Positions 1-64,000 of a stretch of DNA of 64,000 nt are shown in pieces. The notes under the pieces are model-generated. The model saw only the letters and a program-made list of their open reading frames with translations. It was not told the origin of the DNA and made no database searches. Position numbers and translations under genes: made by a program. Positions within the stretch are counted from its first letter, which is position 1. The number at the start of each line of letters is the position of its first letter. Origin of the DNA: Lentimicrobiaceae bacterium (GTDB lineage: Bacteria; Bacteroidota; Bacteroidia; Bacteroidales; UBA4417); contig JAQVEX010000004.1 of the NCBI GenBank assembly GCA_028697555.1, positions 9,332-73,331 on the forward strand, written 5' to 3'.

Positions 1-9
1 TAATGGCTA

Positions 10-3000
10 CTAACGGGTAACAACGACCTTTTTATTAACAGCTTGCACTGAATTCACCACACTAACAACATAAACACCCGAAACTACAGGTGCTTGGGTT
101 ACGAAAGTGTCGGTTAAGTAAACAGAGTTGCTGCTTACTAACTTGCCTTGCATGTCGTAAACGTTGACCATAGTTTTGGTGTTTTGCATGCTTGGTACGC
201 TCACAATTATCTGATTGTTGCTATTTACATAAATCATGTTTTCGTCTGCCAAATCGTAAGGTGTGGAATAGACTGCGTTTACGAGTTTTAATTCAAAACG
301 GTTGTCGCTGTCAGTGTTGGCGTGATTGAAAGTGTAAACAGGATTTTGACGTAGGTTTACGCTTCTGTTTTCCTTTTTGTCAATCAGGTATGGAGTAATA
401 TTGCTTTGTAGGCTTCTGTTATCGGCTACAAACTGAACTTGCGTTGATGCGTTCAGAGTAAAGCTAAGCGGTATTACTGTTTCGTAACGATTTAACGGCA
501 GGGTATTAATAGTAAGGTTTTCATTGTCGGCACTGATACTGCTAAGTTGCGGTGCTTCTTCCGAACCTATCATTTTAACCATATCGCCTTCATCTGTGCC
601 TAAATTCCATTTGTTATCTATAACAAACAGTATCTCGTCCTGCAACTGATTGCCATTTGCGGCTATACGCAACTTGTTAGGTTGATTGCCCGTGCTATAA
701 AAAGGTGTTAATTTGTCTGCTCTATTGCCTACTCTACATTTGTTGGTAAGTGACAATGTACCCGCACTTGTGGCTTTAACGAAAAACGCCTGTCCTATGG
801 AAATAGTATCGTAATTTGTGGTTGTACCCGTTCCGGCAGGAACGTTATAAGCTTTGTAGTTGCCATTATCCCATACCCAAAAACCGTATGATAAACTAGT
901 TGGAAAATTCTCAATTTCCGAAAAATCTATATGAGATGGAAAAGGATTAGGCACAAAGTTAAATCCTTTATCGGCAGCCGTAGATGTGTATGGTATTGGG
1001 AAGAAGCCGTAATTAAAAGTACCGTCAAAATTGTAGGTTATACTGGCACCTGGATAGTATATCAAATATCCCCTGTCTGCATACAATTGGGTATTGGTAG
1101 CCGAACCCATACCTTCCCATTGATTGAGTGTTTCGTTAAATTTGTACAAGTAAGAGCCATTGAATAAGTTACTAACAAGATTTGTTCCTTGTTCAAGCGG
1201 AACACTAACACCGTGGTAGCAATTTGCCGTGAGAATCGTATTGCCCGAAATATATCTCTTTATATCTCCGGCTGTTATAAAGTCGTGCATAAGCGCACCC
1301 GTGCCTGTATTATCGCTTAGGATATTAAAGCTGACAGTTCCATCTTTTGTAGGCGATTTATCTACAGCCATACCGGCAATACCTAAGTTGGAATTAGGAT
1401 TAATTGTAAATGTTGTGTTTCCCGATTTTTTAAGTATTACATTGTTTACGTTATTTAACTTTGAATTTACGCCAACACAGTTATTAACATCTACACTGTT
1501 ATTATTAATAATAAGATTGAATGTACTATCATTAGAATCGCTTATGGGGACATCATAGCTGGCGTCCAGACCGGTATTGGTGCTCTGTGTTAAAGCCGAA
1601 CCAAATCCTCCTATGTTGCCAAAATAATCCTTTTCCTTTACTACCCATTCGCTATTTTCGGCTGTTGTCCCGAAAGAGCCTTTGGGCATATAATTACCTT
1701 TAGTTACATTTAGCTTGCGTAACAGGGTTTTGTCTTTTGTTGCATTAGCCACACCTGCAACTTCCCAAGCTCCACTAGCAGGATTATCTCCTATCTTTCC
1801 AAACAAATCGCAGACTACTCCATCGTAAAAAACTTCTATAGCACCGTCTCCATCAACATATTCGAAGAAATATGAATAATATTCATTGCCATAATCTTTA
1901 ATACTTGCGTTGGCATTATAATGATATAAAACATAAACATCGCCTGCGGCAAGGATTATATTATTAAAAAGCCAATCTCTATATGTAGCATCAGGTTGAG
2001 TAACACGAATTTTCAATTTAATCAAATTAATATTACTTCCTGTACCGTTGTATATTTCTAAGGCTTTGTTATTGCCTGTACCTACTATATATTCGGTAAT
2101 AAATATTTTGGGTACTTCCGTAGCATCTACAATACTGAATGTTTCACTTTGTGCCGAATAATCATCGGAAATACGTGTAATTTTAATCTTACAGTCGTTG
2201 CTTCCATTCTGTGTAATATTCCAAGTCCAAGCTCGGTTTTCTACGGGAACAGAAGCTGCTAGCTCTTCCCATACAGGATTAGCAGCAGATGCGTTGCGAG
2301 TAAGTTCAATTTTTGCGTTACCAGATGCTATACCATTTACACCCCACAATATATCTTGTGAAGTACCTTGAACCCATTTGCTGAGCGTGTTAGGATAATT
2401 AACACCTATATATTTTTGTACAACATTAAAAATTGCACTCTCCGAAATTTTTCCACCTGCTGTTAATTTAATTCTGTACGAATGGGGAGTCTGATTATTA
2501 GGCACATACCAATCCCAAGAACCATTGCTTATTGGTATGTTTTCTGCTATAGTTACCCATTCTGTGCCTGATGTTACATCCTTCAATTCAATTTTAACAT
2601 CATGGGTGATACCTACATGTGCCCAAGTAATATTATAGGTTGTGCCGTATTGCCAATTGTCCCACGCTTTTGGGGAAATAACGGATATTGACGGAACCGG
2701 AGTAACCGCAATTTGAAGGTCATCTATAGCAAGTAGTGCGTTACTACCGGTTGCCAAGTCGTCTGTCCAGCGTATCCACATATAATCGCCCTGTTCCCAT
2801 TCAAGGTTTATGCTGCTTGCGTTAATAGCTTGCCTGTTTGCAGCCAAATTGCCATCTACACCCTGACCACTGTTATCACCTGTTAGAATTTCATTAAGGT
2901 TGAAATCATTTATATTTGTCCATGTTCCATCGTTAAGGTTTGTAGCATCAAAGCTGATTGCAAATTGGCTAGACTCATTGTTGCTATTATTTCCGGTACG

Positions 3001-5034
3001 CCATTGCTCGCAAAAACCCGAAAAGTTGATTTTTGTAATTCTTGAGCCAGTGTTGTTTTTAAAGACGGCTCCAAAACGAGGTTGTATATCTCCTGCTCTT
3101 GTTCCCAAAGCTCTGTCGGCTTCGTTGGTTGTACCAACGTTGAAGGCGCCTACAACATCCGGCGTGCCATTGGAAACTTGCAACGCAAGCGGGTCGCCGG
3201 TCGCTTTATTTACTCCTTTCCAACCTGTCAAATAAGTTGTTCCGTCGGGTAATAAGCCGTCGAAATTTTCGTCGTAAATTAAATTGTTTGCATCGAATGT
3301 AAATGCTACTAGTTCGGATGATGGACTTATAATATCAAATATTCCACTCTCCGCCACTTTTGCTCCTGCTGTTAATCTGATTTTATAGCCGGAACCTGAA
3401 GGCAGCCCGACAGGAATGTTCCATGTCCAGGAACCATTAGTTGCAGTTACGTTTTCTGCTAAGGTGCCCTGAACACTACCATAAACATTTATCAATTCAA
3501 TTTTAATATTATCGGAAATACTTACTTGTTTCCATGTAATGTTGTGAGTTGAACCATTTTCCCATTTAGCTCCTGCTTTGGGACAAGTAACGGTTAGTAT
3601 AGGGTCTGCCAAAGTTGCCGTAACTGAAAGGTCATCAATAGCTAATAGTGCGTTGTTGGCTGGTGCTTGGTCGTCATTCCAGCGTATCCATATATTGGTG
3701 CCGGTTTGCCAGTTAATATTATTTAAAGTTGCACTAATTTCTTGTCTGTTGGCAGGCAAGTTGCCGTTCAGTTTTTCGCTACTGGTATTCCCTGTTTGAA
3801 TTTCATAAAGGTCGAAGCTGCTTACTGGTGTCCATGTGGCACTAGTATCATTTAGGTAAGTGGCATCGTAGCTAATTTCAAATATATGGCGTTCGTCAAA
3901 AGTTGAACCTCCAAGCATACTTCCCCCAGCTCGCCATTGTTCACACACACCGGTAAAGTCTAATTTTGATATAGTTTTGCCGGTGTTGTTTTTAAATACA
4001 GCTCCAAAAGTCGGAACAGTTACTCCATAATAGGAAATTGATCCCATGGCTCTGTCGCTTTGTCCCGATTCGCCGACATTGTGCATACCTGCATTACCAC
4101 TAGAACCGTCGGAAACTTGTAACGGAAGTAGTGCACCTACCAGTGGTGTATTATTGCCGTGTTTTTTATATCCCGTCCAACCCGTAGGGTAGGATGTTCC
4201 GGTGGCGCCCATGCCGTCGAAATTTTGATTGTAAGTCATGTGGTCAATATCAAATATGTGTGCAAACCCTTCGGGAATAACCTTAATTTCAGGAGTAACC
4301 GTAATACTAAGGTCATCAATAGCAAGTAATGCGTCATTACCAACATCATCTTTGTCTGTCCAGCGTATCCACATATTGCTGCCTTGTTGCCACTGCGCAT
4401 TTTCGTAAGTTGCACTTATACTTCGCCTGTTTTCAGACTCGTTACCGTCTATACTTTGTGATACACCAAAATCATTTCTAATTTCTACAAGGTCAAAACT
4501 ATTTACTCTTGTCCAGGTAGCATCAACATCGTAAAGGTCGGTAGCGTTAAAGCTAATTTCAAACTCTATAGTTTCAATAACAAAACTAGAACTTCCGGTA
4601 CACCACTGTTCGCAAACACCCGAGAAGTCGATTTTGGTAATTTTATAGCCGGTATTATTTTTAAATACAGCTCCAAAAGCCGGTATTATAAAGTCACTAG
4701 CTCTTGTTCCCAAAGCTCTATCGGTCCAATCCCAATAATAACCTGGATCAAAACCAACAAGGATAATGCCACTAAGTCCGACTGGATTACTGTTTTTACA
4801 TTCTAATGGAATAGAATCGCCTATTCCGTATCGGTGCCACGTACCACCTACTTTAATTCCCTTCCAACCTGTTGGATAAAATGCATAGGGGAATTCCGGG
4901 ATAGTAAAATTTTGTGTGTAAGTTACATTGCTAAGGTCAAACGTGTGTGCTACTGTTTGTCCGTAAGCAGTAGAAACGCTACATAAGTACGTACATACAC
5001 ACAATAAACATGAGAGTAATAATGTTTTTTTCAT
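10..5034 (-). CDS. Giant secreted multidomain surface protein, predicted T9SS cargo. It has three paralogous ~220-aa modules, small beta-sandwich repeats, a lamin-tail-like segment and a C-terminal T9SS sorting domain.
   Basis: Uninterrupted 1674-aa ORF. Signal peptide MKKTLLLSCLLCVCTYLCSVSTAYG. A module ending in ..ALLAIDDLS/QI.VTP recurs three times. NITW..GSW.W..P..YKI(R/K)LTAG repeats are present. The C-terminal ~80 aa (VYDMQGKLV...GVYVVSVV...) resembles a type-A T9SS CTD. Confidence 0.8.
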   Translation of the reverse strand: MKKTLLLSCLLCVCTYLCSVSTAYGQTVAHTFDLSNVTYTQNFTIPEFPYAFYPTGWKGIKVGGTWHRYGIGDSIPLECKNSNPVGLSGIILVGFDPGYYWDWTDRALGTRASDFIIPAFGAVFKNNTGYKITKIDFSGVCEQWCTGSSSFVIETIEFEISFNATDLYDVDATWTRVNSFDLVEIRNDFGVSQSIDGNESENRRSISATYENAQWQQGSNMWIRWTDKDDVGNDALLAIDDLSITVTPEIKVIPEGFAHIFDIDHMTYNQNFDGMGATGTSYPTGWTGYKKHGNNTPLVGALLPLQVSDGSSGNAGMHNVGESGQSDRAMGSISYYGVTVPTFGAVFKNNTGKTISKLDFTGVCEQWRAGGSMLGGSTFDERHIFEISYDATYLNDTSATWTPVSSFDLYEIQTGNTSSEKLNGNLPANRQEISATLNNINWQTGTNIWIRWNDDQAPANNALLAIDDLSVTATLADPILTVTCPKAGAKWENGSTHNITWKQVSISDNIKIELINVYGSVQGTLAENVTATNGSWTWNIPVGLPSGSGYKIRLTAGAKVAESGIFDIISPSSELVAFTFDANNLIYDENFDGLLPDGTTYLTGWKGVNKATGDPLALQVSNGTPDVVGAFNVGTTNEADRALGTRAGDIQPRFGAVFKNNTGSRITKINFSGFCEQWRTGNNSNNESSQFAISFDATNLNDGTWTNINDFNLNEILTGDNSGQGVDGNLAANRQAINASSINLEWEQGDYMWIRWTDDLATGSNALLAIDDLQIAVTPVPSISVISPKAWDNWQYGTTYNITWAHVGITHDVKIELKDVTSGTEWVTIAENIPISNGSWDWYVPNNQTPHSYRIKLTAGGKISESAIFNVVQKYIGVNYPNTLSKWVQGTSQDILWGVNGIASGNAKIELTRNASAANPVWEELAASVPVENRAWTWNITQNGSNDCKIKITRISDDYSAQSETFSIVDATEVPKIFITEYIVGTGNNKALEIYNGTGSNINLIKLKIRVTQPDATYRDWLFNNIILAAGDVYVLYHYNANASIKDYGNEYYSYFFEYVDGDGAIEVFYDGVVCDLFGKIGDNPASGAWEVAGVANATKDKTLLRKLNVTKGNYMPKGSFGTTAENSEWVVKEKDYFGNIGGFGSALTQSTNTGLDASYDVPISDSNDSTFNLIINNNSVDVNNCVGVNSKLNNVNNVILKKSGNTTFTINPNSNLGIAGMAVDKSPTKDGTVSFNILSDNTGTGALMHDFITAGDIKRYISGNTILTANCYHGVSVPLEQGTNLVSNLFNGSYLYKFNETLNQWEGMGSATNTQLYADRGYLIYYPGASITYNFDGTFNYGFFPIPYTSTAADKGFNFVPNPFPSHIDFSEIENFPTSLSYGFWVWDNGNYKAYNVPAGTGTTTNYDTISIGQAFFVKATSAGTLSLTNKCRVGNRADKLTPFYSTGNQPNKLRIAANGNQLQDEILFVIDNKWNLGTDEGDMVKMIGSEEAPQLSSISADNENLTINTLPLNRYETVIPLSFTLNASTQVQFVADNRSLQSNITPYLIDKKENRSVNLRQNPVYTFNHANTDSDNRFELKLVNAVYSTPYDLADENMIYVNSNNQIIVSVPSMQNTKTMVNVYDMQGKLVSSNSVYLTDTFVTQAPVVSGVYVVSVVNSVQAVNKKVVVTR

Positions 5035-5214
5035 AGTCGGATAAATTAATTAAATGGGTTTATTATTAATGGGTTTACTATGTTATTTTTTAGTTGTTTT
5101 TTACTTTTAAAATACTGCAACTGTTTTAATTTTAACTAAATACAAAAGTATATTTTTTTTATTTTCAAATGCAAAAAATTATTAAGTTTTTTTTTGGTTT
5201 TTTAGCCGTTGGCT

Positions 5215-5326
5215 GGTGATGGGTGATGGGTGATGGGTGATAAGTGATAAGTGATGAGTTACGAGTTACGAGTTAGGAGTTAGGAGTTGGGAGTTGGGAG
5301 TTGGGAGTTATGAGTTAGGAGTTACA
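5215..5326. repeat. Array of 16 tandem heptamers that change stepwise along the array: GGTGATG x3, GGTGATA, AGTGATA, AGTGATG, AGTTACG x2, AGTTAGG x2, AGTTGGG x3, AGTTATG, AGTTAGG, AGTTACA.
   Basis: Read directly. There is a perfect 7-nt register over 112 nt, and neighbouring units differ by 1-2 substitutions. A partner C-rich array (CTCGTAA CCCGCAA CACGCAC CACGCAA) lies at 5578..5609. Confidence 0.9.
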
Positions 5327-5664
5327 GCACTTCGGTCACTGAGCTCGTGCCCACCGAGCGTAGCCGAGGTGTCGAAGTGCCGAAGTGCTGCAGTGGCTGA
5401 AGACCCGAGATTTTCGGCATTTCGCTTCAATAGCCGTGCCTTTAAAGACACGGCTATTGAGAAAGACACAACACTCTATTCTCCATTTTCGGCATTTTGG
5501 TGGCTGAATTTACTGAAGCCCGATACACCGATATCTCGCTTCGCTCAATATCGGCACTCAATGACCGAAAATGTCGAAACTCGTAACCCGCAACACGCAC
5601 CACGCAACCTGTCAAATAAAAGTAAAAAAGCATAATTTTACCCCAAAATGCTTAATTTTGCATT

Positions 5665-6423
5665 ATGAACATCACCGAAAACAAGCATCGTTATCTTGTG
5701 CATTTAGCTTTCGACGGCACAAACTATCATGGTTGGCAAAAGCAGCCTAACGCTCCTACAATACAGGAGACAATAGAAGATGCTTTGAGCAAAATCACCA
5801 AACAAGAAATAATACTTATTGGATGCGGAAGAACCGATACAGGTGTTCATGCCCGAAAGTTTTTTGCTCACTTCGATTGCGACGGTTTTTACACTCCGCA
5901 AGAGCTCTCACAACTGACTTACAAGTTAAATGGCTTTTTAGACGAGGATATTGTCATTTTTTCAATAAATAAAGTCGATAATTCCGTGCACTCACGCTTT
6001 TCGCCAATCAGTAGAGAGTACAAATATTATATCATCACAAGCAAAGACCCGTTTAAGTATAACTACGCATATAAAATTACCGTACCTTTAGACATTGAAA
6101 AAATGAACGCAGCTGCAAAACTTCTGATAGGCTCAAAAGATTTTCAATCTTTCAGTAAAGTAAACACGCAGGTTAACAATTTTATTTGCACCGTATTTGA
6201 GGCGTACTTCACCAAAACCGACAATGAAATAGTATTTACAATATCAGCTAACAGGTTTTTGCGAAATATGGTAAGAGCTATTGCCGGCTCTCTCATTGAT
6301 GTCGGACTAAGCAAATGTTCTATAGACGATTTCAGCCAAATTATCGAAAGTAAAGACAGATGTAGCGCCGGACTTTCGGTTCCTGCAAAAGGGTTGTTCC
6401 TAAACGACGTGGTTTTTGAGTAG
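5665..6423 (+). CDS. truA: tRNA pseudouridine(38-40) synthase TruA
   Basis: 252 aa. Contains the GCGRTDTGVHA catalytic Asp motif and has typical TruA length and layout. Confidence 0.9.
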   Translation: MNITENKHRYLVHLAFDGTNYHGWQKQPNAPTIQETIEDALSKITKQEIILIGCGRTDTGVHARKFFAHFDCDGFYTPQELSQLTYKLNGFLDEDIVIFSINKVDNSVHSRFSPISREYKYYIITSKDPFKYNYAYKITVPLDIEKMNAAAKLLIGSKDFQSFSKVNTQVNNFICTVFEAYFTKTDNEIVFTISANRFLRNMVRAIAGSLIDVGLSKCSIDDFSQIIESKDRCSAGLSVPAKGLFLNDVVFE

Positions 6424-6446
6424 TAGAGATGAGTTTGTTTACAAAT

Positions 6447-6591
6447 CATAGCCATTAGCTGTTGGCTGTTAGCTATTGGCTATGGTCGTTTGCTAATAGC
6501 CAATGGCTAAAAGCTAAAGGCTAAAAGCCATTAAACCACGTACCACACAACACCGACCACTAACCACCAATCACTATCCACTAATCACTAT
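6447..6591. repeat. Composite heptamer element. Inverted arrays (GCTGTTR/GCTATTG arm against GCTAAAR/GCCAATG arm) form a long imperfect hairpin, followed by 8 units of an ACCACNN C-rich array.
   Basis: Left arm catagccattagctgttggctgttagctattggctatgg, loop tcgtttg, right arm ctaatagccaatggctaaaagctaaaggctaaaagccatt. Then accacgt accacac aacaccg accacta accacca atcacta tccacta atcacta. The block starts 24 nt after the truA stop. Confidence 0.85.
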
Positions 6592-6674
6592 TTCCCATAT
6601 TAACTTTACATTAATTGGTACTTTGTGCTTAAAATTTTAAGAAATAGATTATTTTTGTTTGAAATAAACGCAAT

Positions 6675-7802
6675 ATGGGATTAAAAAAAGGAGATAAGGT
6701 AAGATTTTTGAATACAACCGGTGGAGGAATTATCGTTAAGCAACTCAATAGCTACATGGTTTTGGTTGAAATTGAAGATGGTTTTGAAGTACCCGTCTTA
6801 ATGAACGAAGTTGTGAAAATTGGAGAATCTACACCGGCAAGCCGAATATTTTTGCAGGAAGATGAAAGAAAAGCTCAACGTAATCAGGAAGAGCAACATA
6901 AAGCTGTAAGACAAGATAGTAAAAAACAAGAAACCGCTTGGGAAGTTGAAAAAGATTACACTTTGGAAGATGAACAAACCTACATGAGTATAAAGCCCGA
7001 TAATGACGTGGAAAAGGGAATTTACTTAGGTTGGTTTCCTGTTGATATTGAAAAAATTCAGATAAGCGACGTAGAAATTGTTCTTTTCAATTACACCAAT
7101 TGCGAAATTATTTATTCAATATTTCTGCAAAAAACCAAAAGTGGATTCATTGGTTACGACTACGGCACTATTCCGGCAAACAACTGCCAAGTCATCGACG
7201 TAATAAAAGCCGACAAACTTGATATGTGGCAAAAAGGAGAAGTGCAAATAATTTTCTTTCACGAAAAAACCAAAGCCATTCAAGCTCCGCATTCGGTTAC
7301 TTTTAATTCCAAAATCTCACAAATCACCGATGTTGCTAATTTGCAGGCTTTCCCAATTTACAAACAACAAAAAGGCATAATTCACACTTTGTACAGAACC
7401 GCAAGTGCCGAGGAAAAGCAAAAACTCGTAGAAGAAAGCAAATATGGCGCTGTACTGAAACAAAAAAACAGTTCGGTGTTCGAGATTAGTCCCATTGTCA
7501 ACCAATTCAGAATAGACGACGATACTGCCGAAGTTGACCTGCATATTTCAAAACTGTTGCCCGATTTTTCTAAAATGAAAGCTAAAGATATTCTACAATA
7601 TCAGCTATCTTTTTTCGACAAGGTTTTGTCGAGCGCAATAGCGTACAACTACAAGAGACTCATTGTTATTCACGGGATTGGCAACGGAGTATTAAAAAAT
7701 GCAATTCTTAACAGAGTTAGTGTCAACGGCGATATTGAAGTTAAAGACGCTCCATTTGCCAAGTACGGTTACGGAGCAATTGAATTATTCATAAATTATT
7801 AA
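6675..7802 (+). CDS. Smr (small MutS-related) domain protein with an N-terminal DUF2027-like region
   Basis: 375 aa. The C-terminal ..VDLHISKLLP...LIVIHGIGNGVLKNAI.. segment matches the Smr domain pattern. Confidence 0.7.
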   Translation: MGLKKGDKVRFLNTTGGGIIVKQLNSYMVLVEIEDGFEVPVLMNEVVKIGESTPASRIFLQEDERKAQRNQEEQHKAVRQDSKKQETAWEVEKDYTLEDEQTYMSIKPDNDVEKGIYLGWFPVDIEKIQISDVEIVLFNYTNCEIIYSIFLQKTKSGFIGYDYGTIPANNCQVIDVIKADKLDMWQKGEVQIIFFHEKTKAIQAPHSVTFNSKISQITDVANLQAFPIYKQQKGIIHTLYRTASAEEKQKLVEESKYGAVLKQKNSSVFEISPIVNQFRIDDDTAEVDLHISKLLPDFSKMKAKDILQYQLSFFDKVLSSAIAYNYKRLIVIHGIGNGVLKNAILNRVSVNGDIEVKDAPFAKYGYGAIELFINY

Positions 7803-7805
7803 GCA

Positions 7806-9698
7806 ATGTACAAAAAGACTTGTGTAATTATAATTTCCTTACTGCTAATCTGCTGTTCGCTTGAAATAGCGGCTCAAATACAAAGCCCGGGAAATCCGTT
7901 TTTGTACAATACTCTTAAAACACAAAAACGTTCTATTTCTTGCATAGAAATAGAAACACCCGATATTAAGAAGTTGCAAGAAGAAGATTTATCGGTTCAG
8001 GATTGCATTTTGAAAAAAGACCGTTTGGGGATTGTCTTACCACAAAACACCGATATCAGCAATACAGTTTACAAACACCGCAATGCCAACGGAACGCACT
8101 CGTGGATAATTGCCATAAAAGCCGATAATGCCACAGCCTTAGGTGTTAGTTTGAAATACGATAATTTTCCAAGCGGAAGTAAGTTGTACTGTTTTTCGGA
8201 AGATGGAAATTACATTTATGGAGCTTTTGACTTAGCTCAGTTATCTGACAATGAAATAACAATCAGACCTATACCCGATGAAACCGTTTATATTGAAATC
8301 GACTTTGTAAAAACTCCACCCACAAATGCTACTCTGGTATTGCAAGATGTCTCGTTTTTTTACAAAAACTTGCTGAACGGCGACAGGAACGGCGAATCTG
8401 ACTTTTGCCAAGTAAGTGTAAATTGTAGTGAAGGTAACAACTTTCAGCTTATTAAACGAAGTGTGGTAAAGCTCCTTACTTGTGTTGAAGGAATGTACTA
8501 CTACTGTAGCGGAAGCGTGGTGAACAACACCGCCAACGACTTTATGCCATACATTCTAACTGCCGGACACTGCGGAGCATTAAATAGTCAAACTGTGTTA
8601 TCTCAACTAGATAAAAACAAATGGGTGTTTTATTTCAATTACGAATCCGATTGTAATAGCGATGTTCCGCCAAACTTCGACCAAACAATGGTTGGAATGG
8701 ATATCGTTTCGCAAAGCGACTTTATAGATGATGACGGTTCGGATTTTTTACTCTTAAAACTTAAGCATAGCATTCCCGAAGCCTACAACGTATATTTTTC
8801 CGGTTGGGACAGAACCGAAACGCCATCGCCATACGGCGTTTGCTTGCATCACCCAAAAGGCGATTTTAAAAAAATCTCAACCTACGAACAGCCCTGCACC
8901 AACGATAATTGGAGCGCTACAGCAAATACTCATTGGGGTGTAACTTGGGTTGAAACCCAAAACGGACACGGCGTTACCGAAGGCGGTTCTTCCGGAAGTC
9001 CTTTGTTTAACAACAATAATAAAATTGTTGGAGTTCTTTCAGGTGGAAACTCATCGTGCAGTTCGCCTAACGAAAAAGACTATTTCGGGAAATTTTCGTA
9101 TTCGTGGAAATCCAATGGCAGTAATTCCTACAAGCAACTCGCACCTTGGTTAGACCCGATAAATTCAGGAAACCCAATACTAGACGGCGTGTTCAACTCC
9201 AATCATATCATGCCTTTAATCTCGGTTTCTAATAATATTGTAGCTATAGATAATAGCATCAACTTTTTTGATGTTTCTACCGGAAATCCGACAAGTTGGC
9301 AATGGCACTTCGAAGGTGCTACGCCACAAACATCTACCGAAAAAAATCCTACAAATATTACATACAAGGAACACGGCTCTTTCGATGTAAAATTAGTAGT
9401 TAGCAACGATATCTCAACCGATTCGATTTTGCTCAGAGATTGGATAAAAGTGTATTATCCGTTTTATCCAAACCCAACCGTAAACGGCTACATCAATGGA
9501 ATAGCCGATAACAATTACGACCTGAAAATATTTGCAATAAATGCAAACGGAAGAATAATGAGAGAATGGATTTTCCCCAAAAACTCATTCTCTAATCCGT
9601 TTACCATCAAACTGCCGGAATACAACGGAATGCTGTGGCTTAAAGTTATTTCAAAAAACAATGTTCAGGTTCATAAAATAATTTCAATACAAAAATAA
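7806..9698 (+). CDS. Secreted trypsin-like (S1 family) serine endopeptidase with a PKD-like domain and a T9SS C-terminal sorting domain
   Basis: 630 aa with a signal peptide. LTAGHCG (His) and TEGGSSGSPLF (Ser) motifs. PKD-like segment F.DVSTGNPTSWQW.FEGATP. C-terminal FYPNPT...LKVISKNNVQVHKII looks like a CTD. Confidence 0.8.
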   Translation: MYKKTCVIIISLLLICCSLEIAAQIQSPGNPFLYNTLKTQKRSISCIEIETPDIKKLQEEDLSVQDCILKKDRLGIVLPQNTDISNTVYKHRNANGTHSWIIAIKADNATALGVSLKYDNFPSGSKLYCFSEDGNYIYGAFDLAQLSDNEITIRPIPDETVYIEIDFVKTPPTNATLVLQDVSFFYKNLLNGDRNGESDFCQVSVNCSEGNNFQLIKRSVVKLLTCVEGMYYYCSGSVVNNTANDFMPYILTAGHCGALNSQTVLSQLDKNKWVFYFNYESDCNSDVPPNFDQTMVGMDIVSQSDFIDDDGSDFLLLKLKHSIPEAYNVYFSGWDRTETPSPYGVCLHHPKGDFKKISTYEQPCTNDNWSATANTHWGVTWVETQNGHGVTEGGSSGSPLFNNNNKIVGVLSGGNSSCSSPNEKDYFGKFSYSWKSNGSNSYKQLAPWLDPINSGNPILDGVFNSNHIMPLISVSNNIVAIDNSINFFDVSTGNPTSWQWHFEGATPQTSTEKNPTNITYKEHGSFDVKLVVSNDISTDSILLRDWIKVYYPFYPNPTVNGYINGIADNNYDLKIFAINANGRIMREWIFPKNSFSNPFTIKLPEYNGMLWLKVISKNNVQVHKIISIQK

Positions 9699-9702
9699 AC
9701 TC

Positions 9703-10824
9703 ATGACTGACTCTTTTATATCATCATTAATAGGAAAATCGCATTACTCGTCGGAATTAAAAGATGTTTCGTCCAAAATATTAAACTCGCAACGCATTAC
9801 TAAGTCGGAAGCTGTTTTGTTATACCAAAACTCCGATTTGGCTCTTTTGGGCTCACTTGCAGACCTCAAAAACAAACAAATCAACGGCAACAACGTTTAT
9901 TACAATCGAAATATCCACGTTGAGCCAACCAACATATGTGTACACAATTGCTCGTTTTGCTCGTATTCGCATCATCATAGCACAGCTTTTGAATTATCTG
10001 TCGATGAAATGTTGGAAAAAATCAAACCTGTTTCCGACAATATAACCGAAGTGCATATTACAGGCGCGGTTCACCCCGAAAGAGATATAAACTACTACGC
10101 AAACCTTATAAACGCTGTAAAACAAATTGCTCCAAACGTACATATTAAAGCATTTTCGGCTGTGGAAATAGAATATATGTGCAATAAATCGGGAGTGGGA
10201 TTTGGCGAAGGATTGGAACTTTTGAAGAAAAACGGTTTGGGTTCACTGCCCGGTGGCGGTGCAGAAATTTTAGATGATGAAATAAGAAGCAAAATTTGTT
10301 CACATAAAACAAACTCAAACAATTGGTTGGAAATACACAGACAAGCACACAAAATTGACATTTTTTCCAATGCAACCATACTTTACGGACATATTGAAAA
10401 CGTTAAAGACCGCATTAATCATTTGGGAAAAATAAGAGAACTGCAAGATGAAACCAAAGGTTTTAACGCTATTATTCCGCTAAAATACAAGAGCAAAAAC
10501 AACTCTATGAGCCATTTGGGTGAAGTCAGCTTAGTTGATGATTTAAAAATGTTTGCGATTTCTCGTTTGTTTTTAGACAACGTACCGCATATAAAAGCGT
10601 ATTGGCCCATGTTCGGAAAACAAAACTCCTTGCTGGCTCTTTCGTTTGGAGCCGACGATTTAGACGGAACCGTAAACAATTCGACCCAAATTTATTCGCT
10701 GGCAGGAGCCGAAGATACAAACCCCGATTTCACCGAAGAAGAAATTAAAAAAGCTATTACAGAGGTAGGAAAGACTCCCGTTGAAAGGGATTCATTATAC
10801 AACACAATTAAAAAACACAAATAA
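9703..10824 (+). CDS. Radical SAM enzyme of the MqnE/MqnC/CofH family (futalosine-route menaquinone biosynthesis)
   Basis: 373 aa. Has the CxxxCxxC cluster motif in NIHVEPTNICVHNCSFCSY, and its length and C-terminal pattern are typical of MqnE/MqnC. I cannot separate MqnE from MqnC by eye. Confidence 0.65.
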   Translation: MTDSFISSLIGKSHYSSELKDVSSKILNSQRITKSEAVLLYQNSDLALLGSLADLKNKQINGNNVYYNRNIHVEPTNICVHNCSFCSYSHHHSTAFELSVDEMLEKIKPVSDNITEVHITGAVHPERDINYYANLINAVKQIAPNVHIKAFSAVEIEYMCNKSGVGFGEGLELLKKNGLGSLPGGGAEILDDEIRSKICSHKTNSNNWLEIHRQAHKIDIFSNATILYGHIENVKDRINHLGKIRELQDETKGFNAIIPLKYKSKNNSMSHLGEVSLVDDLKMFAISRLFLDNVPHIKAYWPMFGKQNSLLALSFGADDLDGTVNNSTQIYSLAGAEDTNPDFTEEEIKKAITEVGKTPVERDSLYNTIKKHK

Positions 10825-10828
10825 TAAT

Positions 10829-12985
10829 ATGAAAAAGAAGAAAAACAAAAATGTTGAGAAAAACGCCTTAGCAAATCAGGTGTTTGAAATTTTTGTGCAA
10901 AATAAAGACCGAAAACTAAATTACCGCCAAGTCGCATCGTTGATGCAAATAAGCAGCAAAGACGAAAAAGAGGCTGTTCGTAGCGCAATAGAATTGCTTT
11001 GCAGGCAAAATTCACTCGTAGAAGGAAGTAGAGGCAAATATTACATAAATCCCAAATTGCTTGCAGCTATCGACAAGGCAAATAGCGTTGTCGGCGAGGT
11101 AGAAATGAAATCTAGCGGCAAGGCGTATATAATAAATACCGGACTCGACGAAGACGTATATATTGCTCCCAACAATACCAACAAGGCATTAGACGGCGAC
11201 AAAGTCCGCGTTGAGTTGTTCCCACGTCGCAAAGGCAAAAAGACCGAAGGCGTTATCGTTGAAGTATTGCAAAGAGCTAAAAAACAATTTGTTGGTATTA
11301 TCAGAATTAGCAAACATTTTGCCTTCTTGGTCGCCGATAATATTACCGTAAAACGAGATATATTTATCCCGAAAACAAGTTTGATGGGAGCCAAAAACGG
11401 TCAGAAAGTTGTTGTAGAAATAACCGATTGGCAACCCGAAGCCAACAATCCCGAAGGTAAGGTCGTTAGCGTGTTGGGAAATCCTGGCGATAATAAAGTT
11501 GAAATGCAGGCTATTTTAGCCGACGCCGACTTCCCGCTCTGCTTTTCCGACGAAGCCGAAAAACAAGCCGAAAGTTTTAAATTGGATATTAAAACGGAAC
11601 TTGTTAAGCGAAAAGACTTCAGAGACGTTTGGACTTGCACAATAGACCCCGAAACCGCAAAAGATTTCGACGACGCTCTTTCGATAAAAGCTATTGACAA
11701 CGATACATTCGAAATAGGAATACATATTGCCGACGTTTCGTTTTTTGTAAAACCGGGTACTCCTATCGATAACGAAGCCTACGAAAGAGCTACGTCAGTA
11801 TATATGGTCGATAGAACCATACCTATGCTACCCGAAGCTCTATCAAACAATATGTGCTCACTTGTACCAAACGAAGACAGGCTTTGCTTTTCGGCTGTTT
11901 TTAACATTACAAAAGATGGTAAAATCAAGAAGCATTGGCTTGGCGAAACTGTTATTCGTTCCAACGTCAGATACAATTACGAACAAGTGCAAAACATTAT
12001 TGAAGGTGCAGATAGTGAGTTTAAAGACCAAATTCTTCAACTGTTCAAAATTTCTGAAATACTCAGAGCCGATAGATTTAAAAAGGGTGCAATTAATTTT
12101 AACACACAAGAAGTTGAGTTTGTTCTCGACGAAAATGCCAAACCAATCGAGATAAAAATAAAAGAACAAAAAGAATCTAATTGGCTCATAGAAGAATTTA
12201 TGCTTTTGGCTAACAAAACTGTGGCTAGTCTTATAGGCGAAAAGAGAAGCAACAATCAGAACCCTAAAACCTTTGTTTATAGGGTACACGACGAACCTAA
12301 CGTTGAAAAGTTATCGAATTTTACCGAGTTTCTGAAAAAGTTGGGTTATTCATTCCAAACTAAATCAAAAAGCAATATCACTAAAAGCTTTAATTCTTTG
12401 TTTACCGAAATTGCAGGCAAAGGCGAAGAACGTATGATTGAGAAAATTGCGCTTCGCACCATGTCAAGAGCCGAATACTCAACTTCAAACATCGGACACT
12501 ACGGCTTAGGCTTTAAATATTACACCCACTTTACATCGCCCATTCGTCGCTACCCCGACCTTATGGTTCACCGACTTATAAAATCTTACCTTAAAGGTAA
12601 AAAAAGCGTCGATCAGGAAGAATACGAGCAATATTGCGTACACTGTTCCAAAATGGAAAATAGAGCTCAAAATGCCGAACGCAACAGCGTTAAATATAAG
12701 CAGGTTGAGTATATGTTAGATAAAAAAGGACAAGTTTTTGAAGGCGCAATTTCGGGAGTTAGCAAGTGGGGAATTTTTGTAGAAATTAAAGGCAATAAAT
12801 GCGAAGGTCTTGTGTCTATGCGACTTTTAGATGACGACTACTACTTTTTAGATGAAGATAATTATCAGATTATCGGACAAAGGAACGGAAAAACATACAG
12901 ACTTGGAGACGATATTACAATTAAAGTCATTAATGTTGACTTGCAACGCAGATACTTAGACTTTGACATCGTTGACGACAAATAA
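10829..12985 (+). CDS. rnr: Ribonuclease R
   Basis: RNB catalytic core (DPETAKDFDDALS, HYGLGFKYYTHFTSPIRRYPDL) plus a C-terminal S1 domain. The ATG at 10829 is preferred over the upstream alternative start at 10781, which would overlap the preceding gene. Confidence 0.9.
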   Translation: MKKKKNKNVEKNALANQVFEIFVQNKDRKLNYRQVASLMQISSKDEKEAVRSAIELLCRQNSLVEGSRGKYYINPKLLAAIDKANSVVGEVEMKSSGKAYIINTGLDEDVYIAPNNTNKALDGDKVRVELFPRRKGKKTEGVIVEVLQRAKKQFVGIIRISKHFAFLVADNITVKRDIFIPKTSLMGAKNGQKVVVEITDWQPEANNPEGKVVSVLGNPGDNKVEMQAILADADFPLCFSDEAEKQAESFKLDIKTELVKRKDFRDVWTCTIDPETAKDFDDALSIKAIDNDTFEIGIHIADVSFFVKPGTPIDNEAYERATSVYMVDRTIPMLPEALSNNMCSLVPNEDRLCFSAVFNITKDGKIKKHWLGETVIRSNVRYNYEQVQNIIEGADSEFKDQILQLFKISEILRADRFKKGAINFNTQEVEFVLDENAKPIEIKIKEQKESNWLIEEFMLLANKTVASLIGEKRSNNQNPKTFVYRVHDEPNVEKLSNFTEFLKKLGYSFQTKSKSNITKSFNSLFTEIAGKGEERMIEKIALRTMSRAEYSTSNIGHYGLGFKYYTHFTSPIRRYPDLMVHRLIKSYLKGKKSVDQEEYEQYCVHCSKMENRAQNAERNSVKYKQVEYMLDKKGQVFEGAISGVSKWGIFVEIKGNKCEGLVSMRLLDDDYYFLDEDNYQIIGQRNGKTYRLGDDITIKVINVDLQRRYLDFDIVDDK

Positions 12986-13114
12986 AACAATTAACAATTT
13001 TTTTCTTATAATTAAAGTACTTTTGCATAGAAATTGCAAATAAAAAAAATGAAACTCAATATAACTATTAATTTTTCGACTAATAAACACCTATTAATCA
13101 ACAAACTAAAACAA

Positions 13115-14140
13115 ATGAATATGAAATACTTATTTGTATGCTTAATTGCAATTACTTTTTCAACGGCTTGCCAAAGTAAAGTTAAATCGGATAATATAAA
13201 AACCGAAGATGGAATAACTTTAATAAGCGATACGACCAACATCGAACAACAAAACCAAGTCGGTTACGATAAAGCCGACATTGATAGTAAAACAAACACC
13301 GGCAATAAACCGCCAAAATCAATACCTATAGTCGATTTTTCGCTTGGCGTTCCTACGTTGGTTGGTAATGATAATTCTGAACATCAACTTTTTTTATCAG
13401 AAAACATTAAAGAGGGTGTTAGCTTGGCAAAAAGCGGCGAAACCACAAAAGCTCTTAAACTGTTTAAAAAAGAAGAAAAAGCTAATCCCAAAAACCATTA
13501 TGCTTGGTATTATGCCGCTCTAACTCACTACAGTGGAGGCAATACCGAAGAAGCCATAGAAATTTTAAATGATGCTATAGCTAAGTTTCCTGATACTTGG
13601 CACTTATTTCTTTTGAAAGGTAAAATATATTACGACTTAAAAGAGTACAAAACTGCATTAGAAAATTACGACAAGCTTTTGGAGATATCTCCTAATCATC
13701 GCGAAGGCTTGGAAAATAGAGCAAACATACACTTATACTTAAAAAATTATGAAAAGGCTGCTGCCGACTACGAGAGGTATGATATAAATTACCCTCCAAA
13801 TTCCAAAATGTACTACAACATGGCATATGCACAAGCTCAATTAGGAAGATACGAGGATGCTGAAATGAATTTTACGTATTCAATCCAACATAATAGGAAT
13901 TATTTGTCGGCATACCTCAACAGAGGCAACACATACATGATGCTGAAAGAATATGAAAAAGCAATAGAAGACTATGATTTCGTTATTTCCAACGATGCAA
14001 AACACGTTAATGCTTATTTCAACCGCGGACAAGCAAAACTTATAATTAACTTAGACCCGTGCCCCGATTGGCAAAAGGCTTTTGAACTAGGAAGCGAAGA
14101 TGCTAAAATGATGTTGGATAAATATTGTGATAAGAAGTAG
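13115..14140 (+). CDS. TPR-repeat lipoprotein
   Basis: Lipoprotein-like signal MNMKYLFVCLIAITFSTAC. Several TPR units (..AWYYAALTHY.., ..YYNMAYAQAQLGRYEDA.., ..YLNRGNTYMMLKEYEKAIEDY..). The start was moved to the ATG just before the signal peptide. Confidence 0.75.
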   Translation: MNMKYLFVCLIAITFSTACQSKVKSDNIKTEDGITLISDTTNIEQQNQVGYDKADIDSKTNTGNKPPKSIPIVDFSLGVPTLVGNDNSEHQLFLSENIKEGVSLAKSGETTKALKLFKKEEKANPKNHYAWYYAALTHYSGGNTEEAIEILNDAIAKFPDTWHLFLLKGKIYYDLKEYKTALENYDKLLEISPNHREGLENRANIHLYLKNYEKAAADYERYDINYPPNSKMYYNMAYAQAQLGRYEDAEMNFTYSIQHNRNYLSAYLNRGNTYMMLKEYEKAIEDYDFVISNDAKHVNAYFNRGQAKLIINLDPCPDWQKAFELGSEDAKMMLDKYCDKK

Positions 14141-14154
14141 GTGCATGAAGTTAT

Positions 14155-14227
14155 AGCCGTTAGCTCTTAGCTTTTGGCTATTGGCTTGGTCTAGCCAACG
14201 GCTAAAAGCTAACAGCTAAAAGCCAAG
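14155..14227. repeat. Heptamer inverted-array hairpin (GCTNTTR arm / GCTAAMR arm)
   Basis: agccgttagctcttagcttttggctattggcttgg tc tagccaacggctaaaagctaacagctaaaagccaag. The block starts 15 nt after the stop of the TPR gene. Confidence 0.85.
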
Positions 14228-14276
14228 AAAAGGAATAATATTTGTAGTACAACATCAGTAACAACATATTAAAACC

Positions 14277-14750
14277 ATGGACATATTCTTAATCGTACTC
14301 GGTGCAATATTAATGATTGTAGGTATTTTAGGTAGCGTTTTGCCTATTTTGCCTGGTCCTCCACTTTCGTTTGTAGGTTTGTTGTTACTACAATTTAGCT
14401 CAAAAGCTCCTTTCGATTTAAGATTCTTTATCATCTGGGGAGTTCTTACTGCTATTGTAGTTCTGTTAGATTATCTTGTTCCTATATGGGGTGCTAAAAA
14501 AATTGGCGGTACCAAAGCAGGCTCTCGAGGTGCAACAGCCGGATTAATATTAGGACTGTTTATTCCTCCCTGGGGTTTGATAATAGGACCTTTTATTGGT
14601 GCCTTCATAGGCGAATTTATCAACAGCTCCGACCTTAATATTTCGTTTAAATCAGCTTTAGGCTCTTTTGTGGGATTTTTAGCCGGAACTTTCATGAAAC
14701 TTGCCGTTACTATTGGTATGGCATTCTACTTCGTAAAAGCTCTTTTTTAA
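14277..14750 (+). CDS. DUF456-family small membrane protein
   Basis: 157 aa with four hydrophobic helices and the typical GPPLSFVGLLL / WGAKK.GG(T/S)K pattern. Confidence 0.6.
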   Translation: MDIFLIVLGAILMIVGILGSVLPILPGPPLSFVGLLLLQFSSKAPFDLRFFIIWGVLTAIVVLLDYLVPIWGAKKIGGTKAGSRGATAGLILGLFIPPWGLIIGPFIGAFIGEFINSSDLNISFKSALGSFVGFLAGTFMKLAVTIGMAFYFVKALF

Positions 14751-14847
14751 CATATATTATATATAGATTTTTTCAGATATATCCTTTGAGATGAAAAAAA
14801 GTCTTATTTTTGTAGGAAAATAAATTACTAAACTACATTTATAAATC

Positions 14848-15612
14848 ATGAAAAACTTAACACTAATCTTAACTTTAATTTTTGGTCTCCTATTTATTAA
14901 CTCTTGTACAAATAATTCGGAAGACGAAAAAGGCTCACTTACTATCAAATTTAGCCACTTGATTGATAACAACGAAATTATTTTCGACTCTATTATTTAC
15001 GTTAATGAAGCCGGTAACCGCTACGAAGTCAACGAAATTCAGTATTTCATTTCTGACCTTAGCTTAATTTCAAATTCGGGCGAAAAGCACAATTTAATCA
15101 ACGACCAAAGCATTCACTACATCGACTCCGACATTCCGGAAACAATGCAATGGCTCGCATCCAACGACTTGCCTGTAACCAAATACGACAGTCTCGTCTT
15201 TACCTTCGGCTTATCGGAAGCCAATAACACAAGTTTCAGATTTGTAAATCCGCCCGAACGAGATATGGTATGGCCCGAACTATTAGGAGGTGGCTACCAC
15301 TACATGAAACTCAATTGCAAGTGGTTAGACCCCAATTCTGATAGGAAAAACGCCAATTTCCACTTAGGAATAGCCAAAAAATCTAGCACGGAATTTAAAC
15401 ATTACTACTTTAAAGTAACATTGCCCATAAATCTTAATGCAAAAGCCGATGATTCAAATACTATAACCCTAGTAATGAATGTTCAAAATTGGTTCAAGAA
15501 TCCAAATATTTGGGATTGGAACGTTATTGGAGGAGGCATAATGGATAATCATGATGCAATAAAAATGGGTTGCGAAAACGGACACGACGTATTCAGTATA
15601 AAAGCTAACTAA
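14848..15612 (+). CDS. MbnP-like periplasmic lipoprotein, partner of the downstream di-heme peroxidase
   Basis: 254 aa. Lipobox LFINSC. GGGYHYMKLN segment. The stop lies 2 nt before the peroxidase gene. The family assignment is from memory of MbnP/MbnH pairs and was not searched. Confidence 0.5.
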   Translation: MKNLTLILTLIFGLLFINSCTNNSEDEKGSLTIKFSHLIDNNEIIFDSIIYVNEAGNRYEVNEIQYFISDLSLISNSGEKHNLINDQSIHYIDSDIPETMQWLASNDLPVTKYDSLVFTFGLSEANNTSFRFVNPPERDMVWPELLGGGYHYMKLNCKWLDPNSDRKNANFHLGIAKKSSTEFKHYYFKVTLPINLNAKADDSNTITLVMNVQNWFKNPNIWDWNVIGGGIMDNHDAIKMGCENGHDVFSIKAN

Positions 15613-15614
15613 CA

Positions 15615-16769
15615 ATGAACAAAATAAAAACTCTAAGTCTATTTGTCTTGCTGTTAGGTGTTTTGTTTTCGTGCAAAAAACCACCCGAACCGCATATTAC
15701 AACTCCTTACGAGTTAGAAATACCTCGTTTTTTCCCAACTCGAACAAATATTCCTGTCGATAATCCACTAACAGTCGAAGGTGTTGAATTAGGAAGGTAT
15801 TTGTTTTACGATGGAAGACTTTCGGGAAGAACCCACGCAGACAGCCTGATGAGTTGCGCCAGTTGCCATAAGCAATCAAGGTCGTTTGATGTTGACCCCA
15901 ACCAAATTACGTTTCAAAACGGAAGACCCGTTGGACTTGGCGGAACTCCCACACCACACGCAGTTTTACCGCTCATAAACTTGGTATGGAACGAAAGCGG
16001 ATACATGTGGAACGGTAGTTTTAACAATTCCAACCCCGATAAATACAAAAAAGGTATTGAAGGAATTGTTTATCACACTCTCATCGATCCAAACGAAATC
16101 AACGGCGATACAACAGATATAGTAACACTTATACAAAACACAAGTGGCTACCCCGAACTGTTTGAAAAAGCCTTCGGCTCAAAAATAGTAACCGTAGATG
16201 GAATTTCTAAAGCCATAGCTCAGTTTGTACGAACTCTTATTTCTTACAACTCTAAATTCGATAAATATTTAAGGGGTGAAGTGCAACTTACAACCGATGA
16301 ACTTATGGGTTACGAGCTTTTTATGACCGAAGAAGGTGCAGACTGCTTTCATTGCCACGGTGGTGACGGAAATCCGCTGTTTACAACCAATTTGTTTTAC
16401 AACAACGGAACCGATTCTATCTTCAACGACCCATTCGATAGGTTTTCCGTAACAGGCGTTAGGAGCGATATTGGAGCATACAAAGCTTCAACCCTCAGGA
16501 ATATAGTCCATACGGCTCCGTACATGCACGACGGTCGTTTTAGCACATTGGACGAAGTGATTGAGTTTTACTCAACAGGAATTGTTGTTTCGGAATTTAT
16601 ACATCCGCTAATGCACCACGCAAACAACGGCGGAACTAAACTTACACCTATTGAGAGGCGACAATTAACAGCATTTTTGAATGCTTTAACCGACGAAAGC
16701 TTTATAACTAATCCCGATTTCGGACCACCCACACAACTTCCCGATGGAGCTACTCCTTTGTCAAAGTGA
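15615..16769 (+). CDS. Di-heme cytochrome c peroxidase family protein (MauG/MbnH-like)
   Basis: 384 aa. Two CxxCH heme motifs (CASCH, CFHCH). APYMHDGRF..L..V(I)EFY signature of the CCP/MauG family. Confidence 0.8.
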   Translation: MNKIKTLSLFVLLLGVLFSCKKPPEPHITTPYELEIPRFFPTRTNIPVDNPLTVEGVELGRYLFYDGRLSGRTHADSLMSCASCHKQSRSFDVDPNQITFQNGRPVGLGGTPTPHAVLPLINLVWNESGYMWNGSFNNSNPDKYKKGIEGIVYHTLIDPNEINGDTTDIVTLIQNTSGYPELFEKAFGSKIVTVDGISKAIAQFVRTLISYNSKFDKYLRGEVQLTTDELMGYELFMTEEGADCFHCHGGDGNPLFTTNLFYNNGTDSIFNDPFDRFSVTGVRSDIGAYKASTLRNIVHTAPYMHDGRFSTLDEVIEFYSTGIVVSEFIHPLMHHANNGGTKLTPIERRQLTAFLNALTDESFITNPDFGPPTQLPDGATPLSK

Positions 16770-16770
16770 G

Positions 16771-17004
16771 TGATAGCTATTAGCCGTTAGCCCCCGAAGT
16801 CTCGGGGCTGTTGGCAGATAAAGTTAGAAATTAGAAGTCAGAAGGTAGAAATGGGGAATTCACTATTAATAACCACTATTTCTAATTTCTAATTTTTAAT
16901 TTCTGATTTCTAACTTCTAAAACCCGTAACCCGCAACACCAATCACCAACCATCATTCACCATTCACCATTCACCATTCACCATTCACCAACCACCAATC
17001 ACCG
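16771..17004. repeat. Composite mosaic element: GCTATTA/GCCGTTA units, small GC hairpin CCCCGAAGTCTCGGGG, inverted TTAGAAN arrays forming a hairpin, then 12 in-register ACCCGYA/ATCACCA/TTCACCA heptamers.
   Basis: Read directly. It fills the whole gap between two convergent genes. Both stop codons (TGA at 16767..16769 and TGA on the minus strand at 16999..17001) touch or lie inside the arrays. Confidence 0.9.
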
Positions 17005-18162
17005 TTTGAACGGTTGTGCGTATTTTTCAACATCTTGAAGTGTTATCGTATTGCCTGCCATTATAGATAAACGCTCTACAATGTTTCGCAATTCTCTGAT
17101 ATTTCCGTTGTAATGCAGTTTTTGGAGAGCTTGCACGGCTTCATCAGTTATCTTGGGTACATTTCTACCCTGACTTTCGGCAATAGTTTCTAAAAAGTGG
17201 GCAACCAAAAGCGGAATATCATCTTCGCGCTCGTTAAGAGTCGGGACATGTATCAAAATAACACTTATACGATGATATAAGTCTTCGCGAAAGCGATTTT
17301 CTTCAACTTCTTTCAATAAATTTTTATTGGTAGCCGCAATAACTCTAACATCAACAGGTATTTCCTTCTCGCCTCCCACTCTGGTAATTTTATTTTCTTG
17401 CAAAGCTCTTAAAACTTTAGCCTGAGCCGACAAGCTCATATCTCCGATTTCATCTAAAAAAATAGTTCCTTTATGAGCTTGTTCAAAATCGCCTTTTCGC
17501 TGCTTTACAGCCGAAGTAAAAGCTCCTTTTTCATGTCCGAATAAAACACTTTCAATAAGTTCCGAAGGAATAGCAGCACAGTTAACCTCAACAAAAGGCT
17601 CATCGGCTCTGTTGCTTTTTTCGTGCAACCATCTGGCGACAAGCTCCTTACCTGTACCGCTGGCTCCGGTAATAAGCACACGAGCGTCGGTTGGAGCCAC
17701 ACGCTCAATCATATCTTTTATTTCTTTTATAGACTCCGATTCGCCTATCATCTCGTATTGCTTATTCACCTTGCGCTTAAGCACCTTAGTTTCGTTAACC
17801 AAATTAGTCCTATCCAACGCATTTCGTAGCGATACAAGCAATCTGTTCAAATCTAAAGGCTTTGGAATAAAATCGTAAGCACCTATGTGAATAGCATCCA
17901 TAGCGGTTTCTATAGTCCCGTGTCCGGAAATCATTATAATTGGTGAATCGGTGATTTTCAACAGTTTTTCCAAGACTTCCATTCCGTCAATTTGCGGCAT
18001 TTTTATATCGCACAAAATAACGTCGAAATGCTCTTTCTCAACCATACTAATTGCCATAAGCCCTTCACTTGCTTCCTCAACTTCGTAGTTCTCGTACTCC
18101 AATATATCGCGCAAAGCATTTCTTATAGGAGCCTCATCGTCTATTACTAATATTTTTGTCAT
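16999..18162 (-). CDS. Sigma-54-dependent response regulator (receiver + AAA+ domains) with no recognisable C-terminal DNA-binding domain
   Basis: 387 aa. Receiver domain (ILVIDDE...DVILCDIKMP). Walker A GASGTGKE. GAFTSA loop (a GAFTGA variant). The protein ends about 20 aa after ..GNIRELRN.. Confidence 0.85.
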   Translation of the reverse strand: MTKILVIDDEAPIRNALRDILEYENYEVEEASEGLMAISMVEKEHFDVILCDIKMPQIDGMEVLEKLLKITDSPIIMISGHGTIETAMDAIHIGAYDFIPKPLDLNRLLVSLRNALDRTNLVNETKVLKRKVNKQYEMIGESESIKEIKDMIERVAPTDARVLITGASGTGKELVARWLHEKSNRADEPFVEVNCAAIPSELIESVLFGHEKGAFTSAVKQRKGDFEQAHKGTIFLDEIGDMSLSAQAKVLRALQENKITRVGGEKEIPVDVRVIAATNKNLLKEVEENRFREDLYHRISVILIHVPTLNEREDDIPLLVAHFLETIAESQGRNVPKITDEAVQALQKLHYNGNIRELRNIVERLSIMAGNTITLQDVEKYAQPFKR

Positions 18163-18310
18163 TATATTTTTGTTTGATTTTGTAAAAGTAATGATTTTTA
18201 AACAAAACTGTTCTTAATTTTATACAAATAGTTTCATATAAAACGATTTTTGCTCTAAATATATTTTAAAAATTTGCTATTTATTATATGAGTAACGAAA
18301 TTATCTTAAC

Positions 18311-18341
18311 TTTGCAACAGGATATTATATAATTATTTTTG
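18311..18341 (+). promoter_or_regulatory. Bacteroidota-type promoter candidate: TTTG (-33), 19 nt spacer, TATTTTTG (-7)
   Basis: TTTG at 18311..18314 and TAnnTTTG at 18334..18341, only 9 nt before the clpS ATG at 18351. Confidence 0.45.
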
Positions 18342-18350
18342 TGCGTAATT

Positions 18351-18629
18351 ATGCCTGACCATAATGTAAAAAGAGTCCCAAAACAGGACATTGACGATGA
18401 CACGGGTAACGAGTATAAAATTACTTTGTATAATGATAATATTAACACGTTCGACTACGTTATAGATTGTCTGATGACAATTTGTAATCACACTCACGAA
18501 CAAGCCTCACAGTGCGCAATAATAACGCATATAAAAGGAAAATGTATAGTAAAAAAAGGAGAAAAAGAAGTTTTGGCACGCATGAATAAACAACTTATAA
18601 TAAAAGGTTTAAAATCAGTTCTATCATAA
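18351..18629 (+). CDS. clpS: ATP-dependent Clp protease adaptor ClpS
   Basis: YKITLYNDNINTFDYVIDCL...HE.A matches the ClpS core. The ATG at 18351 is preferred over the GTG at 18339, which sits inside the promoter box. Confidence 0.85.
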   Translation: MPDHNVKRVPKQDIDDDTGNEYKITLYNDNINTFDYVIDCLMTICNHTHEQASQCAIITHIKGKCIVKKGEKEVLARMNKQLIIKGLKSVLS

Positions 18630-19531
18630 TGAAAACAATAATCAAACACAATTCGAAACTAATAGTTTTACTGTTCATATCGATGCTGTTATATAGCTGC
18701 TCAACTGTTCCCATTACGGGAAGAAAACAATTTAATGTTGTTCCCAATAGCCAAATGATACAGTTGGGAGCAGAAGGATACGCATCTTTTTTGAGCTCAA
18801 ATCCTGCAATAAATCCTCCAACTGTACAATCTATTGAAGTTTCAACGGTTGGGCAAAATATAAGTCGTGCCGTTACACAGTACATGAATCTTAACAATTT
18901 ATCGCATTTAATTGAAGGTTATAATTGGGAATTTAATACCGTACAAAGCAACGAAATAAATGCTTGGTGCATGCCGGGTGGAAAAATTGTGGTTTATACC
19001 GGAATTTTGCCTATTACCGAAGATGCAGCCGGCTTAGCTGTCGTTATCGGACACGAAGTAGCACACGCTGTTGCGCGCCACAGCAACGAAAGAATGAGCC
19101 AACAGTTGGCTATTCAGTTGGGCGGTATGACATTGGCTACTGCTATGCAACAAAAACCTCAACAAACTCAAAATATATTTTTGTCGCTTTATGGTATTGG
19201 CAGTCAGTTGGGTGCAATGGCTTACTCGCGTAAGCAAGAATATGAAGCCGACAAACTCGGACTTATTTTTATGGCTATGGCTGGATACAACCCCCAAAGA
19301 GCTGTTTCGTTTTGGACTAAAATGGCTAACAGCAGTACAGGTACAAAACCTCCTGAATTTTTGAGTACACACCCTAGCGATGCTAAAAGAATTAGTGAAA
19401 TTCAAAAATTTTTGCCCGAAGCTATGAAATACTACACAGGAAGCAGCACTCAACCCACAAGTACACCGAACACGGGAACGGGTACAGCTACGCCCAAACC
19501 TCCTCAAAAATATAATATTAAGATTAAATAA
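18629..19531 (+). CDS. M48-family zinc metallopeptidase lipoprotein
   Basis: 300 aa. Lipobox LLYSC. HEVAHAV (HExxH) motif plus a downstream E..AD pattern. Its start overlaps the clpS stop (ATAATG). Confidence 0.8.
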   Translation: MKTIIKHNSKLIVLLFISMLLYSCSTVPITGRKQFNVVPNSQMIQLGAEGYASFLSSNPAINPPTVQSIEVSTVGQNISRAVTQYMNLNNLSHLIEGYNWEFNTVQSNEINAWCMPGGKIVVYTGILPITEDAAGLAVVIGHEVAHAVARHSNERMSQQLAIQLGGMTLATAMQQKPQQTQNIFLSLYGIGSQLGAMAYSRKQEYEADKLGLIFMAMAGYNPQRAVSFWTKMANSSTGTKPPEFLSTHPSDAKRISEIQKFLPEAMKYYTGSSTQPTSTPNTGTGTATPKPPQKYNIKIK

Positions 19532-19551
19532 CCTCATAAAACATATAACAT

Positions 19552-20022
19552 ATGTCGTGGCTACTAATTGTAATCTCTCTAATTATACTGGGAATATTGC
19601 TCCTGATGCTTGAGATATTTGTACTTCCAGGCACAACTGTTGCAGGCATAGCAGGAACTATTTTAATAATATATGCTATATGGAAATCGTACTCAGTATT
19701 GGGAAGTACTAACGGAACAATAATGTTGATAAGCACCTTGGTTCTGTTGGGCGTGTTTGCCTATCTCACGTACAGATTCGGCAACTGGAAAAAGGTGGCT
19801 TTAAAAACATCGCTTGATGGAAAGGTTAACGAAAACGAACTTGACGATATCAATGTTGATGACGAAGGCGTGGCTATATCACGTTTAGCTCCTTCGGGAA
19901 AAGCACTTATAAACGACAAAATTTGCGAAGTGCACACCTACAACGAATTTATTGATCAAGACTCAGAAATTAAAGTAATTAACAAAGAAGATAATAAAAT
20001 ATACGTAACACTTAAAAATTAA
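19552..20022 (+). CDS. NfeD-family membrane protein
   Basis: 156 aa with N-terminal TM helices and a C-terminal OB-like NfeD domain. It lies immediately upstream of floA, as in the known nfeD-floA operons. Confidence 0.7.
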   Translation: MSWLLIVISLIILGILLLMLEIFVLPGTTVAGIAGTILIIYAIWKSYSVLGSTNGTIMLISTLVLLGVFAYLTYRFGNWKKVALKTSLDGKVNENELDDINVDDEGVAISRLAPSGKALINDKICEVHTYNEFIDQDSEIKVINKEDNKIYVTLKN

Positions 20023-20028
20023 ACTAAT

Positions 20029-21012
20029 ATGGAACTTCTAACAATTGCCATTATTGCCATAGCCTGTATAGTTGGCTTGTGGATTATTTTTTACTTTGTA
20101 CCCGTAGGACTGTGGTTTACAGCACTACTTTCGGGTGTCAGAATTTCTTTACTTCAATTGATATTTATGCGTTGGCGTAAAGTGCCGCCATCGGTTATTG
20201 TAACTGCAATGATTAACGCTACAAAAGCCGGATTAAAACTTACACGCGACGAATTGGAAGCTTACTACTTAGCAGGCGGAAGAGTAAAATCGGTTGTAAA
20301 TGCACTGATTTCTGCCGATAAGGCAAATATACCTTTGGATTTTAAATCGGCAACAGCTATAGACTTAGCCGGACGCGACGTTTTTGAAGCCGTTCAAATG
20401 TCGGTTAACCCCAAAGTTATTGATACTCCACCTGTTGCTGCAGTTGCTCGCAATGGTATTCAACTTATTGCAAAAGCCAGAGTTACCGTCAGAGCCAATA
20501 TAAAACAACTTGTTGGTGGTGCCGGCGAAGAAACTGTTTTGGCAAGAGTTGGCGAAGGTATTGTGTCTTCTATAGGTAGCACAAAAAATCACGGCGAAGT
20601 GTTGGCTAATCCCGACTCTATTTCTAAAGTTGTTTTGGCTAAAGGTCTCGACTCAGGTACTGCTTTCGAAATACTTTCTATTGATATAGCCGATATAGAT
20701 GTTGGTAAAAACATTGGAGCTATATTGCAAATGGATCAGGCTAATGCCGATAAAAATATTGCACAAGCCAGAGCCGAAGAAAGAAGAGCTATGGCTGTTG
20801 CTTCCGAACAAGAAATGAGAGCTAAAGCACAAGAAGCTAGAGCAAAAGTTATTGAAGCCGAAGCTGAGATACCTAAAGCTATAGCCGACGCATTCAGAAA
20901 CGGAAATTTAGGCATTATGGATTATTATAAATTCCAGAATATACAAGCCGATACAAAAATGAGAGAATCTATTGCTGACCCAAAGTTAGGTAAACCTACA
21001 AATAGCAAATAA
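20029..21012 (+). CDS. floA: Flotillin-like protein FloA
   Basis: 327 aa. Long near-identical blocks to my recollection of B. subtilis FloA/YqfA ([69 protein letters not shown]). Confidence 0.9.
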
Positions 21013-21063
21013 TTTTAATTGATAAAAATTTTAACTTTATAAATAACTTTAAAAAATAAAACA

Positions 21064-21531
21064 ATGAAAAAAACACTATTAACAGTATTAATTATTATTA
21101 CGTTAGGAGCTTCGGCTTTTGCACAAAGCAATTACAACAAATGTGCAAGATTTGGTTTTATGATACCGCTTGAATCGTCAGACATCTACAGTTTATACCC
21201 TTTTGACCTCGCATTTGAGTACGTCTTTTTCAACAAAAGTGGGTTTTCTATTGGTGGTGAATTGGGATTTTATTACGGTACTTTCAAATATTTTAATTCT
21301 ACAAAAGGTTTTGGCGGCTTTAACTTAAAACCATTGGTACATTACAATTTTACCAAAAATTTTGATGCTTTTACCGGCTTTGGTTTATTTATACCCGTCG
21401 ATTCAGACAGTGATTTGCATTGGCAATTTACCGTGGGCGGCAGGTATTTTTTCACCAACAATTTTGGTGCTCACCTACGTGCTCATTTCGACAACAACTG
21501 GCTTGAATTGGGTGTGTCGTACAGGTTTTAA
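21064..21531 (+). CDS. Small outer-membrane beta-barrel protein
   Basis: 155 aa. Signal peptide ending ASAFA. Alternating aromatic/Gly beta-strand pattern. C-terminal ..GVSYRF. Confidence 0.6.
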   Translation: MKKTLLTVLIIITLGASAFAQSNYNKCARFGFMIPLESSDIYSLYPFDLAFEYVFFNKSGFSIGGELGFYYGTFKYFNSTKGFGGFNLKPLVHYNFTKNFDAFTGFGLFIPVDSDSDLHWQFTVGGRYFFTNNFGAHLRAHFDNNWLELGVSYRF

Positions 21532-21561
21532 GGCTTGTAGTAGATGTTAAACTAACAAAAG

Positions 21562-21593
21562 GGACTATCAAATTTAGAATAGTCCTTTTTTTT
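21562..21593 (+). terminator. Rho-independent terminator shared by convergent genes
   Basis: GGACTAT (loop caaatttaga) ATAGTCC followed by TTTTTTTT. It lies 30 nt after the OMP gene stop and abuts the nrdG stop. Confidence 0.7.
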
Positions 21594-22053
21594 ATCTTCG
21601 CATAAGTTCGGTAATATCATGCATTAAGCCATCTTTAACTTTGTAAAGTCTTTGGTTTGTCTGCAACGACTTTAAGCCTCCTAGTTCTTGTTTGTAAGAA
21701 CCCAATTTTATATAATCGAAATTCTGTGTTTTAACTTTGTTTAGTTTCTCGCAACCCGAATACCAAGCTGTTTTTATGCACAATTCAGATTGCTTTTTAA
21801 TAAAAACCGATAACTTCTCAACTTCAAACGGATTGGCATCTCCACCCATAAAACATACGCAAGTAATCAAATATCCGTACTTACTCAGCAAATTTAAAAT
21901 CACAGTTTCGGTCAAAACTTCGCCTATATCTAACCATAGCTGCGGACTATGACATCCTTTGCATTTGTGCGGACAGTTCGAAAGATTTATAGCCAATGTA
22001 ACCTCGTCGGGAATTTCCTGAAAAACTATATCATAATCGGTGTACTTAAGCAT
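21592..22053 (-). CDS. nrdG: Anaerobic ribonucleoside-triphosphate reductase activating protein
   Basis: 153 aa. Radical SAM CPHKCKGC motif. Overlaps the nrdD stop by 8 nt. Confidence 0.85.
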   Translation of the reverse strand: MLKYTDYDIVFQEIPDEVTLAINLSNCPHKCKGCHSPQLWLDIGEVLTETVILNLLSKYGYLITCVCFMGGDANPFEVEKLSVFIKKQSELCIKTAWYSGCEKLNKVKTQNFDYIKLGSYKQELGGLKSLQTNQRLYKVKDGLMHDITELMRR

Positions 22054-24181
22054 ATTGTTCTATTTTTTCCTCAAGTTGAACTTTTTGGTTGTCGCAGTAG
22101 TACCTCTGTGCAGCCTCAACCTGACGCGCTGCCGAGAAATTACTAATACGTTTCATGTAACCTATCACGCGAGTTAGGTAGTCAATATTATCGGAACCGC
22201 ACTTTGGACACTTTTTAAGATACCTTTTGTCAATAGCGTTACAATCGTTGCATACCGTATTTGGAATATTGAAGGTAAAATAGTTGCATCCTTCAATAGC
22301 TGCCACACATAGCAATTGTCGGTATTGCTTTTTCGATAAATGTTCTTCCAAATTCATATGAAGTGCCGACCCTCCCGTAAGATGTTTTATATACCTTGAA
22401 CCATGCAAGCGAAACTTATCTATAACATTTAGCGACTCGTCTTCCACAATATAAAAATAACTGTTGTAGCAACTGCGTGGGACGAAGTAACCGTCTTCTC
22501 TGTCCCATTTTGCATGCTTAACTCCAACATTTTCAGCCGGTATCATTTCGCAGTTGAACATTGTTTTAGAAGTACGGTACTTTTTATTGTATCTTTCTAC
22601 CAATCCCAATACGTCTTGCACAAATTTCAGATAGTTGCTGTTATCTGATATTTGTATGCCTTGGAATTCGGCTGCTTCAACTATTCCGTTTACGCCAATT
22701 GTAAGATATTGCCTATCCAAATTGATGTAGCCGGCATCAAAAAGCGGCAGCATCTTTTTATCCTTAAACATGATAAGGTTTTCGTTGTAAGCTATTTGTA
22801 CTTTATGTACTAAATTGACAACTTTTTCGAGAAAATCTAAATATGGAATCCCAACTTTATCTGCATATTGCACACAACGATTGATATTAATAGTCAGCAC
22901 ACTTTTCGATCCTGTTGAAATTCCTCCCGCACCTAAGGTGTAGCTAAATCCGTTATCCTGAATTTCGTTACGCAACCTGCAACAGCTTGATAATGAATCA
23001 GCATTATCGCTCATATATGTAAAAAACGAGTGCCCTTCTGCGTACATTTCTGCAGTGAAATCGCCGTATTCTTCGTCTAACACATCGCCGTCTTTTGTGA
23101 GCAAAGCCATTGTCTCGACCGGAAATGTCAGCACCGATCTGGTTCTTTCTTTATTAAACCATTTTATAAACCTTTTTTGCAACCAGTTTAGCGAATCCCA
23201 GTGCGGTTTGCTTCCGTCGGGAAAAACAAAGTCGCGGAACAAACTTTCAAAATAGTACTTATCGTAATAAGAAATATTCCAAAAAACTGCCTGAAAATTG
23301 CGTGCTCCTGTTGGTTGATTTATGGAATAAATAATCTGCTCGAAAAAATCGCAAATAACTTTATCTAATGTTCTTCTGCGCTTAGATAAATCTACAACCT
23401 CATCGACGCGTTTGTAATAATCTATACCGTATTCCAATCCTATAAAGTAATTCATGTACATTAGAAACTCGGGAGTTGCACAAGCTCCGCTCAACATGCT
23501 TGAAACCATAAACACCATGTTTATGAAACCTCCGCTAAACGATTTTAAATTTGTTGGCGGTGTTGAATTGCCTCCTATCCCAACTGTTCCGTTCAATAGC
23601 CAAGGATACATTGTTATGCTTGCACAATAATTTGCCAAACTTGTCTCGTCGTTTTTGTATATAAAATGCTCATTTAACATTTTAATATACTCATCAGCTA
23701 ACTCCTTTCCGTACATTTCTTTAATTCTATCGGTTAACAGTTTTCTGTTGAGTTTGATAAAATTATTTTTAGGGATTTCGCCTATAAGTGTTGCTATGTT
23801 TTTGTTTTCAACATTGGCATTAGCATCGAACTTACTTCCTGTGGCTGCGTTTTGAGCATTGCAGTAGTCCATCAGAAAATTCATTTTATCGCGAATTTCT
23901 CGCGTTTCTGCATGTTCTTTTCTGTACAGCATATACGATTTTGCTACTGCAAAATATTTTTCCGCCATCAAAGCCACTTCCACGTTGTTTTGAATTTCTT
24001 CAACAGTCATTTCGTTTGTTATTTGCAGGCGTGAAAGAATATTCGTCATATCCTCATCGGTAGCAAATGAGCCGACTGATAAAAATGCTTTGCGGATTGC
24101 ATTTTTGATTTTTTCTATAGAAAACGGCACCTTTTTGCCGTTTCGCTTAATTACTGTTCTGATTGCACCATCAATTTCCAT
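22046..24181 (-). CDS. nrdD: Anaerobic ribonucleoside-triphosphate reductase (class III)
   Basis: 711 aa. N-terminal ATP-cone. C-terminal Zn-ribbon CNDC..CPKCG and a glycyl-radical region ..RVIGYM... Confidence 0.9.
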   Translation of the reverse strand: MEIDGAIRTVIKRNGKKVPFSIEKIKNAIRKAFLSVGSFATDEDMTNILSRLQITNEMTVEEIQNNVEVALMAEKYFAVAKSYMLYRKEHAETREIRDKMNFLMDYCNAQNAATGSKFDANANVENKNIATLIGEIPKNNFIKLNRKLLTDRIKEMYGKELADEYIKMLNEHFIYKNDETSLANYCASITMYPWLLNGTVGIGGNSTPPTNLKSFSGGFINMVFMVSSMLSGACATPEFLMYMNYFIGLEYGIDYYKRVDEVVDLSKRRRTLDKVICDFFEQIIYSINQPTGARNFQAVFWNISYYDKYYFESLFRDFVFPDGSKPHWDSLNWLQKRFIKWFNKERTRSVLTFPVETMALLTKDGDVLDEEYGDFTAEMYAEGHSFFTYMSDNADSLSSCCRLRNEIQDNGFSYTLGAGGISTGSKSVLTININRCVQYADKVGIPYLDFLEKVVNLVHKVQIAYNENLIMFKDKKMLPLFDAGYINLDRQYLTIGVNGIVEAAEFQGIQISDNSNYLKFVQDVLGLVERYNKKYRTSKTMFNCEMIPAENVGVKHAKWDREDGYFVPRSCYNSYFYIVEDESLNVIDKFRLHGSRYIKHLTGGSALHMNLEEHLSKKQYRQLLCVAAIEGCNYFTFNIPNTVCNDCNAIDKRYLKKCPKCGSDNIDYLTRVIGYMKRISNFSAARQVEAAQRYYCDNQKVQLEEKIEQYA

Positions 24182-24249
24182 AACAAATTATGAATTAAAA
24201 GTTAAACAATTAATGGTAGCGTTTGGAATAAAAATATTAAGAAAAAAAT

Positions 24250-24445
24250 TTTTCTTCTTAGCCTTTTCTCCCGAAAGCTACGAATTACATGTCGAAAATG
24301 ATAGGTCTTCCGGCTTGTTACATTTTAAAACGCCTTCCCAGAAAAAATTAAATCCAGTGGCTTATACTATTTTAAAACCTATTTGTAACTTACGGCTGCG
24401 GGTACAGCTACCGATTTTAACGGTATTCCCTTAGCATCATTTTGA
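24250..24445 (-). ncRNA. Cobalamin (B12) riboswitch in the nrdDG leader
   Basis: The minus strand reads ..AUGAUGCUAAGGGAAUACCGUUAAAAUCGGUAGCUGUACCCGCAGCCGUAAG...AAGCCACUGG...CUGGGAAGGCG...AAGCCGGAAGACCUAUCAU... It contains the GGGAA/CCCGC core, the GCCACUG..GGGAAGGC pair and the B12 box AGCCGGAAGACC. P1 is AUGAU (24440..24436) pairing with AUCAU (24302..24298). A TAATTTTG -7 box lies at 24451..24458. Confidence 0.8.
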
Positions 24446-24596
24446 CTCAACAAAATTAAGGATTAAATGTGTGCTTTTGGTTTTTAAGCAAATGTTTTAT
24501 CAACAAAGTAATTAACATATGCGTTCAATCTTTTGCGATTCTAACATTTTGGTTAGTCCGAAAATTTCACTCAATTGCAAAACTACCTTATTCTAG

Positions 24597-24627
24597 TAAA
24601 AAAAAGTGCCTGAAAAATTCAGGCACT
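24597..24627 (-). terminator. Rho-independent terminator of tonB
   Basis: Minus strand AGTGCCTGA atttt TCAGGCACT followed by TTTTTTTT, 30 nt downstream of the tonB stop. Confidence 0.75.
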
Positions 24628-24657
24628 TATAACCCTAAAGTTTTGAATTATGAAAAA

Positions 24658-25362
24658 TCACCCTGTAAGTACGAATTTAATAGGTAATCTAAATTGTACC
24701 CTTACAGGTTTGCCTCTTTGCTTACCAGGTTTCCATTTAGGCATGTTTTTAACAACCCTTATAGCTTCTTCGTCGCAGCCTCCGCCTATACCACGAAGTA
24801 CTTGAATATCGGTAACCGAGCCGTCTCTTTCAATAACGAAAGTTAAATAAACAGTTCCTTGTATTCCCGATTCTCTAGCCATTTGCGGATAAACTATGTT
24901 TTCGCTTAAGAACTTCATACGTGCTACATCTCCGCCGACAAATTCAGGATCTTCTTCAACAACTAAGAATATTTGTCGTTCAAAAACTTCTTCCTCTTCT
25001 TCAATTTTTGTAACCGGAGCTGGTGGTGGAGCTATGTACTCATCCATCACTAAAGATTCGTCAGCTTCTGCGTCAATACGGATATCAGCTGTAATAACTG
25101 CTGTGTTCTCAACTATGTTAAGAACAACTGAAGGTGCTTGCGGAGCTGGCGGTGGTGGTGGAGCCTTTTGTTGAGTAATTTGAACCATTTCTTCTGGAAT
25201 TTCCTGAACAGGTCCCGAAACAAAATCCGTCTCAACTTCTCTATCATAGGTCTTCCACTCGAAGCCTAACAGCACTAATGCTAATGATATTATCAAGCCT
25301 ATTTCCAAAAAAGAAAAACTCCTTTTTTCCAAATTGGCTCTTTCTGTTTTTTTCTGTTGCAT
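24658..25362 (-). CDS. tonB: Energy transducer TonB
   Basis: N-terminal TM anchor, Pro-rich spacer (QKAPPPPPAPQAPS), and a C-terminal TonB domain (YPQMARESGIQGTVYLTFVIERDGSV..., KPGKQRGKPV). The ATG at 25362 is preferred over the upstream TTG. Confidence 0.85.
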   Translation of the reverse strand: MQQKKTERANLEKRSFSFLEIGLIISLALVLLGFEWKTYDREVETDFVSGPVQEIPEEMVQITQQKAPPPPPAPQAPSVVLNIVENTAVITADIRIDAEADESLVMDEYIAPPPAPVTKIEEEEEVFERQIFLVVEEDPEFVGGDVARMKFLSENIVYPQMARESGIQGTVYLTFVIERDGSVTDIQVLRGIGGGCDEEAIRVVKNMPKWKPGKQRGKPVRVQFRLPIKFVLTG

Positions 25363-25491
25363 AATTTTGTTTGTTTTATTAAAAATTTCAACCAATCAAA
25401 TTCGTAGCTAAAATACAATTTTTTTCAGAACTACAAATTTTTTTTTAATAATATTTAATATTTGCTAAAAAATATATTAAAAAAACGCTAA

Positions 25492-25869
25492 CTAAGCTTC
25501 TATAAGTTTTTTATAATCTTCTGCACTTAGCAATTCAGATTTGTCGGCATCGTTGAAATTATCAATCTTAATTATCCATCCTTCGCCGTATGGGTCTTGA
25601 TTAATAAGTTCGGGATTGTCTTCCAATGCGCTGTTAAATTCAACTATTGTTGCCGAAATTGGCATCAAAAGATCGGATACGGTTTTAACGGCTTCTACAG
25701 TACCAAAAACTTCGCCTGCTTCAATATCACCAAGGTCGTTAACTTCAACGAATACAATATCGCCCAATTGTTGTTGAGCAAAATCGGTTATTCCAATATA
25801 AGCTGTATCGCCTTCTATTCTAAGCCATTCGTGGTCTTTACTAAATAATAAGTTATTAGGTATGTTCAT
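25492..25869 (-). CDS. gcvH: Glycine cleavage system protein H
   Basis: 125 aa. Lipoyl-lysine motif VEAVKTVSD. Confidence 0.9.
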   Translation of the reverse strand: MNIPNNLLFSKDHEWLRIEGDTAYIGITDFAQQQLGDIVFVEVNDLGDIEAGEVFGTVEAVKTVSDLLMPISATIVEFNSALEDNPELINQDPYGEGWIIKIDNFNDADKSELLSAEDYKKLIEA

Positions 25870-25967
25870 AGTTTTATATTTTATATGTGTTATAATTTTT
25901 TTACAAAGGTAATTTAAAGAAATTAAATAACGATGTTTTTAATATAATTTTTATTTTATTTTTTCAT

Positions 25968-28226
25968 TTATTGAGATAAAGTAAACCTTAGCGAAACTCC
26001 TCCATTAAAGTTAGATGTCTTGATTTGTCCAGCCAAATGTGGTCGATTTATCATGTGGTCGTAATAAAACCTTAAATTTAATTTCTGACTTAGCATATAA
26101 TCGGCTGAAAAGTTGATAGAATACCTTAAGGCTCCCGAAGTTACCAAGTTTTCAGATGTTTCTACTTTGCGTATATACGTAACGTTATCTCTTATAGAAA
26201 AGTCGATTTTAACATTTAAGTCGCTTTCAATTTTAACTCTACTACCCGAAGTTACCGACCTTACGGTTAACGGTACTTTTTTGAAACGATATCCTGTGCC
26301 TATCACAAATTCATTGCCTTTAACTTCGGTAAGCTGATTGTTAACAAAGCTAAGCGATAGATTTCTCGAAGTTTTATATTCCAAACGAACTAATAGGCTG
26401 TTTTTCATTGTTATATCTATTCCTAAAAACGGTCCGAATTGTTCGGTAATTGAAACCATATCGATGCGCGTTTCGGGAATAAAATTGGCGGCATTGTCCA
26501 ATGCCCATGGGAAACCTGTTCCGTTGTCATCGAAGTTAACATCGTTGCGGAAACTACCAACTGAATACGCCGACCTGTAAGCGTGATTGATTGTAAACGA
26601 ACTGAAATATTCTCTCAAAATCGGTATAGCTTGTCCGGCGTTGTACGTCAATCGCCAGTTGGGTATAGGTATTTTGGGGAACGGATTTAGTTTTACCTTT
26701 GAGGGGTCTTCGCCCTTATATGCCGATATAAACGAGTATAAAAGCACTTCGGGACTTGTAGCTCCGTATCCTTTGGGATAGCCTGTAGAATCGACAGTAC
26801 CAACAGAATTAGGATTACCTTCGGCTAATCTTCTGGCTACATCTATCCTATTATCCAACATTTTTGAAAACACCGGGTCGACATCTTCTGAACTTCCTGC
26901 CGACATAAAGGCTGTCGGTAAAATTAAATAGCTAGAAGTATATGTTCCGGTATTCATTTCCGAAGTGTTTTTAAACACACCATCGCCAACATTTTTAAAC
27001 GATGATTGATAGTTCTGCGAAAAGTTTTTATCGCCGCTTAGGGTTATTTGCATAAATTTAAATGGTTCAATATTTGCCCTAAAGTTTATGATTTCAACTT
27101 CTCGCTTAGCAAACGGATTGTTTAACAGTGTATCTTGCGACAACCAACCCTCCGTAGCAGCCCTGTACCTTATATCTTCCTGACTACCGAAAATAAATGG
27201 CAAACCGGGTGCGTTGCCTTTCCAACTATTGCCCAATACTCCTGCCTGCGGCATAAATCCAGGCAGCATTATTCCGTTTGATTTCGAATAAGAGCCGCTT
27301 ACATCTTTTACGCCTAACAGCACTCCTATCAGCTGATTGCCGACTATGCGGAAATAATCTTTCTTTTCTTTCTTAGTTGTATCTTCGGCTGTTTCAGTCT
27401 CCTTCAATCTTTTTGGGTCAATGCCCTGCCTTTGCAATTCTCTGGCAGGAATTGGCGATTTTTTCATAATTGACTCGCGGAATTGCTTGTCGTTAAAGTC
27501 TTTTGCTTTCTTTAAGAAACTAATCTTTTCAAATAATGATGAAACTCGTACGTTGGCATTGACGCTTAAATCTCTGGAGTTTTCTATGGAGTTACCAAAT
27601 CTGTCTTGTAACGAACGTTGCGATGCTTCCCACCTATAAATTACGCCAGCACGGGTATTGACATTAATCCAATTTAAGAAATTAATTTTACTAATTGGAA
27701 GAACATAATTTACGTTTGCCGTTTGATTATATCTGTTGGGCAATCCAAAGTTTTTAATGCTGTTCCAAATTGTATCCCTAAATTGTTCGTACCCTGCCAT
27801 TCCTCTTTCGTAATATCCGGGTGGTTCGTAAATGTAGGCATTGACATTGGCACTGTAGTCTAATTTTAATGAGCGAGTTATGTCGTAATTTAGGTTGTAC
27901 ATTCTGTTCCAATCCCAACGTTTTGAATAGCTTGGTTCTAAAATAATTTGAGCTCGGCTCTTGTTACGCAGCAAACGCTTTTGAACGTCTCTGTTCATAT
28001 CGGTTCGGAACGAAAACGAACGTGGCAAATAGTATAAATTAAAATCTTGCAATAATTTCAAGCTCGGACTTTTAATGATTTTTTTAAACGGCTCTAATGG
28101 TTGAGAGTTTGTCATATAATTATAGCCTAATCCTCCACGGTGCGTAGTTCTTGAATCGACTTCAACGTCGACATTGCGCTGTTTTATGTTAGGATAAGCA
28201 TACGAAAGGTCGAAGTTTTCTATATC
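25968..28226 (-). CDS. sprA: SprA (T9SS translocon), C-terminal 752 codons. They are open in the same frame immediately after the internal TGA. The first ATG is at 28115.
   Basis: A 715-aa ORF plus 37 upstream sense codons (DIENFDLSYAYPNIKQRNVDVEVDSRTTHRGGLGYNY). The repetitive beta-strand pattern ends in ..GGVSLRFTLSQ. Lies in gcvH-sprA-ruvA synteny. Confidence 0.8.
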   Translation of the reverse strand, partial: DIENFDLSYAYPNIKQRNVDVEVDSRTTHRGGLGYNYMTNSQPLEPFKKIIKSPSLKLLQDFNLYYLPRSFSFRTDMNRDVQKRLLRNKSRAQIILEPSYSKRWDWNRMYNLNYDITRSLKLDYSANVNAYIYEPPGYYERGMAGYEQFRDTIWNSIKNFGLPNRYNQTANVNYVLPISKINFLNWINVNTRAGVIYRWEASQRSLQDRFGNSIENSRDLSVNANVRVSSLFEKISFLKKAKDFNDKQFRESIMKKSPIPARELQRQGIDPKRLKETETAEDTTKKEKKDYFRIVGNQLIGVLLGVKDVSGSYSKSNGIMLPGFMPQAGVLGNSWKGNAPGLPFIFGSQEDIRYRAATEGWLSQDTLLNNPFAKREVEIINFRANIEPFKFMQITLSGDKNFSQNYQSSFKNVGDGVFKNTSEMNTGTYTSSYLILPTAFMSAGSSEDVDPVFSKMLDNRIDVARRLAEGNPNSVGTVDSTGYPKGYGATSPEVLLYSFISAYKGEDPSKVKLNPFPKIPIPNWRLTYNAGQAIPILREYFSSFTINHAYRSAYSVGSFRNDVNFDDNGTGFPWALDNAANFIPETRIDMVSITEQFGPFLGIDITMKNSLLVRLEYKTSRNLSLSFVNNQLTEVKGNEFVIGTGYRFKKVPLTVRSVTSGSRVKIESDLNVKIDFSIRDNVTYIRKVETSENLVTSGALRYSINFSADYMLSQKLNLRFYYDHMINRPHLAGQIKTSNFNGGVSLRFTLSQ

Positions 28227-28229
28227 TCA
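28227..28229 (-). other. In-frame TGA interrupting sprA
   Basis: The minus strand reads CGA AAA CCT ATG CCG TGA GAT ATA GAA AAC. The frame is continuous on both sides. Confidence 0.95.
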
Positions 28230-31200
28230 CGGCATAGGTTTTCGTGTAGCACTAATTCGGTCTTTGCGGACGTTCATAAAGTTTAAATTCTGCCTTTGCG
28301 TAACGTCGTTTGTAATGCTTCGTATAGAATCTCTCTCGTGTTTTTCCAATCCTTTCACAGATTCGCCATAAAGCACGTCGGGGTCAAGAGGGTTGTATTC
28401 GGGATTGCTTTGAGTAAGCGAGTAGTCGTAGTGTACAGGTATTCTAACTCCCGATTTTTCGGGGAAGAATTTTCCTAAATCCAAATTCAAAGCTATATCA
28501 AACTGAGTAAGAGCTTCTTTTTGGCGGTCGGTAATGGCTTGTTCAACGCTTCCAAATCCGGGCGTGCTATAAGCTCCCGAAAGAACTAAGTTACCCAAGT
28601 CGGCTAAATTGGCTGCAACACGAGCGTTGGCTGCCCACCCCGATTTTTCGTTAAACTCATACAAACGAAGTTCGTTGACCCAAACTTCCACACTCTTCGG
28701 CATTCCATCGTCGTTGGATTCGGAATATCCTGTATTTTTTTGCTTTGGATTTCTAACACCAAGCATTATGGCTCTAATATCGCTCAAACTCGGGGCTCCA
28801 ACTATAGTCATCTTGTTTTTGCCGTCGTTTAATGAGTAAGGAGTAGCTGCACTAACAATTGCGTTGTTTTCATGTAAAGAAAGATTTCGCTTAGTTTTTA
28901 ACTCTACAAGTTTATCAAGTTCGAGGTCTAACTCATTTTCGAGGGGCCAAATTTCTCTGACACTGGCTTCGTCTCTGCTCCACATGCTCTTCCATTGAGT
29001 AATCGTAAGAGGAATTTCGTACTCGTAGTAATTTTGAGTAAAATCGGTTCCTATACGAATAAAGAATGTAACATCGCCATCATTTAAAATGTCACTTTCC
29101 TGCACTTTTTCGGCATGGGTGAACATTTTAAGACGTTTGTAATTTCGGAAATCGAAAGATGTTGTACGATAAGCTCCTCTGGCATCTCCATCTAACAAAT
29201 TGGTAACTTTAAGCACCATACTTTGCTCATCTTTTAGTTGATAGTGTGTTGATGCCTGATTAGTTTCTCTGACTATTCCGGGTGGCTCAACATAAATAAC
29301 ATTCTTTCTGTTACTGTTTTCTTCAATGCTAAGAGTAGAGATATCGAATTTGGTTTGATTTTGATTAGGATCGGGAATGTATTCGCCCGGTGTTAAAAGA
29401 CTTGAATAATAACTGCGCCATTCGCCACGCTCTAATTCCAAAGTTGCAAAACGCAAAACAATAGGACTTTCGAAGTTTTTTAAGAAAATACGCATAAATC
29501 TTATGGATTTAAAATCCTGTATGCCTCCAACAACTTCGTCGGGGTTTTGTACCGGTATTTTAAACTGATACCACTTAACACCTCCAGGCTTGCCGTTAGG
29601 AAGTTTCTCAACAGTCGACTCGAACATATCGGTAATATAATTTTGTCCGACTTGCATATTTTCGGGTCTGATTTTAACCATATATTGGAAATACCTTTCC
29701 TGGTCGTTAAGCGTATTATCGCCGTTGATATCTTCCATATTGGGATGCCTTTGTCCGGTAACTGCAATTGCGTTGTTGTCTTCAATTTCCGGAGAGTTTC
29801 CTGATGGTCCGTTAAAATCCAAATATCTGTTTATAACGCTACTATAGAATGGATCGTTATCTTTTTCGGCACCCACATACGATGAGAAGTCATCGCTGGA
29901 CGGGTCTTCATAGGCTTTTACGTATGCTTCGGAAGTTTCGCCAAACCTTTGAGCTATTTTTTTTAAAAATGTTTCGTTAAAGAAAGCCCTTTCATCTTCG
30001 TTGCGAAGTCCGTCGTATCCTACGTCCTGAAATTCTCTACTACCGGGTTCGTTGCTAAATCCGTTTATTATTGCTTGCTTTGACGGAACCCTACCCCAAA
30101 TTGTGGTATCAACATCGATAACGTTTTCGTTGATAGGTAAGCCTTGCTCAAATGATTTTCGTCCGTCTCGTAACAAGTCTTCGGAAATATCGCCTAAGTT
30201 GAAGTACAACTCGCCTCCTTGTAAGGTTTCATCTTCGGTAAACGGATCCATGAGCCAAAACGTAATATATTCTACGTTAGATGCTTCAAAATCGGAGGTT
30301 TCCATTTTACGCATAATTCCTGCCCAACGTGAACCCGGGTCAAGAAGCTCGCCCTTGTCGTTTATTCCCGACGAATAGGCTCCGCCAATGACATCGTAGT
30401 TGTAAGGTCCTCTGAGGCTTGGAAAATATGCCAAATTGAAAACTTGCAAATTTAGAGGAAATCCGGTTTCATTTTGTCTGTTAGGAAACAACTCATTTTG
30501 AGAAATACGCCTGACTGAGTTCCTTGAAAGTTCGTTTTTAGAAATATTGGGTGGTCGTCGGTTACCGCTTTCAGAATAAAAAATATTTTGGTCGATTATA
30601 AACCACGATAATTTTGCTCTGTTAAAACCGTACTCTAATCCTGTATTTGGTGCGGCTTCGGGGAAAAATCCCTGCTTGGTTTGTCCTTGAGGCGTGCTGG
30701 CTAAACTCCATGCAATAGCCGAAGTAGCAAGATGTATAGGATATTTAACTCCTTCAAAGTCGTCGATGTAGGCAGTACCTTTTTTGCCGACAGCTCTCGA
30801 ATGCCCTGGAATGAAATGGGCAAATTCGGCATCTATTCTAACTCTTGATTCGACATTTGTATTGTAAAATGGAAGTTTATCTATGATTTTTGTGATAAGC
30901 CCCGAGTTTCTGGTGTAATTAAGACTACCACCCCATATGGTGTTGGATATAGGTTCGTCGCCGTAATTTGTCTTTGTGGTAATCGGTCTTTCCGATAGGT
31001 TAAGTATTGTAGCTCCTAACAATAGGTCTTTGTTTACACGGTAATCCAAATGCGTACCAACCATAGTTTGTTGCAGAACTGTGAACAAGGAATTGTTCTC
31101 CAACTTGATATTGATAGGAGTTCCTGAATTTAAAATTCCTTCGTTAATAATTTTAACCGTTCCCATCATGTAATCGACTGTAAAATCGACACCTTCGACC

Positions 31201-33257
31201 AATGGCACACCACCTGCCGTAACTCTTACCGAACCTTGCGGAACATTGCTGGCATTGAGCGGTATGTCAGAACCCGACTGCGATTTGTATTCTCCTTCTA
31301 TCAGGAATTTATTTTTGTCGGGATATTGCTGAGCTTTGGTTTTGGTAAGAGTGTACAATGAGTCGAAACAGTAGCGGTTGGCAACATTTTGGTCAGCAAT
31401 CTTAGCCCTTAGACTGCTTCCAAAAGGTTCGAGTACCGGAAAATAAATACGTCCGTTCGACGACTGTATTGTTCCACCGCCGACAGCAGCATTGTCCATA
31501 AAGTCGAAAATACCATCGGGTTGTGGATTGTTTTGCTGGTCTAAACGATCTAATCCCAACAAGCGAATGATGGGAATACCTTTAAGGTTTTCTGGACCGT
31601 CGGCGAAAAAGCCTGTAGGAACAGCATTATCGTTTCCTATATATAAAATATTTAAATAAAAATCTTCTCGGTTAACGTTGTATGCCCTGAGGTTATACAC
31701 GTTTTTCATCATCAAATTCCATAAAGGAATTTTTGTATTTATTGCCGTACTCCTAAGTAATTTGACAATAAGGCTATTTTGAGTTGAAATACCTTGGTCG
31801 GAAAATTCACCAACTTGGTATACCCTATCGCTACCCAAAATTGTGTACTGGAAAGCAACTGCAAGCGTTTGGTCGGGATTTAAAGCTGCGTTTAGAGAAA
31901 TAAAGCCTAACTTGCTATTGAAAGTAAATTCGTTAGGACTAAGTTTTCTTGCACTTTCAACTTTTTCAAAATCTACTCCGGGAGTATAACCTTTTTCGGC
32001 ATTCAAATACTGTCCTACGTAGTTATTATCGCGCAACCTTGATGTATCCAACTGCATAAGCATGTTGTTGGACAAATTGGACGGATAATGCTGCCCTGCA
32101 ATAGGTAAAATATCGCTTCTGTACGGATTGTATTCACCTAAGTCCTGAAATGCAATAATATTCCTGTTTTCGGTAACGGCAGCTCCTATGTTTGTAACCC
32201 AAACTTCTATTTTTGTAATGTTTATATTAGTAGTAATTACAGGCAACTGAGCCAATGCTTCCTCGTAGTGGTCTCTAAAATATTGAGCTATAAAGAAGTG
32301 TTTGTTTTCTTCGTAATCTAACGATTCTATAGAAAATTGCTGCTTCTGACCTCCACCCTGAACAGTTATATTTTGCACCTCGCTTTCTTGATTTGAAAAC
32401 ACCGAAGTCAGCGTAGCCTTACCGAACTTCAATTGCGACTTCAGACCGAAAAGAGATTGGCTACCTGTGATAAGTGTTGAATTTAAAGGCAAACTAACGT
32501 GTCCGGCTTCTATAAGTTGAACTATATCATCTTCCTTACCCTCATACTTAAGTTTTATTTTATCTTCGAAATCGAAGGTTGCTTCAGTGTTGTAATTAGC
32601 ATCAAACTGAATGTTTTCGCCTATTTTAGCCAAAACATTCATCTGAATTTTCATATCAAAATCAAAATTGGTATTTCGTCTGAGTCGTGGGGTAATGCTG
32701 TAGTCGTTTTGCTTGTCGGACTTGATTCCAAACAGTAGTTCAACACTACCTTGCGGACGAATATCTATTGTTGAGCCTCCAAAAACCTGATTAAAAACAT
32801 CGCTGTTTATGTGCAGTTGCGGAAACAATCCACTACCACTCTTAGAAGCTGCAACGCCTCTGTTAGCTTTTTCTCTCCAAAATTTGTCGACCATGTTTTT
32901 GGAATCTAAGTTTTGGTACTCTTCAAAGCTGTACAACAAAGGACGCTGATAATTTATATTGCCCATTTTTTTGCTTACCGAATACTCGTTGTTTTCGGGG
33001 TCGTACTCAACTTCGGTTCTTATATTCGATGGCTCTTTTAAATCAACACCTTCGGTTTTTGGCGGTTCGTAAGGATTAACAACGTTATCTCCCCTATTGG
33101 TATCGGCAGGATGAGATTTTATTTGAGAAAAGTCGTTAACAACATCGCCCGACGCCAAAACTTCCGAATCTCTATCAGGAATTGTGCTTCCGAAGACTTG
33201 AGTTAACAGTATAGTTAACAGTATGATTTGTATTATAGAGTATTTGTATTTATTCAA
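28227..33257 (-). CDS. sprA: SprA (T9SS translocon), N-terminal 1676 codons ending at an in-frame TGA
   Basis: 1676 aa with a signal/anchor MNKYKYSIIQIILLTILLTQVFG. Size and composition are typical of the ~2400-aa SprA barrel. It is flanked by ruvA and gcvH, as I recall for other Bacteroidota. Confidence 0.8.
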   Translation of the reverse strand: MNKYKYSIIQIILLTILLTQVFGSTIPDRDSEVLASGDVVNDFSQIKSHPADTNRGDNVVNPYEPPKTEGVDLKEPSNIRTEVEYDPENNEYSVSKKMGNINYQRPLLYSFEEYQNLDSKNMVDKFWREKANRGVAASKSGSGLFPQLHINSDVFNQVFGGSTIDIRPQGSVELLFGIKSDKQNDYSITPRLRRNTNFDFDMKIQMNVLAKIGENIQFDANYNTEATFDFEDKIKLKYEGKEDDIVQLIEAGHVSLPLNSTLITGSQSLFGLKSQLKFGKATLTSVFSNQESEVQNITVQGGGQKQQFSIESLDYEENKHFFIAQYFRDHYEEALAQLPVITTNINITKIEVWVTNIGAAVTENRNIIAFQDLGEYNPYRSDILPIAGQHYPSNLSNNMLMQLDTSRLRDNNYVGQYLNAEKGYTPGVDFEKVESARKLSPNEFTFNSKLGFISLNAALNPDQTLAVAFQYTILGSDRVYQVGEFSDQGISTQNSLIVKLLRSTAINTKIPLWNLMMKNVYNLRAYNVNREDFYLNILYIGNDNAVPTGFFADGPENLKGIPIIRLLGLDRLDQQNNPQPDGIFDFMDNAAVGGGTIQSSNGRIYFPVLEPFGSSLRAKIADQNVANRYCFDSLYTLTKTKAQQYPDKNKFLIEGEYKSQSGSDIPLNASNVPQGSVRVTAGGVPLVEGVDFTVDYMMGTVKIINEGILNSGTPINIKLENNSLFTVLQQTMVGTHLDYRVNKDLLLGATILNLSERPITTKTNYGDEPISNTIWGGSLNYTRNSGLITKIIDKLPFYNTNVESRVRIDAEFAHFIPGHSRAVGKKGTAYIDDFEGVKYPIHLATSAIAWSLASTPQGQTKQGFFPEAAPNTGLEYGFNRAKLSWFIIDQNIFYSESGNRRPPNISKNELSRNSVRRISQNELFPNRQNETGFPLNLQVFNLAYFPSLRGPYNYDVIGGAYSSGINDKGELLDPGSRWAGIMRKMETSDFEASNVEYITFWLMDPFTEDETLQGGELYFNLGDISEDLLRDGRKSFEQGLPINENVIDVDTTIWGRVPSKQAIINGFSNEPGSREFQDVGYDGLRNEDERAFFNETFLKKIAQRFGETSEAYVKAYEDPSSDDFSSYVGAEKDNDPFYSSVINRYLDFNGPSGNSPEIEDNNAIAVTGQRHPNMEDINGDNTLNDQERYFQYMVKIRPENMQVGQNYITDMFESTVEKLPNGKPGGVKWYQFKIPVQNPDEVVGGIQDFKSIRFMRIFLKNFESPIVLRFATLELERGEWRSYYSSLLTPGEYIPDPNQNQTKFDISTLSIEENSNRKNVIYVEPPGIVRETNQASTHYQLKDEQSMVLKVTNLLDGDARGAYRTTSFDFRNYKRLKMFTHAEKVQESDILNDGDVTFFIRIGTDFTQNYYEYEIPLTITQWKSMWSRDEASVREIWPLENELDLELDKLVELKTKRNLSLHENNAIVSAATPYSLNDGKNKMTIVGAPSLSDIRAIMLGVRNPKQKNTGYSESNDDGMPKSVEVWVNELRLYEFNEKSGWAANARVAANLADLGNLVLSGAYSTPGFGSVEQAITDRQKEALTQFDIALNLDLGKFFPEKSGVRIPVHYDYSLTQSNPEYNPLDPDVLYGESVKGLEKHERDSIRSITNDVTQRQNLNFMNVRKDRISATRKPMP

Positions 33258-33299
33258 AATCTTGGCAAATTTTTCTTATTAATTTTAATTCAACAGCAT

Positions 33300-33890
33300 T
33301 TACAATATTTGAAGAGTTAATTTAACAAGTCTATCAACGGGCAATTCTTCGTTATTATTGTCCTTTATAACTTTATTAAGTGCTTTTTCTGCTGTTTGTT
33401 TATTAAAACCGAGCATAACCAAAGCCGAAAGAGCTTCATTTTTATTTTGTGTAACCGCAATTCCGCCCATTAAGGTAGTAGCAATACTGCCTCTGTCGAT
33501 TTTGCCCTTCAAATCTATAATAATTCTCGATGCGGTTTTTGCTCCTATCCCCTTCACCGATTGAAATCTGGCTACGTCTTCGTTGGCTACAGCTTCAACA
33601 ACTTCCTGCGCTGTTAATGACGAAAGCACAACACGTGCAGTATTGGGTCCAATTCCGGATACTGAAATTAAATTCTGAAAAACTTCTCTTTCCGCTTTCT
33701 CAAAAAAACCGAATAGCGATATTAAATCCTCCCTAACAACCTGATGTATGTACAATCGGCATCGTTTCAGGTCTTTTACTTGTGTATATGTATTTAAAGA
33801 TATATTAATTAAATAGCCTATACCGTTATTATTAATAACCGCAACTGTTGGCGCAACATTATCTATATCTCCCTCAATAAAATCGTACAT
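33300..33890 (-). CDS. ruvA: Holliday junction branch migration protein RuvA
   Basis: 196 aa. MYDFIEGDI..., HhH motifs (L.SVSGIGPNTA, VKGIGAKTA). Confidence 0.9.
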   Translation of the reverse strand: MYDFIEGDIDNVAPTVAVINNNGIGYLINISLNTYTQVKDLKRCRLYIHQVVREDLISLFGFFEKAEREVFQNLISVSGIGPNTARVVLSSLTAQEVVEAVANEDVARFQSVKGIGAKTASRIIIDLKGKIDRGSIATTLMGGIAVTQNKNEALSALVMLGFNKQTAEKALNKVIKDNNNEELPVDRLVKLTLQIL

Positions 33891-34108
33891 TTAATTATCC
33901 TTCAATTTTTATAAAACTAAAAGTCTGTTACTTAATTAAAAACAATTGTCGGCAAAAGTAGCATTTTTGCTTTAATAATGCAGTAAACAAACCTATTTTA
34001 GTCATTTATTTGTCTTATAGATTAATTTATAGCTATTAAACGTAATTTTGAAGATATTATTTGATTGTTGGGTATTTATTTTTTTAATTCCCAAAATGGC
34101 AATGCTAA

Positions 34109-34306
34109 AGGTAGAAGGTAGAAATTAGAAATTAGAAGTAGCCGTTAGCTATTAGCTGTTGGCTGTTAGCTGTTAGCGGGGACTAGCTAAAAGCCAAAGG
34201 CTAAAGGCTAAAGGCTAACGGCTAAAAGCTAAAAGCCACCGCGTACCACGCAACCCGCAACCCGCACCACGTACCACCAATCACCAACCACTAATCACTA
34301 ACCACC
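34109..34306. repeat. Composite mosaic element: AGGTAGA/AATTAGA units, a long GCTNTTR / GCYAAAR inverted-array hairpin, then 10 in-register ACCGCGT/ACCCGCA/ATCACCA heptamers.
   Basis: Read directly. The last five tilS codons and its TAG stop (34291..34293) lie inside the C-rich array. Confidence 0.9.
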
Positions 34307-35622
34307 GAACATTGCAGTACCTTCTCAGTCTCGTGTGTAACCCTGTATCTCTCATCTGTACGCATGCCGATAATCCAAGCAATATCGTCGCCAGAAGTGA
34401 GTAGTAAAATTTCTTCTTTTTCGAAAAGTGAGAGTTTATTGTCGATAAAAAAATCGCTGAGTTTTTTAAAGTTTTTACTTCCGAATGGAATAAATTTATC
34501 TCCTTGTTGCCAATGCCTTATGGTTACAGGGAATTTTATTTTGCTGATATCTAGAAAAGCTTGGTTTTTGTTTTTCAAATCTTTGATTTCTGAATATGCA
34601 ATCTGCTTAAAATCAATAACTTTTGATTTATTGCTTAAAAGTTCATCAATTGAGTTATAGGTTTCGGTTACAAACTTTTCGTTGGTTTCAATGGGTTTGA
34701 TAATAATGCTGTTTCTATCGCAAAGCAAAGTGTGTGTGGCAGAACTAAAGCATCTTCCCGATGTTGTTTCTACATCCTGCACAATACCGTCGGTCTGAGA
34801 TTTATTAAACCCGAAATCTTTAAGCAGGTAATACATGTATGCTGCTACAGGTTCAAGGTTTTTAATTTTGTCCAAATCTATGTAGGTTATTCCGTTTTCT
34901 TCAACAAAAACCTGATTTTTGACTTGGTTTATATGATTTTCTAAAATAAGCTCGGCATCCCTGAAGTTTTGAGCGTTTTTTTCGGCTATTTCCAACAGAT
35001 TGGGACTCACTTCAAGCAGCAATGGCAGTACATTATGGCGAATATAGTTTCGCAAATAATCATCCGACTGGTTTGAAATATCTTCACGCCAAGGCAAATT
35101 ATTTTCGGTAGCGTACTGCCTTATCATTTCGGAAGTAGCAAACAACAAGGGACGGATAATATTATTTTGTTTGGGCAACATGGCTCTAAGTCCTTTAAAA
35201 CCCGTACCACGCAGCAAATTAATGACTTGCGTTTCAAATTGGTCGTTTAGATGGTGAGCTGTAAGGACTGCGAAAAAGTTGTTTTCGGAAATTAACTGAT
35301 TAAACCAATCGTATCTGATTTCTCTTGCGGCTTCTTGCAGAGTTAGTTTGTGCTGCTTCATATAGAGATGTGTATCTGCGTTTTTGAAAAAAAACGGCAC
35401 ACTCAACGATTTAGCCATTTTTTCGACAAAAAGGTAATCTTGATGCGAATCGTTGCCTCTTAAATTAAAATTGACATGTGCAACGCTCACATTGTAATTT
35501 AATTTTACCAAAATGTTTAATAAAACAACCGAATCAACACCACCGCTAACTCCAACCAAGAGTTTATCTTGTTTTTGAAAAAGATTTTCTGTTTTAACGT
35601 ACTTGATAAAATCTCGTATCAT
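34291..35622 (-). CDS. tilS: tRNA(Ile)-lysidine synthetase
   Basis: 443 aa. PP-loop motif VGVSGGVDS. Confidence 0.9.
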   Translation of the reverse strand: MIRDFIKYVKTENLFQKQDKLLVGVSGGVDSVVLLNILVKLNYNVSVAHVNFNLRGNDSHQDYLFVEKMAKSLSVPFFFKNADTHLYMKQHKLTLQEAAREIRYDWFNQLISENNFFAVLTAHHLNDQFETQVINLLRGTGFKGLRAMLPKQNNIIRPLLFATSEMIRQYATENNLPWREDISNQSDDYLRNYIRHNVLPLLLEVSPNLLEIAEKNAQNFRDAELILENHINQVKNQVFVEENGITYIDLDKIKNLEPVAAYMYYLLKDFGFNKSQTDGIVQDVETTSGRCFSSATHTLLCDRNSIIIKPIETNEKFVTETYNSIDELLSNKSKVIDFKQIAYSEIKDLKNKNQAFLDISKIKFPVTIRHWQQGDKFIPFGSKNFKKLSDFFIDNKLSLFEKEEILLLTSGDDIAWIIGMRTDERYRVTHETEKVLQCSVVSD

Positions 35623-35691
35623 TGCGGTGTTTTTTTGAAAACTAGGACAAAGCTATATTTATTGTTACGGAACGATTGATAATTAACAGTT

Positions 35692-35830
35692 AAAAGCTGT
35701 TAGCTTTTGGCTCTTAGCTCTTAGCTATTAGCTGTATTTAGTCAACAGATAACGGCTAATGGCTAATGGTTAATGGCTAACGGCTAATGGCTAAAAGCCA
35801 ACACGTACCACGCAACCCGCACCACGCAAC
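35692..35830. repeat. Heptamer inverted-array hairpin (GCTNTTA arm / GGCTAAT arm) followed by an ACGTACC/ACGCAAC C-rich array
   Basis: aaaagctgttagcttttggctcttagctcttagctattagctg ... acggctaatggctaatggttaatggctaacggctaatggctaaaagcc aacacgtaccacgcaacccgcaccacgcaac. The block ends at the stop codon of the Zn-ribbon gene. Confidence 0.9.
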
Positions 35831-35831
35831 A

Positions 35832-36800
35832 CTACTCGTCTATTTCCCCAACAAGCTCGCTATCGATAAGGATACGTCCGCAAAATTCGCATACGATAAT
35901 TTTTTTGTGCGAGCGGATATCTAACTGTCTTTGTGGTGGAATGGTGCTAAAACAACCACCGCAGGAGTTTCTTTCGACAGGTACTACAGCCAATCCGTTG
36001 CGAGCTGCATTTCTGATGCGTTGGTATGCAAAAACCAAGCGCTCATCTATTTTAGCTTTTTGCTTTTCCGAAATTTCTCTAAGTTCTTTTTCTTCTATTT
36101 CAGTTTCTGCAACAATATCTTTGAGTTCGGTTTGTTTAATTTCAAGTTCGCTTTGCAGTTCTCCAAGTTGCGACTGGAATTTTTCTATGGCATCTTTATT
36201 GGAAGCGATTTTTGCTTCAAACTCTTTTATTTTCTTATCGTTGAGTTGTACTTCCAAACCCTGAAATTCAATTTCTTTTTGAAGAGCATCGTACTCACGG
36301 TTGTTTCTAACATTGTTTAGCTGCTCCTCGTACCTTTTAACCAAAACAAACCTTTCCTTAGTATCGTTCTTTTTGCTTTTGATTTCCTTTTCGCAGGTAT
36401 CAATTTCGTGAATATAATTTTCGATACGAGTGCTCAACCCTTCAACTTCATCTTCCAAATCTTGTACTTCCAAAGGAAGCTCACCTTTTATGATTTGAAT
36501 TTTATCTATTTTAGAATCAACTCGTTGCAACTTGTACAAAGCGGATAAATTTTCTTTAACTGTAAGTTCAACTTCTTGCTGTTCGTCCACCTTTTCAACA
36601 ACTTCTACAACTTCTTTTTCAACAACTTCAGGAACGTCTTTAGTTTTAACTTTGGTTTCTTCGGTTGCTTTAGCTGCCTTAGTTGCTTTGGTTGCTTTGG
36701 TTGTTTTTGTTGTTTTAGTTTCTTCTTTTTTTGCTTTATTAGTTGTCGTAGTTTTCTTTACAACTTTCTTTGTATCTTTTTTGTCTGTAGTCTTTGCCAT
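35832..36800 (-). CDS. Coiled-coil / C4 zinc-ribbon protein (COG1579-like) with a Lys/Thr/Ala-rich N-terminal tail
   Basis: 322 aa. C-terminal CGGC...CEFCGR zinc ribbon, a long heptad-rich centre, and an N-terminal KTTKTTKATKATKAAKAT tail. It is paired with the NIF3 gene, which I recall as a common arrangement. Confidence 0.7.
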   Translation of the reverse strand: MAKTTDKKDTKKVVKKTTTTNKAKKEETKTTKTTKATKATKAAKATEETKVKTKDVPEVVEKEVVEVVEKVDEQQEVELTVKENLSALYKLQRVDSKIDKIQIIKGELPLEVQDLEDEVEGLSTRIENYIHEIDTCEKEIKSKKNDTKERFVLVKRYEEQLNNVRNNREYDALQKEIEFQGLEVQLNDKKIKEFEAKIASNKDAIEKFQSQLGELQSELEIKQTELKDIVAETEIEEKELREISEKQKAKIDERLVFAYQRIRNAARNGLAVVPVERNSCGGCFSTIPPQRQLDIRSHKKIIVCEFCGRILIDSELVGEIDE

Positions 36801-36816
36801 AAGATTTGATTTATAT

Positions 36817-37911
36817 TTAGTGGTATTTAACCGGATTTGAATTTATACTTGTAATTTCGGTTGCAAAATTATGAAATTTTTCTTTTATCAAGTTAAATAT
36901 CCAATTTGTTATAAATTGTTCACTTTCAAAATGTCCGATATCGGCGACTATAAGCTTATCGTTATCGGTAAAAAAGTCGTGATATTTAATATCGCCCGAC
37001 AAAAAAACATCGGCTTTAAGTCGCATTGCCTGCGGTATTAAAAACGCTCCCGAACCGCCGCACATGGCAATTCTTTGCACTAAATGATTAGTTTCAGAAT
37101 TGTGTCGAATAATTTTGAGATTTAATTTTGTTTTAATTATATCGAAAAAATCGAACAATTTAATCGGCTTGGGTAATTTACCAATCACTCCCGAACCAAT
37201 TTGAGAATTTACATTGACAATCGGATACAAATCGTATGCAACTTCTTCGTAAGGATGATGTTTTATCATGTTAGCCACAACAGCATTTTTTAAATGTTTT
37301 GGCAGAATGACTTCTATTTTAACTTCGTTTTCGCTATGCAACTTGTTGATTTCGCCCGCAAAAGGATTTGCATTTTCGTTGGCTCGGTAAGTGCCTATTC
37401 CTTGCGTGTTGAAACTGCAACTGTCGTAATTTCCTATATATCCGGCTCCCGATTCAAAAATTGCTTCTCTGACTTTGGCTGCATGACTTTCGGGACAAAA
37501 TACCGATAGTTTCAGCAAGGAATCTTCAACCGGTTGCAAAACGGATTCGGGCTTTACACCTAACAACTGAGCCAAAAGACCGTTAACTCCGTATATCTGA
37601 TTATCGATAGAAGTATGCATTGAATACACGGCAATGTCGTGCTTTATAAGCCGACTAATCATTTTGCCTTCGTTGCTTTGCTGATTTATTTGTTTTATTC
37701 CCTTGAAAAACAAAGGGTGATGCGAAATAATCAGATTAAAGTTTTTGCTTATACATTGTTCAACAATCTGATTGGTAACATCGAAACAAATTAATGCTCC
37801 ATTTATCTCCTGATTTACATCGCCTATCTGCAAACCGCTATTATCAAACGATTCCTGATAATCTAACGGCGATTTAGATTCAAGCAGTTGAATTATTTCT
37901 TTTAGTTTCAT
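36817..37911 (-). CDS. Nif3-like dinuclear metal-centre protein (GTP cyclohydrolase 1 type 2 homologue)
   Basis: 364 aa. LIISHHPLFF and the C-terminal GHFESE motif. Confidence 0.85.
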   Translation of the reverse strand: MKLKEIIQLLESKSPLDYQESFDNSGLQIGDVNQEINGALICFDVTNQIVEQCISKNFNLIISHHPLFFKGIKQINQQSNEGKMISRLIKHDIAVYSMHTSIDNQIYGVNGLLAQLLGVKPESVLQPVEDSLLKLSVFCPESHAAKVREAIFESGAGYIGNYDSCSFNTQGIGTYRANENANPFAGEINKLHSENEVKIEVILPKHLKNAVVANMIKHHPYEEVAYDLYPIVNVNSQIGSGVIGKLPKPIKLFDFFDIIKTKLNLKIIRHNSETNHLVQRIAMCGGSGAFLIPQAMRLKADVFLSGDIKYHDFFTDNDKLIVADIGHFESEQFITNWIFNLIKEKFHNFATEITSINSNPVKYH

Positions 37912-37921
37912 GTTTTTATCA

Positions 37922-39043
37922 TTAATGATTTAACAAATTGTTCAATATAAGGTCGGCGGCTCTGTCGGCTACGCCTTTTTCGCCAACTTTATTTTTCAAA
38001 ACTTTATAGTCGTCTTTCATTTTATTTATAGTCGTTTCATCGTTCAAAATAAGATTTAAGTGATGATATAAATTTTCCGAATTCAAATCGTTTTGTATCA
38101 ACTCTTTAACGACTTGCTTATCCATTATCAGGTTTACCAACGAGATAAATTTAACATCGACTATTTTTTTGGCTATAAAAAAAGATGCCGCACTTGTCTT
38201 GTAACAGACTACTTGCGGTACGTTGTACAAAGCCGTTTCTAAGGTTGCAGTCCCGCTGGTTACAAGCGCCGCACTTGCTACGGATAAAATATTGGATATT
38301 GGACTTTCTACAAGTTTTACATTGTCGTACGTTTTTACAACATCTTGATAAACTTTTTCGTCAATATTTTTCATTTTTGATATAACAGACTGATACTCAG
38401 GAAACTTATCAACCATTTGCATCATAATAGGCAACACTTTTTTTATTTCTTGCACACGACTACCAGGAATAAGAGCAATAACAGGCTTTGGCGACAAATT
38501 GTATTGCTTAATAAACGCGTCTTTCGTCTCTTGATTAACATCAACAAGCGAATCGACTAACGGATTTCCGACGTAATGAGCCGTATATCCGTATTTTGCG
38601 TAAAAATCGGTTTCAAAAGGCAAAATAACAAAAGCTAAGTCGGTGTATTTGTTAACTTTATGCACGCGATACTTTTTCCATGCCCAAACTTGCGGAGAAA
38701 TATAATAATAGACCTTAAAGTTTTTGCTTTTTGCAAATTTTGCAATACGCATGTTAAATCCCGGATAATCAACAAGAATAACAGCATCGGGTTGCCATTC
38801 CATAATATCCGACTTGCAAAACTTTATGTTTTTCAAAATTTCTGAAATATTAGCAAGCACTTCGACAAAACCCATGAACGCGAGGTCTTTGTAGTGCTTG
38901 ACTACATGTGCACCTTCGCTTTGCATTTTGTCGCCACCCCAACATCTGAATTCTGCATTGTTGTCGCCCTGACTGATAGCTTTAATCAATCTTGCAGCAT
39001 GCAAATCTCCCGATGCTTCGCCCGCTATTATGTAATATTTCAT
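37922..39043 (-). CDS. lpxB: Lipid-A-disaccharide synthase
   Basis: 373 aa. N-terminal MKYYIIAGEASGDLHAA, typical of LpxB. Confidence 0.9.
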   Translation of the reverse strand: MKYYIIAGEASGDLHAARLIKAISQGDNNAEFRCWGGDKMQSEGAHVVKHYKDLAFMGFVEVLANISEILKNIKFCKSDIMEWQPDAVILVDYPGFNMRIAKFAKSKNFKVYYYISPQVWAWKKYRVHKVNKYTDLAFVILPFETDFYAKYGYTAHYVGNPLVDSLVDVNQETKDAFIKQYNLSPKPVIALIPGSRVQEIKKVLPIMMQMVDKFPEYQSVISKMKNIDEKVYQDVVKTYDNVKLVESPISNILSVASAALVTSGTATLETALYNVPQVVCYKTSAASFFIAKKIVDVKFISLVNLIMDKQVVKELIQNDLNSENLYHHLNLILNDETTINKMKDDYKVLKNKVGEKGVADRAADLILNNLLNH

Positions 39044-39090
39044 ATTCTATTCGTTTTGATTACAACGCTTTAATGCATAGAATCAATTTT

Positions 39091-39396
39091 TTATTTTATC
39101 ATTATTTGATGCAATAATACCACCACAAAAATTATAACAAAACTTACTATCAGCACGCCCTTTCCAATCTGTTCTTTTTTGCTGATAATAAACATGTTAC
39201 GCATAATAATCAGGTTTGGAACACATGCAATTAAAAGCACTTTCAAAAGGTGAACGCTGTAGGTTTGCGTATAAAAAAAGGCTGCCGTGTAATATATTAC
39301 AAGTAGTATAACAGAAGTAACGGCAAAAACTGTCAAACCTAATGTCATTCCTGTTTGCAGGTTATCATTTTTTATTATTTTCTTAAAAAAACTCAT
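39091..39396 (-). CDS. Small hypothetical membrane protein (3 predicted TM helices)
   Basis: 101-aa ORF packed tightly between lpxB and surE. It is hydrophobic and I recognise no motif. Confidence 0.45.
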   Translation of the reverse strand: MSFFKKIIKNDNLQTGMTLGLTVFAVTSVILLVIYYTAAFFYTQTYSVHLLKVLLIACVPNLIIMRNMFIISKKEQIGKGVLIVSFVIIFVVVLLHQIMIK

Positions 39397-39398
39397 GA

Positions 39399-40172
39399 TT
39401 AGTATTCAAATTTCCATTTTCCTATTTCTTTTATGGTTTCGTGCGCAGTAAGGTCTAACTGCACCGGCACTATTGATATATACGAATTATCAAGTGCTAC
39501 CAAATCGTTGTCGTCATCTTCATCAATATTAATAAAATCGCCTGTAAGCCAATAGTACTCTCTGCCGTGTGGATCGGTTCTTTTGTCAAATCTTTCGTCC
39601 CAATAAGCTTTGGCTTGTCGGGTAACCTTAACGCCTTTAATCTTTCCGCAAGATGCCGCAGGTATATTGACATTGAGTGCCACGCGAGACGGCAGTTTTT
39701 CTTCCAACACATTGGCAACTATGGATTTAACGGCATCTATGCAATGGTCGAAGTTTGCATCAGGCATATAATCGCATAGCGAAAACCCAACCGCAGGAAT
39801 ATCGGACATAGCTCCTTCAATAGCAGCAGCCATAGTACCTGAATACGAAACGTTCAAAGACGAATTTGCTCCGTGGTTGATGCCCGAAACAATAAGATCC
39901 GGTTTGCGATTTAAAACCGCCCTGTATGCAAGTTTAACACAATCGGCAGGTGTTCCGTTACAACTGTACTCTCTATAATTTTCGGAAGAAGATATTTTTC
40001 TGATAAACAACGGATTAATAATTGTAACAGCATGCCCCATAGCCGATTGCGGCTTATCCGGTGCTAAAACAAGTATCTCGCCGAAATCCTTTACGCAATC
40101 TATAAGAGTTCGTAAGCCCTTGGCAAAAATTCCATCGTCGTTTGTAACTAATATTAATGGTTTATTATTCAT
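39399..40172 (-). CDS. surE: 5'/3'-nucleotidase SurE
   Basis: 257 aa. ILVTNDDGI and SGINHGAN motifs. Confidence 0.9.
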   Translation of the reverse strand: MNNKPLILVTNDDGIFAKGLRTLIDCVKDFGEILVLAPDKPQSAMGHAVTIINPLFIRKISSSENYREYSCNGTPADCVKLAYRAVLNRKPDLIVSGINHGANSSLNVSYSGTMAAAIEGAMSDIPAVGFSLCDYMPDANFDHCIDAVKSIVANVLEEKLPSRVALNVNIPAASCGKIKGVKVTRQAKAYWDERFDKRTDPHGREYYWLTGDFINIDEDDDNDLVALDNSYISIVPVQLDLTAHETIKEIGKWKFEY

Positions 40173-40773
40173 TTTCTGTGTTTCTTTCTATAAATTTAAT
40201 TAACTGTTTGCAGAACGTATGCATAGGAAAACCAACTATGTTGTAGTAACATCCTTCAATACGTTCAACTCCTACAAGTCCAATCCATTCTTGAATGCCG
40301 TAAGCACCAGCCTTGTCGAAAGGTTTGTAGTTTTTTACATAAAAATCGATATCGCCTTCCGACAAATTGCCGAATGTAACTGTTGTTTCTTCAACGAAAA
40401 CAGATTGAAACTTATTGTTTCTGATGCAAACTCCGGTATATACCTTATGCGATTTGTCGCTCAGAATGGAGAGCATTTTTTTGGCTTCCACCTCGTCGTG
40501 TGGTTTGTTTAAAATACTATCGCCAAATACAACTACCGTATCAGCCGTTACAAGTATATTATTGTCCTTGAGTTTGGAAGTATCGTATGCGTGAGATTTT
40601 TTCTGACAAATATGCAAAGGCACTTCTGACACATGCAGGTCTCGCGGAAAACTTTCGTCGGCATTTATATCAACAACTGTAAAATCAAGACCCGTTTGCT
40701 TAAACAGGTCTATACGCCTTTGCGACTTTGAAGCCAACAACAATCTGTAATTTTTTATCTTGTCAAATATCAT
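40165..40773 (-). CDS. maf: Maf-family nucleoside triphosphate pyrophosphatase
   Basis: LLLASKSQRR, ..ADTVV.., DKAGAYGIQ motifs. The ATG at 40773 is preferred over the TTG at 40791, which would overlap kdsC. Confidence 0.85.
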   Translation of the reverse strand: MIFDKIKNYRLLLASKSQRRIDLFKQTGLDFTVVDINADESFPRDLHVSEVPLHICQKKSHAYDTSKLKDNNILVTADTVVVFGDSILNKPHDEVEAKKMLSILSDKSHKVYTGVCIRNNKFQSVFVEETTVTFGNLSEGDIDFYVKNYKPFDKAGAYGIQEWIGLVGVERIEGCYYNIVGFPMHTFCKQLIKFIERNTENE

Positions 40774-40784
40774 CAGCGAAAAAA

Positions 40785-41306
40785 TTACCAATTAATTGAA
40801 TTTTCGGTTCCCCACTTGCCTTGCACTTTAAGCACTTGCTGAATGATATCTCTAACGCAGCCTTCGCCTCCGTTTTTTGGCGAAATATAGTTTGAAATTT
40901 CTTTAATTTCGTCGCTGGCATCGGCGGGACAAGCAGCAATACCAACGCAACGCATAACTTCTATATCGGGAATGTCGTCGCCCATGTATAATATTTCTTC
41001 GTGCTTCAAATTATATTTTTCTACGAACTCCTTATACACCGACATCTTGTTTTTTGAATTAAGATAAACATCAGTAATACCTAAGAGTTCCATTCGCTTT
41101 GTAACCGATTCGGAGTAGCCGCCCGAAATAATTGCAATTCGGTAATTTTCCTTTACAGCCAATTGAAGTGCGTAGCCATCCTTTACGTTGGAGTAACGAA
41201 TTACCACACCCGAATCTAACATAGCAACTATGTTGCCTCCTAAAACTCCGTCGTAATCGAAAATAAAAGTGGTTATATTTTTTAATCTTTCGCGATAATT
41301 TAGCAT
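40785..41306 (-). CDS. kdsC: 3-deoxy-D-manno-octulosonate 8-phosphate phosphatase (HAD, YrbI family)
   Basis: 173 aa. FDYDGVL and YMGDDIPD HAD motifs. Confidence 0.8.
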   Translation of the reverse strand: MLNYRERLKNITTFIFDYDGVLGGNIVAMLDSGVVIRYSNVKDGYALQLAVKENYRIAIISGGYSESVTKRMELLGITDVYLNSKNKMSVYKEFVEKYNLKHEEILYMGDDIPDIEVMRCVGIAACPADASDEIKEISNYISPKNGGEGCVRDIIQQVLKVQGKWGTENSINW

Positions 41307-41375
41307 GTCGATTTTTTACTCATAATTATTTTTACAATGCAAAGATACAAATAAATAACCGAAGTAATGCTGTTT

Positions 41376-42149
41376 CTATGCGTAAAGTTTGCCGATTTCG
41401 TCAGCCAATATTTTGTAGATGTTTGCGTACTGTTCGTACTGTTCTGATAAAGTTTTTTTGTGTAGCTGTATGGTCTTAACATCGTGCCTTCTGGCTGGTC
41501 CTGTCATTGAATCGTAGGCATTGGACTTGATTGTTTTTTCAACTACTCCTTTTATCAATGGATGCAGCGCATCAAACGGCAGATTGTTTCGTTTTAAAAT
41601 ATCTTCGGCAATAATGTACATAAAGTTGGAATAATTTCCGGCAAAAACTGCCGAAATATGAAGGAACAAACGCTGCTCAGAACTAGCTTTATAGACCTTA
41701 TCGGAGATTTGTTTACCAAGACTTTGCAATAAGTTTTGGTCTTCTTCGTTTTTGGTTTCAATAAAAATCAGCACTTCCTTAAAATCGACTTCTTTGCCTT
41801 TGGTGAAGGTTTGCAATGGATAAAATACAGCAGGTCTTTTTATTTTATCGGACAAAGAATCAATGCTGACAGAGCCCGAAGTATGAGCCAAAATGCCTTC
41901 AAAATCGGCAAACTCAGAAGACATAACACTGATAGCATCGTCGTTTATTGCCATTATCACAATATTGCTTTTGGTTTTGACTTCTTGCATGCTGTTAAAC
42001 CTGTGAACATCAAATTGTTGTTGAATTTCGGCTGATGCGACATCGTTTCTTGCCCAAAAACCTATGACATTAATATTGTTTTTCTTGAAAACATTTATCA
42101 AATGCCACGCTACATTGCCGCTGCCTATTATTGATATATTATACTTCAT
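41376..42149 (-). CDS. Rossmann-fold NAD(P)-binding protein with a DUF2520-like C-terminal domain
   Basis: 257 aa. N-terminal ISIIGSGNVAWHL dinucleotide fold. Confidence 0.6.
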   Translation of the reverse strand: MKYNISIIGSGNVAWHLINVFKKNNINVIGFWARNDVASAEIQQQFDVHRFNSMQEVKTKSNIVIMAINDDAISVMSSEFADFEGILAHTSGSVSIDSLSDKIKRPAVFYPLQTFTKGKEVDFKEVLIFIETKNEEDQNLLQSLGKQISDKVYKASSEQRLFLHISAVFAGNYSNFMYIIAEDILKRNNLPFDALHPLIKGVVEKTIKSNAYDSMTGPARRHDVKTIQLHKKTLSEQYEQYANIYKILADEIGKLYA

Positions 42150-44487
42150 GATTACGTTTTTTTATTCCTGAAAGAATTACGCCCGCGAATAAAAGCGTAA
42201 CGCCCGACCAAACCAAAATAATAAATGGAAATTTGAGCATTTTTACCAAAATGTACGGCGAAGTTTTTTTGTAAAAACCCAAAACTATATCCGTCGATTT
42301 ATCTGCAACATTCTCGAACCTGACAAAAGTGTCGGTTCCGCTAATTTCCGAATCTACACGCTGCACAATGCCGCCTACAATGTTAAAACAAGGATTTATC
42401 GTGTATGTACTGTCGTTTTGAGCACTCATTACGGCACATATTGAAAGATTGTCAATGTCTTTGCCGTCGTACTTAACATTGATATCATTAATTACGAACT
42501 TAGTATTGTCGAATATCACGGTATCGCCTATTCCTTTTTCAACTTCCAAGAGTTTGTCATACTTTTCGCCATCAGCATTTTGCGAATACTGTAAAATGTA
42601 TGTGTAAATATCGCTTGTCAAAAAATGCTTTACATCGGGATTGTAAACAGATCCAAAGGTTGGATTGGCATTAACCGAAGGATACAAAGAAAACGATTTG
42701 CTTTTACCCGATTTCTTAAAATCTATGCGATAAAAGGTTTCGTCACGCTCTGTGTGGCTTTCGCTGTAGTTAATAATATAATTCCCAATGTTTACATCCT
42801 TGCCTTTGGTTAATAAAATTCCCGAATTATCGTTGTTAACATCAGTTTGATGCATTATTTTCGACTGCCCGAAAGCAATAATAACACCCAACATAAAAAT
42901 TCCCGTTCCTATATGCGAAATATTTGCTCCTAATTTTTTAAAAGAATAACGCAATGCGAGTTTGTATATTCCGCCAACACAAATCAACACCGAAAAAAAC
43001 ATTAAAGCTAAGTAGCCAAGGTTTTTGTTTGGTAAAAAGATAAAAATAATTAAAGTTACCACAAGCGAAATTACTACCTGCAACAATAGACTTTTGTACT
43101 TGGCTTTGAAATCATTTTTGCCGTATTTTAGCGAAACGCTAATAAATATGCAGAAAAATATTACGCAGACTAAAGGCAACTGCCATTGATTGTAGTACTG
43201 CACAGGATTGACAGGCGGAGCATAGTTTATATTAAAGACATTGTTTATTACAGGCAGCGATGTTGTTAGAATAATTTGGAATGCCGAAACTAAAATGAAA
43301 ACCACGCCAATAATCAGCCAAAATTCGCGCGACAATATCTTGTCTTTTACGTCCTGATTGGGAATTGTTTTTAGTCTTACCACCAAAAAACCAACAGGTA
43401 TAAGCAAGGCAAGCAAACACAGCACTACCATTTGCGGCGAAAGTACATTGACACCAAAACTATGCACCGACGTTTGTCCCAAAACTCCGCTTCGGGTAAG
43501 GTAAGTAGCGTAGATTATGAAAAAATAACTCAAAAACACTAACAAATATGAAAGTGTATGCAGTCGTTTTTTCTTGTCGGTAAGAGCCAACATGTGCATT
43601 GATGCAAGAAGTAAAAGCCAAGGAACCAAAGATGCATTTTCGACAGGATCCCAAGCCCAAAAGCCACCAAAAGTCAATGACTCGTAAGCCCATCTGCCTC
43701 CCAAAATTATACCCAGACCTAAAACAACAAGTGAATATCTTGTCCAAGCTCTTGTGGGTTTTAGCCATGTTTTATAATCTTTTTCAACGAGTGAAGCCAA
43801 GGCGTAACTGTATGGCACAAGACTTACGGCATATCCCACGAAAAGCACCGGCGGGTGCACTATCATCCAAACATTTTGCAATAAAGGATTTAAACCGTTG
43901 CCGTCTGTAATTTTGGAGAGATAATCGGCTTGATGAAAAAATTCCAATTTTAAGTTTTCGGGAACTTCGCGTAATAATTGGAAAGGACTTACACCTATCA
44001 CAAAACCCTTAACATCAATGCCTAACATCATGCTGATAAGCAATATTTGCACTATCGAAAAAACCATCATTACGGTTCTTTTCAACTCTTTGGCTGTCAG
44101 CAACAATACCGCTCCAACTATAGCTTGCACAAAAGCCCAAAACAAAAACGAGCCTTCCTGACCTGCCCAAAAACTTGATATAAGCAAACTCAAAGGAGTG
44201 TCTTTTGAAGTGTAACGCCAAACGTAAGAATACTCAAACTTGTGAGTTAGTATTATGTAGTAGAAAACCAAAACGGCTCCAAAAAGAAAAACCAAGTGAA
44301 ACCAATAAAACGCCGCTGCACTTTTTAAGTTGCTTTCGTTGTCCTTATTGCTTTTCAAACTGACCACAACGCCTGCAATCAGAGCAATTATGGCTGAAAA
44401 AATAAAAGTCTTGCCCAATTGCCCTGCAATAAGGCATTCGCCCTGAAAATACGAAGACGAAAAAAGATTTAGTAAAATATTATTCAT
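42139..44487 (-). CDS. Cytochrome c assembly / heme lyase protein of the CcmF/CcsA family
   Basis: 782 aa and polytopic. Trp-rich heme-handling motif GGFWAWDPVENASLVPWL. Confidence 0.8.
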   Translation of the reverse strand: MNNILLNLFSSSYFQGECLIAGQLGKTFIFSAIIALIAGVVVSLKSNKDNESNLKSAAAFYWFHLVFLFGAVLVFYYIILTHKFEYSYVWRYTSKDTPLSLLISSFWAGQEGSFLFWAFVQAIVGAVLLLTAKELKRTVMMVFSIVQILLISMMLGIDVKGFVIGVSPFQLLREVPENLKLEFFHQADYLSKITDGNGLNPLLQNVWMIVHPPVLFVGYAVSLVPYSYALASLVEKDYKTWLKPTRAWTRYSLVVLGLGIILGGRWAYESLTFGGFWAWDPVENASLVPWLLLLASMHMLALTDKKKRLHTLSYLLVFLSYFFIIYATYLTRSGVLGQTSVHSFGVNVLSPQMVVLCLLALLIPVGFLVVRLKTIPNQDVKDKILSREFWLIIGVVFILVSAFQIILTTSLPVINNVFNINYAPPVNPVQYYNQWQLPLVCVIFFCIFISVSLKYGKNDFKAKYKSLLLQVVISLVVTLIIFIFLPNKNLGYLALMFFSVLICVGGIYKLALRYSFKKLGANISHIGTGIFMLGVIIAFGQSKIMHQTDVNNDNSGILLTKGKDVNIGNYIINYSESHTERDETFYRIDFKKSGKSKSFSLYPSVNANPTFGSVYNPDVKHFLTSDIYTYILQYSQNADGEKYDKLLEVEKGIGDTVIFDNTKFVINDINVKYDGKDIDNLSICAVMSAQNDSTYTINPCFNIVGGIVQRVDSEISGTDTFVRFENVADKSTDIVLGFYKKTSPYILVKMLKFPFIILVWSGVTLLFAGVILSGIKKRNHEV

Positions 44488-44526
44488 AAAAGAACAGATT
44501 ATCGCGATAAAGCAAATATATATATT

Positions 44527-45657
44527 TTACAATCTGTTGGTTAATTTTGGCAAAATATTTCTTTTCCAAGTTTCAAAATCCCCATCAATTATGTGTTTGC
44601 GTGCCTCTTTGACCAACCACAAATAAAAAGCCAAGTTATGATTGCTGGCAATCATAGGTCCTAGCATTTCGTTAGATTTGAAAAGATGTCGCACATACGC
44701 TTTAGTGTAGGTTTTATCGACGTACGAAGTTCCGTTTTCGTCTAATGGCGAGAAATCATCTTCCCATTTTTGATTTTTCAAATTTATTATCCCTTCCGAT
44801 GTGAAAATCATTCCGTTTCTGCCGTTTCGGGTAGGCATTACGCAGTCGAACATATCAACTCCAAGCGAAATGGATTCCAAAATGTTTTCGGGAGTACCTA
44901 CACCCATAAGGTATCGGGGTTTGTCATGCGGCAATATATCCGTAACCAAATCGGTGAGTTCGTACATTATTTCAACAGGTTCGCCGACTGAAAGTCCGCC
45001 AATGGCATTGCCCGATGCCTCGTAGCTGCTGATAACCTCAGCCGACTGCCTGCGTAGGTCTTTGTAAACACTTCCCTGCACTATAGGAAACAAAAATTGC
45101 CTGTGATTGTAAATAGGTTCAGTCGATTTAAAATGATTTACGCATCTTTGTAACCAACTATGAGTTAAATCCAAGGATTTTTTCGCATAATCGTAGTCGC
45201 AAGGGAACGGAGCACATTCGTCGAAAGCCATAATTATATCGGCTCCAATAATTCTTTGAATTTCAATAACTTTCTCCGGCGAAAAAAAGTGCCTAGAACC
45301 GTCTATATGCGATTGAAAAGTTACTCCTTCGGGAGTGATTTTGCGAGTTTGACTCAACGAATAAACCTGATAACCTCCGCTATCGGTCAGCATTGGCTTG
45401 TTCCAAGCATTAAACTTTTGTATTCCGCCGGCTTTCCGAATTATTTCAGTTCCCGAACGAAGATATAAATGGTAAGTATTGCCCAAAATTATTTGAGCTC
45501 CGACATCTTCCTTAACATCTTGAATATGAACACCTTTAACACTGCCAACCGTGCCGACAGGCATAAAAATAGGAGTTTCAATAATTCCGTTGTCGGTAAC
45601 AATAGTACCGGCTCTGGCTTTGCTGTCCTGCGATGTTTTATTTAAAGTGAATTTCAT
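44527..45657 (-). CDS. tgt: tRNA-guanine transglycosylase (queuine tRNA-ribosyltransferase)
   Basis: TPIFMPVGT, LTDSGGYQV, GLSVGE and the Zn-site C.MPTRNGRNG. The ATG at 45657 is preferred over the TTG at 45675. Confidence 0.9.
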   Translation of the reverse strand: MKFTLNKTSQDSKARAGTIVTDNGIIETPIFMPVGTVGSVKGVHIQDVKEDVGAQIILGNTYHLYLRSGTEIIRKAGGIQKFNAWNKPMLTDSGGYQVYSLSQTRKITPEGVTFQSHIDGSRHFFSPEKVIEIQRIIGADIIMAFDECAPFPCDYDYAKKSLDLTHSWLQRCVNHFKSTEPIYNHRQFLFPIVQGSVYKDLRRQSAEVISSYEASGNAIGGLSVGEPVEIMYELTDLVTDILPHDKPRYLMGVGTPENILESISLGVDMFDCVMPTRNGRNGMIFTSEGIINLKNQKWEDDFSPLDENGTSYVDKTYTKAYVRHLFKSNEMLGPMIASNHNLAFYLWLVKEARKHIIDGDFETWKRNILPKLTNRL

Positions 45658-45697
45658 AGTGTTTAATTGGTGCAAAAGTAGTGTTTTTTGGTTAATA

Positions 45698-45810
45698 TTG
45701 GCTATTAGCCGTTGGCTATTGGCTGTTGGCTATTTGTCCCGAAGTTTCGGGACGGGTTGCGGGGTACGTGGTGCGGGTTGTCATGCAATTAGCAATGAAC
45801 AATTAGCAAT
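45698..45810. repeat. Mosaic element: GCTATTR/GCCGTTG units, hairpin GTCCCGAAGTTTCGGGAC, GGGTTGC/GGGGTAC/GTGGTGC G-rich heptamers, GCAATTA units.
   Basis: Read directly. The 18-nt hairpin (45736..45753) is identical to the one at 47712..47729. Confidence 0.9.
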
Positions 45811-45910
45811 CCTGCGGTGGCTGAGCAAAGTAGAAACCAAGCGGGATTGGTACAGGTAATGGGGGTCTTAGATGTTTTACAATCACATAACTGAAAAATA
45901 ATATTAATTA

Positions 45911-45941
45911 TTTGCAAAATAATAGCGTTATATTAACTTTG
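45911..45941 (+). promoter_or_regulatory. Bacteroidota-type promoter candidate: TTTG, 19 nt spacer, TAACTTTG
   Basis: TTTG at 45911..45914 and TAnnTTTG at 45934..45941, 28 nt upstream of the ATG at 45970. Confidence 0.5.
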
Positions 45942-45969
45942 TAGTAAAACATATAACAAATATTTAGCT

Positions 45970-46560
45970 ATGAAATCTAAGATTACAATATTTTGCCTAA
46001 TGTTAGTCTTGTTGCTAACAAACAGTTGTACCCAAAAATTATACATGATGTATGCGGGAATGCACGAGCCAAAAGTTGAAACCACAGAGTCTTTACGCAA
46101 ATACATGCGAAAGATAAAAATGACTTCGGATAATGTGTTTACAACTAAAAATATCGAAAGCTTTCAAAATCAGTTGTTTTTTGCAGGTGGAAGCGTACCC
46201 GAAGCTTTAATATTTAATAAAAACTTAGATAATATCATTTACCGCGACACCAACGAATGCAATGCACATGCTTTTAGTGCAATTTTAGAACTGGATAAAA
46301 ACAAAACGTATCAGATAAACGATTTAGTTAAATTTAATGATATTAACGCTGGATTATGCGACTTAGAAGGTAACCCAACCAAAATAACTGTAAACGATAA
46401 CTCCGATTTTTTGGTTGTTATTTATTGGGCTAAATTCACAGGCAGACTAAACAAAGACCACGTTAATGTTTGGGAAAAAGACGCAATTAAAAATACCAAC
46501 GCAAATATACAAGTAGTAAAAATTAATTTAGACCAATTGTCTTTTTGGGGAAACGAATGA
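45970..46560 (+). CDS. Hypothetical lipoprotein
   Basis: 196 aa. Signal plus lipobox LLLTNSC. I recognise no catalytic motif. Confidence 0.55.
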   Translation: MKSKITIFCLMLVLLLTNSCTQKLYMMYAGMHEPKVETTESLRKYMRKIKMTSDNVFTTKNIESFQNQLFFAGGSVPEALIFNKNLDNIIYRDTNECNAHAFSAILELDKNKTYQINDLVKFNDINAGLCDLEGNPTKITVNDNSDFLVVIYWAKFTGRLNKDHVNVWEKDAIKNTNANIQVVKINLDQLSFWGNE

Positions 46561-46609
46561 TTATTCCAAAACAACAAAACTACATATATAAAAATTAATA
46601 ATTAAAGTT

Positions 46610-47668
46610 GTGAAATTAGTATTAAAAATTTTCTTAGCCATAATTATTATTGCAATTGTGGCTTTCGCCTCTTTGTTGCTGTATTTAAGTGTTACCAAAT
46701 ACAAACCAAGCGAGCAAGAAACCTTGTATATATCCGATGGCGACACCATAACAGTTGATAGCAGCCGCATTTTTAACGTTATGATATGGAATATCGGTTA
46801 TGCCGGTTTAGACCAAAGCATGGATTTCTTTTACGATGGTGGCAAAAAGGTGCGTCCGACAAAAGAACAATCGGAGCTTAACTTTAATAATATTTTGCAA
46901 ACCGTGCATGAGTTGGGTAACTCCGCAGACTTTATTCTTTTGCAAGAAGTTGATGAAAAATCGAAAAGGAGTTATAAAACTAATCAGATGAATGAGTTTT
47001 GTGTCAATTTCCCTGACCGCTGTAGCAGTTTCGCCCTTAATTACAACGTTAGATTTGTACCCGTACCTGTAAAAAGTCCTATGGGAAGTGTAAAAAGCGG
47101 CTTGCTGACCTTAAGCTCAATCACTCCTACAAGCTCTGTCCGTTACTCGTTTCCAAGCAGTTATGGATTCCCTAAAAATTTGGCTATGTTAAATCGTTGT
47201 TTTTTAGTAAACAGATACGATCTCAGCAATGGCAAGCAATTGCTGATTATAAATACGCATAATTCTGCTTACGACGATGGCAGCATGAGAAAGCAAGAAA
47301 TGGATTACCTTAAAACATTTTTGACTTCCGAATATCAGAAAGGTAATTATATTGTCGTTGGTGGCGACTGGAACCAGTGTCCGCCCAACTTCAATTATAA
47401 ATATACTGATGACGTCTTCGACAGTATAAATAAATTAGATATCCCATCAGACTACCTTCCCGACTGGACTTGGTCATACGACCCATACACTCCAACAAAC
47501 AGAAGAGTTATAATTCCTTATACAAAAGGCGAAACAGCCACAACAATAATCGACTATTATTTGCTTTCGCCAAATTTAAAATTATTGTCTGTAACCGGTG
47601 TTAATAAAGAGTTTGCCTCATCAGACCATAATCCGGTTTTGTTGACGTTTGCATTCGGTGATTGGTGA
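46610..47668 (+). CDS. Endonuclease/exonuclease/phosphatase (EEP) family protein, membrane-anchored
   Basis: 352 aa with a GTG start before the TM helix. LLQEV, NTHN and the C-terminal SDHNPV motif. The last codons and TGA stop come from the GGTGATN array. Confidence 0.75.
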   Translation: MKLVLKIFLAIIIIAIVAFASLLLYLSVTKYKPSEQETLYISDGDTITVDSSRIFNVMIWNIGYAGLDQSMDFFYDGGKKVRPTKEQSELNFNNILQTVHELGNSADFILLQEVDEKSKRSYKTNQMNEFCVNFPDRCSSFALNYNVRFVPVPVKSPMGSVKSGLLTLSSITPTSSVRYSFPSSYGFPKNLAMLNRCFLVNRYDLSNGKQLLIINTHNSAYDDGSMRKQEMDYLKTFLTSEYQKGNYIVVGGDWNQCPPNFNYKYTDDVFDSINKLDIPSDYLPDWTWSYDPYTPTNRRVIIPYTKGETATTIIDYYLLSPNLKLLSVTGVNKEFASSDHNPVLLTFAFGDW

Positions 47669-47741
47669 TGGGTGATGGGTGATGGGTGATGGGTGATGCG
47701 TGGTGCGGGTTGTCCCGAAGTTTCGGGACGGGTTACGAGTT
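47657..47741. repeat. Mosaic element: GGTGATT, GGTGATG x5, CGTGGTG, CGGGTTG, hairpin GTCCCGAAGTTTCGGGAC, GGGTTACGAG.
   Basis: Read directly. It contains four GGG tracts with 4-nt TGAT loops at 47670..47693. Confidence 0.9.
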
Positions 47742-47748
47742 TCAATAA

Positions 47749-48017
47749 TTTTGTTAAACTGCCGTGTAATAAACGAACTTCACTCTTTTCGTATAGATAA
47801 TCTATCATAGAAAAAAATATCAATAGCCAAAAACTTTGCTTTAAAAGGACGGCATACATTTCTTCTGAATGAAGTTCGAAATGAATCCTTAGTGAGAACG
47901 GGAAGTTCCGAGCTTGCTCGGAAATCACCCGCACGAACTTAGGATTCATGAGAACGTAATTCAGAAAAGAAATGTCAGCCTTGACTTTTTGGTTCTTTTG
48001 TGTCAAGACAAAAGAAC
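47749..48017. repeat. Structured interspersed repeat, copy 1: a ~118-nt rod-like imperfect palindrome at 47857..47974 plus a terminal hairpin at 47992..48017.
   Basis: It aligns by eye to 62324..62659 with few differences in the core. I saw only four substitutions across the ~140-nt core compared base by base. Confidence 0.85.
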
Positions 48018-48090
48018 ATAAAAAAGATAGAGACAAAACAGTTTATTTGAAACATTTTAGCCTAATCAAAGCTTTAATTTAAGAAATAAG

Positions 48091-48240
48091 CATTTTCAGT
48101 GCTTCGGTCTTCGGCGCTTCGATACACCTTCGGCACTCAGCGACCTTCAGACACCGAAGCAACTGAAAATGTTGCACCGACCACCAACCACCAACCACCA
48201 ACCACCAACCACAGACCACTGGTTGCTAATTGCTAATTGC
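48091..48240. repeat. GC-rich CTTCGGNN-type octamer hairpin (48091..48171) followed by CCAACCA x4 heptamers and GCTAATT units
   Basis: CATTTTCAGTGCTTCGGT ... ACCGAAGCAACTGAAAATG stem. The last four codons and TAG stop of the 48226..50280 gene lie in the GCAATTA units on the minus strand. Confidence 0.85.
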
Positions 48241-50280
48241 ATCAACCGCTGCATCTACCGCATTTAGCAATGGTTCAATAGAAATTTGATTACCGACTGC
48301 TTTTTTCATCCATTGTTGTGGAGTAAGTCTGCCTTGGGTGTAAATTCTTTCAAATTCTTTGGCAAAATCTTTACCTACAAAATGCTGACTTAGTTGAAAA
48401 TCGATAACGTGCCCTATTGGGTAGTAAGACAAATAAAGCGGATAATCAATCATATGCGAATAAATACCCAAGATAGGTTCGTCTTTACCTCCCAAAACAT
48501 CGGCGTAGTATGAGTTCCAAACGTCTTTTGCAATTCTTACGACAGTTTCTTTAAGCTGTTTTTCGTCGGCGTTGGGATTATCGTAAAGCCATTTCCAAAC
48601 TTCAATATCTACAAGCGCAACGCCCATAATTTCGTAGCATGACCAGAAATTATCCAAAGCATTTTTATGTTCCGACGATTCGTCTTTAGTTTTAGAACCC
48701 AATAATATTTCAAGGTCTCTGTTTTGGAACAAAAATGCTGCAGCTTCGGTAAAGGCATTGTTAGGAACGCCTGACAACATCCAGTACGGCACATCGTTTA
48801 TGCTTAACGTTTGCTCAACATTATGACCAAACTCGTGAATAGCAATATTATATCCTTTATAATCCATTCCCGTTTCAGCAATACGAGTCCTTAGGTGTGC
48901 GTAATCGTTTTTCATAGCTGCACCCCAAGCATGTCCGGAACCGACAGCAGCATCGACTTTTATAAGTTTTGCTATTTCCTGAGCTCTATCTTTTTGCCAT
49001 CCTAATTTTACAAGAATATTCGGCAAATCCTTTTCAAAAGCTATAGTATTGGGATATTTCGTTTCAGTAATTACCGAAAGCTTAGTTTGGTCTATATTGC
49101 TTCTTTCTTTAAAGCCGTCGTACCAAATATCGTAAGGACGCAAATCGCGTTTTAAATCTTGCTTAATAATAGCTGCAACCTTAGCAACTTGCTCAGAAGA
49201 CAATAGAGATTTAAAGAGTGCTTCGACATCATCTACAGAAATTTCCATAGTTCTGTCAAAATTACGACTAATAAAAGTAGGAGAAGTCGGAGTGTATTTA
49301 TCTACCGCCGATAATGCCTTAAAATTGTTGAGAAGGTGCATGTATCGAGTGTCGGGTTCGGCTGTGAATGTTTGTTCGGCATCATCGACATAAATTTTAT
49401 TCGAGAAAGGATTCCACATATATTCGGAACTGTTTATAACTTTCTGCGGAATAGTTTGATAAACAATGTGTTTCATCACTTCGTAAATAGCTTCTTGTCT
49501 GTTAAAACCGTTTTCGCTATCGGCGTAGTTGGCTTTTATTTCATCGCGAAGTCCCCAATGAGAAATAAGACTTTTTCCTTGATCGAATATTTTTTCGTTG
49601 TTATCATTAATCAGGCAACCCGTATTAATGTTGTAGTTTGAAATGTAAAAATCGCCATTGGCATAGGTTTTAGCAATATTCTGATTTAATTCCGAAGGAA
49701 TTCGGTAAGTAAACATATCGCCCAAACGAGCGTAAGCCCATTGCTTGGCTGTCCAATTTTCTCCCAATGTGTTTTTTTGCTCTAATGAATAGTTAGGAAA
49801 GTTCAGAATACAAACGTGAGCTATCTTGTTTAGATACAAGTCGGAAAACAAATGCGACGATATGTCGAACTCTGAAAAGAGCAAATCTACAGGAAGCGGT
49901 TTGTAATTGGAAAGCTGAACAGGTTCTTTTATAAACAAATCGGTTTTGTTGAAATTACCTACAATGGCTTCCATATTGCGGTCTATTCTGTAGAAAAGAC
50001 TATCCAATTCTACAGGGTCTGTGACGAAGTATTTTTTACAAAATTCCGCAAACTCCTTTTCGGTTCCGTCTTCGCTTGTCCACAGCTGTGCCAATTGGTT
50101 TACTCCAATATTGGCTCGTTGCAATGTTGCCTCATCGGCAGATACGGCAATACTATCTATTGTTTGTTCAATAGTTTGTTTTGTAATTTTTGCGATTGAG
50201 CCTTTGTCGGTTCCAGTACTACACGAACTAATAAGCACAACAAGGCTTACAATGATTGATAAAAATGTAATTTTTTTCAT
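48226..50280 (-). CDS. Zinc metallopeptidase lipoprotein (HEFGH motif, possibly M3-like)
   Basis: 684 aa. Lipobox LISSC. The single HExxH is in AIHEFGHNVEQ. The family assignment is tentative. Confidence 0.6.
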   Translation of the reverse strand: MKKITFLSIIVSLVVLISSCSTGTDKGSIAKITKQTIEQTIDSIAVSADEATLQRANIGVNQLAQLWTSEDGTEKEFAEFCKKYFVTDPVELDSLFYRIDRNMEAIVGNFNKTDLFIKEPVQLSNYKPLPVDLLFSEFDISSHLFSDLYLNKIAHVCILNFPNYSLEQKNTLGENWTAKQWAYARLGDMFTYRIPSELNQNIAKTYANGDFYISNYNINTGCLINDNNEKIFDQGKSLISHWGLRDEIKANYADSENGFNRQEAIYEVMKHIVYQTIPQKVINSSEYMWNPFSNKIYVDDAEQTFTAEPDTRYMHLLNNFKALSAVDKYTPTSPTFISRNFDRTMEISVDDVEALFKSLLSSEQVAKVAAIIKQDLKRDLRPYDIWYDGFKERSNIDQTKLSVITETKYPNTIAFEKDLPNILVKLGWQKDRAQEIAKLIKVDAAVGSGHAWGAAMKNDYAHLRTRIAETGMDYKGYNIAIHEFGHNVEQTLSINDVPYWMLSGVPNNAFTEAAAFLFQNRDLEILLGSKTKDESSEHKNALDNFWSCYEIMGVALVDIEVWKWLYDNPNADEKQLKETVVRIAKDVWNSYYADVLGGKDEPILGIYSHMIDYPLYLSYYPIGHVIDFQLSQHFVGKDFAKEFERIYTQGRLTPQQWMKKAVGNQISIEPLLNAVDAAVDAISN

Positions 50281-50341
50281 ATGCTAGTATTTTTTAGGTT
50301 AATATTAAGAAACTTATATGTTTTTGTGTTTCAACTAATTA

Positions 50342-51313
50342 TTAATACTCACGACTGATAAGGTCGTTGGTCAGATTAATAAAAAATTCTTTATTGTCGT
50401 TGCTTAATGATGTATTTTGGAGCTGATTTATTGCTTTTTCCGAATACTTCTCGATAAATTTTTCGGTAACGGATCTTATATCCAAATCGCTGTATATTTG
50501 AGTTACCTTTTTGATTTTCTTTGTATCTTCAATTTGAGTGCTCATGTAAATATCAGACAATAACTTTTTGTCCTCGCCAAGTAATTCCAATGCTTTCAGA
50601 TACACAAAAGTTTTTTTGGCACTCAATATATCGCCTCCGTTGATTTTACCGAATACCGATGTGTTGCTGTATATATCCAAAAGGTCGTCTCTGAGCTGAA
50701 AAGCAAGTCCCAAGTTTACTCCAAAATCATAAAGCAGGTTGCAATCGTTTTTGTCGGCATCGGCTATGGTTGCACCAATTAACATACAAGCTCCCAAAAA
50801 CACCGATGTTTTGAGTCTTATCATGTTTATGTAATCGTCAATGCTTACATTTTCCATGGTTTCAAAATCCAAATCCAATTGCTGTCCTTCGCAAATTTCG
50901 ATAGCCGTTTTGTTAAACACTTCCACAACAGGTTTAATGTAAGCACTATCAACATTAACCATGCAGTTTGATGCTATCGCAAACATGGTATCGCCGGAAA
51001 GTATTGCAATATTCGGGTTCCATTTTTTGTAAACGGTTTCTACACCTCTTCTGATAGGAGCTTTGTCCATAATATCGTCGTGGATAAGTGTAAAATTATG
51101 GAAGATTTCCATACCGATAGCCGGATAAATTGCATGTTTCCAATCCTTACCGAAAGCTTCGCAGGTAGCAAGCACAAGAGTCGGACGTAAACGCTTTCCG
51201 CCCTGCTCCATAGTATATTTTATGGGTTCGTACAAATTGTGCGGAGTCTCAGGATACTCTAATCTGCTTAAATATTCATTGACATACTGTTGATATTCAG
51301 AAAGTTTCAGCAT
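50342..51313 (-). CDS. Polyprenyl diphosphate synthase
   Basis: 323 aa. First and second Asp-rich motifs (LIHDDIMD, RDDLLD). Confidence 0.85.
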   Translation of the reverse strand: MLKLSEYQQYVNEYLSRLEYPETPHNLYEPIKYTMEQGGKRLRPTLVLATCEAFGKDWKHAIYPAIGMEIFHNFTLIHDDIMDKAPIRRGVETVYKKWNPNIAILSGDTMFAIASNCMVNVDSAYIKPVVEVFNKTAIEICEGQQLDLDFETMENVSIDDYINMIRLKTSVFLGACMLIGATIADADKNDCNLLYDFGVNLGLAFQLRDDLLDIYSNTSVFGKINGGDILSAKKTFVYLKALELLGEDKKLLSDIYMSTQIEDTKKIKKVTQIYSDLDIRSVTEKFIEKYSEKAINQLQNTSLSNDNKEFFINLTNDLISREY

Positions 51314-51322
51314 GGTAATATT

Positions 51323-52189
51323 TTATTTTGTTTTAATTAAGTTAACAAGATACTCACCGTATCCGCTTTTTATAAGTGGTTGAGCTATTTGTTCCAACTT
51401 GGCTGCATCTATAAAGCCCATACGATAGGCAACTTCTTCAATACAGCCGATTTTAAGACCTTGCCTGTCTTCGATAATTTGCACAAATTGCGAAGCCTGC
51501 ATCAGCGATGCAAACGTGCCTGTATCAAGCCATGCCGAACCTCTGCCCAACAAAGCTACTTTAAGTTTGTTATTGTCAAGATAGTGTTTGTTTACGTCGG
51601 TTATTTCGTATTCGCCTCTTTTGCTGGGTTTGATGTTTTTTGCTACTTCAACAACAGTATTATCGTAGAAATACAAACCGGGCACAGCATAATTTGATTT
51701 CGGATTTGCCGGTTTTTCTTCTATAGAAATGGCTTCCATTTTGTCGTTAAATTCAACAACACCATACCTTTCGGGGTCGTTGACGTGATATGCAAAAACA
51801 ACACCTCCATCAGGATCAACGCAGCTGCTAAGAGTTTTTTGCAGACTTGTTCCGTAAAATATATTGTCGCCCAAAATAAGGACAACACTATCGTTGCCAA
51901 TAAACTTTTCGCCTATAACAAATGCCTGAGCAATGCCGTTGGGAACAGCTTGTTCGGCGTATGAAAACGAACAACCTATATCTTCGCCGCTGCCCAAAAG
52001 AGCTTTAAAACCCGGTAAATCACGCGGAGTGCTGATAATTAATATTTCGTTTATGCCTGCCATCATCAGTGTTGACAACGGATAGTATATCATTGGCTTG
52101 TCGTAAACAGGTATTAATTGCTTACTCAGTGTGAGCGTTATTGGATGTAAACGTGTACCAGCTCCTCCGGCTAAAATTATTCCTTTCAT
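51323..52189 (-). CDS. rfbA: Glucose-1-phosphate thymidylyltransferase
   Basis: 288 aa. [18 protein letters not shown] and strong overall RmlA-like sequence. Confidence 0.9.
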
Positions 52190-52315
52190 AGTTGGTGTTT
52201 TTGTATTATAAACTGTTTTATTTCGGACTACAAAGTTATAATTATTTTAACTTATTCTGAAATTTAAAATATTGTTTTAAAGTTTATTACGTTTGCAAAC
52301 TACTGATAGTTCGGC

Positions 52316-52642
52316 TTATAACAACTTCGGATTGTTTTTGTGGCGCGTGCTGTCGCGTTTGGTTTTCTTGTCGAAGTTTTTTTCTATGGCATCTTCCAAA
52401 TTAATATCACACTGATTTGCAATACAAGTCAAGACAAACAAAACATCTGCTATTTCGTCTGCTAAATTCAAATCAGCATCGGATTGTTTGCAACTTTGCT
52501 CACCGTATTTTCTGGCGACAATTCTAGCCATTTCGCCGACTTCTTCCATCAATATTACCGTATTTGTCAGCTCCGAGTAATATCTTACTCCATATTCTTT
52601 TATCCATTTATCGGTTTTAGTTTGAAGTTCATCTAAGGTCAT
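52316..52642 (-). CDS. MazG-like nucleotide pyrophosphohydrolase (single domain)
   Basis: 108 aa. EEVGE....E.aDvl pattern (LMEEVGEMARIV ... LADEIADVLFVL). Confidence 0.7.
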   Translation of the reverse strand: MTLDELQTKTDKWIKEYGVRYYSELTNTVILMEEVGEMARIVARKYGEQSCKQSDADLNLADEIADVLFVLTCIANQCDINLEDAIEKNFDKKTKRDSTRHKNNPKLL

Positions 52643-52653
52643 AATTCTGTTTT

Positions 52654-53517
52654 TTACTGATTATATATTGTTATGTTTTGTTTGCTTAGCTCGACAAGTT
52701 TGTCGAAAAGCGGTTTACAATCGGCTCTGAAAAATCTGTTGGATTTTATAGTTATATTTTGGCAAATTTCGGGTTCGATATTGGTGTTGACAAACTTACG
52801 TATATCGAAATTGCTGATGTTTTTGCTGGCAACAAGAGTTTTAACCTTCATTTCTTCGGAATTGTACCCAATAACTGTTGCATCGTATATCTTTTCATTG
52901 CGAGTTTTGAATGGAAATTCCGATTTTAAAACATCTTCGGGACAATGAATAAATGACATAAACGTTGCATCGACGCCAATTCCAATGGTTTTGCCGTTGC
53001 TGACTACAAGTTTGTATAAAGGACTTTCGGTTCCGCAAGGATAAATATCATTGTGATGAGTATTTACAAAATAATCAGCTTTACTACCTATGGCAACAAT
53101 ACTGTTGGTAGGGTGCAGACTGCGTTTTGCTTCGGGATGCCGCCTTGCCAATTCGCTGAGCATACCCATTACCGAAGGCGATTTCCTCACATCGAAAACG
53201 GTATTGGCTTCCAATAATTCTTCCGCTCTTTTGGTAGAATGCCAACAAGGAAACAATAATGCACCTTCTTTTCCAACAATTTCGAGCAATAAGTTCAATA
53301 TTTCCAAAGGATTGCAAGTGGTTTTCAAAAAATCCATTGAGCTGTGTATCAGCACATGGTCGCCTTTTTGCAACTTTAAAGTGTTGATTAATATATCTTT
53401 AAGTTCGTCATAGCTAAGTGGCTCGTACTTACTGCTCTGCCTTGTACGATATATTTTTCTGATTTTAATAAACCACTTTTCGGGAAGAATTTTATACAAA
53501 AATCGTGTTATTTGCAT
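52654..53517 (-). CDS. AAC(3)-family N-acetyltransferase-like protein
   Basis: 287 aa. GDHVLIHSSMDFL ... GKEGALLFP pattern typical of the AAC(3) fold. Confidence 0.55.
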   Translation of the reverse strand: MQITRFLYKILPEKWFIKIRKIYRTRQSSKYEPLSYDELKDILINTLKLQKGDHVLIHSSMDFLKTTCNPLEILNLLLEIVGKEGALLFPCWHSTKRAEELLEANTVFDVRKSPSVMGMLSELARRHPEAKRSLHPTNSIVAIGSKADYFVNTHHNDIYPCGTESPLYKLVVSNGKTIGIGVDATFMSFIHCPEDVLKSEFPFKTRNEKIYDATVIGYNSEEMKVKTLVASKNISNFDIRKFVNTNIEPEICQNITIKSNRFFRADCKPLFDKLVELSKQNITIYNQ

Positions 53518-53523
53518 TGCGTT

Positions 53524-54549
53524 TTATAAATCTTTAAAGGTTGTAAACTCGGCTTCGGGGTACTCTTCTCTAACCTGAGAAATGAATTTTTTCATCAAAT
53601 AAAAACTCCTTTCATTCATAGACTTAGGATGCGAACAACTTGAAATTATTATTTCGCTGTTTTTTTTGTGTTTTTTTATTTGATATTCTAAAATTTTTAG
53701 GTTGTAAGTATCTGAATACGTGTAATTGTCGAAAGTTAGCATTCGGTTTGCCAACTTCATTTTTATTTTTTCGCCAAGTGTGGGACTGTAATTTTGATGT
53801 ATCATAGTGCCGTGTACAGAACCCTTTTGTTTTGAAAATTTGAGTTTTAAAGCTGTTGGCACTTCAAAAAGTTTTTTCGGAATTGTGGCGATGGGAATTT
53901 CCCTTATTCCCGATTGATTATTAACTCTGAAATTTCCGGATTCATCGATTAACCAAGTTTGCGATTTGGGATATTTTCGGAAGTCAACAGTTGAAATCTG
54001 CGAAGCAAAATAATAACCCAGAGCAATTGAGCTGTCGTATTTTATGCCGTTTTCTATCAGCGATTTGAAAATCAGGTCTGATGCAGGCTCAATATTATAA
54101 CCGCCGGCACGATAGGCAATAATTTTATGATTGGCGTCGGCTTGTTGAGTTATTTGCGACAACAATTTGTGCGACAAAGTAATTATTTCGGAAATACTAT
54201 ACTCTTTATCGTTTGCAAAATCGCTTAATGAAAAATCAGTTGAGTAAAGGACTTTTCCGTTTTCAAAACTGCTTGTAAGCCAATGCGGATGCACATGCAA
54301 CTGCACATCGTGGTTTTGCTTTATAGCGTTTTCTATTTGCTCAACATAAGGTTGGTAAAAGCCGTTGTAGTCCCATTGCTTGAACTTGTAAGCCGACAAA
54401 ATATCTGCAAACAAAGTTATAGGCACGTTTTCTTGCTCCGCTATATTTAACAGATTGTCAGTCGGATTAAAAAGTGCTTGCGCATAATCGGTACGCAGTT
54501 CGCCCAAAGGCAACTCGTAATCGAAAGTAAGCAAAATTTTAATTTTCAT
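53524..54549 (-). CDS. Polysaccharide deacetylase (CE4/NodB)-like protein
   Basis: LLTFDYE and HVHPHW resemble NodB motifs 1 and 2. The ATG at 54549 is preferred over the TTG at 54573. The assignment is weak. Confidence 0.45.
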   Translation of the reverse strand: MKIKILLTFDYELPLGELRTDYAQALFNPTDNLLNIAEQENVPITLFADILSAYKFKQWDYNGFYQPYVEQIENAIKQNHDVQLHVHPHWLTSSFENGKVLYSTDFSLSDFANDKEYSISEIITLSHKLLSQITQQADANHKIIAYRAGGYNIEPASDLIFKSLIENGIKYDSSIALGYYFASQISTVDFRKYPKSQTWLIDESGNFRVNNQSGIREIPIATIPKKLFEVPTALKLKFSKQKGSVHGTMIHQNYSPTLGEKIKMKLANRMLTFDNYTYSDTYNLKILEYQIKKHKKNSEIIISSCSHPKSMNERSFYLMKKFISQVREEYPEAEFTTFKDL

Positions 54550-54610
54550 CTGTTTATAATTTTGTCGGTGCAAATTCTCTTTTTCCGGCGTTGAACTTTT
54601 GCCAAGCTAT

Positions 54611-54847
54611 TTATTTTTTCTTTTCAATAATCGAAACTAATTTAGCAATGTCGGATATTTCGACCAACTCAGTAAGCGAAAACTCAATTCCAAATACTTC
54701 CTCAACTTCGGTAATAATTTGAGCATGAGTCAGCGAATCCCAACCATTAATGGTTTCGGGTGTGTCAGTCAGACTAATTTTCAGATTCTTATTCTTTAAA
54801 ATCTTTACAAAAATTTCGTTGATTTTTTCTAAAATATTGTTCTCCAT
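54611..54847 (-). CDS. Acyl/peptidyl carrier protein
   Basis: 78 aa. Phosphopantetheine attachment context GWDSLTHAQ. Confidence 0.75.
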   Translation of the reverse strand: MENNILEKINEIFVKILKNKNLKISLTDTPETINGWDSLTHAQIITEVEEVFGIEFSLTELVEISDIAKLVSIIEKKK

Positions 54848-54856
54848 ACGTTTTTG

Positions 54857-55516
54857 TTATAATTCGATCTCTAATAGTAAACGAGAATTTCCATTGTAAT
54901 ATTCTGCCACCTTCGGATTATTATCGGTAATTTTTCCAATAATTTTCATTCCTGCTTTTTGCATGGCTCTGACCGAAATCACATTTTCTTCGATAATATA
55001 TCCGTGCATCTTTTCCGCTCCCAAATGCTTCAATCTATTAATGTGATAATCGACAAACATTTTGGGTAAATTGTGTCCTCTAACTTCGGGTTCAATGTAC
55101 ATGTACTCTAATTGTATAACGTTTGGCACGCGTTTAAACGAAAGATTTTCAACGTCGCCGATGTTCTTGTAAAAAACGTTCATTTTTTCTTTAGAAAAGC
55201 CCTTTTTAAAAGCATTTATTTTGAGCATTGAAGACGAAATGCCTGCAATACCTTCGACCCAAGCTCCGCAACAAGCTACGCTTTTATTGTTTTGCACGGC
55301 AATACCGTAAGAGTCCATCGAAAATTCGTAGTTGGGTAAATTAATTTCCAAAATGGCGACAAGAAAATCGTAAAATTCGGCTTCGCTGATTTCAAACAGT
55401 CTGCAATAACTGACAGTCGCTCCCATTCCCTTTTCAGCATTGATAATAACTTTGGCTATAAACGGAATATCGTTTTTGTTGGCAGGTCGGATTGTTATTT
55501 CGTTGTTATTTGTCAT
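54857..55516 (-). CDS. GNAT-family N-acyltransferase
   Basis: 219 aa. Acetyl-CoA-binding-like segment IEPEVRGHNLPKMFVDY. Overlaps the adenylation gene by 11 nt. Confidence 0.5.
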   Translation of the reverse strand: MTNNNEITIRPANKNDIPFIAKVIINAEKGMGATVSYCRLFEISEAEFYDFLVAILEINLPNYEFSMDSYGIAVQNNKSVACCGAWVEGIAGISSSMLKINAFKKGFSKEKMNVFYKNIGDVENLSFKRVPNVIQLEYMYIEPEVRGHNLPKMFVDYHINRLKHLGAEKMHGYIIEENVISVRAMQKAGMKIIGKITDNNPKVAEYYNGNSRLLLEIEL

Positions 55517-56999
55517 TTGCAGTGTCAGCTAAAGTTTTCTTTAAGTATTTCCTGTCGATTTTGCCGTTAAGGTTATAAGGCATTTCATCTAACAGTTCTA
55601 TTTTTTTGGGAACCATGTATTTAGGCAGGTTTTCGCCCAAAAAACTTATAAAATCGTCTTCATTGTACAAATTGGCATCGGCAACAATAGCCAAAGCAAT
55701 AATTTTATTTTCGCCTTGTTCGAGGCAAACGGCAGCGGCTTGCTTGATACTTTTATGTTTTAAAGCCGCATGCTCAATTTCTCCCAACTCAATTCTGTAA
55801 CCTTGTATTTTTATTTGCGAATCGTTTCTGCCGACAAAAAAGTAATCGCCTTGCTCGTCTTTAAAAACTAAATCGGCAGACTTGTAATAAAAAGTATCGT
55901 CGATTGTAGTAAACTGCTCTTCATCAGCATTATTCAAATACGATTTAACAGTCTGATTTCCACTTATATACAGTTCGCCTAAATTGTCGTCATCAGTATT
56001 ATGAATGTAAAATTTGGTGTTTTCAAAAGGTTTACCTATGCACACAATATCGTTGTATTGCTTAGTGTTATTGGGTTGGCAGTAGTACGAAGTGCAAAAA
56101 ATTGTTGCTTCGGTTGGTCCGTACAGATTCCATATTTTGGCTTTGGGAACGCAGTTTTGCCATTTTTGTATCTGACTTGCCGACAAAGCTTCGCCACAAA
56201 AAAACCAATGCTCAACCTCGGGTAAACTAATGCGATTAAAATACGGCATCAACAAGGTTATAAACGAAGGTACGGTTAGTACATGCGTTATTTTGTTGGT
56301 CATTATTGAGTTGATGGCAACCAAGTTTTTTATAGCACCGCTGTCGCTGATGTATAAAGAAGCTCCGGCTATAAACGGTATCAAAAAAGAAAACACCGAC
56401 AAGTCGAAGGTTAAATCAAAGACTTGCAGAAATTTAGACTTTGAGCTTATATCCCATGGTTGACTAAAAACAATATCCACAAAGGAATTCAAATTTTCGG
56501 GATAAATAGGAACTCCTTTAGGAATGCCGGTTGTGCCGGAAGTAAACAAAATATAAACCGGATTGTTTGAAAAAGTAATATCAAGCTCATCTTCCAATTT
56601 GTTTTGACCTTCAAGTTTTAAAATCAATTTGCTAATCAGCTCATTTTCAGATAAGTCAGTATCAGGAGAGCAAAAAATATGTTTTATATCAGTTTGGTCG
56701 ATAATGTGTTTATTCCTCTCAACAGGATGCGTGGGTTCTATTGGGATATACGTAATTCCGCTGATAATGCAGGCAACAATAGCGCTGTAAGTATAAAAAT
56801 CGTGGTGATTGATAATGCCTAATTTGTCGGAGATATTGTTTTGTTTGAATAAACCACTATACTTTGAAATCTGAATTTTAAATTCGTTGTAGGTATATGC
56901 ACGTTCGGGAGTAACAATAGCAATGCTATCGCTGCCGCTGTTGATTGAGTTTATCAACGACAGTTTAAATTTACAGTTTGCTATATCAGGTTTTTCCAA
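55506..56999 (-). CDS. Stand-alone adenylation enzyme (ANL superfamily, DltA-like amino acid--carrier protein ligase)
   Basis: 497 aa. Core motifs ILFTSGTTGIPKG (A3), LYGPTEAT (A5), GELYISG (A6), YKSADL (A7), GRNDSQIKIQGYRIELGEIE (A8), NLNGKIDRK (A10). Apparent TTG start. Confidence 0.8.
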   Translation of the reverse strand: MEKPDIANCKFKLSLINSINSGSDSIAIVTPERAYTYNEFKIQISKYSGLFKQNNISDKLGIINHHDFYTYSAIVACIISGITYIPIEPTHPVERNKHIIDQTDIKHIFCSPDTDLSENELISKLILKLEGQNKLEDELDITFSNNPVYILFTSGTTGIPKGVPIYPENLNSFVDIVFSQPWDISSKSKFLQVFDLTFDLSVFSFLIPFIAGASLYISDSGAIKNLVAINSIMTNKITHVLTVPSFITLLMPYFNRISLPEVEHWFFCGEALSASQIQKWQNCVPKAKIWNLYGPTEATIFCTSYYCQPNNTKQYNDIVCIGKPFENTKFYIHNTDDDNLGELYISGNQTVKSYLNNADEEQFTTIDDTFYYKSADLVFKDEQGDYFFVGRNDSQIKIQGYRIELGEIEHAALKHKSIKQAAAVCLEQGENKIIALAIVADANLYNEDDFISFLGENLPKYMVPKKIELLDEMPYNLNGKIDRKYLKKTLADTANDK

Positions 57000-57017
57000 A
57001 ACAATAAAAATTATAGG

Positions 57018-58134
57018 TTAATAATTGCTCCCAAATTGCATCAAATACGATTTTAGGAATTGGTTTATATCGCCGTCAAGCACTTCGCTTGCATTAGTCG
57101 CTTCGGTTCCTGTTCTGTGGTCTTTAACAAGTTTGTAAGGATGTAGCGTATAACTTCTGATTTGCGAGCCCCACTCTATTTTCTTTTTGTTTCCCTCAAT
57201 TTCCATTTGTGCCTCTTTTTGTTTTCGGAGCTCAATTTCGTACAGCTGCGATTTAAGCATTTGTATAGCTTTTTCTCTGTTTTGAACTTGCGAGCGTGTA
57301 ACTTGGCATTCCACAACAATTCCCGTTGGGTGGTGATGAAGTCTGACTGCAGTTTCCACCTTGTTAACATTTTGTCCGCCCGGACCGCTACTTCTAAACG
57401 TATCCCACGAAATATCGGCAGGATTGAGCTGTATATCTATGTTTTCATCTACAACCGGATATACATAAACCGAAGCAAAAGAAGTGTGCCTGCGTTTATT
57501 AGCATCAAAGGGAGAAATTCTGACAAGTCTGTGCACTCCATTTTCTCCTTTTAAGTATCCGAAAGCATGGTCGCCGCTTATCTCTATCGTTACTGACTTA
57601 ATACCTGCAACATCGCCCTCGTTGATGTCTAATTCTGTCAACTTGTAATCGTTTCTTTCTGCCCAACGCGAGTACATTCGCAACAGTATTTCAGCCCAAT
57701 CCTGACTTTCGGTTCCGCCCGCTCCCGAATTTATTTGTATTATTGCATCCAACTCGTCTTCAGTTCCCGAAAGCATGTTTTTAAGCTCCAAATCTTCTAT
57801 TTGAGATAATAATTTGTTGTATAAGCTCTCAACTTCTGCATATTCTTCGGATTGCTCATGTTCTTGGTCGCTTATTTCGGCTTTAACCAATTCAACCAAA
57901 ACCGATAAATCTTCAAAATTGCTATATGCCTCCTGATACGGCTCTGTCCACGATTTTTTTCTTTGAATTGATTTCAGGATTGTTTCGGCTTTCTTGGTAT
58001 CATTCCAAAAATCGGCTGAACGCGTTATTGCTTCCTCTTCCGAAATTTCTGTAAGCTTTTTATCGATGTCAAAGATACCTCCTCAACGCATCTAAGCGTT
58101 CTTTTGCTTCTTTTATTTGGTCGGATGTTATCAT
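57018..58134 (-). CDS. prfB: Peptide chain release factor 2, expressed through a programmed +1 frameshift
   Basis: Frame 0 reads [21 protein letters not shown] then TGA (58134..58069). The +1 frame continues [12 protein letters not shown]... into the 293-aa ORF, which carries SPF and GGQ (SGPGGQNVN) motifs. Confidence 0.9.
58069..58083 (-). promoter_or_regulatory. prfB +1 frameshift site: AGGAGG TAT CTT TGA C
   Basis: SD-like AGGAGG at 58083..58078, slippery CTT at 58074..58072, and in-frame TGA at 58071..58069 followed by C. Confidence 0.9.
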
Positions 58135-58143
58135 ATTATGGTT

Positions 58144-58608
58144 TTAAAACATTTTTTCAATATTATCAATAATTGCGTCTAACTCAAAACCCTTGCTCAA
58201 TAAGTACGATATGGTTTTGTTTCGGACATCGGCAGAGTCAAGTTTTTTGCTCTCAACAGATTTTATTTTTCCCTTCGCCAAACGCAGTATGCACTCGTTG
58301 TATTCGGCTTCGTTTATCTTTTCCAATTCTGCATCAACGGTTTTACTATCAAAGCCCTTGGTTATCAGACTGTATTTTATTTTTGTCTTTCCCCACTTAT
58401 TGTTTGCAAACTTTCCGCTAACATAAGAACTTATATAACGGCTGTTGTTTATGTATCCCTCATCTGTCAATCTGTCTAATATTTTTTTATGTAACTTATC
58501 TTCAACTTTCCATTCAATAAGTTTCTTTTTAACGTCAAATGTGCACCTTTCGGCGTAAGAGCAATATTTTGTCGCTCTGTAATATGTTTTGTCGAAGTTT
58601 GCCTCCAT
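58144..58608 (-). CDS. recX: RecX-family regulatory protein
   Basis: 154 aa. Helical-repeat pattern with an N-terminal ..YCSYAERC... The size is typical of the short RecX proteins I recall from Bacteroidota. Confidence 0.6.
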   Translation of the reverse strand: MEANFDKTYYRATKYCSYAERCTFDVKKKLIEWKVEDKLHKKILDRLTDEGYINNSRYISSYVSGKFANNKWGKTKIKYSLITKGFDSKTVDAELEKINEAEYNECILRLAKGKIKSVESKKLDSADVRNKTISYLLSKGFELDAIIDNIEKMF

Positions 58609-58615
58609 TTACAAA

Positions 58616-59068
58616 TTAGTAAAATTCAACAAGTTCTATGTCGAAAATCAGGACGGAGTTTTTAGGAATTTTGGGTTTTTCGTTAACTCCATATCCCAAA
58701 CTTGAAGGAATAAAAAGTTTAATTTTCCCGCCTACGCCTATAAGCTGAACTCCTTCGCTAAAACCTCTGATAGTATTATTAAGAGTAAGACTTACCGGCG
58801 AGTCCGATGTCTTGTCAAAAAAAGTGCTATCTAAAAGCATTCCGGTGTATTTAACTCTAACCAAGGAATTGTGCATAGGATGCATATCGTTCCCAGGCTC
58901 TTCTATAAAGTAATACAAACCGCTATTGCTACGAGTTGCGTTGATATTGTGTTCGGTAATATATTCCTTGATTTTAGCCTCATCAATAGCGTCGTAGTCG
59001 GGGTTTTCGGGGTCGCAGGCAACAAATGCCAATGCTACTATTAGTAAATAAAACAGATGCCTTCTCAT
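58616..59068 (-). CDS. FKBP-type peptidyl-prolyl cis-trans isomerase lipoprotein
   Basis: 150 aa. Lipobox AFVAC. GF.EG...G.GGK..L.IPS.LGYG pattern. Confidence 0.8.
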   Translation of the reverse strand: MRRHLFYLLIVALAFVACDPENPDYDAIDEAKIKEYITEHNINATRSNSGLYYFIEEPGNDMHPMHNSLVRVKYTGMLLDSTFFDKTSDSPVSLTLNNTIRGFSEGVQLIGVGGKIKLFIPSSLGYGVNEKPKIPKNSVLIFDIELVEFY

Positions 59069-59260
59069 GTATATTGCTTGTTTTTTTATGTATTGTTAAT
59101 CATCGATTGGCAAATTTAACAAAATCATATTATTAGATATTGATTAACATAAAAAAGAAAAATTATTTTGAAAATTTAAGACACAACAACCGATGATATT
59201 GTGCAACAACAAACATTTACAAAGTTTCCAAATCCGGTTAACAAATGCAGATTATGTTTT

Positions 59261-59950
59261 TTAAGCATTTTCCAAAAGCTCATCGACTAGCTTTGGTGTG
59301 GCTGTGCCGGCTTTATCTGCAATTATATTTAAATTAGAAACACCGCTAACATTACTTGCTTTCGGGTCGATATAATATTTGGGGATATCACGTTTGGCAT
59401 AATGTATAAGCGATGCAGCCGGATATACGACCATTGAAGTTCCTATAATAATCACTATATCTGCTTTTTCAACGATATTGGCAGCTTTAACGAGCATAGG
59501 TACGGCTTCGCCAAACCAAACTATGTGCGGTCTGAGCTGATAGCCCTTTTCGCACTTGTCGCCTATTTTCAAACCTTCTATCGGGTACGGATAAATCAAA
59601 TCGTCGTACTCCGACGACCTTGCTTTGGTTATTTCGCCATGTAAATGTAAAACTCTGCTCGAACCGCCTCTCTCGTGCAAATCGTCGATGTTTTGAGTAA
59701 TTACATCGACGGTATATTTTTGCTCCAACTTTTTAAGAGCCAAGTGAGCTGCATTAGGTTCGGCTGCTCTTATTTGGTCGTATCTTTCGTTGTAGAATTT
59801 AATAACCAATTCGGGATCTCTCAGCCAAGCATCGTATGTTGCTACATCTTCTACACGATAGTTTTCCCACAAACCATCGCTATCTCTAAAGGTACGAATA
59901 CCACTCTCGGCACTAACACCGGCTCCTGTTAATATTACTATTCTTTTCAT
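59261..59950 (-). CDS. cobB: NAD-dependent protein deacylase (Sir2 family)
   Basis: MKRIVILTGAGVSAESGIRTFRD, QNIDDLHERGG, HLHGE. The ATG at 59950 is preferred over the upstream GTG. Confidence 0.85.
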   Translation of the reverse strand: MKRIVILTGAGVSAESGIRTFRDSDGLWENYRVEDVATYDAWLRDPELVIKFYNERYDQIRAAEPNAAHLALKKLEQKYTVDVITQNIDDLHERGGSSRVLHLHGEITKARSSEYDDLIYPYPIEGLKIGDKCEKGYQLRPHIVWFGEAVPMLVKAANIVEKADIVIIIGTSMVVYPAASLIHYAKRDIPKYYIDPKASNVSGVSNLNIIADKAGTATPKLVDELLENA

Positions 59951-60028
59951 AGTTACGATTTTTTCTTTCAAAGGTACACAATTTTTTGGTTTCACAGTAC
60001 CTAAAATGGGATAAAAAGTTTTAAAATT

Positions 60029-60118
60029 GCCATTAGCTGTTAGCTATTAGCCGTTGGCTATTAGCCATTAGCTTATGTTTACTTAGCCAAAAGCTAACAG
60101 CCAATAGCCGATAGCTAA
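60029..60118. repeat. Heptamer inverted-array hairpin (GCYRTTR arm / GCYAAHA arm)
   Basis: gccattagctgttagctattagccgttggctattagccattagc ttatgtttactt agccaaaagctaacagccaatagccgatagctaa. Confidence 0.85.
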
Positions 60119-60198
60119 CTTTATCCGACAGCAAAGAAAAAAAATCGAAGTCGAATTATTAAAATCCAACTCCGATTTGATTTATAAGTTTAAATCTA

Positions 60199-61866
60199 TT
60201 ATTTGTTTCTGCCAGCTGACGAAACCGTTCTGCTTCTGCTAGCTTCCGATTTTTTATTAGATGTATTGCTATCGTCGCGTTTTACAGTATTACTTCTGCT
60301 AGATGAACTCACTTTGTCTTGTGTTCTTTGTGAAGATTGACGTGACACTTTGCTCGTTTCTGCCTTAGCAGTACTTCCCTCGTTCCTTGTTCTAACACTG
60401 CTGCTTTGTTTATTGTTATCGCGACTGCCAGTACCAACCTTGCTTGTATTACCTTTTTCTCTTTCGCGAGATACATTTTTTGGTGTAGACCTTTCTTTTC
60501 TTGAATCAACTTTCGTATTGGGACGACTTTCTCTTTCAGGAGTAGCTTTTCTAGGACTTACTCTGTCGTTTCTAGTGTCAACTTTTCTTTCGGGTGTGCT
60601 TACTCCAGTGTTGTTACGACCCTCTCTTTCAGGAGTATCTTTTCTTGGACTGACTCTGTCATTGCTTGTATCAACCTTTCTTTCAGGTGTGCTTACTCCG
60701 GTATCGGTGCGACTTTCTCTTCTCGGGGAAACGTTGTCCGGTCTGGCTCTGTCGGTTCTGTTATCAACTTTTCTGTCGGGAGAAACTGTCGGTTTGCTAC
60801 CATCGCGACCTGCAGAATTGACTCCTGTGTTGGTACGACCGTCTCTTTCACGAGCTACGTTTTCAGGTCTTACTCTCACATCTTTTGAGTGGAATCTGGA
60901 GTCGTGTTTGCTATCTTGTCTGCCGACATTGTCGCGTCCAGCAGAGCTAACATTCGTAGAGCCTCTCAAATCTTTTCTATCTACTACATTGGTTGGTCTT
61001 GCTTGAGTATCAGCTTTTTCAACTCTTGGACGATAGACAGATACAGTATTGTTTGAAACAACTTCTTCAGTTTTTCTGTTAACATCTACTACACTTTTTT
61101 CTCTAACTTTTCCTTGGTAATGGTATTCTACATCGCTAACACGTGGACCGTAGTACCAGCCATCGTCATATCCTTCTTTGTATCCACTGTTGTAGCCATG
61201 GTCATACCCACGGTCGTAACCTCTGTTGTAGCCTCTATTGTAGCCTCTTCTGTAACCCTTGTCATAGCCGTATACGTAGCCGTCGTCGTAACCGTTGTTA
61301 TACACATACACATTGTTGATTATAGTAATTCTATTTACAACAACCCTTCTGTCGTATATGTAATTGTTCCAGTTGTATGAGTAAAAGTGTCTTTTAGGAA
61401 CGAAAGTCCACCAAGACGAAGGAGCGTTCCAACTCACAGTAATTGAAACGTTTGGTCCCATTGGAGCCCAGCCGTAGCAATTTCTGTAGGTTCCCCAGGT
61501 AACCCATGCAGGAGCCCATTCATATCCGGGAATCCACATCCAACCTAAGTAGTCGTCGTAAAACCAACGACCATAGTGGAATGTAGCCCAACCCCATTTG
61601 TAATCGGAAATCCACATCCAACCGTAAGGTGTGTTTTCCCAGTATCCGTCAGTCGCGTACGGTTGGAAGTAGTCGTACCTGTCGAACCAGGGACGCCATA
61701 CGTAACCGTAATCGTAGGTGTAAACCCAATCGCCGTAAGGAGATAAATCATTATAAAAAGTTTGGAATGTAATTCCTCCGTCCATTCTTTGTGCTTGAAC
61801 TTCACTTTGAAAAGCACTAACCGACAGGGCGAAAATAATTGCTATTGTTATTACTATCTTTTTCAT
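60199..61866 (-). CDS. Secreted protein with a Trp/Tyr-rich YxWGxW-type N-terminal domain, a (G-Y-x) low-complexity block and a long basic Arg/Ser/Asp/Thr-rich repeat tail
   Basis: 555 aa. Signal peptide ..SVSAFQSEVQA. GYVWRPW, YGWMWISDYKWGWATFHYGRW, GWMWIPGYEWAPAWV. RGYNRGYNRGYDRGYDHGY. Tandem ~29-aa units TGVSTPERKVDT.NDRVSPRK.TPERE. Confidence 0.7.
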   Translation of the reverse strand: MKKIVITIAIIFALSVSAFQSEVQAQRMDGGITFQTFYNDLSPYGDWVYTYDYGYVWRPWFDRYDYFQPYATDGYWENTPYGWMWISDYKWGWATFHYGRWFYDDYLGWMWIPGYEWAPAWVTWGTYRNCYGWAPMGPNVSITVSWNAPSSWWTFVPKRHFYSYNWNNYIYDRRVVVNRITIINNVYVYNNGYDDGYVYGYDKGYRRGYNRGYNRGYDRGYDHGYNSGYKEGYDDGWYYGPRVSDVEYHYQGKVREKSVVDVNRKTEEVVSNNTVSVYRPRVEKADTQARPTNVVDRKDLRGSTNVSSAGRDNVGRQDSKHDSRFHSKDVRVRPENVARERDGRTNTGVNSAGRDGSKPTVSPDRKVDNRTDRARPDNVSPRRESRTDTGVSTPERKVDTSNDRVSPRKDTPEREGRNNTGVSTPERKVDTRNDRVSPRKATPERESRPNTKVDSRKERSTPKNVSREREKGNTSKVGTGSRDNNKQSSSVRTRNEGSTAKAETSKVSRQSSQRTQDKVSSSSRSNTVKRDDSNTSNKKSEASRSRTVSSAGRNK

Positions 61867-62035
61867 GGCTCTATATTTTATTAAGTTAAACCTTTATTTT
61901 ATTAGTATTACAACATATATGTTATTAAGTTTAAAACAAAGTATGTGCCAAAGTTTTATTTTCTGAAAAGTATTTTGACAAAATTAAAATTAATTTTAAC
62001 GAAAGTTGCATTGACTTACAACTAACAAGTTCAAA

Positions 62036-62094
62036 ATTTACAGTTTCAATTTTGAATGCATTTTTAAAAATAATCATTTACAGTTTCAATTTTG
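62036..62094. repeat. Perfect 19-nt direct repeat ATTTACAGTTTCAATTTTG x2 with a 40-nt period
   Basis: Copies at 62036..62054 and 62076..62094, about 170-230 nt upstream of the start of the 60199..61866 gene. Confidence 0.8.
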
Positions 62095-62323
62095 TTTCTT
62101 TCATTTTCTTTGCTTGTCCAAAGAAAACGAAACAAAAGAAAAGACACTTTTTACAAGGAATTTTTTATTGCCTAAAGGCAATAAAAACCGTATAAAAGAA
62201 ACTAAATTTCTTACAGGGATTCAGAATTTTTAACGTTTCTTTTATACATATTCTGCGTAAAAAGGATATTAAACGAATGAAATTTTATCCCGCCTGCTTT
62301 GGCAAAGCAATCGTAAGTTGGCG

Positions 62324-62659
62324 ATTTTGTTAAGCTGTTTTGTAATAAATTAACTTCACTCTTTTCGCGTGAGTAATCTGTAAAGTAACAAAACACAATA
62401 GCCAAAAATTTTGCTTTAAAACAAGGATGGCATACATTTCTTCTGAATGAAGTTCGAAATAAATCCTTAGTGAGAACGGGAAGTTCCGAGCTTGCTCGGA
62501 AATCACCCGCACGAACTTTGGATTTATGAGAACGAAATTCAGAAAAGAAATGTCAGCCTTGACTTTTTGGTTCTTTTGTGTCACCCGAGAACCGTATTAA
62601 CGGTTCGAGAGCATTGAGTTCCTTTAAAAATAATACGGAACGAAATAACACAAAAGAAC
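62324..62659. repeat. Structured interspersed repeat, copy 2: rod at 62435..62552, and a terminal hairpin (arms 62570..62581 / 62648..62659) whose loop is expanded by ~66 nt.
   Basis: It aligns to 47749..48017 and starts 9 nt downstream of the dsbD stop codon. Confidence 0.85.
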
Positions 62660-62667
62660 GTAAAAAC

Positions 62668-64000
62668 CTAATTATGCCTTTTGTTGTAATTCTCGGCTCC
62701 TCTATCTAAGAAATCTATAAACTCATTTATATTGAGATTGTATGCTCTTGGCTCAACCATTAGGGTTCTATCCGAATCTAAAATCAGATAATATGGCTGA
62801 GCATTGGAACCGAATTGCTTAATTTGTATTTCTGCGTTCTTCTTACCCAATAGTTTGATAAGTCTGCCATCTTCATTGGTGTACCATTCGCTTTCGGGCA
62901 ATTCAATACTTTTATCATCAACGTAAAGAGCCACAATCACAAAGTTTTCGCGTAGTCGCTTCAGCACCTTAGGATCGCTCCACACCCTATTTTCCATCTC
63001 TCTGCAGTTGGTACATCCAAATCCCGTAAAATCAACAAACAAAGGCTTGTTCAACTCTTTTGAAACTCTTAGAGCTTGCTCCAAATCGAAGTAACCTTTT
63101 AAGCCGTGAGGCAATTTAAACTTCGTGTTTTTGCCATATAAAGGTTCTTCGGTAATATTGTAACTAATAGTTGAACCTCCACCGGAGTTTTCGCGGACAA
63201 TTGTGGATATGTCAAAATCTTGCGTTTCCATAGGTGGTAGCCAGCCAGAAATTCCTTTCAACGGAGCTCCCCAAAGTCCTGGAATTAAATATACAACAAA
63301 AGCAAATGTTGCTATAATAAGCATCAAACGTGGAAAAGATTTGATGACAGGGTAATCGCTGTCGTGCGGAAATTTGATTTTTCCTAACAAGTAGAAACCC
63401 ATCATGGTAAATACAACAATCCAAAGACCTATATATATTTCGCGGTCTAGTATTCCCCAGTGATAAGTCAAGTCGGGAACGCTTAAGAATTTTATTGCAA
63501 ATGCCAATTCAATAAAGCCGATTACAACCTTAACCGTATTAAGCCAACCACCTGATTTGGGTAGTTTTTCCAACCAACTTGGGAAATATGCCAATAATGT
63601 AAAAGGAATTGCAAAAGCTAATGAAAAGCCGAGCATTCCAATAATAGGTTTCAAAATTTGTCCGCCAACGGCTTGCACAACAACCACTCCAACAATAGGA
63701 CCTGTACAACTGAATGACACCAAAACTAAGGTCAATGCCATAAAAATAGTTCCTATTATACCACCCTTTTCTTCGGCTGCCACCGATTTGTTCACTAACT
63801 TCGACGGCATTCGTATTTCAAAATACCCGAAAAAGGAAGCAGCGAAAACAACAAATATTAAAAAGAATAGTATGTTAGGTATCCAGTGCGTACTTAGCCA
63901 GTTGCCGAAATCGGCTCCAAATAAAACAGCTATCAATACGCCAAAAATTACGTATATTAATATTATTGATATACCGTAAACCGTAGCTTGTAATTTACCT
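62668..64000 (-). CDS. dsbD: Thiol:disulfide interchange protein DsbD (partial; the N-terminus lies beyond the window edge)
   Basis: Polytopic membrane core plus a C-terminal thioredoxin domain with FGCTNC. The reading frame stays open from 63936 to the window end (..GKLQATVYGISIILIYVIFGV LIAVLF..). Confidence 0.85.
   Translation of the reverse strand, partial: GKLQATVYGISIILIYVIFGVLIAVLFGADFGNWLSTHWIPNILFFLIFVVFAASFFGYFEIRMPSKLVNKSVAAEEKGGIIGTIFMALTLVLVSFSCTGPIVGVVVVQAVGGQILKPIIGMLGFSLAFAIPFTLLAYFPSWLEKLPKSGGWLNTVKVVIGFIELAFAIKFLSVPDLTYHWGILDREIYIGLWIVVFTMMGFYLLGKIKFPHDSDYPVIKSFPRLMLIIATFAFVVYLIPGLWGAPLKGISGWLPPMETQDFDISTIVRENSGGGSTISYNITEEPLYGKNTKFKLPHGLKGYFDLEQALRVSKELNKPLFVDFTGFGCTNCREMENRVWSDPKVLKRLRENFVIVALYVDDKSIELPESEWYTNEDGRLIKLLGKKNAEIQIKQFGSNAQPYYLILDSDRTLMVEPRAYNLNINEFIDFLDRGAENYNKRHN

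Follow-up and report, generated by a model that had tools for sequence, protein, structure and literature searches.

Mosaic heptanucleotide repeats in intergenic spacers of a Lentimicrobiaceae bacterium and two relatives

Heptanucleotide repeats called STRR were reportedly described from heterocystous cyanobacteria by Mazel and colleagues in 1990, with CCCCAGT, TTGGTCA and CAACAGT as the units of STRR1-3, and Elhai and colleagues are said to have described in 2008 the cyanobacterial SDR, very short palindromic elements nested in hairpins and tandem heptamer repeats. Slippage has long been proposed as the cause of the 7-nt unit. As related in later papers (PMC4679880, PMC4692102), Mrazek, Guo and Shah 2007 found heptanucleotide long simple-sequence repeats to be over-represented in prokaryotes and proposed polymerase slippage as their origin. 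GGGAATC and GGGGAYT heptamer repeats were then reported from Xanthomonas and Nostoc, and in Xanthomonas they include inverted pairs and vary in length and sequence within conserved spacers (Rehm et al. 2015, PMC4692102). TAACTGA direct repeats occur in Beggiatoaceae, Cyanobacteria and five Bacteroidetes, and intergenic "larger assemblages of heptamer repeats" of Bacteroidetes are mentioned in passing (MacGregor 2015, PMC4679880).

Ten intergenic blocks in the window, the whole 64-kb stretch of Lentimicrobiaceae (Bacteroidota) DNA analyzed here, had been proposed to form a family of modular elements made of degenerate 7-nt units. We found strict period-7 tandem arrays in all ten (Table 1) and no protein-coding signal in any. 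Tandem Repeats Finder placed period-7 (or 14/21) arrays within each block, and a lag-p self-match scan of the window for strict arrays with periods of 4 to 15 agreed, returning nine arrays at period 7 (441 nt), seven at period 14, one at period 9 that was coding, and none at any other period; block-shuffled controls gave zero. Thus, apart from the coding array, 7 and its multiple 14 are the dominant periods. Direct reading bore out the strict register of the 16 units at 5215-5326 and the 12 at 16921-17004, and in the former the units shift stepwise, as proposed, from GGTGATG through AGTGATA, GAGTTAC and GAGTTAG to GAGTTGG. The blocks sum to 1622 nt, or 2.5% of the window where about 2% had been estimated. 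Of the 6479 bases lying between genes, 25% belong to them, and of the 17 spacers measuring 100 nt or more, 9 contain blocks. Six or more unrelated families of units have this period in common within one genome, and they grade into each other via point changes.

Table 1. Parts of the ten heptamer blocks, with window positions; z is the fold z-score
Part	Positions	Strand	Units and structure	Genes and other lineages
A, left	5215-5326	+	16 units, one register: GGTGATG x3, GGTGATA, AGTGATA, AGTGATG, then GAGTTAC/GAGTTAG/GAGTTGG types	Upstream of leftward gene 10-5034(-), on whose sense strand it is C+A-rich (G+T-rich on +)
A, middle	5327-5584	.	Non-heptameric hairpin modules: CAGCACTTCGG...CCGAAGTGCTG with 8-nt CCGAAGTG units; hairpin CAATAGCCGTGCCTTTAAAGACACGGCTATTG at 5429-5460	
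A, right end	5585-5609	+	AACCCGC/AACACGC/ACCACGC units	truA 55 nt downstream; sense strand C+A-rich; identical in L001
B, hairpin	6447-6533	.	AGCYNTT arm vs GCYAAWR arm; -41.7 kcal/mol, z -5.7	
B, array	6534-6591	+	Unpaired, C+A-rich (ACCACGT ... AATCACT)	Upstream of gene 6675-7802; final 36 nt identical in L001; exactly 2 units (14 nt) fewer in lineage X
C, hairpin	14155-14228	.	AGCYNTT/GCYAAWR arms; z -5.4	
D, first part	16770-16820	+	GTGATAG, then AGCYNTT units around GC hairpin variant	Begins directly after the stop codon of 15615-16769
D, second part	16821-16920	.	AGAAATT/AGAAGGT arm vs ATTTCTA arm; stem-loop z -5.9	
D, third part	16921-17004	+	12 C+A-rich units (AACCCGT ... ATCACCG); GGTGATT-type on - strand	First unit on - strand is the source of the TGA stop of convergent gene 16999-18162(-)
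E, start	34108-34138	+	AGGTAGA/AATTAGA units	Spacer without facing arm
E, hairpin	34139-34240	.	AGCYNTT/GCYAAWR arms; z -3.4	
E, end	34241-34306	+	C+A-rich units (ACCACGC AACCCGC ... ATCACCA); G+T-rich on - strand	- strand includes the stop codon of tilS (34291-35622, -)
F, hairpin	35693-35798	.	AGCYNTT arm vs TAAYGGC arm; -50.3 kcal/mol, z -7.0	
F, array	35799-35832	+	ACCACGC/AACCCGC-type units	Touch the stop of 35832-36800(-), on whose sense strand they are G+T-rich
G	45696-45810	+	AGCYNTT array 45696-45734; GC hairpin GTCCCGAAGTTTCGGGAC 45736-45753; GGGTTGC/GTGGTGC 45754-45781; GCAATTA 45785-45810	Divergent spacer
H	47657-47743	+	GGTGATG x6, then GCGTGGT GCGGGTT, GC hairpin 47712-47729, GGGTTAC GAGTTTC; (GATGGGT)n stretch matches the G3N4 quadruplex motif	One GGTGATG unit is the source of the TGA stop codon of 46610-47668
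I	48091-48240	+	CTTCGG-type hairpin 48091-48170 (z -6.5); CACCAAC array 48175-48219; TTGCTAA units 48223-48240	TTGCTAA units code for the last codons and stop of 48226-50280(-); array G+T-rich on its sense strand
J, hairpin	60029-60118	.	AGCYNTT/GCYAAWR arms; z -4.9	Two leftward genes on either side

The likeness to cyanobacterial STRR drawn in the original prediction is apt: both consist of tandem 7-nt units in several families per genome, lie between genes at many dispersed loci, and have no function assigned. The unit sequences and the host phylum differ, however, and the window arrays, short at 3-16 units and for the most part degenerate, oppose one another in inverted orientation and keep a fixed order of unit families. 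To go by description only, the SDR resemble the 18-nt GC hairpin of the window, which sits at the apex of AGCYNTT/GCYAAWR palindromes and is present or absent among orthologous spacers, but in other phyla this hairpin also occurs as a terminator stem of the ordinary kind. The 2007 survey, as far as the later papers convey it, likewise found period 7 above all others and in non-coding DNA; it dealt with single perfect arrays, and mosaic palindromes and inter-locus exchange apparently fell outside its coverage.

Arrays oppose their own reverse complements in the blocks and form imperfect stem-loops of 70-105 nt, close to the 70-100 nt proposed for GCTNTTR arrays facing GCYAAWR arrays. That inverted pair and the pair AGAAATT/ATTTCTA give long stem-loops, with z-scores of -3.4 to -7 when computed against 200 dinucleotide shuffles. 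Neither transcribed strand was steadily the more stable in folding. Moreover, folds were no weaker when the units of one arm were put in shuffled order, and no covariation of unit variants was found between the two arms. Thus, pairing between the arms goes no further than the unit consensus, and there is no support for a finely selected structure in RNA. No T-run follows the stems, and the handedness of the blocks is opposite to that of terminators. The GC hairpin has two exact copies, in blocks G and H, and a variant with a CCCGAAGTCTCGGG core at about 16789-16810 in block D; with up to two mismatches there were seven matches against 0.16 expected. A common order of hairpin, ACCCGCA-type units and ATCACCA-type units had been proposed for blocks B, D, E and F, and it holds for B, D and E, while F has the ACCCGCA-type part only. 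Quadruplex-motif fits are confined to (GATGGGT)n, (GGGAGTT)n and (GCGGGTT)n stretches; AGCYNTT, AGAAATT and GAGTTAC units, which are most of the units, cannot form quadruplexes, whereas the GGGAATC and GGGGAYT repeats are one quadruplex-forming family.

The arrays are polar with respect to genes. They begin on stop codons or a few nt away from them, and often provide the stop itself. When arrays of the lineage were mapped relative to genes, as the original prediction suggested, those nearest a stop codon had a G+T-rich sense strand in 13 cases and a C+A-rich one in 4, and it was G+T-rich in 8 of the 9 lying within 25 nt of the stop. The bias recurs in about 130 loci from many phyla, with G exceeding C in 69 arrays near stops (14 the reverse) and C exceeding G in 38 near starts (3 the reverse). 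No comparable polarity or skew was found in array-free spacer sequence. The Xanthomonas and Nostoc repeats have the same polarity, their G-rich strand being coding downstream of ORFs and non-coding upstream, and they too are intergenic, form some inverted pairs, and occupy the same spacers in related species with large variation in length and sequence (PMC4692102). TAACTGA repeats are intergenic heptamer direct repeats as well, but most of them precede a start codon by a few nt and have one orientation, with no palindromic architecture described (PMC4679880), and TAACTGA itself is absent from the window blocks.

The arrays stay in the same spacers across three lineages, yet they change much more rapidly than genes or spacers devoid of arrays. 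The window (W) was compared with Logan assembly contigs L365-L374 (X) and with locus L001 of the sister MAG JAPXLB01 (Y), both 90-95% identical to it in nucleotide sequence, and arrays lay in the same spacers, being retained in four of four that could be compared. Between W and X, genes are 94-98% and array-free spacers 95-100% identical, and yet spacer C is 78% and spacer D 29% identical; spacer D is built differently in each of the three lineages. In spacer B, indels of 7 nt and 14 nt separate W from X, and in Y the center is replaced between two flanks, of 49 nt and about 120 nt, that are 99-100% identical. The outer units and flanks of this spacer are 99-100% conserved, against 93% in the adjacent genes. 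Block C keeps its outer units in X and Y, where the apex is instead the GC hairpin, with its loop in opposite orientation in the two. The segment around 5391-5520 of block A is missing from the orthologous L001 spacer, and a copy of the 72-nt hairpin module at 5421-5492 (82% identity) lies elsewhere in the sister genome (L354, 204-275). Finally, non-orthologous blocks have non-periodic junction strings of 18-26 nt in common (25 nt for G and H), which indicates that blocks were copied between loci and agrees with the mosaic, BIME-like make-up originally proposed. Remodelling thus takes the form of whole-unit gain or loss (7, 14 nt), spreading stepwise point changes, deletion or replacement of palindrome centers, and inter-locus copying of composite pieces. 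Spacers were identical between independently assembled samples of one lineage; the arrays are therefore not switches of the phase-variable kind.

The modules are not confined to the window: its unit types and syntax recur on contigs L001, L354 and L361 of JAPXLB01, and in the third lineage the modules occupy the same spacers. Nor are they specific to the lineage, as GGTGATN arrays, GCYAAWR arrays and the GC hairpin each had at least 120 matches in genomes of many phyla. The novelty implied at first did not survive, since over-represented intergenic heptanucleotide repeats were already described (Mrazek 2007, as quoted in PMC4679880 and PMC4692102). Rfam searches of the blocks gave no hit at the gathering threshold and none in scans by E-value. 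Enterobacterial BIME/REP and Pseudomonas REPIN are similarly dispersed intergenic mosaics of a few modules in recurrent order, with hairpins and duplication-related copies, but REPs have no tandem units or 7-nt period and are linked to RAYT (PMC3116915). The blocks are not BIMEs, as they lack the REP consensus and are not terminator-like, and no RAYT or transposase was seen within the 64-kb window.

Like REP/BIME, the blocks could act in RNA, where stem-loops in 3' untranslated or intercistronic regions would shield upstream mRNA from 3'-5' exonucleases, serve as processing sites, or stop read-through. Folds well more stable than shuffles, starts at or near stop codons, a polarity set by the genes, arrays in the same spacers of three lineages, and the conserved edges of spacer B are consistent with such a role. 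We nonetheless consider it unlikely, given that variants in the arms do not covary and shuffled units fold as well, that neither strand is steadily favored, that stems lack T-runs and have the wrong handedness for terminators, and that centers are replaced wholesale between close lineages. Moreover, two blocks sit between divergent genes and have no upstream gene to protect. Alternatively, composite palindromes or the GC hairpin alone might be moved by a transposase encoded elsewhere, as non-autonomous MITE-, REPIN- or SDR-like elements. We find this improbable: copies lack uniform length, defined ends and target-site duplications, the window lacks a transposase or RAYT, and blocks vary in unit number and composition as in situ array evolution and conversion would produce. 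Mobility would explain the identical 18-25-nt non-periodic strings at separate loci, the 72-nt module found at another locus of the genome that lacks it in the orthologous spacer, and a GC hairpin that is identical in two species and present at the apex in some lineages only. In unrelated phyla, however, that hairpin recurs at the tip of palindromes or as a simple terminator stem, and thus its identity alone is weak evidence for mobility.

Perhaps, instead, the units are binding sites for a protein that reads 7 nt and tunes transcription or translation of flanking genes; it might bind RNA, as a cold-shock protein, an S1-domain protein or Rho would, or DNA, as a nucleoid or regulatory protein would. 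Binding proteins have been proposed for TAACTGA repeats and Nostoc heptamers (PMC4679880; bioRxiv 10.1101/2022.06.06.494920), and the strict register and the polarity toward start and stop codons would suit one, but six or more unit families grading into each other at one period argue against a single sequence-specific reader, and we consider the idea very doubtful. Unpaired C-rich, G-poor tracts of 40-84 nt in blocks B, D and I look like Rho loading sites; yet C-rich tracts are sense for B and D and antisense for E, F and I, and unit number and type vary freely between close lineages beside ordinary housekeeping genes. Chance, low complexity or misassembly is conceivable because short-read assemblies break at the blocks. 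We reject it, as independent assemblies of different samples give the same spacer sequence, the sister MAG carries arrays in the same spacers, shuffles yield none, and the class is known from finished genomes (PMC4692102).

With some confidence, we favor the explanation that the blocks are heptanucleotide arrays of the STRR or long-SSR class, that is, non-coding intergenic simple-sequence DNA in mosaic, nested, imperfect palindromes with a few short hairpin modules. Replication would slip inside arrays, and DNA prone to hairpins would undergo recombination or repair, ectopic conversion among arrays of separate loci included. The elements may be largely self-perpetuating sequence rather than finely tuned RNAs, with only one polarity tolerated, such that the sense strand is G+T-rich after a stop and C+A-rich before a start. 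Slippage alone, however, leaves the strong polarity unexplained, and the edges of spacer B, better conserved than the genes, hint at constraint on part of the element. Moreover, retention in every comparable spacer could mean selection rather than inertia, and inter-locus copying could equally be transposition. Some probability also falls to a role in RNA, be it 3'-end protection, processing or attenuation.

If the arrays have a role in the cell, it is probably a generic one: neighboring genes may be insulated by structure-prone DNA or, in read-through transcripts, by long stem-loops that are not terminators. The blocks are a real and fast-changing case of the known, poorly understood heptanucleotide repeats of bacteria, not a new kind of element.

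The ten intergenic blocks of the window (A to J in the table) are built from tandem 7-nt units, and the original prediction that they are real repeats was confirmed by Tandem Repeats Finder, by a lag-p self-match scan with shuffled controls, and by direct reading of the registers. Tandem Repeats Finder placed arrays of period 7, 14, or 21 within all ten blocks. The lag-p scan of the 64-kb window found nine strict arrays of period 7 (441 nt), seven of period 14, and one of period 9, which is coding, with none at other periods from 4 to 15 and none in block-shuffled sequence. Along the longest register read directly, units drift stepwise from GGTGATG through AGTGATA, GAGTTAC, and GAGTTAG to GAGTTGG. 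The unit families of the blocks are GGTGATG, GAGTTAC, GCGGGTT, AGCYNTT, AGAAATT, and GCAATTA; AGCYNTT and AGAAATT have reverse-complement array partners in the window (GCYAAWR and ATTTCTA, respectively), and further partners are found in relatives for GGTGATG (CATCACC) and GAGTTAC (GTAACTC). An 18-nt GC hairpin, GTCCCGAAGTTTCGGGAC, is present in the window as two exact copies and one variant, and matches at up to two mismatches number 7 versus 0.16 expected.

The blocks are confined to spacers, which may be tandem, convergent, or divergent, and only their first or last units reach into stop codons. With genes defined by ORF and Pfam scans, blocks are found in 9 of the 17 spacers that are 100 nt or longer and cover 1,622 of 6,479 intergenic bases, a quarter of the intergenic DNA of the window. 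They range from 73 to 395 nt, differ in number of units, and have no common ends. Their neighbors are ordinary housekeeping genes (truA, RNase R, tilS, ruvA, tgt, nrdD, sprA, lpxB, surE, maf, ccmF, prfB, and recX). Pfam scans of the 49 window genes found no transposase, RAYT (Y1 HUH), or other mobile-element gene, and there are no tRNA genes in the window. The sole match in an Rfam gathering-threshold scan of the window was a cobalamin riboswitch, and scans of the blocks by E-value gave noise but nothing credible.

Coordinates of the repeat blocks and of other features of the window
Feature	Position (nt)	Strand	Remarks
Block A	5215-5609		
Array in block A	5215-5326		16 units, single register
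Hairpin module of block A	5421-5492		72 nt
ORF	5294-5635		not conserved in L001, owing to an indel
Block B	6447-6591		
Block C	14155-14228		
Block D	16770-17004		
Array in block D	16921-17004		12 units
Block E	34108-34306		
Block F	35693-35832		
Block G	45696-45810		
Block H	47657-47743		
Block I	48091-48240		
Block J	60029-60118		
Gene ending in an array	16999-18162		
Gene ending in an array	34291-35622		
Gene ending in an array	46610-47668		
Gene ending in an array	48226-50280		
clpS	18370-18628	+	about 86-92 aa; missing from the 100-aa ORF list, annotated in collinear Logan contig L371, visible by translation; the apparent 466-nt divergent spacer 18163-18628 is therefore really about 200 nt
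Activase of NrdD	21592-22053		
nrdD	22046-24181	-	anaerobic ribonucleotide reductase
Cobalamin riboswitch	24283-24456	-	RF00174, 75.7 bits; directly upstream of nrdD
Coding repeats, 9, 12, and 24 nt	36592-36784		N-terminal half of zinc-ribbon PF02591 protein, ORF 35832-36800 (-); e.g., CTTTGGTTG, 8.3 copies
Segment between blocks H and I	47742-48090		about 350 nt without a credible gene (no Pfam hit for ORF 47557-48036 (-)); further imperfect, nonheptameric palindromes, e.g., GAAATGAATCCTTAGT...ACTTAGGATTCATGAG and TTGACTTTTTGGTTCTTTTGTGTCAAGACAAAAGAAC
prfB (release factor 2)	57018-58143	-	split gene; short N-terminal frame stops at AGGAGGTATCTTTGAC, near 58074, a classical programmed +1 frameshift site with internal Shine-Dalgarno-like AGGAGG; listed ORF 57018-57899 is the downstream frame only
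DUF6600 protein gene	60199-61866	-	
93-nt tandem repeat	60515-60774		in DUF6600 gene; 2.8 copies, 77-81% matches; coding, unrelated to heptamer blocks
12-nt repeat	61178-61245		in DUF6600 gene; 5.7 copies; coding, unrelated to heptamer blocks
23-nt AT-rich tandem repeat	61872-61946		TATATGTTATTAAGTTTAAAACA, 3.3 copies; in 801-nt spacer upstream of DUF6600 gene; not of the heptamer family

The blocks are prokaryotic intergenic heptanucleotide simple-sequence arrays, of the LSSR/STRR class in its broad sense. They contain three or more head-to-tail 7-nt units beyond chance, lie in noncoding intergenic DNA, and occupy many dispersed loci with several unit families (ten blocks in 64 kb and array loci on three contigs of the sister MAG JAPXLB01), and arrays at conserved spacers vary in length and sequence between relatives. 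The likeness to STRRs originally drawn for them is apt. They are not STRRs in the strict sense, however, as the cyanobacterial STRR1 to STRR3 units (CCCCAGT, TTGGTCA, and CAACAGT) differ from those of the window, and strict STRRs reside in heterocystous cyanobacteria whereas the blocks reside in a Lentimicrobiaceae bacterium, with a Lentimicrobiaceae-like Bacteroidota genome. The likeness to BIMEs holds for organization only: the blocks are mosaics in which a few types of module follow one another in a recurrent order with alternating orientation, but they are built of 7-nt units and no REP palindromic unit (about 35 to 40 nt, with a conserved consensus) is visible. On the + strand, an AGCYNTT/GCYAAWR hairpin or a GC-hairpin core is followed by ACCCGCA/AACCCGC-type units and then, outermost, by ATCACCA-type units, with the mirror syntax (GGTGAT type and then GCGGGTT type) on the complement; this order recurs in blocks B, D, E, and H and on L354 and L361, two contigs of the sister MAG. 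A G-quadruplex motif (at least four G3 runs with loops of 1 to 7 nt) is present by sequence at 47664-47700 (four to five GGG runs), only three G3 runs are found at 5220-5242 and likewise at 5290-5308, and the AGCYNTT, AGAAATT, GAGTTAC, and GCAATTA arrays do not fit the motif of Rehm 2015. Finally, the defined length, terminal inverted repeats, and target-site duplications of MITEs are missing from the blocks, and the direct CGGGTTG/CGGGTTA units around the GC hairpin of block H belong to the array register.

Heptamer repeats have precedents. Those of cyanobacteria (STRRs) have been known since 1990. As relayed in PMC4679880 and PMC4692102, Mrazek 2007 found heptanucleotide repeats to be the most overrepresented long simple-sequence repeats in many prokaryotes, and polymerase slippage has been proposed as their cause. 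GGGAATC repeats of Xanthomonas are intergenic, sometimes inverted, and kept in the same spacers with much variation in length and sequence (PMC4692102). Beggiatoaceae, Cyanobacteria, and five Bacteroidetes carry TAACTGA repeats, and the same paper describes other heptamer repeats and "larger assemblages" in spacers of Gramella, Aequorivita, and Elizabethkingia, with contigs ending in them (PMC4679880). The literature yielded no description of the Lentimicrobiaceae mosaics and no catalogued family that matches them. As heptamer repeats were already known in Xanthomonas, cyanobacteria, and Bacteroidetes, the novelty first claimed for the blocks is reduced, and what is new here is an undescribed lineage and an unusually readable mosaic syntax.

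The modules recur far from Bacteroidota. Four tandem copies of GGTGATN, four of GCYAAWR, and the 18-nt hairpin each gave at least 120 matches, from many phyla, in a collection of 185,000 genomes. The matches listed include Cyanobacteria, many Bacteroidota, Acidobacteriota, Planctomycetota, Verrucomicrobiota, Omnitrophota, Firmicutes, Xanthomonadaceae, Vibrio, and Shewanella; facing arrays are also present at many of the loci listed. In other phyla, the 18-mer often just forms the end of a longer palindrome or the stem of a terminator with a T-run. Judged by sequence matches, the modules are not lineage specific. A common mobile origin across phyla was rejected as unsupported; exact recurrences would be expected in so large a genome collection, and we infer that the cross-phylum matches are not homologous but have recurred among the very many heptamer arrays and hairpins that it should contain. 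Two MAGs of unrelated phyla have spacers that resemble those of the window in style: in the Planctomycetia MAG CAYHAE01 (contigs L263, L270, L281, and L342), GTATTGC-type and CCCTAAT-type heptamer arrays lie on either side of a palindrome whose tip is the identical GTCCCGAAGTTTCGGGAC, and in the Bacteroidales MAG PWJC01 (contig L146), three distinct arrays of heptamers or octamers adjoin one another.

Within the lineage, the blocks belong to a dispersed family. Nonorthologous blocks have exact strings in common across nonperiodic junctions: 26 nt between two spacers of the sister MAG (TGAGTGATGAGTGGGTGCGGGGGAGT), 25 nt between blocks G and H (TTGTCCCGAAGTTTCGGGACGGGTT), 21 nt between B and E, and 18 nt between E and G and also between E and F. 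L354 and L361 follow the syntax of the window, with an AGCYNTT arm, the GC hairpin, a GCYAAWR arm, ACGCACC units, and then ATCACCC units. Moreover, the 72-nt hairpin module of block A is absent from the orthologous spacer of the sister MAG and is found at another of its loci. We conclude that pieces have been moved or converted between loci, and the original prediction of a family was borne out, as unit types and syntax also occur on other contigs of the sister MAG and are not confined to the 64 kb. Two JAPXLB01 contigs, L001 (16020-16146) and L354 (1-125, reverse complement), end in one sequence of at least 120 nt, CTGTCTCGTCCTGAAAAAAGTTGACAC...GCAGTCCTA, that adjoins heptamer arrays and is joined to different neighbors. 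This sequence is a multicopy element and possibly an insertion-sequence end.

How fast the arrays change was read from three lineages: W (the window and two Logan contigs from other samples), Y (L001, a 16-kb contig of JAPXLB01 that is collinear with window 5.5-16.8 kb at 90% nucleotide identity), and X (Logan contigs L365-L374, found via exact-protein look-ups). Exact-protein look-ups for ruvA, the Sir2 gene, and the gene for a 196-aa protein had none on record, and two metagenome scans found no additional relatives. Genes are 89 to 95% identical between lineages, and heptamer arrays are present in the spacers of blocks A to D in every lineage where readable. Between W and X, genes are 94 to 98% identical and array-free spacers 95 to 100%, versus 78% for spacer C and 29%, with 125 gap columns, for spacer D. 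The array spacers are by far the fastest-changing DNA of otherwise 94 to 98% identical genomes. Spacer B has a common architecture in W and X, with one 7-nt indel, one 14-nt indel, and substitutions; in Y, its entire center is swapped for a GGTGATG plus GAGTTAC/ACTCGGA palindrome while the left 49 nt and the right ~120 nt, including 36 nt of C+A-rich array, are still 99 to 100% identical. Spacer C keeps its outer units, and its apex lacks the GC hairpin in W and has it in X and Y, with the loop in opposite orientations (GAAACTTC versus GAAGTTTC). Spacer D has three architectures in three lineages and an identical first unit at the stop codon in all. Spacer B has one and the same sequence in contigs from six sequencing runs, as does spacer C in the window and two further samples. 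Because both are invariant within a lineage and the neighbors are housekeeping genes, we reject the notion that the arrays are phase-variable contingency repeats.

Taken together, the best-supported reading is that the blocks are heptanucleotide-class simple-sequence DNA organized as mosaic imperfect palindromes. Whole-unit indels would arise by slippage, and recombination or repair acting on hairpin-prone DNA may maintain and reshuffle the mosaics by center replacement, loop flips, and copying between loci. Arrays might be filtered, or generated, with one polarity relative to gene ends. A mobile-element origin is given lower weight; pieces are found at nonorthologous loci, and the window genes include no mobile-element gene. 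A protein-binding function of the arrays is also given lower weight. According to a preprint on Nostoc, heptamers close to promoters have modest effects, and what they do has yet to be worked out (bioRxiv 10.1101/2022.06.06.494920).

A generic role at the RNA level, as nonterminating stem-loops in read-through transcripts, has lower weight than the mosaic-DNA reading as well. Facing arrays do fold into stem-loops of 73 to 105 nt (z of -3.4 to -7.0 versus dinucleotide shuffles). When the order of units in one arm was permuted for seven hairpins, however, 60 to 198 of 200 permutations reached the observed energy; variable positions of the two arms do not covary, and complementarity exists at the level of the unit consensus only. 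As permuted arms fold equally well, fine selection on RNA structure and templated correction of one arm by the other were dropped. G-U pairs, taken as a marker of the transcribed strand, had no consistent relation to flanking gene direction, and neither strand was systematically more stable relative to that direction. Intrinsic (Rho-independent) terminators were rejected because no T-run follows the stems. A consensus scan of the window found no enrichment of terminator-like sites (19 versus 16.9 expected), and the only one to coincide with a block hairpin was weak (6450-6467 (-)). The arms have a handedness (T-rich 5', A-rich 3') that is the reverse of the one in bidirectional terminators.

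The arrays are polarized relative to gene ends. When a stop codon is nearest, the sense strand of Lentimicrobiaceae arrays is G+T-rich in 13 cases and C+A-rich in 4, and within 25 nt of the stop, it is G+T-rich in 8 of 9. Across phyla, for arrays 1 to 60 nt from an ORF end and nonoverlapping at all fetched loci with G+C below 58%, with crude ORF calls standing for genes and loci gathered with two unit patterns and one hairpin, the 108 arrays (83 loci) nearest a stop codon have G>C in 69 and C>G in 14, and T>A in 57 and A>T in 27; the 56 arrays (45 loci) nearest a start codon have C>G in 38 and G>C in 3, and A>T in 44 and T>A in 6. The searches were strand blind, and the ORF-calling artifacts considered were either contrary to the bias or too small to create it. 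Codon content was rejected as the cause, since skew still predicts orientation when stop or start codons are equally dense on both strands. Local base composition was rejected as the seed, since array-free spacer sequence at the same kinds of gene ends is virtually without skew (mean G-C of +0.006 downstream of stop codons and -0.008 upstream of start codons). For G-rich heptamers of Xanthomonas and Nostoc, an identical polarity was described by Rehm et al. (PMC4692102).

Polarity can also be expressed independently of gene direction. On the top strand, arrays without a detected partner tend to be GT-rich in the left half of a spacer and CA-rich in the right half, both in convergent spacers (GT:CA of 17:9 left and 7:21 right) and in tandem spacers (38:21 and 22:51); in divergent spacers, the counts are 10:0 left and 7:6 right, the latter without bias. 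Among inverted pairs, the GT-rich arm is 5' in 41 of 44. A general handedness, in which the array strand read 5' to 3' into the spacer from either gene boundary would be G+T-rich whatever the gene orientation, is nevertheless a rule we think improbable. Under such a rule, facing arrays would always read 5'-GT-rich arm...CA-rich arm-3' on both strands. A candidate DNA-level process is breakage at the palindrome center, with resection that would leave GT-rich 3' tails for RecA and with out-of-register or ectopic repair. If true, break repair would explain center-outward replacement, flipped apex loops, and copying between loci.

The blocks matter in practice for genomes of this lineage. Logan contigs end within blocks, where short-read assemblies break, and the breaks recur at the same positions in blocks A, B, and D across several samples (L122, L365-L370, and L363), so the blocks restrict how contiguous metagenome assemblies of this lineage can be. 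Each of the six truA contigs of lineage X (L365-L370) begins 81 nt upstream of truA. Arrays are also a source of annotation error, because an array supplies the final codons and the stop codon of several genes, and their fast change makes array spacers useful lineage markers. To our knowledge, heptanucleotide repeats have been familiar for more than 30 years without an accepted origin or function, and three closely related genomes with short, readable mosaics are good material on slippage, center replacement, and loop flips or copying between loci. The strong array-specific polarity extends one earlier report on G-rich units (PMC4692102) and is a testable constraint for any model; an orientation rule, if general and mechanistic, would make the finding weightier. 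If a process at the DNA level underlies the handedness, the arrays would be traces of repair or recombination and not regulatory sites.

Follow-up and report, generated by a model that had tools for sequence, protein, structure and literature searches.

Tandem heptamer arrays that run into gene ends in a Lentimicrobiaceae genome are parts of polar palindromic modules

INTRODUCTION

Why should tandem arrays of a 7-nt unit run into the ends of genes and supply their stop codons? The question arises in a 64,000-nt stretch of DNA (the window) from contig JAQVEX010000004.1 of a Lentimicrobiaceae bacterium, where an earlier note reported that such arrays reach six stop codons. That note held that the G-rich orientation of the arrays follows the gene that ends there, that most units carry a stop codon and would therefore stop translation in any frame, and that the arrays form hairpins at 3' ends. 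Among the long simple repeats of bacteria, those with a heptanucleotide unit are the commonest, and we know of no accepted reason for their existence or placement. A search of titles and abstract beginnings for Lentimicrobiaceae and Bacteroidetes found nothing on heptamer repeats of this lineage.

We confirmed the observation that period-7 arrays run into gene ends and supply stops. The interpretation was partly supported: the supply of stops looks like a tolerated by-product of rapidly evolving palindromic repeats, and DNA of this kind is known from other bacteria.

RESULTS

Repeat modules and gene ends in the window

Five of the six gene ends said to lie in or at arrays do so (Table 1). The GGTGATT/GGTGATG units of the array at 47657-47702, called by TRF, contain the stop and last 3 codons of the EEP gene (46610-47668, + strand), and the array at 34273-34306 contains the stop and about 4 codons of tilS (34291-35622, - strand). 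The stop of the sigma-54 response regulator gene (16999-18162, - strand) lies within array 16937-17003, and that of the Zn-ribbon gene (35832-36800, - strand) touches array 35799-35832. The stop and 4 codons of the open reading frame (ORF) at 48226-50280 (- strand) lie in TTGCTAA units at 48223-48240, but its label as a peptidase is tentative, as the ORF matches no Pfam family. The sixth case, the MauG/CCP-like gene at 15615-16769 (+ strand), is weaker: units do follow its TGA, but they are only about 3 degenerate TTAGCNN units without a TRF array.

Table 1. Repeat modules and adjoining gene ends in the 64,000-nt window
Position	Strand	Feature	Basis
5215..5324	+	Divergent spacer: forward GGTGATG then GAGTTAG arrays beside a minus-strand gene start	TRF, ORFs, sequence
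6449..6591	+	Codirectional spacer: TTAGCTG / GGCTAAA hairpin, then C-rich reverse array	TRF, sequence
14153..14226	+	TTAGCNN (forward) and NNGCTAA (reverse) arms, 3' of TPR gene	TRF 14193-14226, sequence
16767..16769	+	TGA stop of MauG/di-haem cytochrome c peroxidase-like gene 15615-16769	ORF list, Pfam PF03150, sequence
16770..16816	+	About 3 degenerate TTAGCNN units flanking small GC hairpin GCCCCGAAGTCTCGGGGC (~16790-16808)	Sequence, fold, motif count
16821..16852	+	Forward arm, TTAGAAA-type units	TRF; pairs with 16878-16920 in MFE fold
16878..16920	+	Reverse arm, TTTCTAA units, complementing forward arm 16821-16852 to give a long hairpin	TRF, fold
16921..17003	-	Lattice G-rich in the sense of the sigma-54 regulator: GGTGAAT/GGTGATT, then CGGGTTA units; contains stop 16999-17001	TRF 16937-17003, sequence
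16999..18162	-	Sigma-54-dependent response regulator gene, stop inside array	Pfam PF00158, PF00072
34108..34306	-	Module 3' of tilS, in gene sense: GGTGATT (stop and ~4 codons), CGGGTTG, GCTTTTA / TAACAGC hairpin, TTCTAAT units	TRF, sequence
35695..35832	-	Module 3' of Zn-ribbon gene: CGTGTTG/CGTGGTG units touching the stop (35832), then TTAGCNN hairpin	TRF, sequence, Pfam PF02591
45696..45810	+	Divergent spacer, all forward: TTGGCTA array, hairpin GTCCCGAAGTTTCGGGAC, CGGGTTG units, GCAATTA units	TRF, sequence
47657..47735	+	EEP 3' module: GGTGATT/GGTGATG (last 3 codons and TGA), CGTGGTG, CGGGTTG units, hairpin GTCCCGAAGTTTCGGGAC	TRF, sequence
48175..48240	-	End of ORF 48226-50280, in gene sense: GCAATTA units (last 4 codons and TAG), then GGTTGGT units	TRF, sequence
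60032..60115	+	TTAGCNN hairpin of forward and reverse arms, with a minus-strand gene on each side	TRF, sequence

The arrays match no curated RNA family in an Rfam scan of the 64-kb window. The sole Rfam match in the window is a cobalamin riboswitch. Contigs from four DNA runs over positions 5000 to 18500 showed no copy-number variants; one, of 3,873 nt from a single run, spans 11213-15085 and with it the module at 14153-14226 with zero differences. Most of these contigs break off at arrays (positions 6482, 16811, and 16961 are examples), and chimeric joints between different arrays are numerous, which would hide slippage at the population level in the four runs.

Period-7 arrays across the genome

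The 2.33-Mb genome (G000) contains 289 period-7 arrays totaling 12,564 bp, and periods 4 to 6, 8 to 13, and 15 have 0 to 5 arrays each. With a laxer cutoff, period 7 rose to 400 arrays, and periods 5, 6, and 8 to 11 gave 0 to 10. Called genes, which cover 88% of the genome, hold 743 of the 12,564 array bp; the calls come from an in-house dicodon ORF caller whose stop positions are reliable and whose start positions are not. Heptanucleotide long simple-sequence repeats (LSSRs) are mostly shut out of coding DNA because their unit is not a multiple of 3. The arrays of this genome share both defining properties of that class, being 7-nt runs beyond chance and largely noncoding. Their unit families (GGTGRNN, CGKGKTR, GAGTTNN, TTRGCNN, GCAATNA, and TTAGAAN) can all be related to TTRNNNN, and 9 of 12 transitions from GGTGRNN to CGKGKTR keep register, as in a continuous lattice.

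Arrays were found in 73 of 222 convergent, 29 of 211 divergent, and 78 of 1,319 codirectional spacers. At residual lengths of 50 to 100 nt, 23 of 40 convergent spacers held arrays, with 9 of 192 codirectional and 2 of 34 divergent ones; at residual lengths of at least 50 nt, about 50% of the convergent spacers did.

Stop codons supplied by arrays

Arrays provide the stop codon and last residues of genes well beyond the window. Of the 1,840 called genes, 44 end in or at an array, and in 77 the stop is within 10 nt of one. The predicted array-encoded tails include ...GDW and ...GEW. At gene starts, whose positions are approximate, an array lies in or at 4 of 173 flanks and within 10 nt of 9. The 44 array-abutting genes use TAA 4 times, TAG 20 times, and TGA 20 times, and the counts elsewhere are 1,238, 389, and 169, respectively (TAA, 69%).

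The claim that the arrays stop translation in any frame survives in one respect: the deepest overlap into a gene is at most 23 nt, which fits the arithmetic of stops in all frames. It gains no support in another: of the 78 arrays lying 1 to 30 nt beyond a stop, only 37 close every sense frame, and about 50% would be expected by chance. Stop content is no special trait of the units, either: 196 of the 289 arrays stop three frames in at least one orientation, and about 73% would be expected from random heptamers of AT-rich intergenic composition.

Arrays also sit no closer to stops than placement alone predicts. Our null shifted arrays uniformly within each spacer, admitting overlap of a 3' end by as much as 21 nt and keeping 30 nt off starts; it takes spacer lengths as given, although the arrays themselves determine them. 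A gap of 0 or less was observed at 40 flanks versus 51.6 ± 4.9 under the null, and a gap of up to 10 nt at 71 versus 73 ± 5.1.

Fixed polarity of the modules

The G-rich strand lies in the sense of the terminating gene genome-wide: within 10 nt of a stop, 53 arrays are G-rich in the gene sense, 4 are C-rich, and 20 are mixed. Orientation does not, however, follow the gene; it follows a fixed order within the modules. In all 69 spacers with both orientations (29 convergent, 22 codirectional, 13 divergent, and 5 at contig edges), the G/T-rich forward arm comes first in the 5'-to-3' direction and its reverse complement second, and inverted pairs of the same family run forward-then-reverse in 41 cases and the opposite way in none. 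Of 318 arrays, 262 have the forward 5' end closer to its ORF; this holds for 47 of the 57 that lie between two gene starts. In codirectional spacers forward units are balanced between sense (63) and antisense (69). Stop-less units of the CGGGTTG type keep the same orientation, 15:0. The spacer at 5215-5324 exemplifies this polarity where no gene ends at all.

The order is also forward-first in 17 of 17 two-orientation spacers of a relative (G007), which is kin of our genome and not an independent replicate, and in 6 of 6 among the close pairs listed from genomes of two other families. Common descent of the modules may form the background to this polarity. The rule that the G-rich strand adjoins the gene end thus restates a polarity of palindromic modules that is independent of context, which narrows the possible mechanisms to something inherent in module formation or movement or to an effect on any transcript that crosses them. 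With that fixed polarity, the 15:0 orientation of stop-less units, the chance-level stop content, and a placement null that was not exceeded, a role in stopping translation or transcription is not supported as the cause of the arrays. A universal stop signal would be a new regulatory device, and the data do not support that reading.

We rejected two other accounts. A reverse-transcriptase or telomerase-like origin of the G-strand polarity finds no support in the 97.9% complete genome, which gives no RVT_1 match. A G-quadruplex reading fails for most arrays, as only 13 of 153 GGTGRNN/CGKGKTR arrays match (G3+ N1-7)x3 G3+.

Folding and terminators

The expectation of hairpins at 3' ends was borne out. 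Array-bearing spacers fold strongly, with a median z of -3.7 versus -1.8 for array-free ones (45 of 118 and 45 of 326 spacers sampled, respectively). In the spacer at 16767-17004, the + strand reaches a z of -6.06, with the two arms at 16821-16852 and 16878-16920 paired and the C-rich array of about 85 nt (16921-17003) left unpaired, and the - strand folds no better than shuffles (z = -1.46). Where both arms come from one family, the C-rich arm is paired.

These hairpins are not intrinsic (Rho-independent) terminators, which combine a GC-rich hairpin with a T-run: no T-run follows them, and terminator-like sites in the window numbered 11 versus 11.6 and 8 versus 14.6 in shuffles. Canonical hairpin-plus-T terminators are fewer at convergent gene ends that bear arrays (16 of 170) than at those that do not (36 of 164; P = 0.002).

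Turnover of modules and gene ends between relatives

The comparison covered 1.10 Mb of the relative's roughly 2.3 Mb, at about 94% protein identity. The C termini of array-abutting genes differ between the two genomes: the last 4 residues are identical to those of the ortholog in 5 of 22 abutting genes versus 422 of 648 others (P = 1e-4). TilS ends in QCSVVSD* here and in QCSIKN* in the relative, where a different array family occupies the same tilS junction, and in ORF 48226-50280 the relative diverges directly after the common GCAATTAG; the EEP terminus FAFGDW* is common to both. The repeats rewrite protein C termini and swap native stops between closely related genomes, which matters for annotation and for any comparison of gene ends.

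Among 548 syntenic spacers, 40 have arrays in both genomes, 27 only here, and 5 only in the relative. Whole modules are cleanly present or absent in 4 of the 8 alignments listed; for instance, a 157-nt module at 26624-26945 of contig C7 faces an empty site between conserved flanks in the relative. No target-site duplication was seen at empty and filled sites in these alignments, which include no outgroup. Copy numbers and unit sequences vary at nearly every orthologous locus.

Dispersed hairpin cores and transposase genes

A hairpin core resembling CCCGAAGTTTCGGG, which includes the GCCCCGAAGTCTCGGGGC of the window, has 83 copies in the genome; 81 are noncoding, and 49 have an array no more than 100 nt away. 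For a longer, MITE-like core (about 75 nt), BLAST listed 19 rows with 91 to 100% identity, two of them only 31 nt long. Where its copies have array flanks, which we read by eye, all have the same orientation as the heptamers: the forward arrays contain 11 copies, all on the plus strand, and the reverse arrays 6, all on the minus strand. Across the order, TTRGCNN arrays occur in 46 of 151 sampled genomes, about equally on both strands and with at least 30 matches in about a dozen genomes. These arrays thus recur in many families, and the phenomenon is wider than one metagenome-assembled genome.

The genome has Y1 (IS200/RAYT-type) transposase genes, and neither of the two full-length ones has arrays or the hairpin core within 1.5 kb. 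We rejected the Y1 transposase as mobilizer of the modules, as its genes are not associated with arrays and are equally present in array-poor relatives.

DISCUSSION

We think it probable that the arrays are a fast-evolving heptamer lattice, amplified in this lineage and carried in polar palindromic modules, with the supply of stops as a by-product. The lattice is assembled into palindromes around small GC hairpins, each with a G/T-rich forward arm 5' and its C/A-rich reverse complement 3'; since a palindromic module reads the same on both strands, so does its polarity. Modules would occupy intergenic DNA free of promoters, which would place most of them 3' of genes, with convergent spacers favored over all others. 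They would evolve in three ways: units slip, the unit sequence drifts from one end of the lattice to the other, and entire modules are gained or lost. When a module edge reaches a coding end, it overwrites the last few codons and the native TAA, and the frame then closes within about 21 to 23 nt, at whichever TGA or TAG of the forward arm comes first in frame. Because a gene entering a module would meet the stop-bearing forward arm first, such invasions would be tolerated. What we observed is the anatomy and polarity of the modules, their overwriting of gene ends, and their turnover; we infer that the supply of stops and the orientation that seems to follow the gene are by-products of polarity and purifying selection, not the reason for the arrays. 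The convergent enrichment and the scarcity of canonical terminators at array-bearing ends would also fit a selected 3'-end function.

Such a function would make the arrays devices that stop all frames and then, through hairpins, end or stabilize the transcript, oriented for the gene that terminates. The 44 genes with array-encoded stops or last codons, the 53:4 orientation near stops, the strong folding of array spacers (and of the + strand at 16767-17004), the occupation of about half of the longer convergent spacers, and the scarcer canonical terminators at array-bearing convergent ends speak for this account. We nevertheless consider it unlikely: the polarity is unchanged in 13 of 13 divergent spacers and in units with no stop to offer, all-frame sense stops are at chance level, and arrays are no nearer to stops than uniform placement puts them. 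The hairpins, moreover, lack a T-run, the - strand of 16767-17004 folds no better than shuffles, and modules come and go between genomes at about 94% protein identity. An effect on any crossing transcript could instead make the modules bidirectional, strand-asymmetric insulators, in which a transcript would present first the G-rich arm, next a hairpin, and last a rut-like array, rich in C, poor in G, and often unpaired, on which Rho would load, halting read-through before it becomes antisense to the neighbor. Rho prefers C-rich, G-poor, unstructured RNA and is encoded in the genome; the unpaired C-rich array at 16921-17003, the enrichment in convergent spacers with fewer canonical terminators, and a polarity that is the same from both sides are in keeping with this. 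If it were true, polarity would be a functional requirement and array-encoded stops a tolerated side effect. Pairing of the C-rich arm when the arms share a family, and gain and loss of modules between close relatives, tell against it, and we consider it quite improbable.

It is possible, if doubtful, that the modules are nonautonomous mobile elements of a REPIN- or MITE-like kind with heptamer arrays as arms, whose polarity comes from a founder or from hairpin-based mobilization of a single strand and whose positions at gene ends are tolerated insertions. Whole modules present or absent between conserved flanks, such as the 157-nt one, point that way, as do the conserved, almost wholly noncoding hairpin core, the TTRGCNN arrays in other genomes of the order, the co-orientation of the MITE-like core with its flanking heptamers, and the Y1 genes in the genome. 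Weighing against it are the missing target-site duplications, the Y1 genes that lack flanking arrays or cores and are as common in array-poor relatives, and the differences in copy number and unit sequence at nearly all orthologous loci, which slippage alone could produce; moreover, insertions look the same as deletions in a comparison without an outgroup. Mobility concerns how modules spread and is compatible with the lattice explanation that we prefer.

Several known systems resemble this one. REP, BIME, and REPIN sequences are dispersed extragenic palindromes at gene 3' ends or between convergent genes, form hairpins, include polar inverted pairs, and vary among strains. The modules likewise are extragenic palindromes enriched at 3' ends and in convergent spacers (73 of 222, against 29 of 211 and 78 of 1,319), but each of their arms is a tandem heptamer array whose length varies, where those systems have a single palindromic unit of 20 to 40 nt, and no RAYT (Y1) gene is flanked by arrays. 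Small dispersed repeats in Nostoc were reportedly described by Elhai et al. in 2008. The cyanobacterial STRR differ in phylum and probably in unit sequence from the arrays here, whose host is not a heterocystous cyanobacterium: a sigma-54 activator is present, and TilS is 94% identical to that of the nearest named record, a Lentimicrobiaceae metagenome-assembled genome. In heptanucleotide long SSRs in general (Mrazek, 2007, as summarized in two later papers), tandem 7-nt units are the dominant class, intergenic and hypervariable, with polymerase slippage as a proposed mechanism (PMC4679880, PMC4692102); our arrays share the tandem 7-nt unit, intergenic position, and hypervariability with heptanucleotide LSSRs and STRR.

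As described by MacGregor (2015), TAACTGA direct repeats are intergenic and sporadically spread across marine Beggiatoaceae, some Cyanobacteria, and five Bacteroidetes (PMC4679880). Forward repeats stop all three frames, so that overlap with ORF ends is limited to about 18 nt, and 13 ORFs end in repeats; some Bacteroidetes spacers hold long mixed heptamer arrays missing from close relatives, and in Beggiatoaceae the repeats sit just 5' of start codons (PMC4679880). Intergenic tandem heptamers, the all-frame-stop argument, and ORFs ending in repeats are common to both systems. By contrast, none of our 289 arrays has the TAACTGA consensus in any rotation or complement, an array comes within 10 nt of a start at only 9 of 173 flanks (starts being approximate), and a palindromic module architecture is absent from the passages of that paper examined.

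The closest likeness is to the G-rich heptamers GGGAATC of Xanthomonas and GGGGAYT of Nostoc, which Rehm et al. (2015) found overrepresented in noncoding DNA (PMC4692102). Sense-strand repeats lie within 50 bp of a stop, and antisense ones lie upstream of an ORF; they are far closer to the ORF on the repeat's 5' side whichever way that ORF points, in some cases overlap the stop codon, and form many "convergent" inverted pairs (PMC4692102). They are rare between divergent genes and differ in length and sequence among close relatives, and no function was identified (PMC4692102). Our arrays follow that rule of position and orientation (53:4, with the 5' side nearer in 262 of 318) and likewise form convergent inverted pairs (41:0, and 69 of 69 spacers). 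They differ in their units, in being chained in register into multifamily lattices, in having four G3+ tracts (G-quadruplex) in only 13 of 153 G-rich arrays, in their host, a Bacteroidota metagenome-assembled genome, and in a polarity that, at our threshold, every two-orientation spacer obeys (69 of 69). The rule of position and orientation is already in print (PMC4692102), as is the argument from stops in all frames (PMC4679880).

Heptamer arrays fill intergenic spacers

We scanned the genome that contains the window (2.33 Mb in 88 contigs, 36% G+C; the window is C61:9332-73331) by scoring self-matches per lag, with 1- to 3-nt repeats filtered out. Period 7 yielded 289 arrays covering 12,564 bp, against 0 to 5 arrays at periods 4 to 6, 8 to 13, and 15 and 192 at period 14; a laxer cutoff gave 400 arrays at period 7 versus 0 to 10 at periods 5, 6, and 8 to 11. 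Genes were called with a custom dicodon-scored ORF picker, in which stops are set by frame and starts are approximate, and 1840 of the 1880 calls had a score of at least 20 and were used. Most of the 289 arrays are wholly noncoding (246) or partly so (36), and of the 7 inside called ORFs, four fall in the 5' portion of longest-ORF calls and three within weak short ORFs.

Within the window, the earlier note described arrays reaching six stop codons. For five of these genes, TRF finds period-7 arrays there and the overlaps are visible in the sequence; the case is weaker for the MauG-like gene, since TRF reports no array directly after its TGA. Pfam confirms the names of the di-haem cytochrome c peroxidase/MauG, sigma-54 response regulator, TilS, Zn_ribbon_9, and endonuclease/exonuclease/phosphatase (EEP) genes, and no Pfam family matched the ORF labelled "peptidase."

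Features in the window and on two other contigs (C66, C86) of the same genome
Feature	Position (strand)	Observation	Basis
EEP gene		ends ...FGDW* within GGTGATT GGTGATG	TRF, sequence
tilS		ends ...VVSD* within GGTGGTT AGTGATT AG	TRF, sequence
"Peptidase" ORF	48226-50280	end within GCAATTA GCAATTAG	TRF, sequence
Sigma-54 regulator gene	array 16937-17003	TGA within array	TRF, sequence
Zn-ribbon gene	35832-36800 (-); array 35799-35832	stop in contact with array	TRF, sequence
MauG-like gene		about 3 degenerate TTAGCNN units around GC hairpin past TGA	sequence
Zn-ribbon gene repeats	36592-36784	in-frame 9-, 12-, and 24-nt tandem repeats, e.g., CTTTGGTTG x8.3, close to the 5' end (repetitive N-terminal region)
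Spacer after MauG-like gene	16767-17004	fold computed for both strands
MITE-like core	5521-5576 (-)	inverted ends CATTTTCGG...CCGAAAATG
tRNA pseudouridine synthase gene	5653-6482	divergent segment
Cobalamin riboswitch RF00174	24283-24456 (-)	75.7 bits; upstream of ORF 22046-24181 (-)
DUF6600 protein gene	60199-61866 (-)	93-nt (31-codon) tandem repeat, 2.2-2.8 copies, at 60515-60774
Divergent spacer	C86:12734-13284	two serial modules, both forward-first	read by eye
Y1 (IS200/RAYT-type) transposase gene	C66:3748-4092	flanked by GGTGCGTAGCACC-like hairpin repeat

We confirmed the association with gene ends, which is much more pronounced across the genome than in the window alone. With the 400-array set, the stop lies in or at an array in 44 of 1840 genes and within 10 nt of one in 77, and the deepest overlap with a gene is 23 nt. 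Gene starts, which are approximate, lie in or at an array in 4 and within 10 nt in 9 of 173 flanks, and the stricter array set gave the same picture at both ends. The array-abutting genes stop at TAA 4, TAG 20, and TGA 20 times (1238, 389, and 169 for all other genes), a usage so unlike the usual TAA that these stops are array sequence. However, the contacts do not reflect attraction to stops. We slid each spacer's array block uniformly, letting it enter a 3' end by no more than 21 nt and holding it 30 nt away from any start, and this null yielded as many or more contacts: 51.6 ± 4.9 versus 40 observed at a gap of ≤0, and 73 ± 5.1 versus 71 at a gap of ≤10. Arrays touch stops because the modules fill their spacers.

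Orientation is a property of the module

The earlier note held that the G-rich strand follows the gene ending at the array. Near stops this is far clearer genome-wide than in the window: read in the sense of the gene, arrays at most 10 nt from a stop are G-rich in 53 cases, C-rich in 4, and mixed in 20, and those at 11 to 30 nt are G-rich in 23, C-rich in 3, and mixed in 19. Beyond 100 nt the bias flips (C 31 versus G 12), and clusters holding both kinds run G then C in 15 cases and never the reverse. On the plus strand, G-rich arrays lie left in 27 and right in 4 cases in convergent spacers (C-rich, 5 and 27) and left in 10 and right in 2 in divergent spacers (C-rich, 4 and 9). The same G-left, C-right arrangement is significant in co-directional spacers (Fisher P = 0.003 and 0.02), although there the G-rich arrays flanked by two minus-strand genes lie 10 left and 9 right. 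Forward units in co-directional spacers run sense 63 and antisense 69 times.

We sorted units by pattern into six families (GGTGRNN, CGKGKTR, GAGTTNN, TTRGCNN, GCAATNA, and TTAGAAN) before counting inverted pairs. Same-family pairs are forward-then-reverse in 41:0, including 15:0 for the low-skew TTRGCNN, and the forward arm comes first in every one of the 69 spacers in which the two orientations occur together (29 convergent, 22 co-directional, 13 divergent, 5 contig-edge). In 262 of 318 arrays, the distance to the adjacent ORF is shorter at the 5' end of the forward strand than at its 3' end, and this also holds between two gene starts (47 of 57). The G-rich families are themselves ordered from outside to inside, with GGTGRNN outside GAGTTNN (11:0) and CGKGKTR outside GAGTTNN (7:1), and 9 of 12 transitions from GGTGRNN to CGKGKTR keep the 7-nt register. 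These results show that orientation is an intrinsic, context-independent polarity of the module, seen in every spacer type, rather than a property that follows the gene.

Stop codons in the arrays are incidental

The arrays do end reading frames, as the earlier note claimed, and its arithmetic was correct: since 7 is not divisible by 3, three consecutive stop-bearing units close every frame, which is why overlap never extends beyond about 21 to 23 nt. However, stop content is not above that of random heptamers. Among skewed arrays, every frame meets a stop in 111/165 when the G-rich strand is read and in 37/165 when the C-rich strand is read, and over all arrays this is true of 196/289 for at least one reading. 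The expectation from random heptamers with intergenic composition is ∼50% for one reading and ∼73% for at least one. Among arrays 1 to 30 nt past a stop, all sense frames are blocked in 37/78. Those with no stop on either strand are nevertheless G-rich in sense (11:0), as are those with a stop only on the C-rich strand (4:0), so the orientation rule is independent of stops and the stop content is incidental.

Arrays alter C termini between close relatives

We compared the genome with a Lentimicrobiaceae metagenome-assembled relative, G007, using 1.10 Mb of about 2.3 Mb, in which there are 119 arrays at period 7 versus 0 to 3 at periods 5, 6, 8, and 9. Reciprocal best hits at ≥70% identity numbered 670 (median, 94.7%). 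Of 548 syntenic spacers, 476 lack arrays altogether and 40 have them in the two genomes alike; 27 have them in the window's genome alone and 5 in G007 alone. Weaker arrays persist in G007 at 14 of the 27. Eight inspected alignments comprised four whole modules against an empty site, two expansions within a module, and two trivial AT-rich repeats. At shared loci, unit families and copy numbers are often unlike while flanking genes are 91 to 99% identical. G007, which is kin and not an independent replicate, follows the same rules: 17/17 spacers are forward-first, and 16/16 arrays no farther than 10 nt from a stop are forward in sense.

Comparing orthologous gene ends, as the earlier note had suggested, revealed altered C termini at arrays: the last four residues match the ortholog's in 5/22 genes abutting an array in either genome versus 422/648 others (Fisher P = 1.2 × 10−4). 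TilS, 94% identical, ends QCSVVSD* in the window and QCSIKN* in G007, and other pairs are ...ELVISHF* and ...EFVVNLR*, ...LAFSR* and ...LAISC*, and ...SCRPGVVNGEW* and ...SCRPE*. More distant TilS orthologs terminate at about the same place, indicating that arrays replace the last few codons and add no long tails.

The tRNA pseudouridine synthase gene of the window differs at 35/830 positions in contigs from sequencing runs X3 and X5, and run X4 carries the same substitutions; adjoining pieces listed for X3 and X5 show 0 to 2 differences. The pattern suggests that a segment with array-bearing spacers at its borders was recombined or replaced.

Folding, termination, and associated repeats

The arrays also form hairpins, as proposed. 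On the plus strand, the fold of the spacer after the MauG-like gene contains a long TTAGAAA/TTTCTAA hairpin and a GC hairpin (z = −6.06) and leaves the C-rich array unpaired; the minus strand gives z = −1.46. For spacers of 120 to 350 nt, sampled at 45/118 with and 45/326 without arrays, median z was −3.7 and −1.8, respectively (P = 3 × 10−4).

Rho is present in the genome. Canonical hairpin+T terminators show no enrichment within the window. Among convergent gene ends, they are rarer where arrays are present (16/170) than where arrays are absent (36/164; P = 0.002); co-directional spacers show no difference (12/92 versus 53/520). When residual length is matched, arrays occupy convergent spacers much more frequently than the other types. 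Both results fit what a 3'-end function of the modules would predict, but they fit equally well insertion into the only promoter-free spacers. A dispersed terminator-like hairpin, GCTCGCTTTTGCAAAGCGAGC, has 30 copies (e.g., downstream of C86|2 and C33|22), some of them followed by GGGTTTT. At several gene ends it lies distal to the heptamer arrays, which would place them inside the 3' UTR.

A hairpin core, CCCGAAGTTTCGGG-like, has 83 copies, 81 of them noncoding. The MITE-like core of ∼75 nt recurs at about 16 other places (19 BLAST rows at 91 to 100% identity, two of only 31 nt, nearly all intergenic). With flanks read by eye, it is embedded in heptamer lattices, and array-flanked copies are all oriented like the flanking units (11 plus-strand copies in forward arrays, 6 minus-strand in reverse arrays). 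Y1 transposase genes are present but not array-associated and also occur in array-poor relatives; the different hairpin repeat flanking one of them has 24 copies and may be its own REP family. RVT_1 had no match in the genome.

Distribution and relation to known heptamers

GGTGRNN x3 has 284 matches here, 162 in G007, and 0 to 22 in the other 29 sampled relatives. TTRGCNN x3 has 753 matches here, and sampling 151 genomes across the order showed it in 46. Some dozen of these have at least 30 matches (up to 154), shared about equally between the strands, and the reversed control is near zero in most of them. Close pairs among the places listed for two such genomes are forward-first (6/6), and arrays beside ends of ORFs of ≥100 aa are forward in sense (5/5, loci from four such genomes).

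The two array-rich genomes (97.9% and, for G007, 91% complete) are ∼2.3 Mb each; 17 other sampled members of the same GTDB genus, with TilS only 36 to 44% identical, are 2.9 to 5.8 Mb, so the repeat burst coincides with a small genome.

Our searches on this lineage's heptamers returned nothing relevant, judging by titles and the beginnings of abstracts. Elements of this kind, and the rule for where they lie, have already been published for other phyla. In Xanthomonas and Nostoc, Rehm et al. (2015; PMC4692102) report G-rich heptamers within 50 bp of a stop (sense) or upstream of an ORF (antisense), with the ORF much closer on the repeat's 5' side (28 versus 160 nt) whatever its orientation. Some overlap the stop codon, 70 to 75 inverted pairs are in "convergent orientation," and the repeats differ between Xcc and Xac, with no function identified. 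MacGregor (2015; PMC4679880) states that forward TAACTGA repeats stop all frames and cannot overlap the end of an ORF by more than 18 nt, reports 13 ORFs of this kind, and notes that a few Bacteroidetes have long mixed heptamer arrays. For heptanucleotides as the dominant long SSRs and for a slippage hypothesis, both papers refer to Mrazek (2007). Against these systems, what is new is the host lineage, with arrays spread across its order, a multifamily, in-register lattice made into palindromic modules, polarity without exception, the absence of G-quadruplex potential (canonical motif in 13/153 G-rich arrays), and direct evidence of arrays rewriting C termini and stop codons between near-identical genomes.

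Follow-up and report, generated by a model that had tools for sequence, protein, structure and literature searches.

A structured multi-copy intergenic repeat of Bacteroidota with a covarying rod and a near-invariant 3' module

Two repeat copies and their gene context

The window, i.e., the whole 64-kb stretch of Lentimicrobiaceae DNA analysed here, contains two copies of a structured repeat. Copy 1 is located between the convergent ORFs 46610-47668 (+) and 48226-50280 (-), and 9 nt separate the end of copy 2 from the stop (62668) of a minus-strand DsbD_TM/thioredoxin ORF, both as described in an earlier account made from the letters of the window, which we call the sequence-only reading. The aligned copies (47748-48005 and 62324-62583) are 89% identical over 261 nt, and 97% identical within the shared core 47845-48005. 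An 18-mer from the apex has an expectation of 0.01 in shuffles, yet is present at both places; the direct repeat is far beyond chance. A covariance model search of the window returned copy 1 with 208 bits, copy 2 with 184 bits and nothing further, and a search for the 3' motif with 3 mismatches permitted led to the same two places only, which supports the initial statement that the repeat occurs twice.

It had also been proposed that the copies align throughout. They do form a direct repeat in the same orientation, but copy 2 carries a 65-nt insertion (62584-62648) in the loop of its terminal hairpin, after which the alignment picks up again. The extent originally assigned was too short: copy 1 extends over about 47747-48091 and copy 2 over 62283-62666. 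Copy 1 lacks part of the 5' end that other family members have, while copy 2 is preceded by a further repeated segment, termed segment U. On the plus strand, the unit is ordered as 5' domain, GGC/GCC-closed rod (approximately 125-130 nt, four helices), 3' module and A-rich tail:

47747..47850, plus strand: 5' domain of copy 1, less conserved (76% identical to copy 2) and 5'-truncated, from alignments
47822..47833, plus strand: conserved box AATAGCCAAAAA in the 5' domain, an inverted repeat in copy 1 and in copy 2
47851..47980, plus strand: rod of copy 1, an imperfect 130-nt hairpin, from the fold, covariation in 15 copies and the covariance model score of 208 bits
47851-47853 (GGC) with 47978-47980 (GCC), plus strand: closing helix of the rod
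47883, plus strand: 5' side of a compensatory pair, G in copy 1 and A in copy 2; partner 47947, C in copy 1 and U in copy 2
47893-47898 (UGAGAA) opposite 47932-47937 (CACGAA), plus strand: G.A-rich internal loop that can form U-A, G.A, A.G and G-C
47899-47902 (CGGG) with 47928-47931 (CCCG), plus strand: 4-bp rod stem
47903-47905 (AAG) and 47924-47927 (AUCA), plus strand: conserved bulges of the rod
47906-47923, plus strand: apical hairpin of the rod
47976..48017, plus strand: 3' module of copy 1, 42 nt, consisting of CAGCCTTGAC (47976-47985), TTTTTGG and a hairpin
47992-48001 with 48008-48017, plus strand: 10-bp stem of the 3' module hairpin, loop GTCAAG at 48002-48007
48018..48091, plus strand: A-rich 3' tail of copy 1, partly common to other Lentimicrobiaceae copies
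62070..62323, plus strand: segment U, a second repeated, highly structured segment upstream of copy 2
62283..62428, plus strand: full-length 5' domain of copy 2, from alignments
62429..62558, plus strand: rod of copy 2, from the fold and 184 bits
62554..62659, plus strand: 3' module of copy 2, stem 62570-62580 with 62649-62659

The left limit of copy 1 was set by comparison with the empty or alternative site in loci L263 and L265, and the right limit (about 48091) is the point where similarity to the site of the relatives restarts. The ends of the unit are approximate, the insertion sites being hot spots for other small repeats.

Within the 5' domain, RNAalifold gave no consensus structure. 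The columns CAATAG..AAA in the region of box AATAGCCAAAAA are invariant in 11 Lentimicrobiaceae copies. The box may pair with the U5GG linker of the 3' module (47986-47997), to which it is complementary; alternatively, it would form a small local hairpin. The 3' module has the general form CAGCCUUGAC, U5GG and a 10-bp hairpin with the loop GUCAAG, and this loop is the exact complement of the upstream CTTGAC at 47980-47985. In copy 2 the insertion is a two-hairpin expansion that takes the place of most of the GTCAAG loop. The same 65-nt expansion was seen in L133, L174 (twice) and L253, and thus in at least five copies at different loci; in one expanded copy the first expansion hairpin is swapped for a different one.

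Segment U contains a 23-bp hairpin at 62090-62141 and a 13-bp stem (62190-62202/62235-62247). It precedes 6 of 13 copies of the Lentimicrobiaceae group (copy 2 and 5 of the 12 others) and is missing from copy 1; tandem U-element-U-element arrays occur. Its start carries the box CAATTTTG at 62087-62094, and (T/C)AATTTTG is found there in 7 out of 7 U copies. The published Bacteroidetes -7 consensus is TAnnTTTG, and we regard this -7-like box as a candidate promoter. The 23-bp hairpin, T-rich/A-rich with a CTTGTC loop, is also conserved in a Flavobacteriales MAG (L196 3818-3857) and may represent a second widely shared module.

Several features of other kinds were observed in the window. Tandem heptamer repeats of GGTGATG/CCACCAA and TTAGCTG/GCTATTG type stand at many gene ends (6432-6604, 16921-17004, 34115-34314, 35684-35844, 45682-45744, 47656-47705, 48166-48235 and 60003-60072), and their number and type vary among close relatives; arrays of such kind have been described in a few Bacteroidetes and cyanobacteria (PMC4679880). 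The perfect 18-bp palindrome GTCCCGAAGTTTCGGGAC occurs at 47712-47729 and 45736-45753. At 47712 it is flanked by a GGGTT direct repeat (47707-47711, 47730-47734), whereas L263 and L265 have no palindrome and a single GGGTT at the same spot; this pattern suggests a very small insertion that duplicated 5 bp of its target. A second hairpin element at 48090-48175 (GCATTTTCAGTGCTTCGGT ... ACCGAAGCAACTGAAAATGTTGC) with several CTTCGG motifs is shared with L263, L265 and L267 and is not in JAPXLB-type genomes. A cobalamin riboswitch (24283-24456, minus strand, 75.7 bits) lies upstream of a 711-aa ORF (22046-24181). The DUF6600 gene at 60199-61866 holds four tandem 93-nt repeats (60515-60919), and its repeat-containing protein was a poor homologue query that returned only distant homologues. 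Internal repeats of approximately 680-910 nt at 2419-4683 in the 1674-aa ORF 10-5034 point to a repeated protein domain.

Conservation of the folded structure

The rod folds as the single long imperfect palindrome that had been drawn for it, with an MFE of -87.6 kcal/mol (z = -7.5 against dinucleotide shuffles), and the rod of copy 2 shows the same folding behaviour. Within the rod the copies differ at exactly the four positions announced, 47883 G/A, 47941 A/T, 47947 C/T and 47957 T/A; a fifth difference at 47850 is not among these. The assignments made for them hold: 47883 and 47947 face each other in one pair, which changes from G-C in copy 1 to A-U in copy 2, 47957 sits in a 3x3 internal loop, and 47941 disrupts a pair beside an existing U.U mismatch. 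Three of the four are nonsynonymous in the minus-strand ORFs called here. Across the family, the pair 47883/47947 occurs as G-C, G.U and A-U.

Covariation was assessed on 15 copies of the window type. RNAalifold placed 34 pairs in the rod, 18 of which show double compensatory changes versus 7.5 ± 1.8 in shuffles, a number attained by 0 of 500 shuffles; as the copies represent about 3-4 independent lineages, we take these numbers as supportive and not as a formal probability. Standard pairing is found in 96% of the cells of these pairs (85.7% in shuffles), and it drops to 27-48% when the structure is slid by 1-3 columns. In the further copies that the sequence-only reading had called for, double changes thus exceed those in shuffles, in agreement with that reading. 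The loop nucleotides of the rod are kept in the Owenweeksia, Cryomorphaceae and Flavobacteriales copies.

A similar picture emerges for the 3' hairpin. Among 84 distinct instances, the two loop-adjacent pairs alternate between U-A, G-C and C-G, and 30 G.U pairs face 9 A.C pairs. The pairing between the loop and its upstream complement also varies, with CTTGAT/ATCAAG, CTTGAA/TTCAAG and the G.U-keeping GTTAAG; four variants are uncompensated, so that we treat the CTTGAC/GTCAAG pairing as suggestive only. We read the hairpin and CUUGAC/GUCAAG as alternatives because a 6-nt loop cannot fully pair while the 10-bp stem stands.

Folding is asymmetric with respect to the strand. The plus strand is more stable than its complement in 84 out of 101 distinct rods, by 4.6 kcal/mol on average (p = 3e-11), and in 100 out of 101 modules. 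Counting against the plus strand, the majority subtype of the Lentimicrobiaceae shows A.C/C.A oppositions in one rod segment, which would be G.U on the other strand.

Coding capacity and catalogued RNA families

One minus-strand frame is open through the rod in all Lentimicrobiaceae copies, which is the one observation in favour of a small protein encoded by ORFs 47557-48036 and 62330-62584. In Owenweeksia, Cryomorphaceae, other Flavobacteriales copies and other subfamilies, the homologous frame is stopped after 12-19 codons. ORF start and length vary between copies, three of the four differences between the window copies alter an amino acid while preserving or respecting pairing, and a Pfam search of the ORFs gave no match in the repeat frames. 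The repeat thus encodes no conserved protein, and we give the coding explanation hardly any credence. Together with the compensatory changes in 18 of the 34 rod pairs, the broken frame in distant copies bears out the original suggestion that selection acts on structure rather than on coding; the conserved small protein that might have overturned it did not appear.

At gathering thresholds, Rfam 15 yielded no family match to the repeat in the window or in 16 further loci. Permissive searches (E <=10 for window 47600-48200 and L181 1370-1590, E <=5 for window 61980-62700) returned microRNA and snoRNA hits at chance level only. No terminator-like site was found in either copy on either strand: the U run precedes the 3' hairpin, and A's come after it.

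A number of candidate identities were rejected. Integron attC sites are excluded by the absence of RYYYAAC/GTTRRRY cores from the rod ends and by neighbours that are housekeeping genes, and a retron RNA by the wrong motif order and the lack of a nearby reverse transcriptase. IS91/rolling-circle ends and Y RNA resemble the repeat at word level only, Pistol and other known ribozymes gave no Rfam signal, and the spacing within the 3' module misfits the -33/-7 consensus of a promoter. The FopS RNAs, a Porphyromonas MITE and the GTAG/CGTC REPs are different things.

Relatives and breadth of the family

The Exo_endo_phos protein flanking the repeat shares 95% identity with its counterpart in a Lentimicrobiaceae MAG of anaerobic-digester origin, with next relatives at <=56%, and the sequencing runs containing the window sequence are metagenomes of landfill, sludge and digesters. 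Nine copies in the nearest MAG, JAPXLB01, fit the rod-plus-module pattern and one more has a variant module, which makes at least 10. The rod type of the window was further found in MAGs of Owenweeksia (3 copies), Cryomorphaceae (2 copies), Flavobacteriaceae (L182) and Flavobacteriales (L210). At the level of unitigs, the rod core has 5-11x the depth of the copy-specific 5' domain in Logan DNA runs, and the Logan contigs of the window's own strain end at the repeats.

The 3' module reaches much further. A plasmid search gave matches restricted to the last 45 nt in Parabacteroides and Chondrinema records, and the wider family was found from there. A scan with CAGCCTTGACYTTTTGGTT, an exact 19-mer of the module, hit at least 120 stretches of Bacteroidota genomes. 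The matches listed include Parabacteroides, Flavobacterium, Chitinophaga, Saprospiraceae and Cytophagales as well as Sphingobacteriales, Empedobacter, Ignavibacteria and Balneolaceae; a single genome often has several copies. The 42 nt hardly change between Parabacteroides, Flavobacterium, Chitinophaga and Saprospiraceae. Most of these genomes carry a different rod subtype upstream, which has a 5' GGCCTT start, GGCGTTAA, the apex CTGTCTGAGC, a loop and GAGTT, followed by TTTTAGCC. It shares the GGC/GCC closure and the tandem G.A motif and aligns in full length to the window-type model with 45-66 bits. Exact apex patterns of the window (32-mer and 18-mer) gave chance matches only in the genome collection, and therefore the window apex is in no species representative. 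Two metagenome scans gave no match, and the 3' module is absent from 2.9 million viral contigs and from phage records. Logan metatranscriptome contigs, which are undirected, do contain it; the window copy and one Parabacteroides copy were examined.

In a MAG labelled Ilyobacter (OY760648.1; L170, L190, L193, L197 and L237), the unit is a head-to-head pair with one element per strand, each with its own module, and resembles a REPIN doublet. The Fusobacteria label is odd for a genome that is full of a Bacteroidota repeat.

Insertion sites, orientation and neighbours

Site 1, the position of copy 1, was compared among genomes that have the same convergent gene pair and a 684-aa neighbour at least 90% identical. 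The convergent genes are 557 nt apart in the window, compared with 183 nt in JAPXLB-type genomes and 237 nt in the JBASOV and JBJSVW genomes; the element is absent from all three lineages, and the shared flanks assign the extra DNA of the window to 47747-48091. In two relatives a different 62-nt hairpin stands at this site, which therefore is a hot spot. Synteny with all relatives breaks off about 325 nt away from copy 2. Around this break (near 62000), the relatives have a divergent Por_Secre_tail gene where the window has the repeat and the DsbD-like gene; their thioredoxin-like gene stands elsewhere, with the Exo_endo_phos gene on one side and the TGT (queuine tRNA-ribosyltransferase) gene on the other.

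Copies truncated at the 5' or the 3' end, tandem arrays and nested insertions were all seen, and some copies have small hairpins inserted within the module. Of the downstream genes, 58 share the strand of the element and 51 are on the opposite one, and the direction of the gene context is the same in 29 and opposite in 16 (p = 0.07). With respect to the sign of GC skew in the local 8 kb, orientation splits 49 to 52; local skew reflects the direction of replication poorly. An even split of this kind would count against transposition of lagging-strand single-stranded DNA. In 7 out of 7 loci with more than one copy, the copies share their orientation. Downstream genes are diverse and no common theme was found among the neighbours. 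ORFs that end at or span the module are housekeeping or spurious ones; 0 of about 125 loci had a transposase-like ORF beside the element, and no mobilising enzyme was found at these loci.

The checks for a MITE that the sequence-only reading had proposed gave a mixed result. The repeat is multi-copy (JAPXLB01) and polymorphic for presence among the relatives at site 1, and the rod of this non-coding element, a long imperfect palindrome, could be taken for the paired terminal inverted repeats of an internally deleted DDE insertion sequence. The palindrome is internal, though: approximately 100 nt on its 5' side and 110 nt on its 3' side belong to the same unit, whose ends (47747 and 48091) are not complementary to each other. 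Comparison with L263/L265 revealed no direct repeat at the junctions of site 1, a weak negative at a complex site. The asymmetric conserved loops, the strand asymmetry of the G.U type and the want of a full-length partner at about 125 loci further argue against a classical MITE, which is largely refuted and in our judgement very improbable.

The position of the copies has also to be considered under a cis-acting role, in which the element serves the flanking genes as a 3'-end stabiliser of mRNA, a processing site or a barrier between convergent genes. Similar roles have been proposed for REP, ERIC and Correia elements, and a mobile origin would not conflict with such a role. The two window copies are found immediately beyond gene ends, with copy 2 at 9 nt from a stop, the module of Parabacteroides distasonis ends 8 nt from the stop of an HU gene, and many copies are 1-100 nt from a gene boundary. 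A terminator with a U-tract is found on neither strand, orientation relative to the neighbouring gene follows no rule, and the neighbours have no functional theme. Besides, a simple stabiliser would not need a near-invariant 42-nt sequence throughout a phylum. We hold a cis-acting role as the main explanation to be unlikely.

Comparison with known repeat systems

ERIC sequences, the intergenic repeat units of Enterobacteria and Vibrio, are imperfect palindromes of approximately 130 nt that occur between genes in either orientation, are conserved across genera, have no known transposase and are thought to act once transcribed. In all this they are alike, whereas the Bacteroidota unit is asymmetric and modular (5' domain, rod, 3' module and optional segment U), with conserved G.A loops and a near-invariant 42-nt tail found throughout the phylum. 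No match to the repeat was obtained in 5,426 E. coli genomes.

REP/REPIN-RAYT systems share the non-autonomous, hairpin-forming multi-copy intergenic repeats with compensatory changes, the lack of terminal inverted repeats and target duplications, and the inverted doublets, head-to-head dimers being the unit in the Ilyobacter-labelled MAG. REPs are, however, 20-40 bp long with a GTAG or CGTC head, whereas the window copies have a 130-nt rod and are headless; other subfamilies carry (G/T)TAGC approximately 10 nt before the module, a position that differs from that of the REP head. REP sequences are species-specific while the 3' module is common to a phylum, and no RAYT-like ORF was present at about 125 loci.

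Correia/NEMIS elements of Neisseria and BOX elements of pneumococci are small repeats cotranscribed with their neighbours that form long hairpins, and BOX is modular as well. Both belong to another phylum; Correia elements end in true inverted repeats and duplicate a TA, and the BOX modules have nothing that matches the closing helix or the 3' module.

A further likeness exists to the palindrome-associated elements of IS200/IS605 and the TnpB/IscB guide-RNA scaffolds, with their asymmetric ends and a subterminal hairpin that is recognised on one strand. The motif 7 nt ahead of the module hairpin, CTTGAC/CTTGAT, recalls TTGAT, the target of ISDra2. On the other hand, the Bacteroidota unit has a single hairpin type at one end, tnpA/tnpB stands beside 0 of about 125 copies, autonomous copies with the same end were not seen there, and orientation shows no bias with respect to local GC skew, poor as this proxy for replication is.

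Within the Bacteroidota, the FopS/GibS small RNAs of Bacteroides are likewise a multicopy non-coding family (PMC11697453). FopS RNAs are 65-70 nt long with a single-stranded seed and a terminator, have canonical promoters, are confined to Bacteroidaceae and are deposited in Rfam (PMC11697453), whereas the window repeats match no Rfam family.

By analogy, the repeat is most like the structured intergenic repeats of ERIC, REPIN and Correia type, yet its features set it apart from each of these groups as they are defined. No description of it came up in the literature searched, whether by topic or by sequence words; to judge from that literature and the libraries searched, it appears to be an as yet uncatalogued mobile structured element.

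Interpretation

Taking the gains, losses and folding data together, the element fits at least a gain-and-loss repeat whose single-stranded plus form is under selection. We lean, with modest confidence, towards a non-coding, non-autonomous mobile structured repeat of the intergenic regions of Bacteroidota that is recognised as a folded single strand. Inverted ends, target duplication and an adjacent transposase are all missing, and therefore spread did not proceed via a cut-and-paste DDE transposase; the nearest analogies for mobility may be REP/REPIN-RAYT, hairpin recognition of IS200/IS605 type or an RNA-mediated route.

In such a mechanism, the element would act as a folded single strand of plus polarity. 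This would most likely be RNA transcribed from neighbouring genes or from a candidate promoter in segment U, and less likely single-stranded DNA. The invariant 3' module, which may switch between its 10-bp hairpin and the CUUGAC/GUCAAG pairing, would be bound by a conserved protein acting in trans, and this protein would then copy, move or process the element.

The main rival takes the copies as paralogous genes, some with the promoter of segment U, for multi-copy functional structured RNAs that are part of a ribonucleoprotein or act in trans. Conservation of structure and loops over order-level distances is unusual for a selfish repeat and fits a functional RNA equally well: conservation and covariation extend from Lentimicrobiaceae to Flavobacteriales, unpaired nucleotides are kept (the tandem G.A of nGAGA/CGAA, AAG and AUCA), and the plus strand is the better folder. 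The -7-like box in all seven U copies, the viral contigs devoid of the module and the undirected metatranscriptome contigs that hold it point the same way. Most Bacteroidota units, by contrast, begin at GGCC and share no upstream promoter, about half of the Lentimicrobiaceae copies, copy 1 included, are without segment U, copies are present or absent between close relatives, truncated copies are common, and orientation relative to genes is near random. We consider functional RNAs of this kind possible but doubtful as the principal explanation; the mobile-repeat and the functional-RNA readings are not mutually exclusive.

A bolder proposal, which we rate as somewhat improbable, is that rod and 3' module form an uncatalogued structured nucleic acid present throughout the phylum, either a SINE-like mobile functional RNA or a new ribonucleoprotein RNA or ribozyme. 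In the SINE-like version a conserved reverse transcriptase or HUH enzyme would take hold of the invariant 3' module; in the other, the CUUGAC/GUCAAG switch would be part of the mechanism.

Implications

On the practical side, the elements disrupt short-read assemblies, mark points of rearrangement and produce spurious ORF calls such as 47557-48036 and 62330-62584. Bacteroidota are dominant in gut, sludge and aquatic communities, and their intergenic repeats and non-coding RNAs are poorly charted. If the element is mobile, it represents a repeat class without inverted ends or a known enzyme; if it is a functional RNA, a sizeable structured family is absent from Rfam. A near-invariant 42-nt module on covarying rods implies a conserved binding partner, for which the module can serve as a marker. 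The repeat would gain much in interest if a new mobility or ribonucleoprotein system were found to use the 3' module as its handle.
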